Shown: piece by piece, positions 1 through 42,899 of the stretch | How positions within the stretch are numbered: position 1 is the stretch's first letter | Layout: each line of letters begins with the position of its first letter | NCBI RefSeq assembly: GCF_004010195.1 | Contig: NC_057751.1 | Coordinates: 2,641,286 to 2,684,184 of the forward strand | DNA: 42,899 nucleotides | From: Chiloscyllium plagiosum | Taxonomy: Eukaryota | Reading direction: 5' to 3' | Translations under genes and position numbers: made by a program | The notes under the pieces: model-generated | The model's input: only the letters and a program-made list of their open reading frames with translations | What the model was told of the DNA's origin: nothing | Database searches by the model: none

Positions 1-163
1 TCCAAGGAGCAGGAGAATCGACGTTTCAGGCATGAGTCCTTCTTTCAGGCTCATGCCCGAAACGTCGATTCTCCTGTTCCTTGGATGCTGCCTGACCTGC
101 TGCGCTTTTCCAGCAACACATGTTCAGCTCTGATCTCCAGCATCTGCAGTCCTCACTTTCTCC
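1..163. mobile_element. Fold-back non-autonomous Penelope-like element derivative, family A (cut by window edge)
   Basis: 1-36 (tccaaggagcaggagaatcgacgtttcaggcatgag) is a near reverse complement of 50-85. Same family as 14247-14459 and 27923-28050. Hammerhead remnant ggctcatgcccgaaacgtc. Confidence 0.85.
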
Positions 164-879
164 CTGAGCTGGAATGAAGTTAAATAAAATGAAGGAGAAA
201 ATGTATGAATCCTGGTGATGGCCCATTGATTAGAAAAGCTGCTGATTTTGAAGTTAACCTGTGTTTTGCTGAAGCAATGAATTTCCATCAACTCTTACAA
301 CTCAGCAAATAATGGACTGAACTGTCACAGTAACTCTGGAAAAACCCTTGTTTGAAACAGATACAGTGAATCAGATGCAATAATGTGAATTATCTACTGA
401 ATTTCAGTTAAGTATGGCACAAATAATTGGATGAGACAAAGCGTGAGCAAGCTACTGTTGTGGTTGAAGTTCATTAAAAGCAAGAAATACGGATGTTTCC
501 AAGGAAACACAAGCAAGTCCAAATCAGTTAATTCAGTAAACTCGTCATAGGAAATGACACATTTGTGATGTTTGTCAGTGGTCAACTTTATCATTTGCTG
601 AAGACTGGACAATGTAAACATTTGAATACACAGCTTGTCTGTGTGGCAAAAAGGGTATGAAAAAAATTGATTCACAGCACAATTTAGCTCGCTGAGGGAA
701 ACAATCATCTGATCAGCAGCTAGAAGATGGGACAGAGCAGGCTGATCACTTATCTGGCCTGATCTTCAGATAAGACCATGTAAACGGATGAACTTGTGAT
801 TGTCCGTATTTTATGGACAAGATGTTTGCAATATTTTTTTGAAGTATACCTTTCTTTAATAAAGAACATCAGGTAAAGG

Positions 880-1545
880 CTGTTGTCAGAACTGCCTGTG
901 TGTTACTGATATCCAGAATAAAGTGGGAATAAAAGCCTAGAGCTGAGTGGCTCTGGCAGAACCTAAACTGGATCTCAGAGAGTAGGTTATTGCTGAGCAA
1001 ATTCTGCTTGTTTGTGCTGTTGGTGGCACCTTCCTTCACTTCACTGAAGATCAAGATTCGATTAACAGTGCAGTAATTAGCTGGGTTTGATCTGTGCTGC
1101 TTTTGAGTACAGAACATACCTGGGCAGTTTTCCACATTGTTGCGTGGATGCCACTGGAAGCTATACAAGAATAACTTGGCTCAGGGAGGTGTGCTTTCTG
1201 GAGCTCATGCCTTCAGTACTCTTGCTGGAATGTTGTCAGGGCCCATAGTTTTTGCAGTATCCAGTACCGTCAGCCATTTCTTGATATCATGTGGAGTGAA
1301 CTGAATTGGCTAAAGACCAGTATCTCTGACTCAAGTGACATCCAGAGGAGGCTGAGCTGGATTATGTTATCAGCATTTCTGTTTGTTGTGAATGCTTCAG
1401 CCTTATCTTTTGCAGTGATGTGCGGGTACCCTCATGACTGAGGATGGAGATATTAGTGAAGCTTCCTCCTACAGTGGGTGTTTGATTGCCCACCACTATT
1501 CACGACGGAATGTGGCAGGACTGCAGAGCTTAGATCTGATCCATT
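880..1545 (-). mobile_element. Old CR1/L2-clade LINE, reverse transcriptase N-terminal fragment (decayed)
   Basis: Minus translation around 970-1140 (WKTAQVC..KQHRSNPANYCTVNRILIFSEVKEG..LLSNNLLSEIQFRFCQSHS) resembles the LINE RT motif WK.A.V.P.HKK....P.NYRPISLL...SK..E....Q.GFR. Confidence 0.75.
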
Positions 1546-1579
1546 TGTTTGGACCACTGCAATCCATTAGGTGTAGTGT

Positions 1580-1934
1580 GCAAGGTTTGTGAAGGTTTGT
1601 AGCTCAGGTTGAGGTTTAGGGTGTAGGTTTGCTCGCTGAGCTGTAGGTTTGATATCCAGACCCAGTACAACCCATGAACAAAACCAACGTTATCTACAAA
1701 ATTCCATGCAAGGAAAACAAACGCATAGATCTCGATGCCATCTATCAACCCCTCAGAAAACGAACATGAAATGACATCACCACAAACCCCAGGAACCCCA
1801 TCCAGGGGAAAGATATAAATAGAAAGGAGACAACAGCTTCGCTTCACTTGGAGGTCGCCACTGATGATGTTACCTAGCCAGGTAATGAAACGTCTGGATA
1901 TCAAACCTACAGCTCAGCGAGCAAACCTACACCC
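1580..1934 (+). mobile_element. Internally deleted Penelope-like element (family D) with inverted terminal arm
   Basis: 12-bp TSD taggtgtagtgt at 1568-1579 and 1935-1946. Perfect 45-bp inverted repeat 1617-1661/1892-1936. GIY-YIG remnants PVQPMNKTNVIYKIPCK (1662-1712) and NKRIDLDAIYQPLRKR. Confidence 0.85.
1858..1897 (+). ncRNA. Minimal type I hammerhead ribozyme motif
   Basis: CCA-CTGATGA(1861-1867)-T-GTTACCT-AGCC-AGGTAAT-GAAA(1887-1890)-CGTC-TGG. 7-bp stem II, stem I CCA/TGG, predicted cleavage after C1894. Confidence 0.8.
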
Positions 1935-2094
1935 TAGGTGTAGTGTTATTAGAAAGGGAGTTCCAGGATTATGACCCAGTAACAATAAAGGAATGGCAAT
2001 GATGGTAAATGGCTTAGAAGGAGACCTGCAAAGGGTGGTGTTCCCATGTATCTGCAGCCCTTTTTCTTGATGGAAGTGGTCATGGGTTTGGAAC

Positions 2095-2208
2095 GTGAAA
2101 GCTGAAATAACTGCGGATGTTGTGAATCAGAAACAAAGCTCAGCAGGTCTGGCAGCATCTGTGAAGAGAAATCAGAATTAACGTTTTGGATGGAGTGACC
2201 CTTCCTCA
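2095..2208 (-). mobile_element. Single-arm PLE derivative, family B
   Basis: 11-bp TSD gggtttggaac at 2084-2094 and 2209-2219. Minus strand reads ctgaggaagggtcactccatccaaaacgtt (decayed hammerhead). Similar to 12003-12263 and 37553-37802. Confidence 0.8.
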
Positions 2209-2359
2209 GGGTTTGGAACATAATGTCTAAGGAGCCTTGCTGAGTTTCTGCAGTGCATCTTGTAAATAGTACACACTGCTGCAACTGAGCATAAATGTTG
2301 GAGGGAGATATTTGTGAATGCAGTGCCAGTCAAGTGCGTTCCTTTATCCTGGATCATTC

Positions 2360-2513
2360 TTCATCCATGGGACATGGATGTCGCTGACTAGTCCAGCATT
2401 TATTGCCCATCCTGGGTTCCCCTTGTGAAGATGGCGGTGCAGTGCCTTCTTGAACCTCTGCAGCTCAGTTGTTGATGGTACACCCACAATTCCCTGAGGG
2501 AGGTAGTTCCAGG
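2360..2513 (-). mobile_element. 3' terminus of the old LINE family
   Basis: catgggacatggatgtcgctgactagtccagcatttattgcccatcc is reverse-complementary to the 3' end at 38630-38690. Confidence 0.65.
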
Positions 2514-2639
2514 ATCACAGGACTCAAAGCATTAACTCTGTTTCTCGCTCCATAGATGCTGCCATATCTGCTTATTCAGATTTCCTGTATTCATGGCACT
2601 ATGCTTTTTTTGCTTCATCCATGGATTGGGGGTGTTGCT

Positions 2640-3290
2640 CGTTGAGCCACCATTTATTGCTCAAGCCAACCTGCCCTCGATAAGGTGCTGATGAGCTGCT
2701 TTCTTGAACTTCTGTCATCCATTTGAAGAATACCTTGAGGAAGAGAGTGACTGAAGTTTGACTCCACGACACTGAACAAACTGCAATATATTTCCAATTC
2801 AGGATGGTGAGTGTTTGGAGGGGAATTTGTAGGTGGTCATGTACCTATCTGTCAGGTGTTCTTGGCCTTATAGATAGTAACAGTTGTGGATTTGGAAGGT
2901 TCTTTCTTTGGAACCTCGGTGATTTTCTACTGTGCATCTTGCAGGAAATACACACTGCTGCGAGAGTGCATCACTGGTTGAAGGAGTGGATGTTTTTGAT
3001 TGCGGTGACAATCAAGTGGGTGTTTTGTCTTGGATGAGTGTTGTTGGAGCTGCACTCATCCAGGCAAATAGGGAGTTTTCCATCACACTGCTGACTTGTG
3101 CCTTTTAGGTGGTGGACAAGATATGGGGAGTCAGGGAGTTGGTTACTCTCTAAAAGATTCCTAGCCTCTAACCTACTCTTGTCGCCGCAGTACATATATG
3201 GTTCGTCCAATTCAGTTTATGGTTGGTGGGAATCCTCCGATGTTGACAGTGGGGATTCAGTGATGTTAATGCCATTGAATGTTGGTATCT
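2640..3290 (-). mobile_element. 3' region of the old LINE family
   Basis: catttattgc..gagctgctttcttgaac..atatttccaattcaggatggtg blocks, collinear with 5440-5803. Confidence 0.7.
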
Positions 3291-3399
3291 GCAGCTTAAA
3301 GGGTTTTGACTCAGAACTCGAGTTTGAGTTTCTGACACTGCTATCTACCAGATTGCTTGCTATAATGAAGAAATTGTCCAATAAGAAAAGTTGAACATG

Positions 3400-3775
3400 T
3401 TTGGACTTTACCCATTGGATCTTAGATGTGAAACACAAGTCCTGAGGAGGTTTAAGCTGGTAGATGCTTCCCCTTACAGGGGCATTTTCACTTTGGGGCA
3501 GTTTAAAAATGAGAGATCTCCCATTAAAGAAGAAGAGGAGGAAGAATTTCAGAGGGCTGACAGATTTTGGAATTCTTTCTGATGGTGAGTGCGGTAGATT
3601 GCATAATATATTCAAGGCTGAGGTGGATCTATTTTGGCACACACGAAAATGGGTTGTGGTGGGCAGGCAGGAAAGTAAACAGTCACAATCAGCCATGATC
3701 TTGTTGAATGGCAGAGCTAGCTGGAAGGCTGATTGGACCGCTCCTGCTGCAATTTATTTTGTTCCTATGTTCTGT
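3400..3775 (+). mobile_element. Old CR1 LINE 3' end
   Basis: Decayed ORF2 C-terminus, then cagccatgatcttgttgaatggcagag..ctcctgct..tgttcctatgt tail typical of CR1. Confidence 0.7.
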
Positions 3776-4120
3776 GACTCAGTGTTGATTATGGTCCAGT
3801 TCAATGCCTGAGGGCAATCCACTATTGTTAAAGGCATGATGTGAAAAATTGTTGTGCTTGTTTGAAACGCATTCGAGAGAGTCACATAGTGCTTCCAGAC
3901 GGGCTTCTTACCACAGCAGGGAGTACTGTGAATAAGACAGTGTCAGTAGGCGAATGTGTAACCTTGGCAATAGAGAATGGAATTAAACCAGATTTTAAAG
4001 CTGGACACAGCAAAGTGTGACAGAAGCGGTGTCAGTTAGACACACACAGTAGGATGGTAATGACAACTGAGGCAGACATTTCTTTGAGGGACTGAAACAT
4101 GCAAAAACAACATTCTGAAC

Positions 4121-4346
4121 TGAAATAACACCACAGAGGCTGGAATCCCATCAAGCCACCCTTTATGCATTGTACTTGACACTGATCAGCTTCCTCAGAG
4201 GCAACTCTCAGAGTGAACAGACTCTGTGAGACTCCTGTTCTTATCTGTCAGCCAGGGCTCCCTGATTGAACCAGGTTAACAGCCCCAGTGGGGGAACCCA
4301 AGATTTTTGTGAGGTCGCCCTGGCTGACCTTATTACAATCACTACA
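4121..4346 (-). mobile_element. Short solo LTR (226 bp)
   Basis: TG...CA termini and 5-bp TSD tgaac at 4116-4120 and 4347-4351. A related segment (catcaagtcaccctttat) occurs at ~41568-41585. Confidence 0.75.
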
Positions 4347-4599
4347 TGAACCTCAGAGACAAAGAAAAAGAAAGTTACACTTGCATTATGCAACAAATCT
4401 ATGAATATATTGCCAGCTCCTTGTTCGATTCATACACCAAAGATGGGATTCTGTTTTATTGTTCCATTGAGAGGATTTAAGAGATAGTCAGGCATGTACT
4501 ACTCAAACAGTGACCTTTCCAGTTCCTCAAAACTATGTAAATACAGTCTTTTATAAGTAAGAAACACTTCAGGTTTGTTTTGCTCTCCATACGTAAAGA

Positions 4600-5133
4600 C
4601 ATTGGTCTCCCTCCTATAGGAAGGATGTTGTGAAACTTGAAAGGGTTCAGAAATGATTTACAAGGATGTTGCCAAGGTTGGAGGATTTGAGCCGCACGGA
4701 GTGGTTGAATAGGCTGGGGCTGTTTTCCCCAGAGCGTCTGAGGCTGAGGGGCGACCTTATAAACGTTTATAAAACCATGAATTGCAGAGACATTTTTTTT
4801 TTCCCCAGAGCAGAGGAGTTCAGAACGAAAGGACATAGGTTTAGGGTGAGAGAGAAAAAAAATCTAAAAGCGAAATAAGGGACAACTTTTTCACGCAAAG
4901 GGTGATGCCTGGATGGAATGAGCTGCCAGAGGAAGTGATGGAGGCTGGTGCAATGACAACACTTAAAAGACATCTGGATGGGTATATGAATAGGAAGGGT
5001 TGAGAGGGATATGGGCCAAGTGCTGGCAAATAGGACTAGATTAAGTTAGGATATCTGGTTGGCATGGACGAGTTGGGCCGAAGGGTCTGTTTCCGTGCTG
5101 GATATCTCTGCAACTGTATGATCCTATGACTGT
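4600..5133 (+). mobile_element. HER1/CR1 LINE, 5'-truncated 3' end
   Basis: MLPRLEDLS..LNRLGLFS.ER.RLRGDLI.VYK; gggccgaagggtctgtttcc 3' UTR; high similarity to 25808-26350 and 27045-27620. Confidence 0.92.
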
Positions 5134-5439
5134 GCAGAATCAGACTGCTTTAGTGAACATGTTTTTATATAAAGATGTGTTTATGAATAGAGTATCTAGA
5201 GTATATTTTTGAAATAAAAAAAATCAGAGGTTCACTCTGAAGAGAACACTGCATTGTGAAAGCGACTGTACTGAGGGAGTGTTGCATTTCACAGATTAGA
5301 ACTCAGGACCTCTGCTTTTTCAGAGGAAGGACAATATTGAGACAGAGTTCCACTGTCAGTGCGCCTCCACGTTTGGAGGATCAGTACTGATGGAATGCTG
5401 AATTATCAGACCTGTTTTTCATTTGATCACTCGATGTGA

Positions 5440-5803
5440 GAGTATTTATTGATCGCCCCAAGTCATCATGAGAAGGTTGTGGGGAGCTGTTTCCTTGAAC
5501 CGTTGCAGCCTTTGGAGTGTATGTATATACTGTTTGGAAAGGAAGTCCAAGATTTTAAGCCAGCAATAGCGAAGGAACAGTAATATATTTCCAAGTCAGG
5601 ATAATGATTGGCTCAGATGAGAATTTGCAGATGGTGGTGTTCCCACATCTCAACTGCCCTTGTCATTTTGGGTGGTTGAGATTGCAGATTTGGAAGGTGC
5701 TGTTGAAAGAACATTGGTTAATTTCTGCAGTGCGTCTTATAGATCGTACACACAGTTGAGGGAGTGAACCAGTCAAGCCACTGTTTTGTCCAGAATGATG
5801 GTC
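5440..5803 (-). mobile_element. 3' region of the old LINE family
   Basis: Collinear with 2640-3030 (atatatttccaagtcaggat..ggtggtgttccca..). Confidence 0.7.
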
Positions 5804-6105
5804 AACACTGAGGGAATGCTGCACTGTTAGGTTCATCATTTTTGGATGAGACAGTAAACAGAGGTCTCATCTGTCCTTTGAGGTTGACGTAAAAGAGCTG
5901 ACAGTTGCTACTGTGAAGAAGGGCCTGTCCCTCTCTCCCAGTATCTTGGGTCAATATTAATACTGAAAAGCACATTGTCATGGCATTCCCACATTGTGTT
6001 TGTGAGATCTTACTGTGCATAAATTGACTCCTGCATTTGTAATATTGCAACGGTGATTACAGCAGAAAAGTGTTTCATTTACTGTAAAATGCTTTTAGCA
6101 GACAA
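5804..6105 (+). mobile_element. Deu-domain SINE (SacSINE1/AmnSINE1-like)
   Basis: actgagggaatgctgcactg..ggatgagacagtaaacagaggtctcatctgtcct..gacgtaaaaga..tgtttgtgagatcttactgtgcataaattgact matches my recollection of the DeuSINE core. Confidence 0.7.
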
Positions 6106-6495
6106 AGGGCAATTGCGATGTTATAAAAGATGAACTCACTGAAATGAACTGCAAACCAGGCTTGGAAGAGTTCAACAGTGACACCGAGTGCATATTTCTG
6201 AATTCTTTTTGTCACTGAAGGCATCAACTTAAGAAAAAAGCATCAAACTGCTGAAAAATGTGTGAGAGGTCAGACACTTGGTAAGAATACAAATACTAGC
6301 AGAGAATGACTCAAAGATTAATCAGGAGAAGGAAATTAATAATGACAGAAAGCTGGCTACAAAGATGGAAACAGATAGGAAGAGTTTCCACAGATGTATA
6401 AAACATAAAAGACGAAGTGAAGTGAGTGTTGGTCCTCAAGGGAGTCAGAATGGGGAGATAATAAGGAAATGATGGAGGAAATGATAAAGTATTTT
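6106..6495 (+). mobile_element. CR1 ORF2 linker fragment (between endonuclease and RT)
   Basis: KLATKMETDRKSFHRCIKHKRRSEVSVGP resembles the CR1 LA..IK...K.F..Y...KR.....VGPL motif. Confidence 0.65.
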
Positions 6496-6934
6496 GGAGG
6501 ATGGGCTATGATGAGATTGGTGGTAGAATTGGGTGAGACATCTGACAAGGCCAGTCTTGACATTTTGCACCATGTTTTATACTTTTGTATGGTGATGTGG
6601 GGGGTTTCTTGCTAGTGCCAATGTTGGGAGAGTACTTAGTGGTTCATTGAATGCCTTGTTAACAGCCCAATCACCTTATTAATATTCAGCCTCCACTTTA
6701 CCAAATGCACCAAACAAGCTCGACATCAAGAAATCTTGACAAGGGAATCAGAGCATGTATCTGGCAGCTGACTCCAAAGAACCTCCGAGTTGGACCTTGG
6801 GCATCAATATCTCTGGAAACACTCCATAGACACTGGACACACGCACCCATATCCAGGGGCATTGGCATCCTCCAAATGTATCCTTTTTTAAGAATCATCA
6901 TGACATATCTTCATTCCACTTGCACAATTCAGCT

Positions 6935-7211
6935 ATTACGAGGGGGCATAGCTTTAAATTAAGGGGCGGGTAGGTATAGGACAGATGTTAGGGGTAGGTT
7001 CTTTACTTAGCGAGTCGTGAGCTCATGGAATGCCCTGCCAGTAGCAGTGGTGGACTCTCCCTCTTTACGAGCATTTAAACGGGCATTGGATAGGCATATG
7101 GAGGATAGTGGGCTAGTGTAGGTTAGGTGGGCTTGGATCGGTGCAACATCGAGGGCCGAAGGGCCTGTACTGCACTGTATTCTTCTATGTTCTATGTTCT
7201 ATGTTCTAATG
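6935..7211 (+). mobile_element. CR1 LINE 3' end with (TTCTATG)n tail
   Basis: gggccgaagggcctgtactgcactgtattcttctatgttctatgttctatgttct tail. Confidence 0.85.
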
Positions 7212-7914
7212 CTTATGCACTTCAGTACTGAACCTCAGGCTGCAGCAGCAACTGCAACAGCTAGGTGCTCAAAGACACAAAATCACTTATGGACTAGAGC
7301 AGGCTGCTTCTATGGGCTCTTTGCCTGCTGTCATATTGTTCATTCACTCCGAGTCTCACAGTATCACTGCCTTCTATTCACTTTCCTTGCTGTTGTGCTA
7401 TTCCCCCTGAGCTCGCACTATCAGGGTCATATCAGACCGGCACAAAGGCAGGAAACTTGTTATAGTTGTCAGGATTTTTCAGCCAAGAAAAGCAGGACAG
7501 CCTTCACAATGTCAGGACCAGCCCCTGATGCCAGTCCAGCGGTTCGACATGGTCAATCACTCACCGAGGCAGTTAGAATCACAGTGTTCTCCACGTAAGG
7601 GCTATGGAGCCAAGCACCATTATTTTTCTGCCATATTGGAGACTTCTTTCCTCTTAGAATGAGAGAGAGGCAAGTATTAAAGGAGGTGCACGTGGGTGGC
7701 ATAGATGTGACATTTTGTCCACATGAGGAGGTGTCCTGAGCATGTGATTAAACAGTGTCAAGAATATGTAGAGTTACTGCTATCAGGGTTTGTGCTGGTA
7801 ACAGCAAATGATGGAAGATGTTGCAGGCAACAGTGAGAGCAGTAAAGCATGAACCTTGGTGGGAGATGGGTCCAGTAGCAGAGATAGAGCATGAGATATT
7901 GGACAGAAGATAGG

Positions 7915-8150
7915 TGCATTGACCTGAGAAGGACACTGACAATTTTCCTACAAGTTCCGAGCATTCTTCCAGATGGCTGAGACTATGACAAACTTGATGG
8001 CAACCTCAGACCAGGCTGGCATGATCTGGTGTGATGGCCTCCATTACTAGTCCTAGAAGAGGGTGAAGTCCTGTCTCTTCTCACGTTGTTGAGCAGAGTT
8101 TCTAGGTCCCGGCCCACAAAGCGTGATGCTCATTTCCTCATGTCCAGATG
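7915..8150 (-). pseudogene. Decayed Myb/SANT-like DNA-binding gene, Harbinger/PIF transposon type
   Basis: Minus translation across frameshifts and a stop: MRK*ASRFVGRDLETLLNNV..AWSEVAIKFVIVSAIWKNAR..CRKIVSVLLRS, the F...L..LL...W..VA..V.....R....C+K....L pattern of Myb_DNA-bind_5/MSANTD. Confidence 0.6.
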
Positions 8151-8354
8151 AATATTGGGAACCGTGTGGGGCAGCTCTGGACTGATGGCACTTGTCTGGA
8201 TGCCCTCCGGGCTTTAAAAGAATGGGCAAGGATTGCTGATTAATTACAGAATATCCCAGCATTGGCACAGTCTCAGATGGATCAGGATGTCAGGAAAACC
8301 ATTGTGGTGGGATTGGTTGTTAATGAAGCAAGTTTGGGAAGGAAGTACATTTGA

Positions 8355-8655
8355 CACGAGCTATGAAGAGAGTTTGAGTAGGTTAGGTTTATTTTCACTA
8401 GAAAAAAGGAGATTGGGGGGGACCTGATTGAGGTTTACAAAATCATGAAGTGTATAGACAGGGTAGATAGAGAGAACCATTTCCCAGGGTGACGGATTCA
8501 ATAATGAGAGGTCACGGTTTCAACGTGAGAGGTGGAAAGTTTAAGGGGATACACACAGCAAGTACTTCACACAGAGGGTGATGGGTGTCTGGAACGCGTT
8601 GCCAGCAGGGATGACAGAGGCAGGCATGGTAGATTCATTTAAGATGCGTCTGGTT
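8355..8655 (+). mobile_element. CR1 LINE near-3' fragment
   Basis: SYEESLSRLGLFSLEKRRLGG. Confidence 0.8.
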
Positions 8656-8729
8656 CACCTCCAACACCTAAAAATATCTCAATAAAGGAGCAGCTCTTCC
8701 AGCCACAATTTCCTCTTCCTCCATCTTGG

Positions 8730-10285
8730 GATTACCCATTTGTTAATTTTTCAAAATTCTCTCAATTCAGGAAAGCTTCCATCGGACTGGAAAATAGCAA
8801 ATATAACTTCTCAATTGAAGAAGGGAGGGAGATGGAAGACATGAAACTTTAGGTCAGTTAGCTTGACATATGTGGTGAGGAAGGCGTTAGAAATGATTAT
8901 AAAGGAGATTATACGTTTGTTGAGAAATGCTCAAGGTTATTTGGAAGAGTCAGGATTATTTTATCAAAGAGAAGTCATGTTTGACTATGTAATTGACATC
9001 CATTGAAGGATTAACATATGCTGTGGATAAAGGGGAGCCTAGCAAGAAGGCATTTGATAAGGTGTTGCATCAGATGTTATTGCAGTAAATCAAAGCTCAT
9101 AGTGTGGAGGATAACGTATTAGCATGGATAGAAGATTGACTGGCTGGTAGAGAACAGAGTCTGCATAAATAGGTCTCTTTGTCTGATTAACAGGATGGGA
9201 TGAGTTGAGTCCTGCTTGGATCTATAATGGGGCCTTACCATTTTAAAATTTAAATCAATGAATGGGATGAGGGGCTGGGGGAAGTTGGTGCTGGGGACAA
9301 GGTAAGTGAACAAATAGCAGCTAAGTTCACAGACAACCCCAAGACTATTGGAAACGAAAGTACACTTCAAAGGAGACGTAAGCAAGTTGCAGATAAAGAT
9401 ATTATATGTATAATAATAGGTTGAGACAGCAAGAGTGGGTGAAATCCTGGCAAATGGAATATCATGTGAGAAAATGTTAAGTTGCTCATTTTGTCAGAAA
9501 GCATCAAACTGCAGAGAATTACCAAAACAGAAAACGACTGTAGAATTCTGATTCAATTGTTCCGTTGCTTGAGTACAATGATGTGGAGGTCCCAGTGTTG
9601 GATTGGGGTGGACAAAGTCAGAAGTCACACGACACCAGGTTATGGCCCAACAGGTTGATTTGAAATCACAAGCTGTCAGAGCCCCCCATTCCTTCCTCAA
9701 GTGACAAATCTGGTGTCATGTGACTTCTGACTGAGTTACAAAACTTTGCTGCAAAGTCTCAGGCATGATCAAATCAGCTAATAATAGAAAGTTATACATT
9801 TTATTGTGAGAAGAATTGAACATAAAAGTAAGAATGTTATGCATCAGTTATACAGGACATTGGTGAGATTGCACCTCAAATACCATATTTAATTTTGGTC
9901 TCCTTATTTCTGGAAGGATATAAATGCATCAGATGAGGTTTACTAGACTGTTAATTGGAATGAGTGTCTTACAAGGATAGATTGGACAGGCTGAACTTAC
10001 TTCCAACAGAGTTTCAGAACCAGGGTCACTGTTAGAGATATGGAGAACATTTTTCCCTTCAAGCATTGTGCAACTTTAGCACTCTCTGCTACAGAGGTAG
10101 TGAAGTCAGGATCATCCAATGTTTTTAAGACAAGGTGGATGAATTATTGTTCTGCAGGGGATTCAAGGATTATTGAAGGTATGTGAGAACATGGAAATGT
10201 GCTAGACATCCATGATTTTACTGAACAGCAGTGCAGGCGAGGGGAACAGTGAACCAGCCCTGTTCCTATTTCATATATTACGATA
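8730..10285 (+). mobile_element. Old, heavily decayed CR1 ORF2 (RT through 3' end)
   Basis: Remnants gactggaaaatagcaaatataac (DWKIANI), aaggcatttgataaggtg (KAFDKV), tggcaaatggaatat (WQMEY), ttttggtctccttat (FWSPY). Confidence 0.75.
9579..9731. mobile_element. Fold-back PLE derivative, family C
   Basis: agtcagaagtcacacgacaccag is inverted against ctggtgtcatgtgacttctgact. Imperfect TSD tgagtacaa (9570-9578) / tgagttacaa (9732-9741). Confidence 0.75.
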
Positions 10286-10519
10286 TTTGTTTGTTGTTAT
10301 GGTCCCAGCTAATGTTATTACTGGACAAGTTAGATCCCAGATTGAAAACTGACTTGATAGATCATAGTCTGTTCTTTCTTTCAATGCAAAGTGGCAGTCT
10401 TTCACTGAAACATAAGCATGTCAGGCTGCAGATTTGATTTTAGCAGTTTGTTACACAAAAGAAATGATGCTAAAATAAATCAAGCTATTTACAGAGAACA
10501 GACTGTGAAAGATTTCAAA

Positions 10520-10975
10520 AATAGCAAGAATTGTAAACTGTAAGGAGCACAGTGTGGAATTCCAAAAGGACATTGACAGTTTGATGCAGTGGATGTTTAG
10601 GTGGCAGATGAGGTTCAATAAGTGTGAGGTGATGCATTTTGGTCAGAAGAACACTGAAGTAAACATAAAATAGAGGGTACAATTCTAAAGGGGTCTCAGG
10701 AGCAGAGTGACCTGACTGTACATGTGCATTGACCATTGAAGGTGGCAGAACTGGTAGAGAGAGCAGTAACTAACGCATACAATGTTCTCAGCCTTATTAA
10801 TAGGGGCATAGAGTACAAGAGTAAGGACGTGACATTGAAATTGTTAAGACATTCATTCAACCTCACCTGGAGTATAGTGTGTGATTATGAGTACCACATT
10901 GTCAGAAAGATGTGAATGCATTGGAGAGAACGCAAAATCAATTGACTGAAATGTTTCCAGGAATCAGAAATGTCA
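10520..10975 (+). mobile_element. CR1 RT C-terminal fragment
   Basis: tggcagatgaggttcaat..aagtgtgaggtgatgcattttgg (WQMRFN..KCEVMHFG); aataggggcatagagtacaagag (NRGIEYKS). Confidence 0.8.
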
Positions 10976-12002
10976 TTGTACAGCATTTTATCACGTGATT
11001 GAATGTTTTGACATTCAATAGCTGTTGAAGAGCTATTGGGAGAACAACCAGTTTGTGAACAGCAAGGAATCACAGTCATTAAATTAGATGAATGAGCCTG
11101 CAGGATTATTCACACAAAGAGGACAAGCAGACAAGCTTTGATGTAAAGTCTGATTAGAAAGAGAGCACCTTCAATAAGGTAAAACATTCAGATAAGCAAC
11201 TCAAGTCTTAGATCGGGGTTCTGACTTAGAGACAGGTTTTTACCAACTGAGGCCAATTGTAATTTAACAAGAAGTGAAATCTGTTAACAATGTGATGAGG
11301 AAAGCCTAGTCAGTCAGACAAGTGCATCAAATTAGAAATGGGCAACTTGTTACTTTGGCTTCCTTGGTGAATAGACAGGCAAAGATTTCTGACACATAAC
11401 TTCACTTTAATCTCATGAAGACTGCTCGGTCCCTATTTTTACAATCTGTTTTTTAAAAATGTAGAGCTCCCAAATTAAGAGCTAAACTTTTATTTGAAAC
11501 ACATGACAAAAGAGAAGTATTCTTATTAAAGTCTGTTTTCTCTCTGCAGGAAACGTAACCAAATTCCACAAAGGAACATGATTTTTTAAATCCAAATCAA
11601 ACACTGCAATTTCCATGGAGTTACAGTCCTCAAAACAAACAGTCCACAGTTGTTCTCACTTATCAATGGGTTTATATTTTCCTATTTCACTGACTGGTAA
11701 ATTTGGCTGACTGCCTCCAGGTTATTTTGTCAGTTTTCAGAGAGTTCACTTCATCTATGACCACAAGTAAAACTTGTCCTGATGGTTCTGTGCTTCTGAC
11801 CATACCAGGACCAATCTCATGGAATCCTTCAATGGATGTGGGATGCATACCTTTGACAAGAAACCATCTTCCTTATATGTCAACTAGTGGTAGTTCACAA
11901 ACCAAGCACTCTCTTCTGACTGCTGGCCACAAAGAACTGCTGTCTGTCTGTGATACTCAAGTGATTTGTCGGGAAGCTGAAAACCCACTCTCAACAATAC
12001 CT

Positions 12003-12263
12003 ATGGAAACCGAAAGAACTGCAGATGTTGTAAATCAGAAACAAAAACAGAAATTGCCGGAAAAGCTCAGCAGGGTCTGGCAGCATCTGTGGAGAGAAAT
12101 CAGAGTTAATGTTTTGGGTCCAGCCACCCTTCCTCAGAAGTGGGCAGTTAGGGTTAGGGTTAGAACTGGACAGTTCTGAGGATGAACTAAAACAATAACA
12201 TTGATTTCTCTCTGCAGATGCTGCCAGACCTGCTGAGCTTTTCCAGCAATTTCTATTTTCAGT
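12003..12263. mobile_element. Fold-back PLE derivative, family B, with telomere-like spacer
   Basis: Inverted arms ~12045-12138 and ~12175-12260. TTAGGGTTAGGGTTAG at 12148-12163. 14-bp TSD with 2 mismatches: tctcaacaatacct (11989-12002) / tctcaaaaatgcct (12264-12277). Confidence 0.85.
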
Positions 12264-13208
12264 TCTCAAAAATGCCTCTCTTTGTACATCTCCCCATCAC
12301 AATACAAAATACATTATCCTTGCATTTGGTTGAATTGCTGATTTGCAATTCTTGCATCCAACTGTCTTTCATTTTAATAGTAAATGGCGAGTTAACAGTG
12401 CAATGTTTACAGTCATTACCTCCAGCACCTTTCTGGGATGAACTATTGTGAACACAGTCTGTTGATGTTGACTCCAAGTGTGAACACCTTACACCATCGC
12501 CCCAGTAACACATTTTGACTTGTAACCAGCCGTTGTCAGTCTTGAGAACATGTCACATGAGACTCTCCATTGCGTCTTGCCATAGATACAGTTCAAACCA
12601 CATAATTTTACAAACCTCATAATTGTAACCCCATTCTCACCCAGTTATTTCCCGTCCTCAAATCCTGTTTCCACATTCTAATATTGACATGAATCACAAA
12701 TGATCAATAGTTTCTTCGAGTCAAGTACCTTCGTGCGGCGGAGCATAGGCTCTTCAACGGGATGGTTGAGTTCAGAATCTTCTCTCCGTCAGCCTTAGAC
12801 AAATGTAAATGCACCCTTGATGCAAAAGTGAATGTGTGCTGCTGTTAACAAAATGCAGTCATTGAGGCATTCATTGTATACCATGCCAATCAATATGACA
12901 AGGTCAACTTTTCCTGCAGAGAATAGTTTTATTGAAGAGCTGCTCGTGTGCCACAGAACTATAGCCTCCCTCCAAAACTGTCTTTTTTATAAGTTCTCGT
13001 TGAAACCCTGTGCAATTATTGAGCTTTGCCCACCTTTGATTCAAAGCTTTACAGTTCAAATATCTTGAAGCTGTAAGATATGTCAAAGACTTTTAGCAGA
13101 CTTTCATGAGATTAACTACTGTATCAGATATATTGTCTAATTATCAGTGTAAGCTGTTGCATTGTGACTAAGATTCATTCAATACAACCAAAATTGGTAC
13201 AATAAGTT

Positions 13209-13900
13209 GATTTAGATTTAAAGATTCAGATTCAGAGTTATTGTCACATGTACATCAAAAATACAGTGAAAAACATTTTTTCCCTTGTCATATGTAAAGT
13301 GCCGCCATGCTCCAGCACCACCTTGAAGCACTAAATATAATTCAAGATTTCATCTTTCTTGCGCCCCTCTTCCACCGTTCCTCCAGTTGCTGCTTGACAT
13401 CTGCTGGAGTCTCTGTAATGGGCTCTGGCGACTCTATAATTGGCCTCCACCACTGCCACAATCATGACTGCTGCATCAGAGCTGGAGACATGGGCCTTGG
13501 GCTATTGTGGGTTCCATGCCTCCTGTTTCCCATCTGACACTCCTCCAGACGTTGCTGCCAGTCATTGATTTTCAGGTTGTTCGTCATCCCTTTGGCCAAC
13601 ATCGCCGCTCTTTCAGGCACCCAGGTCTAGCCATGGACCTGCTGCCTTGGTTCAGCCTGGAACCTGCTTCTCACTTGCCAGGAGACCACAGGCTGGGATG
13701 AAGCCCTGTACAGCTCCTCCTGCTACTACCGGCATGAGGCCTCCTCCTTCACCCAACACTGCCCAAGCTTTGAACAAAAGGAAAAAGGAAAAAGTGCAAA
13801 GAGCAAAAGCAGGAAGCAGAAAAGAGAAAAGCTGAGTAAGAAAACAGATGGGAACACAGGAGCCCCAGGCTCAGCCCTGCCACTCTGGTGCCATCATGAA
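13209..13900 (-). mobile_element. Non-autonomous element with Rex1/Babar-like 3' tail
   Basis: gattcagattcagagttattgtcacatgtac..tacagtgaaaa resembles the Rex1-type tail at 29313-29362. The other end reads (minus) atgatggcacc, like the Rex1 aagatggcgcc start. No RT coding seen. Confidence 0.5.
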
Positions 13901-13961
13901 CATCCAGAAAGTAACTGAAAAGAAAGAAAGAAAACAGTTTGCCAAGTTGTGCTGAACAAAT

Positions 13962-14072
13962 AAAAACTGAGAGACCTGCATTTGCTATAGCATCTGTGAA
14001 GAGAAAGAAGAGTTAACAATTCAGGTCCAGTGACTCAGAACTTGAATTTTTCCAGCAATTTCTGTTTTTGTT
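13962..14072. mobile_element. Eroded family B PLE derivative
   Basis: gcatctgtgaagaga..gagttaac..caggtccagtgac..ttttccagcaatttctgtttttg. Confidence 0.65.
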
Positions 14073-14246
14073 GCTGTGTTGTGTTATTGCATTGATAACA
14101 TATTAGCCTGAAGATATCACGTGGAACTGCTCAATGACTTAGTTTAACTGTACCTCGAATTGTAGAAACATCAAAAATTTTGAGCATGCTCAGAGATTGT
14201 TCTGTCCATCGTGCCCATGCTGGCTGACAAGCATTCATACACCTCA

Positions 14247-14459
14247 GGAGAAAGTGAGGACTGCAGATGCTGGAGATCAGAGCTGAAAAATGTGTTGCTG
14301 GAAAAGCGCAGCAGGTCAGGCAGCATCCAAGGAGCAGGAGAGTCGACGATTCAGGCATGAGCCGGAATTCCTGAAGAAGGGCTCATGCCAAAAACACCGA
14401 TTCTCCTGCTCTTTGGATGCTGCCTGACCTGCTGTGCTTTTCCAGCAACACATTTTCAG
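14247..14459. mobile_element. Fold-back PLE derivative, family A
   Basis: Perfect 13-bp TSD ttcatacacctca at 14234-14246 and 14460-14472. Inverted arms around ggaattcc. Hammerhead remnant ctgaagaagggctcatgccaaaaac. Confidence 0.9.
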
Positions 14460-14538
14460 TTCATACACCTCAACCTACTCTCCATCCCTTGATTGGTTGT
14501 ATAAAGACCGTTTACTTTTACTTTTCTGTGGCTTTGAT

Positions 14539-16106
14539 TGTGGACTGACATGGGAATAAAACTGGTTTTGAAGAAAAAGATTGTTAAAGGATTGCTGCAA
14601 TATTTAAAAGTAAGTTACTGGACACTCATTGTATGTACTGTTCATACAGTGGCTTGTTCAAGTGATAGGGAGGGGGAAGCTGAGTTATGGGCTTGCTGGA
14701 ACCAAGTGCCTGTCCATGAATAGAAGTATGGCTGGTAACAAGTAGCTGATTGGTCTGTGAAATGGTGGCTAGTTATCACTGACGAGTGGCTTCTTTGACT
14801 GACAACAAATATGCATTTGGCTCCCAGGGAGCTGAACAGATTGGACTGTGAACATTTGGGGTAGAAGCCATCGGGCCTCTGGACAGGAAGCAGCTGCAAT
14901 TGCCATGTGGCAAAAAGCATCTTGTGTCTAAAGATTGCCAGTTTATTTCCGGAAGCCAGAAGCTGTAACTTTTACTCAAAAAGGCTGAGACTTAGATAAA
15001 CATGGACCGGTCACCCTGTGCTTCCTGCAAACAAATGAAAACACCTGGAGGAGGAAAACCAAAAAGAACCATTCTGATCAGCAAAGAGGTCATCTCAGTA
15101 AATACTGCAGGAGAACTACTGACCAACCTCTCCTAATCTTTTCATCTGTCATTACACCCATATTATTTTTTGTATTTGTGTATAATTGTACATGTAAAGG
15201 AAGAGATTGAAAAGTGTGTTTTTTGTAGAATCATATATTGACAGTTCATAAATATTTATCTGTTACTATAATCTATTTATTTATCTATCTATCTTGAGGT
15301 CCTGCTAAATAATTTCATATGTATCTTCCTTGTTCTGATAGCACATCAGAGCATTGAGTGTGGGAGTTGGGAGGTTATGTGCGGCTGTACCGGAGATTTT
15401 TGTAGTGTTGTGTGCAGTTACAGTCTCCCTCCTATCGGGGGGACTTTGTTAGATTTGCAAGGGTTCTGAAGGGATTTGTGGGAGTGTTGCCAGGGTTCGA
15501 GGGTTTGAGCTATAGGGAAAGGCTGAGTAGGCTGGGGCTGTTTTCCCTGGAGTGTCAGAGGCTGAGGGGTAGCTTTTTATGAAATCATGAGGGGCATGGA
15601 CAGGTTAAATAGGTAAGGTCTTTTCCCTGAGGTGGGGTGAGTCCAGAACTAGGGGGCATAGGTTTAGGGTGAGAGGGAAAAGATTTAAAAGGGTCCGAAG
15701 TGGCAACATTTTCATGCAGAAGGTGATGCGTTTGTGGAATGAATTGCCAGAAGAAGTGATGGAGGCTGGTACAATTACATCTCTTAAAAGGCATCTGGAT
15801 GGGTACATGAATGAGAAAGGGTTAGAGGAGTATCAACCAAGTGCTGGCAAATGGGAATGGATTAATCGAGGATATCTAGTCAACATGGGTGGGTTGGACC
15901 GAAGGGTCTGTTTCTGTGCTGTACATTTATATGATTTGTAATGAATACTCACTCTTGTTGAATACAGAAACTGTCTGTGTTTTCTGTCATCCTGGGTCTA
16001 AAAGATCAGTAACTTGGGAAATTCTACATGTGCTTTACAACTTTTGGGATGGCTCCAGGAAAAGAAGGCTCTGATTTCCAGTGCACCACCTGAGTGAGGC
16101 ATAACA
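14539..16106 (+). mobile_element. Possible LTR-like element interrupted by a CR1 copy
   Basis: Ends in cataaca (16100-16106), like the LTR terminus at 33019-33025. 5' boundary uncertain and no TSD found. Confidence 0.3.
15335..15940 (+). mobile_element. HER1/CR1 LINE 3' end with A-to-G hypermutated 5' segment
   Basis: Collinear with 25808-26440 (reverse) and 27045-27620; LWNELPEEVMEAGTITSLKRHLDGYM. Confidence 0.9.
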
Positions 16107-16149
16107 ATAGCCTCGTAGGTTTTTGCACTTGAAGTGTAAATGTAGATAT

Positions 16150-16660
16150 TTAACTGTTCGTCAGGTTTTCCCCTGAACCGTCCTCTTAGGCAGTGAATTC
16201 CAAATCCTGGCCAACTTCTCGGTGAAAACATTTCACCTCTATTTGTCTCGAAACTTTCTCCATCTTATGCTACTTTGATGGTTATGGAGTCCACAGCCAA
16301 ATGGATTCTGTCTTTCCTGACCAAAATATGAGATCCCTGGTAATTTTAACCATTTCACTTGTTCCCCCCACCCAGCCTCCTCTATTCCACAGTATGCAAC
16401 CCTGGGTCCGTCTCACGGAAATTTTCTAGTGTAGGCACCATCCTAGGAAATGCCCTCTGCACCCTGTATTGGGCAATCATATCTTTCCCAAGATTCTGGT
16501 GACCAGATCTTCATTTGGTACTCGAGCTGTGGCCTCATTTGCCTTGTAAGTCCCAGCTCCAATACTCTGAGTCACAGTTCAAAAAAGCAAGCATTTTGTA
16601 TGCCTTCCAAGCCACCTTATCTCACCTGGCCAGATACTGCCAAAGATCTGTGGATGTGGA
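16150..16660 (-). mobile_element. Old CR1 ORF2 C-terminal fragment
   Basis: ggcagtgaattccaaat, ggcaccatcctag..cctctgcacc and gaccaga..tactc..tgtggcct blocks are collinear with 22930-23440. Confidence 0.6.
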
Positions 16661-17524
16661 GGTCAGCTCAGCTATTGAATCACGAGGCTGACTTCTGCCA
16701 TTTAAAATATTTGTGGTTCAAGGAAATAAGCAGGAGCTAGACCATTCATTATTCTCTGCCATTCAGTAAGATTTGGCTGATCTGATCTCAACTTGAACTC
16801 TCCTGTTTGTTATGCAAAAACACTAAAAAGATGAGAAGAGGACATTCAGAGAGGATCTTGTCAAGGTACATAGCTCTTAAGTGGGAGCAGACAAGGAAAA
16901 TTTTGTTCATTACTTTAAGCTCAGTCAATGCACAAAACTAGGCGAAAAGGTTCAAACTGGTGAGGGAACCAAGGAGGTGCCAAAGAGAATTTGCTTGTAT
17001 GATGAGTGACAAACCTTTCAAGCACTCTTCAAGGCCCAAGCCAGTAATATCAGTGGCAACTGAAGAGCTGTTAGATTTGAGCTTGATGGATGAGCTAAGA
17101 TTGATTTGATCACACAGAGATTGCATTCACTGAGGATTGGATTCCATGGGCTTACAGTTGCTCTCATTCACAACATGTGACAAAGCAAGATGCATTTCAT
17201 TCATCCTCTACCATCCTGGAATTTCATTGTACAATAATGGAGCCATTGATTAATCTTAATATCAATATCCATCATAAATTTACAACAGACCGTGACATGA
17301 GAAATAAAACTCCCAATGGAGACTTTTGAGAAACAGAAGTTCAGAATCACGCTTCCTCCCAAGCGTACTACACGCCCTGCACATCGTGTCACAAATCACA
17401 TACAACTGAAATATTCAGCATCAATACCATAAAGGAATCACCATTTTATTTCATGGTTATATCAAAAACTGCCACAGATGAATTTAATACATTTCATATT
17501 AAGAGCATTAACAGCAAAATATTA

Positions 17525-19255
17525 AATAAGGAGAGAATAAGGTCCCTTAAAGATCAATAAGGTTGTTTATGGAACTGCAGGAGATGGGAGAGGTACTAAA
17601 CGAATATTTTGCATCAGTATTCATGATAGAGAATTGATGAACTGAATTCACATGAAAGCCAGGCAACTCAGGGAAACGAATATTGATGTCTTGAAATCAG
17701 TCCACATTACGGAAGAGGAGGTGCTGGAGGTCTTAAAAAGCATAAAGGTAGATAAATCTCCAGGACCTGATCAAGTATATCCCAGGACATTGTGGGAAAT
17801 GAGGGAAGAAATTACAGGCCCTCTAGTAGAGATATTTGTATCATCTACAATCATGGTAAGGTGTTGGAAGACTGGAGGGTGGCTAATGTTGTGCCTTTAT
17901 TTCAGTAAAGCTGCAAGGAGAAACCTTGAAATTAGAGACCAGTGAGTCTGATGTCAGTGGTAGGTCAGTGTTGGAGGGGATTCTGAAAAATGAATTTGCA
18001 TGCATTTGGAGAAACAAGGACTGATTAGGGACAGTCAACATGGCTTTGTGCATGGGAGTTCATATATCACAAGCTTGATCGCAATTCTTGAAAATGTGAC
18101 CAGAAAGATAGATGAGGGCAGAGCAGTAGATATTGTCTTTCCAGACTTTAGCATGGCCTTTGACAAGGTTCCGCAAGGTAGACTGGTCACTAAAGTTAGA
18201 TCACATGGGATTCAGAGAGAAGTTCCCAACTGGATACAAAATTGACTTGACAGGGGCAGACAGAGGGTGGTGGTAAAGGGTTGTTTTTCGGACTGGAGGT
18301 CTGTGACCAGCAGTGTTCCATTGGGATCAGTGCTGGGTCCATTGTTGTTTCTCATTTCTATAAACAATTTGGTTGAGAATATAGGAAGCATGATGAGTAG
18401 GTTTGCAGATTGATAGTGAAGAACGTAATCTTCATCAATTCGGCCAATGGGCTGAGGAGTGGCAGATGGAGTTTAATTCAGTCAAATGCAAGGTGCTCAT
18501 TTTGGCAAGACAAAGACGTGCAGGACTTAGACAGTTAATGGTAGAGCCCTGGGGAGTGCTGTTTAACAGAGAGACCTCGAGATTCAGGTACAGAGTTCCT
18601 TGAAAGTGGCAGCCACAAGTAGACAGGATGGTAAAGCAGGATTGTCTTCATTGCTCAAAGCATTGAGTATAGGAGTGTGGACATCATGATATGGCTGTAC
18701 AAGACATTGGTGAGGTCATGTTTGGAGCATTGTGCACAGTTCTGGTCTCAGCAAGATATTATTTAACTGGAGAGGGGTCAGGAAAGGTTTACCAGAATGT
18801 TACCGGGACTGGAGAGTTTGAGTTATAAGGAGAGGCTGGATAGACTTGGACTTTTTTCCCTGGAGTGTAGGTAGTTGAAGGGTGACTTTGTGGAGGTCTA
18901 TAAAATCATGAGTGGAAGGTTAGGGTGAATAGCCAAGGTCTTTTCCACAGGTTTGGTGAGTTCAAAGCTGGAGGGCATAATTTTAAGGTAAGAGGAGAAA
19001 GAATTAAAAGGCACCTGAGGAATAACCCTTGCACAATGAGGATGATTCGTATGTGAATGAACTGCCAGAAGAAGTGGTTGATGCAGATATAGTTACAACA
19101 CTTAAAAGGCATTTGGACAGATACATGAATGGAAAAGGTTTAGAGGGATATAGACCAAAAGTGGGCAAACGGAATTAGTTTAGTTTGGGAAACCTGGTTG
19201 GCATGACTAGTTGGGTCTGTTTTTGTGGTGTATTACTGTTTGAGTCTCTAACTCT
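17525..19255 (+). mobile_element. 5'-truncated CR1 LINE (~1.7 kb, decayed RT and 3' UTR)
   Basis: KVDKSPGPDQVYPRTL, LIRDSQHGFVHG, DFSMAFDKVP, WAEEWQMEFN; multiple frameshifts. Confidence 0.92.
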
Positions 19256-20009
19256 AATATAGCAGCATCACCTACAGGGCTTCTGACAGAAGAGAACCTC
19301 AGATTAACAGTGGGAGTTACATTGATTTACCACAGATGTACACAACAGAAGTAGGCCATTTAGCCCAACATATCTGAACTGATGTTTATGCCCGCCTCAG
19401 CTCTGTCCCAAGTAGACCATCTTAACATAATCAGTATATCGTTCAATATCTCTTTGTATCACGTGTTTATCAAGTTCCTCTTAAATATAGTTAACCTTCA
19501 GTACTCTTGGTGGAACCTCATTCTTATCTTCCTTTTATTTTCTGTGATTATGGAAGTTTCTCCTGAATTCCCAATTAGATTTACTCATGGCTGTATTCTG
19601 TTCAGACTCCTCGGCTTGAACAACATCATGTTTGTTATGTTCAGTTTTGAAGAAGTTTTGAAGATGAGAAGCCAAGCAGGAAACAAAGTGTTTAGGATGA
19701 CATTTTCAAGGGAAGAATCGAGACTATTATTCAATACGACATCAAGATTGGAATTCCAAGAGAAGAATGAATTAGAGGATCACAGTGGTATTGATGTGGA
19801 GGAAATTAGAGTCAAAGACTTCCAGATGTTGCCAAGGAAGATGAATGAGGCTGAATGCGGAATTAAGTGTGAATGGAAACCTTCTGGACAAACTATGATA
19901 ACGTACTCTCAAAACCTCTTGGATATAAACTGTGATTTCAATCTGAGATTACAGGAACAAGTATCAGAGGGGATGTTGTCAAAAAGTTGCAACTGTCATT
20001 GATCATTAA

Positions 20010-20235
20010 CAAGAATTAGGGGGGAGAGCCTCCACTGGTTGGAGTCATAACCAGCACAAGGAAGATGGTAATGGCTGTTGGAGGTTATTCATCTCAGCCC
20101 CAGGCCATCATGATAATAGTCCCTTATGGTGGTGTCTTCAGCCCAAACATCTTCACAACTGACCTTCCTTCCATTCTGAGGTCAGAATTGAGGATGTTCA
20201 TCAATGATTACAGTGTTCAGTACTACCTGTGACTT
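20010..20235 (+). mobile_element. Old LINE RT core fragment
   Basis: LHWLES..RKMVMAVGG..VPYGGVFSPNIF..DLPSILRSELRMFINDYSVF, i.e. decayed GVPQGSVLGP and FADD motifs. Confidence 0.7.
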
Positions 20236-20593
20236 TTTTGTGTATCTACTATGGATCCTTCATAATGCCCCTTACAGCCACCTGTTCTCTCCAAAATACC
20301 TTCTTCAGCACGGAGTGTCATCCATTTACAACTCAAACTCTGCAGAAATAAACAGCCAACTCAGTGATGATGCTAATCGCAAATTGCTTCACTCTGTTGT
20401 CTTTCCACTTAAAGACTAACAGGGGTGGACTGAATAGGATCTCTTGATGCTGATATTTTCTTGTCATATTGCATACACAAGTGATTGCATTTTTTAAAAT
20501 GTTGGAAACATGGTGAAGAGGTGAAAGGTGCTGCAGGAGTGCATTTCTGAAGGCTTCTTAGATTTTGAAAGCTTGATGTTGTGCTGATTTATT

Positions 20594-20742
20594 TAAAAAT
20601 CACACAACACCAAGTTATAGTCCAACAGGTTTATTTGGAAGTACTAGCTTTCAGGAACCTAATACATCCAAATAAACCTGTTGGACAATAACCAGGTGCA
20701 TGATTTTTAACCCCAGCCCAACACCGGCAACTCCGCATCATG
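20594..20742. mobile_element. Fold-back PLE derivative, family C
   Basis: gtccaacaggtttatttgga is inverted against tccaaataaacctgttggac; same family as 31525 and 41593. Confidence 0.8.
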
Positions 20743-22521
20743 TTTACTTATGAGGAGTGGAAAGGTGGAGCTACAGAGAATCTGGATCTGCTCAAGTCAC
20801 CCCACTTCTATTTTCGGGTTGCCACTGGGGAGTCTGAACAACTTTGGATGCTTGAGTTCTGACAAATACTTCAGCTGTTCACAGCATTAGACAACAAAAG
20901 GTGAACTGCTGGAATTCGACAACGAAACAGAAAATGTTGGAGACACATGCTGTGTCTGACAGCATTGAGAGGAAAGAAAGATTAACATTTAACTTGGATG
21001 TTTCATCACAATGAAAAGACATCTTTGTAAAAATTAGTACAGTCTCCTCACCATTGTCAGATTAAAGTTATGCACCAACATTTTTGAAAGCTGGTGGCAG
21101 AGGCAATGATCTGGATCAAACCGTGTCAATGTTCAAACAAAGTCTAAGTCCATCTCTGGAAAAAATGTCAACGTAACCGCCAGCTTATTTGATTTGAGTT
21201 TATTTCTTTTCACCAGACACTCATTCTTCAGTGTTCACCTTCAGTTTTCTCACTGAGCAGTCAGTCATTCATTGTCTGCTGTCAATTGACTTTTCTGCCC
21301 ATGACCTTTCCCAATCATAGCAGGAGGTCACTGCATGGCTGTATCACCCCATTGTGTGTAACCAGTTCAGCTTTACAGTTCAGTGGCTGTTTCTCCAAAT
21401 ACAACTTGTTCCAGATGGAAATCGTGTGCAGTGCTATCTTAATTGGGGAGCATGCTGCTTGCTGTTCTACACTTGGCTTGCTGAACAGAATGCTGGAAAA
21501 ATGTTTTTCTCTCTGTTGTTTTTCATAAATGAGTTCTTTTCCGGGGAAAATGAGCAGATCACCAGCATTATATCAATGGTGCAGTTTTGCTAAACATGTT
21601 GAGAGTTCCATATAAAAAAAAAGGTAATCCTGTATCCTTCCTACGGATGCGAGAAAAACTGGGGACTTACAAATGTCGCACTTCAGATGTTACACTTGGT
21701 CACAAATCAAAAGAAGTTCTAAATTATAAGGGAAGAGAAAGAAAGCCAATCATTGAGCTGCAGATTAAAACTTACATTCAGTTCCAACAGCCTTGTGACT
21801 GACCTCAGCCACATGGTAAGTAGCTGCACTGAAAATGGTGTGGATCTGCTGAACAACAGCAGCAACATTTGAAAACTCAAGGTAGTCTGACGAGCGGAAC
21901 ATCATGGCATAACGGCACAGTTGGCACAGCCAACCATTATGGCCATGGGAAATTAACCGGCAACAAATAGAATTCCTGGTATCCCTCAACATAGTTGAAG
22001 GAATTGTTGTATTTGAATGAGAGTTGATTTAATGAAATTTACAAAAATCTGGTTGAACACCCCATTAGCATTCGTCAGTCCCCTCAATGACTGACCTTTT
22101 AACTAGTTAACTGAAGCATGCATGGAACTGTGAAATAGGCTGCCATTGTTTCCAGATAATAATGGCATCAACTGTCTCATGATATTGTGCTGATTTAATT
22201 CTCAATCCTGTATGTTGGGAGGATTTTCAAGTTCTTTATGAACAGGCTGTTCAATAAGATTCACCAACCTTGTGGATGTCACTATCTGCCACCTGAGACA
22301 AGATATATGCAAAGCATGGAGTGAATCTTGTAACAGTCCCCAAAAAATGAACTAAATTGAGGGACAGAACTAAAGCTGAGCATGGCACACAGGCTTTGAT
22401 AACAGCTTTTTAGGAGCAGCAACTCACCACATTTTCCAGTCATGGTGGAAAATACAAAATTGTCTGACAACAAAAGTAAGTCTTGTCAACATATTACTTT
22501 TGAACTTAAACTTTACCCTTT

Positions 22522-22555
22522 CACACACACACACACACACATGCACACACACACA
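22522..22555. repeat. (CA)n microsatellite
   Basis: Direct reading; one TG interruption. Confidence 0.95.
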
Positions 22556-22784
22556 GACAAACAAAAATACATCAATATCATGGGTGGAGGGGAATTAAAA
22601 TTCTGGGAAGAATAGGTCCAGAGGATTCAGTGAGGTGTCTTCTTGCTCCTCCCAAGTTGCTGTGATCTCTGATATTCTTCCTTCCAAGTTAGTTTTGTGC
22701 TTTACTGAAGACACAGGGCACTTAGGACACTAATTGTTCAGTCTCTGAGTCACTGGTTAATGGCTGCAGCTTATGGTAAATATA

Positions 22785-23835
22785 CAAGACAATACAATGC
22801 ACCAAGCCTGCGCCAATTCCTCGTCTTTATTTAGACCCACTAGTTATTGCTGATGTGCAGTATCTATCCCTCTGTTCACCTCACGTTCATTTTTCTATCA
22901 AGATACGCTTTAAATGTTGCGAAAGTGCCTGCTTCCACCACTTCCACTGGCAGTGCATTCCAGGACGACCACACTCTGTGTGAAAAACTTTCCCTGCACT
23001 TCTCCCCAAACTTTCCCAATTACCTTGAATCCATGCCCTCTTGTAGATGACCTTATCACTGTGGAGAAAAGCCTCTGACTATCCACCTTATATCTGCCTC
23101 TCATAGTTTTGAAGATCTCTATCAGGTCGCCCCAAGCCTCCGTCTTTCCAGTGAAAAGAAGCCGGGTTTATCCAATCCCTCCTCATAACTAAAAACCCCC
23201 AGACCAGGCAACATCCTGACAAACCTTCTCTGCATCCTCTCCAAAGCAGCCATGCCCTTCTGGTAGTGGCGAGCAAAAGGGCGCGCAACGTTCTAAGTGT
23301 GGCCGAACTAAAGTTTTATATAGTTGGAATATAACTTGCCATCTTTAATACTCAGTGCCCCAGTCGATGAAGGCAAGCGTTCTGTATGTCTTCTTGACTA
23401 CCTTTTATCAGCCTGCATTGCCTCTTTCAGGGATCTGTGAATCTATACACCCTCAGGTTCCTCTGTATGTCAATGCTGCTAAGGGTTCTGCCGTTTATTG
23501 TATAATTTACACCTAAATTTGATCTTCCAAAATGCACCACCTCGCATTTGTCTGTGTGAAAGTCCATCTGCAATTCCTCTGCCCAAATCTGCGAACTATC
23601 CATATCCCATTGGATCCTTTGGTAATCTTCCTCACTGTCTGCACATCACCAATTTTGGTGTCATCCACAAACTTGCAAATCAGACTGCTTATGTTTTCCT
23701 CCAGATCATGTATATATATTTCAAACGACAAAGGCCCCAGCACTCATCCCAATGGAACACCATTAGTTACTGATCTCCATTCTGAAAAGCACCCTTCCAC
23801 TGCCACTCTCTGTCTTCTACAACCAAGCCAGTTTC
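22785..23835 (-). mobile_element. 5'-truncated CR1 LINE (RT C-terminal half and 3' UTR)
   Basis: LGPLSFEIYIHDLEENISSLICKFVDDTKIG; STRGHGFKV. Confidence 0.9.
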
Positions 23836-25807
23836 GGTGAGAGAGAATACTCAGTGCCATGACTTACTGGGGTATTGCACTGAAAATGAAGCCCCCTTCT
23901 TCCTAATTCATACAAAAGTTAAAATTTTAAAAAAAGATATGCAAAATCTCCAAACTACTGATTTCGCAGACCCAGATTGAGGGTCTTCACAAAAATTACT
24001 AATTGATACGAGTTATTAGATTCCAGCGACAAGTAGACAATTATTCACAACCCAAGCTATCCAGCTACCTGAGAACCAATCACATAGTTGTTAACAGGCA
24101 GAGGGCCCTCATCATTGATAACTGGCTATGAGTCCGTTCGAATCATGTTCTCCTTGTAAAGAAGCCATCCACTCCAACTCATCTGTGCATTTCTGGGACT
24201 CACAGCTGCACAAACAGGATTCATAAAAGGTATCAAATTCAAGACTTTCAAAACATGGAACAATCCTTGCAAGTCCGTTTCTCAAAATAGTTTTCTCTCA
24301 TCTTAGCCCACAGTTTTTAAAATCATGAAAATAAAAAGGCACTGTCTGTACATTAGCTATCTTCCAATTTTTTTGTCACTTCTCTGCAACGAGAGAGAGG
24401 ATATTAGCCTTTTAGAGTTTGAAGGCTTTCTGCTGCTGTTTTGTCAACACACAGGCTGACCACTTGCCCTGGAACCAATCAGAGAGTTTTCATGCTGAAC
24501 ACTACTGACCCACACAACATGTCCTGATTGAAAAACCAATCAACAGTCTGTCTATGGTCAAAATTGCCATGGGCACACTCATAGTGCCAATGATTCCAGC
24601 ATCCTCCCGTACAATTTGAACAAGACAAGAGGGAAGACACAATTCATTGTGACTCATCTTAAGACTGCAGTATTTTTTTCCCCCAGTTTCCTTGGTTGAA
24701 AGCAGTATCCTATTCCCATTTTGGTCCACAATCCACATAAAAGGAGAAGTAAAAAGATGTGGTCTTTACACAAATAACATTTCAGTCACAAACTGCCATG
24801 ATAAAGAGTTGGGCTGCTCCGCAAAGACACATTGGATATACATTGTAATGTGATAAAATGCCATTCCAGTGGAATCCTGATTGCATTATGATGTGTTGGC
24901 TGGATTGTGAAGATTAAATGGCTGATCATTCTTACTGCTGTAATAACATCACTCAAGGTGCACAGCCAATCTTTTAAATCGATGCTTTGATATTCGGGGT
25001 GGTAGGGGTTGAGCTCATTCTGCTATCTGCAGCTTGCAGGCAACTCAAAATCCTTCTTGCGCTATTCATCTACCTTCCCAACAAATGCATCTTCTGAATA
25101 AAGGAATGTCATGTGAAAGAGACGCGTAGGCATATATGTGCACACCAGAATTGTATTAACTATTTAAAAACTGACTTGTCACCAATAGAATTCCGTGTAA
25201 TGAAGCCTGGGTGTTCTAATGCTAATAACAATTAAGAATTGCTGATCATTTTTGATTACTTTGCATAGCCTAATAGCTCTATTAAATTAGCAGAGGGAGG
25301 TGAATTAATCCACAAATATTATTACCAGTCATTTCAAGTCTTTTGTAATTAGTATAGGTCCCGGTAATGAGAAAGACGCGGATTAAACATGTTTGAATTA
25401 AATTTGCAATTCTTGGAACATAATGAACTTTTGACTGATTGAAAATGCCTACACTGAAGTCCAAGGTCAACACAGACAATGAACAGTACTGCATGAATCA
25501 AACACAACAATGATTTCTTTTTTCTTGTCCACTCATTAATCAGGAAATATGGGCCACAAATTCAATTTCAGCACCTGAAGGTGGGAGAACACGAGTCAAT
25601 GCGTTACTATTCGATTACTGAATTCAGATATTGCAAGATATGAAATTAATAAAACCCATTTCCTTCACTCCACCATTGGCAGCTGTGTCAGCAGCTGACC
25701 TGTTCAGCTCTGGAATTCCCATCTTCAACCTCTCTCCCTTTCTCTGCCCTTTGTTGTTGTGTTGATCAGACCTTTAGTCAGTTGCCGTTAATTCTCTCTG
25801 TAACTTG

Positions 25808-27042
25808 ATAGAGTCATAGAGTCATAGAGATGTACGGCACAGAAGCAGACCCTTCGGTCCAACCCATCCATGCCGACCAGATATCCCAACCCAATCTAGT
25901 CCCACCTGCCAGCACCCGGCCCATATCCCTCTGAACCCTTCCTATTCATATACCCATCCAAATGCCTTTTAAATGTTGCAATTGTACCAGCCTCCACCAC
26001 TCCCTCTGGCAGCTCATTCCATATACGTACCACCCTCTGCGTGAAAAAGTTGCCCCTTAGGTCTCTTTTATATCTTTCCCCTCTCACCCTAAACCTATGC
26101 CTTCTTGTTCTGGACTCCCCCACCCCAGGGAAAAGAATTTGTCTATTTATCCTATCCATGCCCCTCATGATTTTGTAAACCTCTATATGGTCACCCCTCA
26201 GCCTCCGACATTCCAGGGAAAACAGCCCTAGCCTGTTCAGTCTCTCCCTATAGCTCAAATCCTCCAACCTTGGCAACATCCTTTTAAATCTTTTCTGAAC
26301 CCTTTCAAGTTTCACAACATCTTTCCGATAGGAAGGAGACCAGAATTGCACACAATATTCCAACAGTGGCCTAACCAATGTCCTGTACAGCCGCAACATG
26401 ACCTCCCAACTCCTGTACTCATTACTCTGACCAATAAAAGAAACCATACCAAATGCCTTCTTCACTATCCTATCTACCTGCGACTCCACTTTCAAGGAGC
26501 TATGAGCCTGCACTCCAAGGTCTCTGTGTTCAGCAACACTCCTCAGGACCTTAACGTGAAGTGTATAAGTCCTGCCCTGATTTGCTTTCCCAAAATGCAG
26601 CACCTCACTTTTATCTAAGGTAAATTCCATCTGCCACTTCTCAGCCCATTGGCCCATCTGGTCCAGATCCTGCTGTAATCTGAGGTAACCCTCTTCGCTG
26701 TTCACTACACCTCCAATTTTGGTGTCATCAGAAAACTTAGTAGCTACACCTCTTATGCTCACATCCAAATCATTTATATAAATGATGAAAAGTAGTGGAC
26801 TCAGCACCGATCCCTGTGGCACTCTACTGGCCACAGGCCTCCAGTCTGAAAAACAGCCCTCTACCACCAGTCTCTGTCTTCTACCTTTGAACCAGTTCTG
26901 TATCCAAATGGCGAGTTCTCCCTGTATTCAGTGAGATCTAACCTTGCTAACCAGCCTCCCATGAGGAATCTTGTTGAACGCCTTATTCAAGTTCATATGG
27001 AACACATCCACCGCTCTGCTCTCATCAATCGACTTTGTTACC
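25808..27042 (-). mobile_element. Young HER1/CR1 LINE, 5'-truncated, (CTATGACT)n tail
   Basis: Tail atagagtcatagagtcatagag at 25808-25829. RT frame continuous to ~27040 with a single stop. Confidence 0.95.
25896..26867 (-). CDS. CR1 ORF2 reverse transcriptase C-terminal part (323 aa open, truncated, non-autonomous)
   Basis: VPQGSVLSPLLFIIYINDL, KFSDDTKIGG, LYRTLVRPLLEYCVQFWSP, RRLRGD.IEVYKIM. Confidence 0.85.
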   Translation of the reverse strand: MVEGCFSDWRPVASRVPQGSVLSPLLFIIYINDLDVSIRGVATKFSDDTKIGGVVNSEEGYLRLQQDLDQMGQWAEKWQMEFTLDKSEVLHFGKANQGRTYTLHVKVLRSVAEHRDLGVQAHSSLKVESQVDRIVKKAFGMVSFIGQSNEYRSWEVMLRLYRTLVRPLLEYCVQFWSPSYRKDVVKLERVQKRFKRMLPRLEDLSYRERLNRLGLFSLECRRLRGDHIEVYKIMRGMDRINRQILFPGVGESRTRRHRFRVRGERYKRDLRGNFFTQRVVRIWNELPEGVVEAGTIATFKRHLDGYMNRKGSEGYGPGAGRWD

Positions 27043-27044
27043 TT

Positions 27045-27620
27045 GGTCATGTTGCAGCTGTATAGGGCACTGGTGAGACCACTTTTGGAATATTGCGTGC
27101 AATTCTGGTCTCTTCTGTATCAGAAGGATGTTATGAAACTTGAAAGGGTTCAGAAAAGATTTACAAGGATGTTGCCAGATTGCAGAATTTGAGCTCCAGG
27201 GAGAGGCGGAATAGGCTGGGGCTATTTTCCCTGGAGCGTCAGAGGCTGAGGGGTGACTTTATTGAGGTTTATAAAATCATGAGTGGCATGGTTAGGGTAA
27301 ATAGGCAAGGTCTTTTCCCTGGAATGGGAGAGTCCAGAACTAGAAGGCTGAGGTTTAGGGTGAGAGGGGAAAGATATAAAAGGGACCTAAAGGGCAACGT
27401 TTTCATGCAGAGGGTAATGCATGTACGGAATGAGCTGCCAGAGAAAATGCTGGAGGCTGGTATTATTGTGATATTTCAAGGCATCTTGATGAATAGAAAG
27501 AGTTTGGAGTGATATGGGCCGGGTGCTGGCAAATGGGACTCGATTAGGTTAGGATATCTGGTCGGCATGGATGAGTTGGACCGAAGGATCTGTTTTCGTG
27601 CTGAACATCTCTATGACTCT
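27045..27620 (+). mobile_element. HER1/CR1 LINE 3' end, head-to-head with the preceding copy
   Basis: LYRALVRPLLEYCVQFWS..KLERVQKRFTRMLP; tail ctctatgactcta. Confidence 0.92.
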
Positions 27621-27624
27621 AAGT

Positions 27625-27921
27625 GTTAGTCACGAGGGAGCATTGTTTGAAGATAAAAGGGGGGACGTTTAAAGGAGATGTGAGAAGCGTGTTTTTGCAC
27701 AGAGGATGGTATGTACCTGCGATGCACTACCAGACGAAGTAGTGAAGACAGATACAACAGCAATGTTTAAAAGGCATTTTGACAGATACTTTTAAAAGGA
27801 AGGGAATAGAGGGATATGGACCAGGTAGAGGCACAAAGTTTTTAGTTGAGGAATGCATCATGTGTCAGCGTCGGCTGACGTGGTGGCCATAGGCCCTATT
27901 CATGTGCTTTACTGTTCTTTG
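27625..27921 (+). mobile_element. CR1 LINE 3' end (different subfamily)
   Basis: cacgagggagcattgtttgaagataa..tttaaaaggcattttgacagatac..gagggatatggacc. Confidence 0.75.
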
Positions 27922-27922
27922 C

Positions 27923-28898
27923 AGAGAAAGTGAGGACTGCAGATGCTGGAGATCAGAGATGGAAATGTGTTGCTGGAAAAGCGCAGCAGGTCAGGCAGCA
28001 TCTAGGGAACAGGAGAATCGACGTTTCGGGCATTAGCCCTTCTTCAGGAATGAGGAAAGTTGGTCCAGCAGGCTAAGATAAAAGGTAGGGAGGAGGGACT
28101 TGGGGGAGGGGCGTCGGAAATGTGATAGGTGGAAAGAGGTCAAGGTGAGGGTGATAGGACAGATTGGGGTGGGGGCGGAGAGGTCGGGAAGAAGATTGCA
28201 GGTTAGGAAGGCGGTGCTGAATTCGATGGATTTGAATGAGACAGGGTGGGTGTCGGCTACTTGCGGAGCATTTCAGAGAACACCTCTGGGACACCCGGAC
28301 CAACCAACCCAACCACCCTGTAGCTCAACATTTCAATTCCCCCTACCACTCCACCAAGGATATGCAGGTCTTTGGAATCCTCCATCGTCAGACCACAATA
28401 AAACGACGNNNNNNNNNNNNNNNNNNNNNNNNNNNNNNNNNNNNNNNNNNNNNNNNNNNNNNNNNNNNNNNNNNNNNNNNNNNNNNNNNNNNNNNNNNNN
28501 NNNNNNNNNNNNNNNNNNNNNNNNNNNNNNNNNNNNNNNNNNNNNNNNNNNNNNNNNNNNNNNNNNNNNGCGGAAATGACGGCGGATGGTGCGCTGTACA
28601 TGGAGGTTAGTGGGGTGGTAGGTGAGGACTAGTGGGGTTCTGTCCTGGTGGCGGTTGGGGGGGCGGGGTTCAAGGGCGGAGGATCGGGAAGTGGGAGAGA
28701 TGCGGTGGAGGGCATCGTCGACCACGTCGGGGGGGAAATTGCGGTCCTTGAAGAAGGAGGCCATCTGGGATGTGCGTTTTTGGAACTGGTCCTCCTGGGA
28801 GCAGATGCGGCGGAGTCGAAGGAATTGGGAGAATGGGATGGCGTGCGTTTTTGGAACTGGTCCTCCTGGGAGCAGATGTGGCGGAGTCGAAGGAATTG
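27923..28898. mobile_element. Penelope-like retroelement (family A) with coding remnants in both orientations, spanning an assembly gap
   Basis: Minus-strand 3' terminus 27923-28230. Plus-strand GIY-YIG LAEHFREHLWDTRTNQPNHPVAQHFNSPYHSTKDMQV (~28255-28408). Minus-strand RT thumb AIPFSQFLRLRRICS..PLVLTYHP (28570-28845). Confidence 0.9.
28016..28051 (-). ncRNA. Minimal hammerhead ribozyme motif (intact core)
   Basis: Minus strand ATTC-CTGAAGA-A-GGGC-TAAT-GCCC-GAAA-CGTC-GATT. Perfect 4-bp stem II, palindromic ACGT in place of stem III. Confidence 0.8.
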
Positions 28899-29098
28899 CA
28901 GGCCATTCACCCATCAGGCCAGCTCCACCATTCTCCATCTGATCAAAGACTCTTCCTCCACAGCTATATGTGGCAAGGAGTTCCAAAGTCTCACAACCCT
29001 CTGAGAGAAGAAATTGCTCCTCACCAAAGCTGTGAATTAGTACCCTTTTATTCTGAGACTATGCCCTCTGGTCCTAGACTCTCCCATAAAGGGAGACA
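28899..29098 (-). mobile_element. Old CR1 3' fragment
   Basis: ggcaaggagttccaaagtctcacaaccctctgagagaagaaatt..atgccctctggtcctagactc. Confidence 0.75.
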
Positions 29099-29312
29099 TC
29101 AGAAACGCTGGTTGCTACAAATGTGGACTGTACAATTACAGTGACCAGGAAGTTTAGATGTAGCCAGTATGGCCCAGGGCATGTGCTTGTTCCTTTCTAA
29201 CTGTTTAACAATTTGCAAGTTTTGATGGTTTTATGGAAGCCAACTTCTGGGGAACTGGAATCAAAGAGAACTCAAACCTTTTGCTCAGTGAGTGCAGTAG
29301 AGAGCCATATAC

Positions 29313-30965
29313 ATTGAATTGAATTGAATTTATTGTCACGTGTACTGAGGCACAGTGAAAAGCTTTGTCTTGCGAGCAGGACAGGCAGATCACAGAGTGA
29401 AGTAGCATAGACAAGTAAATATAGGTAAACAGCAACAAAAACAAAAACACAGATCCAGGTGAATGTTAAGAGTTTGTGAGTCCATTCAGTATTCTAACGT
29501 TAAATTATCCGTAGTGTTAGGTGTATTAGTCAGGGTAAATACAGGGGGTGGGTTTCTCTTCGGAGGGTCGGTGTGGACTTATTGGGTCAAAGGGCCTGTT
29601 TCCACACTGTAGGGAATCTAATCTAATCTAATCTAATCTAATCTAATCTAATCTAATCTAACAGTAGGTAGAAACTGAAACGAAACCAGCTGGTGCATGT
29701 GTTCAGGCTTCTGTACCTTCTCCCCAGTGGTAGAGGTTGTAGAAAAACATTGCTAGGATGGGATGGATCTTTGAGAATGCTAGCAGCCTTTCCTTGACAG
29801 CGAACCTAGTAGATGGATTCTGCAGATGGGAGGTTGACCTTTGTGATTGTGCGGGTCGAGTTCACCACTCTCTGTAACAGTCTCCGATCTTGAATGGTAC
29901 AGTTGTCATACCAGGTAGTGATACATCAAAACAGAATGCTCTTGATAGCGCACCTATAAAAGTTAGCAAGGGTATTCACCGTCATGCTAAATTTCCTCAG
30001 CTGCCTGAGGAAGAAGAGACATTGTTGGGCCTTTGTAACCAGTGCGTCTGCATGAAGAGTCCAAGAAAGCTTGTTGTGGATGACTACTCTCAGGAGCTTG
30101 ACACTCCCCACTCGTTCCACCTCTGTGCTGTTAATGTGTAGGGGGGCATGAGTAACATCCTGGCAAAAGTCAGTAATGAGTTCCTTGGTTTTGCCGGCAT
30201 TGAGAGCTAGGTTGTTCTCAGTGCACCATTTTTCCAGGTCTTCCACCTCCCGTCTGTCGTCTGTTTCGTCACCATCTGACATTTGACCGACTATGGTGGT
30301 GTCATCAGCGAACTTGTAAATGGCATTAGTCTTGTGTTTGGCGACAAAGTCATGGGTATACAGTGAGTACAGTAAGGGGCTGAGTATACACCCCTGGGGG
30401 GCTCCAGTGTTGAGTGTTAGTGAGGATGAAATATTGTCCCCAATCTTCACTGATTGTGGCCTGTGGGTCAGGAAACTGAGGATCCAGTTGCAGAGAGTGG
30501 GGCTTAGTCTGAGATCACGAAGTTTAGTAATCAGTCTCGAGGGGCTAACAGTGTTAAAGGCTGAACTGTAGTCAATGAGTCGGATTCTCACGTAGCTGTT
30601 CTTGGTGTCAAGATGTTCTCAGAAGGAGTGAAGGGCAAGTGATACGGCATCTGATGTGAATCTGTTGGTCCAGTAGGCGAATTGGAGTGGGTCCAGATTA
30701 GTGGGGAGGCTGGAAGTGATTAATGCCATGACCAGCCTTTCAAAGCACTTCATGACCACCGAAGTTACGGCTCATGCTGCATGAGCTTTCTTAGGCACGG
30801 GGATGATGTTGGCCCTCTTGAAACAGGCAGGGACAGTGGCCTGCTGTAGGGAGAGGGTGAAGATATCCGAGAAGATCTCTGCCGGTTAATCTGCGTATGC
30901 TCTGAGTGCACGGCCTGGTACTCTGTCTAGTCCCATCGCTTTCACTGGATTTACATGAATAAAAT
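29313..30965 (-). mobile_element. Rex1/Babar-type LINE, 5'-truncated
   Basis: ORF 29926-30591: IDYSSAFNT, TGAPQGCILSPLLYSLYTHD, KFADDTTIVG, KAQQCLFFLRQLRKF. (ATTCA)n tail at 29313-29330. Confidence 0.9.
29499..29659 (+). mobile_element. 5'-truncated HE1-type SINE with (AATCT)9 tail, nested in the Rex1 LINE
   Basis: Matches 35787-35916. aatct x9 at 29615-29659. Possible TSD tctaac (29493-29498, 29657-29662). Confidence 0.85.
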
Positions 30966-31524
30966 CTCACTTCTTTATGTGTTGTGGATAAGAAAGCTGG
31001 CAACAATAACCTCCTGGGTCCAGCATTGTTGCTTCTTATTTGCCTTCTTAGTACAGAGGCAAATGTTAAATAAGAAAATCCAAAAGCACAACGGACTCTG
31101 AAAAACAAACAGCACTGATACATGGAGAAGTCTCCCCCTTTGCTACCCATTCCCTTTTCATATTTAATCAGTCAGTTTATGTGTCAATTAACTTTAGTCA
31201 GCCATTTAAGTCTTGCAAGACTGACAAAAAAGTCATGATCAGACAACTGTTGGGGAATTTAGTGACACCAAGGATAAACTTGGATTGAGTGCCCTTCAGA
31301 AAAAGTTCCCTGGACTAATTCCTGGGATGCAGGATTGTGTTGTGAGGAAAGGTTGAAAATGTTGGGCCCAATTTTTTAAAAATTTGTTGACAGGATGTGT
31401 GTGTTACTAGCTCAACTAATATTTGTAGCCCATACCTAATGCTTGAGAAGGTGTAGTGAGCCAACTTCTTGAACTCCGATAATCCATATGGTGGAGATCA
31501 ACTTACAGTACTGTTAGGGAGGGA

Positions 31525-33213
31525 TGATTTGGAGATGCCGGTGTTGGACTGGGGTGTACAAAGTTAAAACTCACACAACACCAGGTTATAGTCCAACAGG
31601 TTTATTTGGTTACTTGGTTAACAGTCCAGCACCAGCATCTCCAAATCAGGTTTATTGGGAAGCACTAGCTTTCGACATGCTGTTCCTTCGTCACGTGGTT
31701 GTGTATAAGATCGGAGGACCACAGAATTTGTAGCAAAAGTTTACAGTGTGATGTAACTGAAATTATGTATTGAAAATGATGTGGATTGTTTGTTAAATCT
31801 CTCATCTTTTCGAATGAATATGTTGTTTTCAGTTCTTTCATATGTAAATTGCAGAACTTTTTTGAAGTTGCATTCTCAAGGGAACTTTAACAATTGGTGT
31901 CGTGTCAGCCCAAGTAATGCATTGAAGGTGTGAGGTGCCCTGTATGAGACTCTCTGTGCCACACTGGTCAGACTGATTCTAATCTAAGAGACATATTTAC
32001 AGAATCTTACATGGATTCTTGCGGTTTTTGAGCAAAGTAAAATTCTGCAAGTACAAATTCACCCCGCAAATGTGTGTGTGTGTTGGGGGGATGGGGGGAT
32101 GGGGGGATNNNNNNNNNNNNNNNNNNNNNGAGTGTGTGTGTGTGTCTGTGTCTGTGTGTGCGTCTGTCTGAGTGTGTGTATGTCTGTGTGCCTGTGTTTG
32201 TGTGTATGTAGTGCAGTGGGGTCATCTGTAGCGTGATAGGAACCTAAGGTCCTGATTTAGGCCATTCCCATGGGTACCAACCTTGGCTATCAGCCTCTTG
32301 TTATGACACGGGGTAAACTCTCCTACTTAACTTAAAACCAGCAACACAGAAAAGATGTATCCCGTGCAGTAATCTGTAAAATTCGAGTGGCCAAGAACTA
32401 TTTAAAGTGAAAATTAACAACTTTATTTCTTAAGAACATAGAATAATAGTATAACAGAGAATAATTTACTCATAACTATTTACCATTCCTTACTCTAACC
32501 TATCTGTTACCTTTCCTTCTATAATAGTAGTCCGATAAAACTCCCAATTAAAATTTACAAAAAACAACACTTCTTATCTCAAAACCAGGCAGCTGTAGAT
32601 TCTTGTCTTTGGATCTTCCTGTGTCTTCTTTTCACCTTATTCGGAATTTCTGCATTACATGTTACTGATCAAAAAGGCCTTTTAAGACAGCTCTTTTTTC
32701 AGGCAGTCTGTTTCCATGCTGGGCCACGGCAGTTCTCATCTCAACTGTTCAATTTTCTCCGTTCTTATACTCCAGAGCATCAGATTATGTCATTGGCCCT
32801 CAAGATTGTCAATACACTCAATACAAACTTGATTGGAATTTGATATGTTTCAGATATAATTTAAACTGATTGGCCGAATTCAAATTTGTTTTTGTCTCCA
32901 AGCAACGAACTAATTGAGTTGATCGCCTCAGTGTTACATTGTTACTTTTTTGAGTACACTTGGTGCTATATCCGGTAGTTATGCTGCTTTTAACTCTCTT
33001 AAAGTACACCCACATCTTCATAACACTCTGCTCAACCACTTTGCATAGTTGCCTGTCCTGAAGTCTGCCTTTCGAGGACGGTCACCCAAAGCTCCAAAGT
33101 CGAATGTCCCGGACCACTGAAGTGTTCTCTGACTGGGAGGGAACACTCCTGTCTGTTGATTGTTGTGCAATGTCCATTTGTCCATTGCTGTAGCCTCTGC
33201 TCAGTCTCACCGA
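31525..33213 (-). mobile_element. 5'-truncated Penelope-like element (family C), interrupted by a solo LTR
   Basis: GIY-YIG IGETEQRLQQWTNGHCTTINRQECSLPVREHFSGPGHS (33030-33213) resumes as RLIAKVGTHGNGLNQDLRFLSRYR* (32222-32298). 13-bp TSD with 1 mismatch: tgttagggaggga (31512-31524) / tgttagggatgga (33214-33226). Confidence 0.88.
32299..33025 (-). mobile_element. Solo LTR, 727 bp
   Basis: Perfect 8-bp inverted termini TGTTATGA...TCATAACA. 4-bp TSD ctct (32295-32298, 33026-33029). AATAAA on the minus strand at 32422-32427. The host PLE sequence rejoins when it is removed. Confidence 0.9.
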
Positions 33214-33454
33214 TGTTAGGGATGGATTTCCACTGAGGTTTAGAAGATTTTATTATCATTTACAGGCTGTCCCATTCTGAAGTCTGTTTGCAAGTCAATT
33301 TGTACTCAAATTGGAACACAGTGCAGTGCAGCTGTTCATAAGTCCAGGAAACGTTCATATGGCAGTTTTTCAAAATAATATCCTAGTTTGGAATGACCTT
33401 CAGAAGTATGAATGTTCATAAGCCAGACATGCATAAGTGGGGACTCTCGAAAAG

Positions 33455-33770
33455 ACTCTGACAGACTTTGGTACGATAGATGTTGGGAGGATACATCATC
33501 TCATGGGGGAATGTGGATGAAGGTTTGAAAATAAGGGATCCCAATTTATGACAGAGATAATGAAGAATTTCCTCTCACAGAGAGTTCGAAGTCTTTGGAA
33601 TTGTCTTCCCCAGAAAGATGGGCATATCTTTAATTAATAATGAGTCAAGCATTATAGGGGCAGTCAGGAATGTTCAGTTAAGGCCACGGTCAGATCAGAC
33701 ATGATCTTAGTGAATAGCAGTGCCTTATAGTCAGGCAGTATTGCCAACTCCTGCTCCTGTTTCATTATGA
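33455..33770 (+). mobile_element. Old CR1 3' end
   Basis: gaagaatttcctctcacagagagtt..tctttggaattgtcttccccaga..gatcagacatgatctt..ctcctgctcct. Confidence 0.7.
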
Positions 33771-34004
33771 TATTCACATGAACAACTGAGACTGCGGCCC
33801 ATTATTGCTGGATATTCATCTTCCTTTCCTAATGAACTGCTGATGGCTCATTCGAAATCTCGATTTCCCAAGATAACTGTTGGTCTCCGGGTGATCATTG
33901 CCATAAAGACTGCAAAAAAAAATCTTGTTATTACTGCTCTATTGTCCACTTAGCAGGAGGTTTAGCTCAATTTTAAACATTGTCAAAAAACTTACAACAC
34001 AGAA

Positions 34005-34545
34005 TTGAATGAAATGTGCAGCACACAAATAGGCGATTTGCTCCAGTGGGTGATCACTATTGATTATATTCCATGCAAGCCATATCGCAGTTGATCGATA
34101 TTTGATTCATTTGTCATCCCTTTTCATCCAGTTTCAGATTAAATGCATTGACATTATTCTCTTCAATCATTTCCTGTTCCACAGTGATTCTCGCTGCCCT
34201 TGTGTTGAAGAATTTTCTCCGAAAATGCTTTTTTTTGGAAAATTTGTGAATGTCTGTTACTCATGGACTGTATTTTGCTCTCACCAGTATATGAGAAATG
34301 TTCCTTAATGTTTACCCAGTTAAACGTCTTCAAAATTTTAAAGGCCTCTGTAAAGTCACCTCTCAATGTTTTTTTGGAAGAGGAGATCCCAAGATATTTC
34401 AGTCTGTCTTGATAGGCTCTGATCCCTAAATTCCGAAAATGTCCTTGTAAATCGTGTTTTCATCTTCACCAATACTTCTAAAATCTTGTAATAATATGGA
34501 AATTGGACCTGTGTACAGTGACTCTCAGTGTGGGCACACTAAGGT
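34005..34545 (-). mobile_element. Old CR1 3' region
   Basis: LRGDFTEAFKILKTFNWVN on the minus strand. Confidence 0.7.
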
Positions 34546-34642
34546 TACAGCCACTTCTAACAGACATGAATATCCAGGGTGAAAAAACTAACATAGGGCA
34601 AGAGGATTGGCCGCAAGCAAACTGACTTTGGAGACTGAGAGA

Positions 34643-34720
34643 GTACACCTCCATCCAAGGCCCCAAAGGGTCTTTTCACATCTGGCAGATATTTCCCTGC
34701 ACATCCACCCACCTCATCTA
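34643..34720 (+). mobile_element. Small Penelope-like coding fragment
   Basis: YTSIQGPKGSFHIWQIFPCTSTHLI, the PLE linker immediately preceding GIY-YIG (I.GPK.SF.I...FTC.S..IIY). Confidence 0.65.
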
Positions 34721-34859
34721 ATTTCCAAGGCTGAGAGATTAGTACCGGGCGGAAGACAGAGTGTAATATCCTTATTTTTGTGGTTGAAGAATAGAGAGAG
34801 GCAGATTGAGAGAGAGCAACCTGCTTTGGTGAGCAGTGGGTGAAGTTAAGTAATTTGTT

Positions 34860-36760
34860 CCTAGTTTCTTGTTTGTTGTTGGTAAGGATCACAATTGCAG
34901 GAGAACGCTGCACGATGATATGCAATATGTGGGAAATCAAGGACACACCCACTATCCATGGTGGCCATGGACACAGAAAGTACGTTCAGCTGCAGCTCCT
35001 TATTGACCGCATGGAGCAGCTTGAGCTTCAGATGGACTCACGATAGAGCATTGATAATGCTGTGGACACCATAAATAGCACATTGAGCGAGCTGGACACA
35101 TCAAAAGGAAGGGCTCCACAGATAGAAAAGCATTGAGTGGTCACGGGAAGACTAGGAAGCCTGGGTAGGCTATGCAAGATTCCTCTCTTGCCATTCCTCT
35201 GTCCAACAGATATACCATGTTGGATACTGTAGTGGGGGATGGCATCTCAGGTGAAAGCAGCAGCAGCGAAGTTTGTGGCACCATGGTTGGATCTGTTGCA
35301 CAGGAGGGGAGGAAAAAAAACTGGAAAAGCCTGAGTGATAGGGGACTCAGTTTAAGAGGAAATGAAAGGTGCTTCTGTGGCTGCAGATAAGATTCTCGAA
35401 TGGTACGTTGCCTCCCTAGTGGCAGAGTCAGGGATGTCTCAGAAATTACTGCAGAACATTCTGAAGAGGGAGAGTGAACAGCCAGTAGAAGTGGTGCATG
35501 TCAGTACTAACCACAACATGGGTGAAAAAACAAATAGCGTCCTGCAACCAGAATTTTAAAGAGTTAGGTTGTAGATTAAAACGGAAGCCCACTCTGGTTG
35601 GATGGCACGGTGGCTCAGTGGTTAGCACTGCTGCCTCACAGCGCCAGACACCTGGGTTCAATTCCCGCCTCAGGTGACTGTCTGTGTGGAGTTTGCACAT
35701 TCTACCCGTGTCTGCATGGGTTTCCTCCGGGTGCTCCGGTTTCCTCCCACATTCCAAAAATGTGCAGGTTAGGTGAATTAGCCATGCTAAATTGCCCGTG
35801 GTATTAGGTGAAGGGGTAAATGTAGGGGAATGGGATTGGGTGGGTTGCACTTCGGCGGGTCAGTGTGGACTTGTTGGGCCGAAGGGCCGGTTTCCACACT
35901 GTAAGTAATCTAATCTGAAACCACTAGGTTTCTGAAGAAAGGTCACTGCACCCAAAACATTAACTCTCCAGATTTTCCAGCATTTTCTTTTTACTCCTGA
36001 AGTTGTAATCTCTGGATTACTTTCAGTGCCATGTGCTAAGTGTAGGAATAGGAAGATAGGTCAGATGAACACATGGTGTAGGAAGGAGAGCTTTGGAGTT
36101 TTGGATCATTGGAACATCTTCCACCTGAATCTGAATGGATCCAAGATCATTGGAAGGTTTGCTCATCCTGTCAGGCATGTTTTTAACTGATATGTCAGGG
36201 GAATGGGGCACAGATTAGATGTAAAGTTGAAAGCAAGGTCCAATCCCATAAATAAGGAATGTGAGGACAGTCCAGTAAGCAGAAAAGGGATGAACAGGAT
36301 AAAGTACACGGGAGGTCTGGAAATCTCAATTTTATCTATTCTAATGCAAAGAGCCTTACTGGAAAGGCAAATAAACTTAGCGCATTCATCAGCATGTGGG
36401 AATATGACATCAGTGAGACGTGGCTGAAGGGAGGATCAGAGTGGCAGCTCAATATTCCAGAGTCTGGAAGCTTTTGGTATGATGGGGTATCGTGGGGCAA
36501 GGCAGAGGGTAGGGGAGTAGCTGGAGGCATTGCATTGTATATGGGAAGTAATGAGGAAGGACTTCCTACAAAGTTCTTCAAGTAAGGCCATCTGGGTCGA
36601 GCTCAGAAATTAAAAAAGGGGGCTAGGATTATACTACAGGCCTCCCAACAGTCAAAGGGAGATGGAGGAGCAGTTATGCAGGCAAATCACAGAAGGCTAT
36701 GAAAAAAAAACTTATAGTTGGTTGGGAATTCAACTTTGCTGATCCCATTGGACTGGGGAT
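34860..36760 (+). mobile_element. 5' portion of an old CR1: ORF1 (Zn finger/coiled coil, SGNH esterase) and start of ORF2 APE endonuclease
   Basis: ICNMWEIKD..KYVQLQLLIDRMEQLELQMD, PLSNRY, VIGDS, VVHVSTN, VVISGLL, ISETWL, IWVELRN, YYRPPNS. Confidence 0.85.
35597..35916 (+). mobile_element. Full-length HE1-type tRNA-derived V-SINE
   Basis: Pol III A box tggctcagtgg, B box ggttcaattcc, V-domain gggtttcctccgggtgctccggtttcctcccaca, HER1-like 3' tail and taatctaatct end. Confidence 0.92.
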
Positions 36761-37552
36761 CGTGAGACCAGGAAACTTTCCATCATGCCAGGTTTGTGAG
36801 ACTGGGACAATGGACTTTTACCATCAGGCTGGGGTTTGTGGGTCAGTATTATGGAAACTGAGATGGAGATCCAAGTACCAGCCATCGCCCAAGAGTCTCT
36901 GACAGGCAAAAGAAAGTGAGGCTTGCTTATTGAAGTGAATAGACGACTCATTCATTTTCACATGCTGAAATAAGATTAAGCGAATATATTTTTTCATATC
37001 AAAGTGCAAGTGCCTTCTTAAATTCATTTTAATCAGACCTTAAAGAAACATTCGGTACTTGCAGCTAATGAATACACTGATTTATGGAATGCATCCTGAT
37101 TAAGATGACCAGTTTTAGAAACATTTCTGAAATCTTTTGTGAATGAGGAAGAAATAAGTTGATATCAGCATGCTTTCTTCTCATCATTTTACCTTCTTTC
37201 TCTTGAGATATTCGATAAATCAGATTGTCACTTTGAAGATGACAAGTTTATTCAGCTCAATTTGTCAATCAAAGATCACTGCTAATTTTTTACATCAATC
37301 TGTAATTACCATGAAGTCATTAACCAGCAAAGTGGTGAATAACAGAAGATAAAAAAAAGATTTCAAATGACGGATGAACAGCAAGGCACCAATCTTGAAG
37401 ATGCAGAAAGTGACTGTCAACCAAAGTTTAGAACTTCAACAAAGAAATTTAAACCTGAGCTTCACACAGTCTCTCAATCCCTTTTGATCAGAACAACTTA
37501 TCTTGATATAGCACCTTTAAGGTCATAAACTGAAAAAGAACTGTCAAAGAGT

Positions 37553-37802
37553 GTTCAATAAAAACTGAAAGAACTGCAGATGCTGTAAATGAGAAACGAA
37601 AACAGAAGTTCCTGGAAAAGCTCAGCAGGTCTGGCAACATCTGTGAAGAGGAATCAAAGGAAATGTTTTAGGTCCGGTCATCCTTCCTCAGAGCTGATCT
37701 TGCAGATCTGAAGAAGGGTCACCAGACTCAAAACGTTTAATTTGATTTTTCTTCACAGGTACTGACAGAATTGCTGAGCTTTTCCAGCAACTTCTGTTTT
37801 TG
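37553..37802. mobile_element. Fold-back PLE derivative, family B
   Basis: Inverted arms ~37598-37692 and ~37706-37802. TSD tgtcaaaga (37542-37550, 37803-37811). Hammerhead remnant CTGAAGA-A-GGGTC-ACCA-GACTC-AAAAC at 37708-37734. Confidence 0.85.
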
Positions 37803-38469
37803 TGTCAAAGAACGCTGCTGGATATTTTAAGTCCAGACTGAAGTGTTGAGTCCTTGTACAACATCTTATCATCTGAGTGTGAACTATATCCTGAATATTA
37901 CGATATTAAAGGTCCTATAAGATGGGACCTAAATTACTTGTGGTATTGCTCTGACAGAATGATCCAATTTGTCCTGCTTTCATCTCTTTTCTCATAATCC
38001 TGCAAAATCTTTCCTTATGGAATTAAGATCCATTTTCCTTTCACAAGTTAGTTTTGAATCTGCTTTTGGCAGTACATTCTACATAAAGATATTCTCATCT
38101 CCCCTCTGGTGCTTTTGCCATTAATCTGAAATCTTTCTGGTACTTTTGCCAATTGCATGTTTCAGTGACGAACCCTCCCACCATTAGAAACAGTTTCTCA
38201 TTATTTTGTCATTGAAATTATCCATCATTCTGAGCATCTTGATTGAATATCTTCTTAACCATCTCTGCTTTGAGAAGAATACCTCAGGCTTCTGACATCA
38301 CTGTTCAGAATTATGGAGACTAGTTAGAAGAAACCAAATTTCTTGAAACCAGAGAAGAGACAATTCTGGGGAGCTTTAACAGAATTGCCCAAGATGATGA
38401 AAGTCAGTCCAAATGGCACAAGTTTGTACAATGCACTGAGGATGGAGAGACATGAACATTTGACACAGG

Positions 38470-38690
38470 AACAGAAGAAGTACAATCTGAAGCTGGCCTT
38501 TGACTCTTTGCCCATTCAAACTATTCAGTTGCTGGGTCAAAATCCTGGAATTCGCTTCTGTAGGCCAACCTATAATGTGTGGACTACAGCCATTTAATAA
38601 GGCACCGCCACCCTCTCAAGGGTTACTAGAAACGGGCAATAGATGCTGTCTGGCCAGTGATGCCCACGTCCCGTGAGTGAATATAAAAAA
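38470..38690 (+). mobile_element. 3' terminus of the old LINE family
   Basis: gttgctgggtcaaaatcctggaattc..ctcaaggg..gggcaatagatgctg..gatgcccacgtcccgtgagtgaata+A tail. Confidence 0.7.
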
Positions 38691-38691
38691 A

Positions 38692-39220
38692 TGTGTATCT
38701 GGATTTCCAGAAGGCACTTGACAAGGTGCCACACAAAAGGCTGCTGCGTAAGATAAATATGCACGGTGCTACAGGTAGTGTATTAGCATGGATAGAACAT
38801 GAGTTAACAAACCGAAAACAAAGAGTGAGAATAAATGGGTGTTTTTCAGGATGCTGATCAGTGGTTTATGGTGTGGCTCAGGAATCCATAGTGGGACTGC
38901 ATTTGTTTACAATTTACATCTATGATTTGGAGTTGGGGCCCACATGTCAAATTTCACTGATAAAACTAAGATGAATGGGAGAGCAACGTGTGCCAAAGAC
39001 ACTGAGAGTCTCCAGAGGGATATGGAGAGGTTAAGTGAGTGGGCAAGGGTCTGGAAGATGGAGTCCAATGTTAGCAAATGTGAGGTCATCCATTTTGGGA
39101 GGAATAACAGCAAAATTGATTATTATTTAAATGGTCAAAAATTGCAGCATGCTGCTATGCAGAGATACCTGGGTGTGCATGAAACACAAAAAGTTGGTTT
39201 GCAGGTGCAGCAGGTAATTC
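38692..39220 (+). mobile_element. CR1 RT core fragment
   Basis: VYLDFQKALDKVPHKRLLRK; NFTDKTKM; WKMESNVSKCEVIHFG. Confidence 0.88.
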
Positions 39221-39244
39221 TGAGCGAGTTTATCTCAGAATCCA

Positions 39245-39438
39245 GGAAGAGAGTGATGACTCCAAGTGCTGGAGATCAGAGTCGAGAGTGTGGTGCTGGA
39301 AAAGCACAGCAGGTGGATCGACATTTCAGGCAAGAGCCCTTCATCAGGAATGGGCCTCATTCGTGATGAACGGTTCTGCCTGAAGCACAATTCTCCTACT
39401 CCTCTGATGCTGCCTCACCAGCACCACACTCTCGACTT
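39245..39438. mobile_element. Fold-back PLE derivative, family A-related
   Basis: Perfect 10-bp TSD tcagaatcca (39235-39244, 39439-39448). agtcgagagtgtggtgctgg is inverted against ccagcaccacactctcgact. Confidence 0.85.
39317..39351 (-). ncRNA. Minimal hammerhead ribozyme motif
   Basis: Minus strand ATTC-CTGATGA-A-GGGC-TCTT-GCCT-GAAA-TGTC-GAT. Confidence 0.7.
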
Positions 39439-39448
39439 TCAGAATCCA

Positions 39449-40300
39449 TCTTACCTTTCTTTATAGGCTTTTTCGTGGCTTTCTGACCTTTAAAGATTTC
39501 TGAATCCTCTAGTTTCCTTGAATCTTTGCTACTTTGTAAGTATTCGGTTTCAATTTGACACCCTCTATTTCCTGAAGTATTCCTCGCTGATTATTCCTTC
39601 TCCTACAGTCCTTCCTTTTCACTGCTATGTACTTTTGCTGAGCACTGTGAAAATCGCCTTGAAAGTCCTCCACTGTTCCTCAATTGTCTCACCATATAGT
39701 CTTTGCTCCTGGTCTACTTGAGCTAACTCCTCCCTCATCCCATTGGAGCCACCTTTGTTTAAGCACAAGACACTGGTATTGAATTTTACCTTCTCACCTT
39801 CCAGCTATATTTTGAATTTAACCATAAAGTGATCGCTCTTTCTGAGAGGATCCCTAACTATGAGGTCATCAATTGTTCCTGTCTCCTTTACACAGGACCA
39901 GATCTAGGATAGCTTGCTCCCTCATCGGTTCCATTAAACACTGTTTGAGGAAACTATTGCAGACTCATTCTATGAACTCCTCAAGGTTGGCTTGAGCAAT
40001 TTGGATTGACTATTCAAAATATAAATTAAACTTCCCTATGATAATTGCCATACCATTTCTGCATTCATGACTTATTTCTTTGTTTATTGCCAGCCCCATT
40101 CTGATATTGTTATTGGGTGGTCTATAGACTATGCCTATTTGTGACTTTTTCCTCTTACTGTTTCTAATTTCCACTCATTTTGATTCAACCTTTTGCTTCA
40201 CAGAATCTATGCCGTTTCTCACAACCACCCTAATGCCATCCTTAAGTGTCAGAGCGACATCACTTCCCTTTCCTTCCTCTCTGTCTTTTCAAATAGTCTG
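39449..40300 (-). mobile_element. CR1 ORF2 APE endonuclease fragment
   Basis: Minus translation YRPPNNN, IIIGKFN, EPMREQAILDLVL, SESDHFMVKF. Confidence 0.8.
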
Positions 40301-41289
40301 AGCTTCTAAACATTTCATCACAAGGGAGATTGATTGGTATCTTTGTTGAAGTAATCAGCAAACAATCCCTTTAACTCACTGTACATCAATCTTGGGCAAG
40401 TCTGTAACGTACATGTCAACTAAGACTATTTCCACATGGTAAAAAAGCCCCAACTCTGTGGCCACAGTGTCTCAACAAAGGAAAGCCAGGCCTGCTAACC
40501 CACTGAATCAATTGGATTAACAATGTGCATTTTCAAGCAGAATGGTTAGCATTGATACATTAGAAGTGTATTGATTGCTAATTGCAGTCAAAGAGTTTCT
40601 CTCCCGTGAGAAGTGGTGTTATTGATCTGTTCAGAAACAGTGATGAGCCCAAACTGACACCCAGCTTTTAACAAGCATAGTGGTGCAATCAATTGTGAGA
40701 AAGTGGTCTGGCTGGAAAAAAAATTGCAGTTTACCTGATTTACGAGAACAGTTAATAAGGAAGCTAATTTCTGCCTCCATTGAAAATATATCTGTCTCTG
40801 ACAGTCAATGCAATTTTGCTCACAATATGTCATTTCTTTTCTGTTTCAGAAGGATGGAATTGTGCTCTAATAAGTGGATCAAATTTGTGAGGAACAGCTC
40901 GATCAGTGATCTTGACTGGGATAAAACATGCCAGACAGGTTGGGGTAGGTGGTCTATAGTTAGTCGAGTACAGAGAACGTGTTGGTGAAAATTATTCAGA
41001 GATCTGCTTATTTGTTCCCAGTAACCCTCTCATCCTGTGTAGGTGCAATTTAGGAGACTTCACAGTTAGTCTTGGAGTGAAATAAATTGCTATGATGCAT
41101 TGTCAAGCCCCACGAATGAATAATGACTGCTTGGTTAACAGTGGAAGTGAGCAACTGAAGTATGATGAAATAAAGAGGAGAGAATGACATGTAAAAATAT
41201 TACAATGTTTTTTTAAGGGAAAGATGATCTCATTCATTATCTGTGATGTTTGGTCACATGAGTTCCGAGACAAAACTGCTCCAAGTTCT

Positions 41290-41535
41290 CATCAGATAGT
41301 TGCTGAACAGTGACAATCTTGCACCAACATTCCATACCTAGAGATAAATAACTTCGCCATCAGCATCAGGAAGTCAGATGTCATCAACCAGGATGCTATG
41401 TGTCAACAGTAACAGTAACCCAGGAAATTGTTGAGCATTTCACATATCTGTGTTCCACGACCACTAGTCGTCTATCACTTCCAATGCTGGAAACAGCATA
41501 CACACAGCAGAAGCTGCAACTGCTAATGCCCAAGC
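41290..41535 (+). mobile_element. RTE-clade LINE RT fragment
   Basis: ISIRKSDVINQD..EIVEHFTYLCSTTTSRLSL resembles RTE ISIKKT.VM..EVV..FTYLGS.I.S..SLD. Confidence 0.65.
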
Positions 41536-41592
41536 TTGAAACAACTCTACAGAAGCCAGTATCTTGTCATCAAGTCACCCTTTATTTACAAA

Positions 41593-41983
41593 GTTAAAAA
41601 TCACACAACACCAGGTTATAGTCCAATAGGTTTATTTGGAAGCACTAGCTTTCGGAGAACTGTTCCTTCATCAGATGATTGTGGAGGTTAAGATCATGTT
41701 CACAGAATTTATAGCCAAAGGAGTCCATTGTCATGAAGATGTGATACAGTAAACAATCTTAGATTAAACTTTCATCTTTTATTCTGGGATGTGCTGGTTT
41801 CTGTTCTTCGATATGTAAATCCCAGAACTTCTTTTAAATTACATTCTCTGGATAGCTCAGGTCTTTAAACTATAGGTGTAAAGTCTGTCTGTGTCCCAAT
41901 ACTGTCTCAGACTGACAAACCTTCTGTATAGTTTTACAGAGTTATACGTGGATTCATGCAGTTTTTGAGCAAAATAAAATGTA
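41593..41983 (-). mobile_element. Family C PLE 3' region, inserted into an LTR-like sequence
   Basis: Collinear with 31560-32045. 9-bp TSD atttacaaa (41584-41592, 41984-41992). Minus-strand hammerhead CTGATGA-A-GGA-ACAGTTC-TCC-GAAA-GCTA at 41646-41674. Confidence 0.82.
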
Positions 41984-42219
41984 ATTTACAAATGAACAGT
42001 CCTTTATTCAGTCATTCAGTCAGGCACCAGAGACTCGGTTTCCCTGCAACTCACTGGATTACAGCCTTAGCTGGGAATTAGAATCATTCTAGAACTTCAG
42101 TACTTGATTTAATATAGAACGGCAGTATGGAATTGGATGATCAGTGCATTGTCTTGTGAATGAGACATTGTACCAAGGTCCAGTTTACCCACTCAAGTGA
42201 CAAGTTCCACAGACCATTT

Positions 42220-42552
42220 GTAGCATCAGAGAGTCATTCAGCATGAAAATAGACCTTCTGTCCAACTCGTCTATGCCGGTCAAGTTTCCCAGACTAAACT
42301 AGTTCCATTCGCCTAAATTTGGCACATATCCATCATATACCTGTACCTTTCCAGACACATGAACGGGAGGTGAACAGCAGGATAGAAACTGTGTATGGGC
42401 AATAAGTAGTGGGTCAAAATCAGGATGAGGAATCAACGGAGGCTTGGTGGGCCGAAGGGCCTGTTTCTATGCTGTATTAAATGTGGTAATTGTACCTGCA
42501 TCTACCACTTCCTCTGGCAGTTCATTCCACATATGAACCACCTCGTGTTAAA
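42220..42552. mobile_element. Nested CR1 3' fragments (minus copy interrupted by a plus copy at ~42346-42478)
   Basis: gtccaactcgtctatgcc and taccacttcctctggcagttcattcca (minus HER1) flank gggccgaagggcctgtttctatgctgta (plus). Confidence 0.7.
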
Positions 42553-42554
42553 GG

Positions 42555-42899
42555 TTGAGATGAAGAGGAATTTCTTAAGTGCGTACAAGACAATTTTCTG
42601 ATTCAGTATGTGGATGTACCTACTAGAGAAGGTGCAAAACTTGACCTACTCTTGGGAAATAAGGCAGGGCAGGTGACTGAGGTGTCAGTGGGGGAGCACT
42701 TTGGGGCCAGTGACCATAATTCTATTCGTTTTAAAATAGTGATGGAAAAGGATAGACCAGATCTAAACGTTGAAGTTCTAAATTGGAGAAAGGCTAATTT
42801 TGACAGTATTAGGCAAGAACTTTGAAAAGCTGATTGGAGGCAGATGTTCGCAGGTAAAGGGATGGCTGGAAAATGGCAAGACTTCAGAAATGAGATAAC
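42555..42899 (+). mobile_element. HER1/CR1 ORF2 APE endonuclease C-terminus (continues beyond window)
   Basis: QYVDVPTREGAKLDLLLGN..GASDHNSIRF..LNWRKANF. Confidence 0.92.

Follow-up and report, generated by a model that had tools for sequence, protein, structure and literature searches.

Does this locus hold a mobile class in its own right, or pieces left behind by larger elements? Short repeats carrying a hammerhead-like core recur throughout a 42,899-nt stretch of Chiloscyllium plagiosum DNA (contig NC_057751.1, positions 2,641,286 to 2,684,184; here called the window). The original prediction sorted them into four families, A to D, and took them for a retrozyme-like class derived from Penelope-like elements (PLEs). 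The reading that we favor, with a probability of roughly 80%, is that endonuclease-bearing PLEs left these repeats behind as short insertion products, each consisting of the minimal hammerhead motif (min-HHR) and the ~90 to 125 nt that follow it. They are likely by-products of PLE copying and not a new self-propagating class.

Self-BLAST of the window recovered all four families in the places where they had been predicted, as elements of 110 to 390 bp (Table 1). Two fixed termini, T1 and T2, lie 39 nt apart, and the stretch between them is referred to as the tail. Target-site duplications (TSDs), which the original prediction had also noted, are exact and 9 to 13 bp long in copies A2, A4, B1 and the family D unit, and imperfect in C1 and C2. 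Families A and C were further said to match the termini of coding PLEs at 27923 and 31525. This did not hold: no coding PLE spans 27923-31525, where PLE coding sequence consists only of fragments flanking a 161-N run, and a different, truncated family C copy has its 3' end at 31524, with no PLE coding sequence detected beside it.

Table 1. Repeat copies and PLE coding fragments in the window, with the extent of each self-BLAST match.
Feature	Positions	Strand	Self-BLAST	Details
Family A fold-back	1..163		1-178	Truncated by window edge; inverted arm 1-47; forward arm 48-163, terminating at tailed end T2; ribozyme core decayed or lost at junction
Family D unit	1580..1935		1617-1661/1892-1936 (45/45 inverted repeat)	Inverted tailed arm 1580-1661; forward arm 1662-1935; ~200 nt precede intact min-HHR (1861-1894, +); exact TSD AGGTGTAGTGT, 11 bp, 1569-1579 and 1936-1946
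Family B single arm B1	2095..2209	-	2135-2209	Begins at 5' edge of ribozyme; exact TSD GGTTTGGAAC, 10 bp, 2085-2094 and 2210-2219; G12 replaced by A in core
Family C fold-back C1	9579..9731		9578-9681	Tailed arm (-) and short tail-less arm; decayed core; TSD imperfect
Family B fold-back	12003..12263		12007-12268	Decayed core, AAAACATT
Family B fold-back remnant	13962..14072		14048-14071 only	Remainder by eye
Family A fold-back A2	14247..14459		14234-14462	T2 (tailed) arm 14247-14363 (-); T1 (tail-less) arm 14367-14459; exact TSD TTCATACACCTCA, 13 bp, 14234-14246 and 14460-14472; cores decayed
Family C fold-back C2	20594..20742		20593-20698	Ribozyme 5' box lost at junction; TSD imperfect
Family A tailed arm	27924..28250	-	27924-28051	3' end at 27924; runs on into 200 nt of PLE 3' UTR; min-HHR intact, 28020-28047; predicted cut after GUC, between 28020 and 28019
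PLE endonuclease C-terminal coding fragment	28254..28408	+		88% identity to P0004 aa 291-342; inverted relative to adjoining family A arm; reaches 161-N stretch (28409-28569)
PLE RT-EN linker coding fragment	28570..28860	-		73% identity to P0004 aa 112-208
Family C 5'-truncated copy	31524..32043	-	31524-31739	Tailed 3' end at 31524; core decayed; ~350 nt of family C UTR; internal rearrangement at 31610-31650
Family B arm	35928..35990	+		Internal deletion, core decayed
Family B fold-back	37553..37802		37562-37806	Right-arm core at 37708: GGGUC/GACUC stem, A at G12
Family A fold-back A4	39244..39438		39243-39314	Exact TSD TCAGAATCC, 9 bp, 39235-39243 and 39439-39447; near-intact core 39320-39347 (-), helix III with CpG decay
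Family C 5'-truncated copy	41587..41980	-	41587-41980	Tail-less terminus; intact min-HHR 41646-41674

Between the family A and family C copies, the reverse transcriptase (RT) at 29929-30618 is LINE-like; it combines RVT_1 with ALKBH8_N, has an FADD box, and is unmatched by PLE proteins. Separately, the C2 hairpin gives a weak Rfam match to mir-2831 (34 bits, where the gathering score is 90).

Matches to the bare motif CTGANGA-N6-36-GAAA show no enrichment (8, versus 6.4 expected). A strict min-HHR descriptor, in turn, gave 17 matches in 443 kb and one in the reversed-sequence control, and exact core patterns matched the genome 61,397 times for family A, 8,800 for C, 2,351 for B and 2,232 for D, with no match in the controls; the presence of the families thus exceeds chance. 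Three window copies pass the strict descriptor (at 1861 in D, 28047 in A and 41674 in C), A4 is near-intact, and the others are decayed. The CTGAnGA-hairpin-GAAA core predicted for every family is accordingly found in strict copies of A, C and D. In family B, AAAAC replaces GAAAC in all three cores readable in the window, and GAAA is a feature of the family as a whole: of the first 100 genome matches, about 63 (counted by eye) retain G12, and the copies that have lost it are compatible with CpG decay.

As predicted, the stem II hairpins differ by family and all still pair (GGGC/GCCC, GGGUC/GACCC, GGAGC/GCUCC and GUUACCU/AGGUAAU). The third pair of the stem is G-C, A-U, U-A or C-G across families, a series of compensatory changes in which U-A of family D corresponds to C-G of a fifth family; within family C, a GGAAC/GUUCC double change was seen once in the 100 matches listed, alongside single-change intermediates. 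The closing pair 10.1-11.1 is G-C in A, B, C and the fifth family, and G-U in D. All 17 strict matches share a single unpaired nucleotide 5' of stem II (A9 to 10.1, an offset of 1) and a palindromic 15.2-16.2 pair with no loop 3, and the palindromic sequence is GAAACGUC in A and D, GAAACGUU in B and GAAAGCUA in C. The Rfam search proposed with the original prediction returned no hammerhead match at the gathering score or even at E<=10, as expected for a motif that is without helix III.

The motif matches the published PLE min-HHR type, with CUGANGA and GAAA boxes, no loop 3, a palindromic ACGU or AGCU and a possible dimeric helix III (Cervera and de la Pena 2014, PMC4209133). Such ribozymes are proposed to self-cleave as dimers or with protein help (PMC4209133), and cleavage of the shark copies is predicted. 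Metazoan PLE min-HHRs are described there as mostly single widespread motifs or opposite-strand pairs 100 to 700 bp apart, with 4,000 to 9,000 copies in coelacanth and Xenopus. In contrast, the shark pairs are often just 0 to 30 nt apart, the copy number is far higher, and family A is very uniform, whereas that study stressed variability.

The derivation from PLEs is borne out by arms that continue in the same sense into PLE 3' UTR and GIY-YIG/RT coding sequence. At four loci (L071, L088, L084 and L079, the last two joined to PLE ORFs), endonuclease (EN), UTR, hammerhead and terminus are collinear, giving a PLE 3' module of EN coding sequence, ~240 nt of UTR, the hammerhead, and then T1/T2. 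Homologues of the ORF adjoining a family A arm have RVT_1, a YIDD box and a GIY-YIG-type motif, IYCIxC..YIGETGR. The repeats are, in other words, 3' modules of endonuclease-bearing PLEs, with the ribozyme at one end and the predicted start sites of reverse transcription at the other.

Among 39 family A fold-back pairs, 35 were evaluable; 31 combine T1 with T2, none has two T1 or two T2 ends, and four have an unclassed end. The tail is therefore on one arm only in 31 of the 31 pairs with both outer ends classed, and the one-sided tail is present in C and D units of the window as well. Single arms use the two termini about equally (17 for T1 and 19 for T2, by our own reading). At the ribozyme end, young family A copies mostly start 0 to 9 nt upstream of the ribozyme. 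Intact family A cores were the sole basis for choosing 29 distinct loci (L031-L060); in 20 of these, 12 fold-backs and 8 singles, the copy begins at the ribozyme edge, and 9 extend into the UTR. Of the 56 arms in 443 kb of unselected sequence, 7 extend as far as the UTR and 24 begin at q195-204. This pile is partly no true end because older CTGATGA-type copies (L074, L079, L099 and L044) have another upstream UTR in common, and their boundary is simply the point at which they cease to resemble the reference. Short copies, here called stubs, outnumber UTR-bearing copies by ~2:1 to 8:1. Seven single arms have TSDs of 9 to 15 bp abutting the ribozyme edge, where the null maximum is 8 apart from one outlier. 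This boundary is not universal, since the arms of family D fold-backs extend 170 to 450 nt upstream of the ribozyme.

Pairing is almost exclusively head to head, with 39 such pairs versus one tail to tail; genome-wide the tight head-to-head loci number 7,898, and about a quarter of intact cores lie in head-to-head pairs. Within a locus the two arms are 0.941 identical (7 of 31 pairs fully so), compared with 0.904 across loci (Mann-Whitney p = 7e-5): both arms of a fold-back were probably copied from one template. The junctions, which an amplifying family would have been expected to share across loci, are mostly unique. The first 50 of the 7,898 tight loci show at least 33 kinds, and nearly all differ among 45 fetched pairs. 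One junction, GAATC or its complement, recurs at about 11 of the 50 loci; the recurrent junctions are trivial ones, in which two complete arms are joined. Overlaps between arms (negative gaps to -26) fall in the palindromic stem II or in the CCTGAAG/CTTCAGG region. Same-strand neighbours within 300 bp number only five among all arms in 623 kb, one of which, at L027, seems to be a genuine tandem in which both arms are complete, and no same-strand pair within 1 kb was found among the first 100 family A genome matches.

Hammerhead-bearing repeats of this kind have already been described as end-piece insertions of PLEs; in this genome they are very abundant. Canonical EN+ PLEs (Penelope/Poseidon, Neptune and Nematis) are highly 5'-truncated and adjoined by a second, inverted copy that is itself 5'-truncated; they have a tail of 30-40 bp, often at one end only, a pLTR hammerhead and variable TSDs (Craig et al. 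2021, PMC8557442). The shark units share all of these features. They differ in that the shark copies show extreme truncation, which in young family A copies clusters at the 5' edge of the ribozyme, and the one-sided tail is strict where the published wording is "often". Biochemistry comes from PAc, the Poseidon of Anolis carolinensis, for which two internal RT start sites border the tail in vitro, one start site lies in an AC-rich stem-loop ~110 nt past the hammerhead, both DNA strands are cleaved and extended, and cleavage prefers ATT (Frangieh et al. 2024, PMC11167929). Likewise, T1 and T2 bound the shark tail, a predicted start site in an AC-rich stem-loop lies ~110 nt past the shark hammerhead, and TSDs of three of the seven single arms end in ATT. 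Unlike in PAc, the family A reading frame from the stem II ATG ends within the tail. Coupling of T1 and T2 in one event is not reported in the PAc study. Strict T1/T2 pairing is not predicted by the PAc results on their own, since start-site use in vitro was the same on both strands (PMC11167929).

For the by-product reading, these observations point to a scheme like that published for the anole element, in which the PLE enzyme would cut both target strands and use each to prime a cDNA. The two cDNAs would likely be copied from one RNA, one beginning at T1 and the other at T2; they would meet near the RNA 5' end and be joined via the palindromic ribozyme stem or filler. A single stub would result when only one of the two primings completes, and the excess of stubs over long copies may arise if the enzyme starts at the start-site copy near the 5' end of the RNA of the element itself. 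Stubs would then be dead on arrival, with the hammerhead as a passenger. Fold-backs could also form by snap-back, if a T2-primed cDNA reached the RNA 5' end, folded on the palindromic ribozyme stem and copied itself until halted ~39 nt short of its own start. This would account for the near-identical arms, for the overlaps in palindromic sequence and for the tail on exactly one arm of every classed pair. We nevertheless regard it as unlikely: T1 behaves as an independent terminus, with tail-less single arms (L038, L045, L073 and L012) flanked by exact TSDs of 10 to 15 bp; the PAc enzyme acts on both strands, cleaving and extending each, and has start sites at the two tail borders (PMC11167929); and nothing is known to halt self-copying at a fixed point. 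More remote still is an origin as DNA-transposon MITEs or replication-slippage hairpins with PLE-like sequence by coincidence, which we consider scarcely credible. The fold-back shape and weak Rfam miRNA-like hairpin matches of some copies would suit it, but TSDs range from 9 to 17 bp (17 bp being reached by exact fold-back TSDs) and the fixed 2-3 bp expected of such elements was not seen. Moreover, the arms are unequal, with the 39-nt tail at one outer end and no symmetric terminal inverted repeats, single-arm copies share the same ends, and arms run continuously into PLE UTR and ORF. The original prediction of RNA mobilization, as opposed to DNA MITEs, is thus upheld.

Metazoan non-LTR retrozymes, which are small, related to PLEs, non-coding and equipped with type I hammerheads, were reportedly described by Cervera and de la Pena in 2020. 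The predicted retrozyme-like class would require that stubs and fold-backs are transcribed on their own, processed by the hammerhead and recopied in trans by PLE enzymes, in the manner of SINEs or retrozymes. In favor of this are the very high copy number (the 61,397 intact family A cores), the surplus of stubs, the discrete termini on both sides, the L027 tandem and the repeated GAATC junction. The Li, Clavereau and Pollet 2026 preprint argues that vertebrate non-LTR retrozymes derive from PLE pLTRs, records solo monomers and includes one chondrichthyan. The shark units resemble retrozymes in being small, non-coding, PLE-related and hammerhead-bearing; however, retrozymes are head-to-tail tandems giving circular RNA, and the shark pairs are head to head with tandems rare. 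Retrozyme circles are an unlikely source because the same-strand neighbours that they need are so few (5, against 39 head-to-head pairs). Nor do the junctions suggest amplification, most being unique and the repeated ones expected wherever complete arms join. An RNA folded into a perfect 85-bp hairpin would make a bad template, stubs carry no upstream promoter since they start at the ribozyme edge, and loop and arm variants are common to stubs and UTR-bearing copies. We therefore consider self-propagation improbable. Poly(A) single-cell RNA reads, from a library unsuited to questions of cleavage or circles, showed neither an accumulation of read ends at the predicted cut site nor unit-length circle joints. 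The reads cover the repeat on both strands, and 94% extend into unlike flanks, as expected for passengers in other transcripts.

Self-BLAST of the 42.9-kb window recovered the four families of 110-390 bp hammerhead-bearing repeats (A to D) essentially where the original prediction had placed them. The families share a common plan: an arm, the module running from ribozyme to terminus, begins at or near CUGANGA...GAAA and extends ~90 nt to a tail-less end (T1) or ~125 nt to a tailed end (T2), the stretch between T1 and T2 being the tail. A second arm is often present head to head with the first, which makes the unit a fold-back. The target-site duplications (TSDs) that had been claimed are exact for the units at 14247-14459 (family A, 13 bp), 39244-39438 (family A, 9 bp), 2095-2209 (family B, 10 bp) and 1580-1935 (family D, 11 bp), and imperfect for the family C units at 9579-9731 and 20594-20742. 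Only three window copies pass a strict ribozyme descriptor; the family A unit at 39244-39438 is near-intact and the remainder are decayed. The repeats are a real and very abundant feature, and their origin from Penelope-like elements (PLEs) was correctly traced from the sequence.

Positions and properties of the hammerhead families and associated features (window coordinates unless a genome locus, L, is named)
Feature	Position	Strand	Stem II	Genome matches to exact core pattern
Family A; sole strict-descriptor copy in window	28047		GGGC/GCCC	61,397
Family B			GGGUC/GACCC	2,351
Family C; sole strict-descriptor copy in window	41674		GGAGC/GCUCC	8,800
Family D; sole strict-descriptor copy in window	1861		GUUACCU/AGGUAAU	2,232
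Fifth family	L083 9125	+	GUCACCU/AGGGGAC	
Fifth family	L089 448	-	GUCACCU/AGGGGAC	
Arm-tail fold	27924-28019	-		
Arm-tail fold	12003-12107	-		
Arm-tail fold	31524-31609	-		
Arm-tail fold	1580-1658	-		
Endonuclease C-terminal fragment, inverted relative to arm A	28254-28408	+		
161-N run, after the endonuclease fragment	28409-28569			
RT-endonuclease linker fragment	past the 161-N run	-		

The bare box pattern is not enriched in the window (8 matches versus 6.4 in shuffles), and the Rfam hammerhead models, whose use had been proposed as a check, found no hammerhead at any threshold. Weak Rfam matches to miRNA and snoRNA families were set aside as fold-back hairpins or noise; these include two false leads from hairpin shape, a mir-2831 call at 20608-20698 (34 bits against a gathering score of 90) and a mir-4878 call at 31521-31654 (22 bits). 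A strict scan was built on the features of the PLE minimal hammerhead in Cervera and de la Pena 2014 (PMC4209133): it required the core boxes and a stem II that pairs, allowed an unpaired nucleotide on the 5' side of that stem, and took a two-base palindrome plus U-H as the substitute for helix III. Across the window and 400 kb of neighbouring genome it gave 17 matches versus 1 in reversed sequence, and the unpaired nucleotide was required in all 17. Comparison of the stems upheld the claim that the stem II hairpins differ between families and still pair: the third pair is G-C, A-U, U-A or C-G. Genome-wide, exact core patterns were counted for each family (see table), with a control of 0 in every case. 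The G12 position of family B is replaced by A in all three window copies with a legible core, and is kept in ~63 of the first 100 genome matches listed (a manual count); the others among these 100 read CCA or CTG in place of CCG, a CpG-decay pattern, from which we infer that family B once had GAAA. On sequence grounds the motif of families A to D is real, a predicted hammerhead of the PLE type. A fifth family, absent from the window, is related to D and carries a compensatory U-A to C-G change in stem II.

The descent from PLEs is borne out by homologues and by gene order. A minus-strand ORF adjoining arm A (28570-29058) has homologues in sharks and rays, and these contain RVT_1 with a YIDD box, a CCHH-like stretch, an IYCIxC...YIGETGR motif and a weak Pfam match to GIY-YIG. 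The canonical same-sense order, endonuclease coding sequence, ~240 nt of UTR, hammerhead and T1/T2, is found in four unselected flanks (L071, L088, L084 and L079), and at L078 a family C arm is preceded upstream by a divergent PLE reverse transcriptase (RT). The body of family D upstream of its ribozyme (1685-1765, plus strand) reads ...NVIYKIPCKENK..., a stretch that looks like the beginning of a GIY-YIG motif of PLEs, with a stop after it. The family D unit may be an internally deleted PLE instead of a plain truncation; the same body is found at L093 with 97% identity.

Two samples were used to locate the arm ends: the first 30 genome matches to the intact family A core (L031-L060), which gave 29 distinct loci chosen blind to structure, and 443 kb taken without repeat-based choice (the window plus L061-L100). 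The 29 loci comprise 12 fold-backs with a junction ~0-32 nt from the ribozyme, 8 single arms beginning at the ribozyme edge and 9 that extend into the PLE UTR. Of the 56 arms in the 443 kb, 7 extend as far as the UTR, 12 start at reference positions 206-222 and 13 later, and 24 start at 195-204, where the ribozyme box begins at 204; part of this last class are not true ends, as older copies of the CTGATGA type have another common upstream UTR, two of them being attached to ORFs. For young family A copies the 5' border at the ribozyme edge is genuine. It falls at fold-back junctions or, in seven singles, abuts TSDs of 9-15 bp; the maximum in a shifted-flank null was 8, one outlier aside. By our reading the singles use the two termini about equally (T1 in 17, T2 in 19).

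In three of the seven exact TSDs (single arms at L038, L045 and L070) the last bases are ATT, immediately ahead of CCTGAAG; the opening three "element" bases may therefore be target sequence. By analogy, such TSDs would fit the preference of the anole enzyme for cleaving at ATT; a join through microhomology would also fit. An initiator-like TCATTC was seen by eye at the family A 5' border; family C does not match it cleanly. The idea that arms start at the ribozyme cut site, which would signal cleavage in vivo, was dropped: in the flanks of selected loci a few arms begin at positions 232-236, the unselected 443 kb has a single such arm among 56, and these starts are also compatible with ATT microhomology. 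Three RNA runs were aligned to arm A, one a poly(A) single-cell library and two of unspecified kind; one run gave no reads. The reads come from both strands and mirror copy number; they continue into unrelated flanks and form no pile of ends in libraries of these types.

Head-to-head pairing dominates in family A. All sequence examined held 39 head-to-head pairs, one tail-to-tail pair and five same-strand neighbours within 300 bp, of which only one resembles a tandem of two full arms. That pair, at L027 (1499-1627 and 1672-1792, plus strand, 45 nt apart in direct orientation), is the only tandem-like one seen and the sole arrangement able to give a retrozyme-type unit. Inverted pairs of family D, unlike those of family A, lie 340-900 nt apart. 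Among 35 readable pairs the outer ends are T1/T2 in 31, with no T1/T1 or T2/T2 and an unclassed end in 4. Since singles use T1 and T2 about equally, independent choice of ends would make only half of the pairs mixed. The one-sided tail is likewise present in the window's C and D units. Arms within a pair are more alike (mean identity 0.941, 7 of 31 identical) than arms of different loci (0.904; p 7e-5), and rare loop variants are common to both arms of a pair. Across the genome, head-to-head placement of two intact family A cores no more than 30 nt apart occurs at 7,898 loci and takes in roughly a quarter of the intact cores of this family.

If fold-backs were a separate family, their junctions might be common across loci, a test that the original prediction had suggested; the junctions mostly differ by locus. 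In some the two arms overlap, by up to 26 nt, within the palindromic stem II or the box region; others hold 1-32 nt of filler, and at least 33 kinds occur in the first 50 of the 7,898 loci. The junctions that recur in these 50 are GAATC, in ~11, and GAATGATTC, in 5, each counted together with its complement; they are just what results when two complete arms meet. We disfavour self-amplification of the stubs, the short insertions that start around the ribozyme. Snap-back of a single cDNA at the fold step is a live alternative to the joining of two. In our preferred mechanism both cut target strands likely prime cDNA on a single RNA, with T1 as the start of one cDNA and T2 as the start of the other; these cDNAs would reach the RNA 5' end near the ribozyme and be joined there, and a single stub would be one completed priming. 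Stubs would be in excess if transcripts of the element begin a little upstream of the hammerhead and so carry a 5'-proximal copy of the start sites. A more far-reaching and tentative reading, to which we give a probability of roughly 0.3, takes the constant pairing of a tailed with a tail-less end and the matching arms to mean that a dimeric PLE enzyme copies one RNA twice, from each start site and on each cut strand. The element RNA would then begin right at the hammerhead, its 5'-proximal start sites would compete with the 3' ones and so give the flood of stubs, and the hammerhead would serve as the module's 5' border instead of releasing it.

The published systems agree with the arrangement seen here. 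PLE insertions are highly 5'-truncated (Craig et al. 2021, PMC8557442). In the anole element the two start sites of reverse transcription are internal and flank the tail, lying in an AC-rich stem-loop that follows the hammerhead by ~110 nt; its protein cuts and extends both strands, with ATT as the favoured cut site, and RNA reads ending where the ribozyme would cut were not seen (Frangieh et al. 2024, PMC11167929). Paired motifs on opposite strands had already been noted, and single motifs were considered "probably related to truncated PLEs" (Cervera and de la Pena 2014, PMC4209133). The shark repeats fit these descriptions and are an ordinary example of the PLE insertion pattern. Retrozymes are head-to-tail tandem units (Li et al. 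2026), whereas the shark repeats lack that organization; the PLE ancestry in the original prediction stands, and its retrozyme-like class is not supported. The minimum-energy folds of all four families bring the first part of the tail into a stem with an inner segment of the arm and leave T1 in the loop, and the stems differ by family (AGAUGCUG/CAGCAUCU, CAGAUG/CAUCUG, CCUGUUGGACU/AGUCCAACA and AGCUCAG/CUGAGCU); z-scores are weak, from -2.2 to +1.1. This modelled hairpin may be the counterpart of the anole start-site stem-loop.

Stubs make up a sizeable share of a large shark-type genome, with at least 75,000 intact ribozyme cores counted over the four families, and they are easy to misread: they could be taken for MITEs, miRNA-like hairpins or retrozymes, and filing them correctly guards against false claims of new classes. 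Family A, which is large and young, also preserves tens of thousands of PLE integration events as a natural archive. Its strict one-sided tail and clustered 5' ends are in vivo constraints on a transposition mechanism so far based on one in vitro system. A literature search on Penelope elements, sharks and ribozymes returned no paper on these families, which may be uncatalogued.

The window had also been thought to hold a coding PLE bounded by family A and C termini (27923-31525). No such element is present: the PLE coding sequence is broken and partly inverted, the family C end at 31524 is part of a separate truncated copy, and the RT at 29929-30618 (minus strand) is LINE-like, having RVT_1 plus ALKBH8_N, a FADD box and no match from PLE proteins. 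The 161-N run is the exact meeting point of two oppositely oriented PLE fragments, and N runs also lie within or beside PLE copies at 32109-32129 and at many other loci (e.g., L031, L049, L052, L057 and L060). Further LINE-type RT fragments lie at 25899-26927 (minus), 17994-18242 (plus) and 38926-39363 (plus), and a 500-700 bp repeat family occupies five places (4603-5127, 15346-15934, 18442-19151, 25808-26430 and 27045-27621); both are unrelated to the hammerhead elements.

Follow-up and report, generated by a model that had tools for sequence, protein, structure and literature searches.

A strand-specific A-to-G cluster in an old CR1-type LINE copy of Chiloscyllium plagiosum is probably a scar of ADAR editing

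A-to-G hypermutation ascribed to ADAR1 is known from avian retroviruses. In bovine leukaemia virus, A-to-G hypermutated proviruses, with changes in the U3 region of the 3′ LTR, have likewise been ascribed to this enzyme (PMC8025556). In the available part of that source, they resemble the copy described here in carrying a short sense-strand A>G patch fixed in DNA through reverse transcription of edited RNA; the proviruses, however, are somatic and belong to an LTR retrovirus, whereas the present copy is a germline-fixed non-LTR element common to two species. An endogenous mouse provirus, as far as the accessible text of its report goes, has an A>G excess without ADAR context (PMC12548423). APOBEC G>A scars have been described in LTR elements (PMC4866542) and in lizard L1 but, in the portion of the source available, not in lizard CR1 (PMC3880073). 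Such scars share with the one considered here a strand-specific deaminase footprint that dates from insertion and is read against sister copies, and differ from it in that APOBEC converts C to U on cDNA, whereas ADAR would have converted A to I on RNA. The APOBEC screens, in their available descriptions, selected G-to-A and filtered A-to-G out, and the present cluster would not pass the run length that they require; one study has taken A>G clusters in retroelement DNA as a comparison class (PMC2873906). Transcriptome hyper-editing (PMC5625713, PMC4365171) offers a further likeness in its dense A>G changes, its 5′-G depletion and its use of CR1 3′ fragments as substrate, but is seen only in RNA, whereas the CR1 scar lies in genomic DNA and is overlaid by later decay. 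No report of germline-fixed ADAR scars in LINE copies was found in the full-text literature, whose scope leaves out most subscription journals and supplements. APOBEC scars are thus known from genomic retroelements, and ADAR scars from somatic proviruses.

We analysed a stretch of 42,899 nucleotides (the window). A preliminary description, made from the sequence alone, had proposed that one CR1 copy in it is derived from a hyper-edited LINE RNA. This copy has the following parts:

15346 to 15945, plus strand: 5′-truncated CR1-type LINE copy (last part of ORF2 and 3′ end), delimited by alignment and depth
15347 to 15860, plus strand: dead ORF2 C-terminal remnant, from alignment with sister copies and homologous proteins
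15861 to 15945, plus strand: 3′ UTR with a decayed tail of short tandem repeats and no poly-A, from the sister alignment

Homology ends upstream at about 15346, and depth drops to single copy on either side of the element. The copy is 78% identical to 25822-26430 on the minus strand (611 columns) and 72-75% identical to three further copies. This 26-kb sister holds a 343-aa open frame (25899-26927, minus strand) that matches RVT_1 (PF00078; E 1.1e-12), and our copy aligns with the C-terminal part of it. The C-terminal 160 aa of the sister frame returned 220 homologues, of which the best 120 were taken; among these are bird and turtle proteins of 46-50% identity, labelled hypothetical or reverse transcriptase and none of them CR1, which we take to be CR1 proteins. 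The ORF2 remnant has lost 1 base near 15380, 12 bases near 15398 and 8 bases near 15575, has gained 1 base near 15638, and is interrupted by stops at 15403-05 and 15614-16. In family contigs the short tandem repeat continues behind 15926, and no poly-A follows. A poly-A tail marks Zenon, unlike CR1-group LINEs (PMC13343379, in the part available); the copy and its sisters fit a CR1-type element, a class predicted from the RVT_1 domain, the truncation and the tandem tail. High copy number, 5′ truncation and a tandem tail are likewise described, in the accessible texts, for CR1-group LINEs of sharks and rays (PMC13343379; the HER1 LINE / HE1 SINE pair, PMC3747384), and summed contig depth, a rough proxy, puts the present family at ~2-3 × 10^5 copies. 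No clear target-site duplication was seen around 15346-15945, and no host-gene Pfam domain in the 109 of 110 open frames of at least 75 aa scanned in the window. The flanks at 15002-15103, 15206-15256 and 15971-16123 reach 3-10 times single-copy depth in places, and the copy may sit inside an older low-copy repeat. A different LINE at 29929-30618 on the minus strand matches RVT_1 (E 2e-19) and, behind it, PF09004 (E 2e-9), a pairing that presumably points to a Rex1/Babar- or L2-like element.

Changes were counted against the majority of four sisters (25805-27030, minus strand; 27040-27625; 4600-5130; 18105-19220), a reference that spans more than one subfamily and is not the true parent of the copy. 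Two distant copies (22795-23830 and 8150-8700) were aligned and kept out of the counts. Between 15350 and 15530, G stands in place of 17 of 49 A's, compared with 3/49 for T>C, 3/52 for G>A and 3/20 for C>T. From 15531 to 15935 the A>G count is 8/101 (Fisher p 1e-4 against the segment, the boundary having been set post hoc). Four of these G's (15405, 15417, 15493 and 15503) are common to the 18.1-kb sister. The codons at 15493 and 15503 specify glycine in 79/94 and 80/96 homologous proteins among the best 120 of 220; because glycine is the family residue there, both G's are ancestral. The strict count is confined to changes private to the copy and leaves these four sites out; a candidate site at 15349 was an alignment slip and was discarded. 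The cluster is then made up as follows:

15360 to 15527, plus strand: cluster of sense A>G changes (sites 15405 and 15417 ambiguous; 15493 and 15503 ancestral G)
15360, 15362, 15407, 15439, 15440, 15452, 15471, 15472, 15478, 15480, 15481, 15484 and 15527, plus strand: private A>G sites
15439 to 15484, plus strand: densest core, with 9 private A>G in 46 bases, from the list of private changes
15478 to 15480, plus strand: ACA read as GTG; family contigs have ACA here in all four sequencing runs compared

Private A>G changes number 13/45 in the segment versus 6/95 downstream (p 9e-4). Private T>C changes stand at 2/48 against these 13/45 (p 1.5e-3), A>T and A>C together come to just 3 in the segment, and private changes other than A>G are not raised there (15/163 versus 25/364 downstream; p 0.38). 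The preliminary description had placed an A>G cluster at about 15349-15530 and had found no such bias in the following ~400 bp. Both statements hold with the four-sister majority as reference, with A>G in excess over T>C as well as over the downstream part, although the private cluster is smaller than the raw count; that A>G might not be enriched over other substitutions is contradicted by the unraised other classes. All seven changes quoted there as examples occur in the sequence, but two of them (gcaatt>gcagtt and gaggatt>gagggtt) carry no evidence, their G's being shared with the 18.1-kb sister or ancestral.

Two other candidates were rejected, namely general hypermutation of the core (scan p 0.46) and APOBEC-type editing at 15814-15883 (G>A at 9/27 G's, p 0.24, partly common to a sister). 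Adjacent GA/AG swaps relative to the sister majority occur at 15483-84, 15571-72, 15813-14 and 15829-30, two of which involve a letter common to the 18.1-kb sister.

The changed sites carry the neighbour bias of ADAR for which the preliminary description had suggested looking. A 5′ G precedes 2/13 changed versus 15/29 unchanged A's (one-sided p 0.027, two-sided p 0.041, on small numbers), and control A>G changes elsewhere show no bias (11/31 changed versus 207/578 unchanged). Depletion of 5′ G is a pan-metazoan mark of ADAR (PMC5625713, in the part available). On the 3′ side, changed A's are followed by A 6, G 3, C 2 and T 2 (n = 13) and unchanged A's by G 11, A 9, T 6 and C 3 (n = 29); no 3′ preference of the kinds sought (for a following G, as in mammals and reptiles, or a following A, as in the other group) was seen at the 13 changed sites. 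Tandem AA>GG changes (15439-40, 15471-72 and 15480-81) affect 3/36 AA pairs of the copy, all in the segment, versus 1/140 in the four sisters. The GTG at 15478-80 fits A>G changes at both A's that made a CpG, which later decayed to TpG, an order of events that we infer.

Changes of A>G type fall on six conserved ORF2 codons (Y11C, Y31C, K42G, R53G, R56G and M57V). At most two such changes occur in each of 72 homologous proteins, and 0/80 proteins share more than one of 10 marked residues, both among the best 120 of 220, a control set that is biased by similarity ranking and by the requirement for open frames. By the standards of published screens, as given in the available parts of the sources, the picture is divided. 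The A>G density of 13/163 columns (8%) lies above the threshold of at least 5% of length in PMC4365171. With 13/28 private changes (46%), A>G misses the >60% that the same study demands; that filter was made for RNA reads, and our copy bears ~8% later decay. The longest uninterrupted A>G run is 3, short of the DNA-editing filter of PMC4866542, which needs 5 and at least 10 in all. The ~8% later decay explains the failure of both the purity and the run-length filters, yet both remain misses.

Could such a cluster arise by chance, as a tail of neutral decay read against an imperfect reference, with some of the G's being states of an unsampled parent? We simulated copies of 145 A's and scored at least 13 matches in any 45 consecutive A's; the chance per copy was 1e-6 at a background of 4.5%, 3e-5 at 6% and 3e-4 at 7.5%. 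With ~2-3 × 10^5 copies in the family, chance could produce such a case somewhere in the genome if the true background is at least 6%; at 6-7.5%, several to dozens of copies like this one would be expected genome-wide. The measured A>G background is only 3.3-3.8% (9/237 in this copy, 13/398 in three close sisters). The cluster came, moreover, from 178 windows of the genome, which at an assumed five per window hold ~10^3 comparable copies; a chance case among them is unlikely, with well under one expected at 4.5-6%. A within-copy permutation scan is weaker than the simulation (p 0.01, as one of 20 tests), an equal scan p (0.01) was obtained for a small A>G cluster of the 26-kb sister itself, and 4/17 sites fell away under closer checking. 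Against these points stand the avoidance of 5′ G and the AA>GG tandems, which are separate signals, and the fact that most of the remaining G's break conserved codons and hence were not inherited from a working parent element. We therefore regard chance as unlikely.

Depletion of 5′ G does not separate ADAR from polymerase eta, whose motif is A>G after A or T; 10/13 sites follow A or T, and the cluster adjoins the 5′ junction. The changes after A or T would then date from polymerase-eta-type synthesis of the 5′ sense strand, in second-strand synthesis or 5′-junction repair. Insertion of dGTP opposite template T by polymerase eta has been described (PMC13716900, in the part available). Other changes are somewhat denser at 15400-15484 (10/77 versus 30/450; p 0.06), but this excess is gone after scan correction (p 0.46), and the segment has only the 3 A>T and A>C changes. 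Polymerase eta errs at a rate of a few per cent, and a change of 29% of the A's in one pass would be well above this. We consider this origin quite unlikely.

An error of the LINE reverse transcriptase, which would have put C opposite A over a short stretch (through pool imbalance or a damaged template) and then fallen off, would also be sense-only, made at insertion and adjacent to the truncation point. It gives no reason for the avoidance of 5′ G or for the AA>GG tandems, and comparable A>G patches in proviruses have been ascribed to ADAR1 instead (PMC8025556, in the part available); we think it very unlikely.

The copy number and integrity of the locus were assessed in contigs (not raw reads) of four runs: X1 and X15 (organism A, different studies), X5 (organism B) and X8 (organism C). 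The X1 contig (14900-15514) and the X15 contig (14900-15464) each differ from the window at 2 letters; the former covers 12/13 private sites and may come from the source sample, and the latter covers 6. An assembly artefact, which the preliminary description had named as a possible refutation, is thus refuted at the level of contigs by agreement between two studies. One of the two X1 differences is a T at the CpG of 15436, where X15 and the window have C; this site is thus polymorphic in organism A.

At 88% likeness, X1 and X15 both show single-copy depth at 15436, versus ~2 × 10^5-fold at 15512-62. In each of the four runs, contigs whose match begins at 15485 have the A-rich form further upstream; the family contigs nearest to the copy are rich in A at 15455-84, and a pattern scan of metagenome contigs for further copies found 0. 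These data bear on the possibility, also raised at the outset, that an abundant subfamily has the G-rich form as its consensus, and on the related one that this form belongs to an abundant non-autonomous derivative. A/G differences between subfamilies are real in this family, as at 15493 and 15503. The single-copy depth and the A-rich family contigs nevertheless refute an abundant subfamily, as do the conserved residues destroyed in the copy and shared so sparsely by the homologous proteins, and we hold this explanation to be highly improbable. A few old, diverged siblings may exist but would shift the editing event no more than one step back.

One contig of organism C spans the junction and the cluster:

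15234 to 15534, plus strand: contig of related organism C, running from unique flank through the whole cluster, with 12 other letters and 2 gaps

Organism C, which is 4-7% diverged, thus carries the same CR1 insertion; the X5 contig of organism B covers the right flank only, from 15919. Three X8 contigs give 15 differences in 363 on the left flank of organism C and 37 in 502 on the right. Junction and cluster together show 12 differences over 301 letters; the divergence of the flanks would predict 12-22. Three of these 12 lie at 15328-15332, and one of the gaps falls in the G run at 15438. With those three set aside, no more than 9 of the 13 sites can have another letter in organism C, and if nine did, just 3 neutral differences would be left versus the 12-22 expected (P ≤ 2e-3). 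Steady mutation at a hot spot would call for 20-35 differences and is disfavoured (P 0.05 to <0.001). The G's are mostly older than the split of organisms A and C, which fits an origin at insertion but is no proof of it. Slow post-insertion mutation (a transcription-coupled A>G bias or GC-biased gene conversion) or an assembly error is extremely improbable, given that T>C is not raised (2/48), that sisters on both strands show no bias of A>G over T>C, that the organism C contig is too similar for a steady hot spot, and that contigs of two studies match the assembly.

Retrotransposition of an ADAR-edited CR1 RNA is the best-supported reading, on account of strand specificity, 5′-G avoidance, the tandems, damage not compatible with coding, single-copy status and early origin, and we consider it rather more probable than its negation. 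The cluster, its strand and neighbour bias, the single-copy status and the presence in a relative are observed. Taken together, they describe a real, old, single-copy germline cluster that is probably an ADAR scar. The enzyme, the duplex and the origin of the changes on RNA are what we infer. The template, either the RNA of a CR1-type LINE or a host transcript with a CR1 3′ end, would have been double-stranded over at least 170 bases of its ORF2 tail. Its partner would most likely have been an antisense CR1 fragment, a kind of sequence present on the order of 10^5 times in this genome. ADAR would have converted about 30% of the A's in the duplex to inosine. Starting from the unedited 3′ end, the LINE reverse transcriptase would have copied ~400 unedited bases, taken the inosines further on for G and broken off at 15346. 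The resulting copy would have become fixed in the germline before the split of organisms A and C and undergone neutral decay (~8% other changes). Because a LINE with recognition of its own 3′ end can also mobilise foreign RNAs that bear this end (PMC3747384, in the part available), the template need not have been a master transcript.

No intrinsic hairpin was found in the matching RNA of the sister (z +0.77); since the sister RNA has no hairpin of its own, the duplex partner would have to be a second copy. Head-to-head inverted CR1 3′ fragments at 25968-26403 and 27045-27479 are 84-88% complementary and 641 bases apart; judged by their sequence, they would form a ready ADAR substrate if transcribed, and suggest that such substrates exist. 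Short, partly palindromic repeats lie at 1-171, 12004-12268, 14240-14462, 20593-20741, 27924-28051, 37561-37806 and 39243-39437; several are near-perfect fold-backs with 6-16 bases between the arms and would be strong ADAR substrates. Within the available text of PMC5625713, chicken CR1 3′ fragments, heavily edited on account of such pairing, are a main ADAR target, and elephant shark RNA is heavily hyper-edited, with 81% of the editing in repeats. Human L1 RNA, by contrast, was unedited by ADAR1 over the ~5 kb examined (PMC5224506, in the part available), and a single copy cannot prove ADAR editing. Of the proposal that a LINE RNA was hyper-edited and then retrotransposed, the signature stands, and the refutations named with it failed; against it, no duplex partner was identified, and the purity filters were missed.

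A further part of that proposal, that the cluster is a trace of host anti-retroelement activity, is unsupported. The copy did integrate, ADAR edits repeat duplexes in bulk (PMC5625713), and human L1 is restricted by ADAR1 mainly without editing (PMC5224506; both in the parts available). In the best explanation, the CR1 scar was left as a by-product when repeats were edited in bulk, and it does not demonstrate a defence event. If the ADAR reading is true, LINE RNA that contains inosine can be reverse-transcribed in germ cells, and RNA edits have a direct way into inherited DNA. How fast and when this has happened could be measured in shark genomes, with their CR1 copies numbering at least 10^5; one old, noisy copy invites a genome-wide screen and is no result by itself.

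A broader idea, which we offer as speculative and on present evidence doubtful, is that ADAR edits in CR1 RNA enter the germline routinely, lethal patches giving dead copies while edits in the ORF2 end or 3′ UTR survive and found subfamilies. If so, A-to-I editing would be a heritable source of mutation that drives LINE subfamily evolution, and the genome a datable record of germline ADAR activity. A 2016 review, in its available part, left the role of ADAR editing in Alu subfamily evolution to be determined (PMC4982230). The young CR1 sister at 25805-27030 (minus strand), which has the 343-aa frame, carries 6 A>G changes in the 31 bases at 25887-25917, across the ORF2 end and 3′ UTR; these are possibly ADAR edits fixed in an active lineage. 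Their 5′ neighbours are C, A, A, A, T and T, so that none follows G, and two stand in a TAG context. Two of the six are common to 27040-27625, the scan p is 0.01, and the changes also lengthen G runs.
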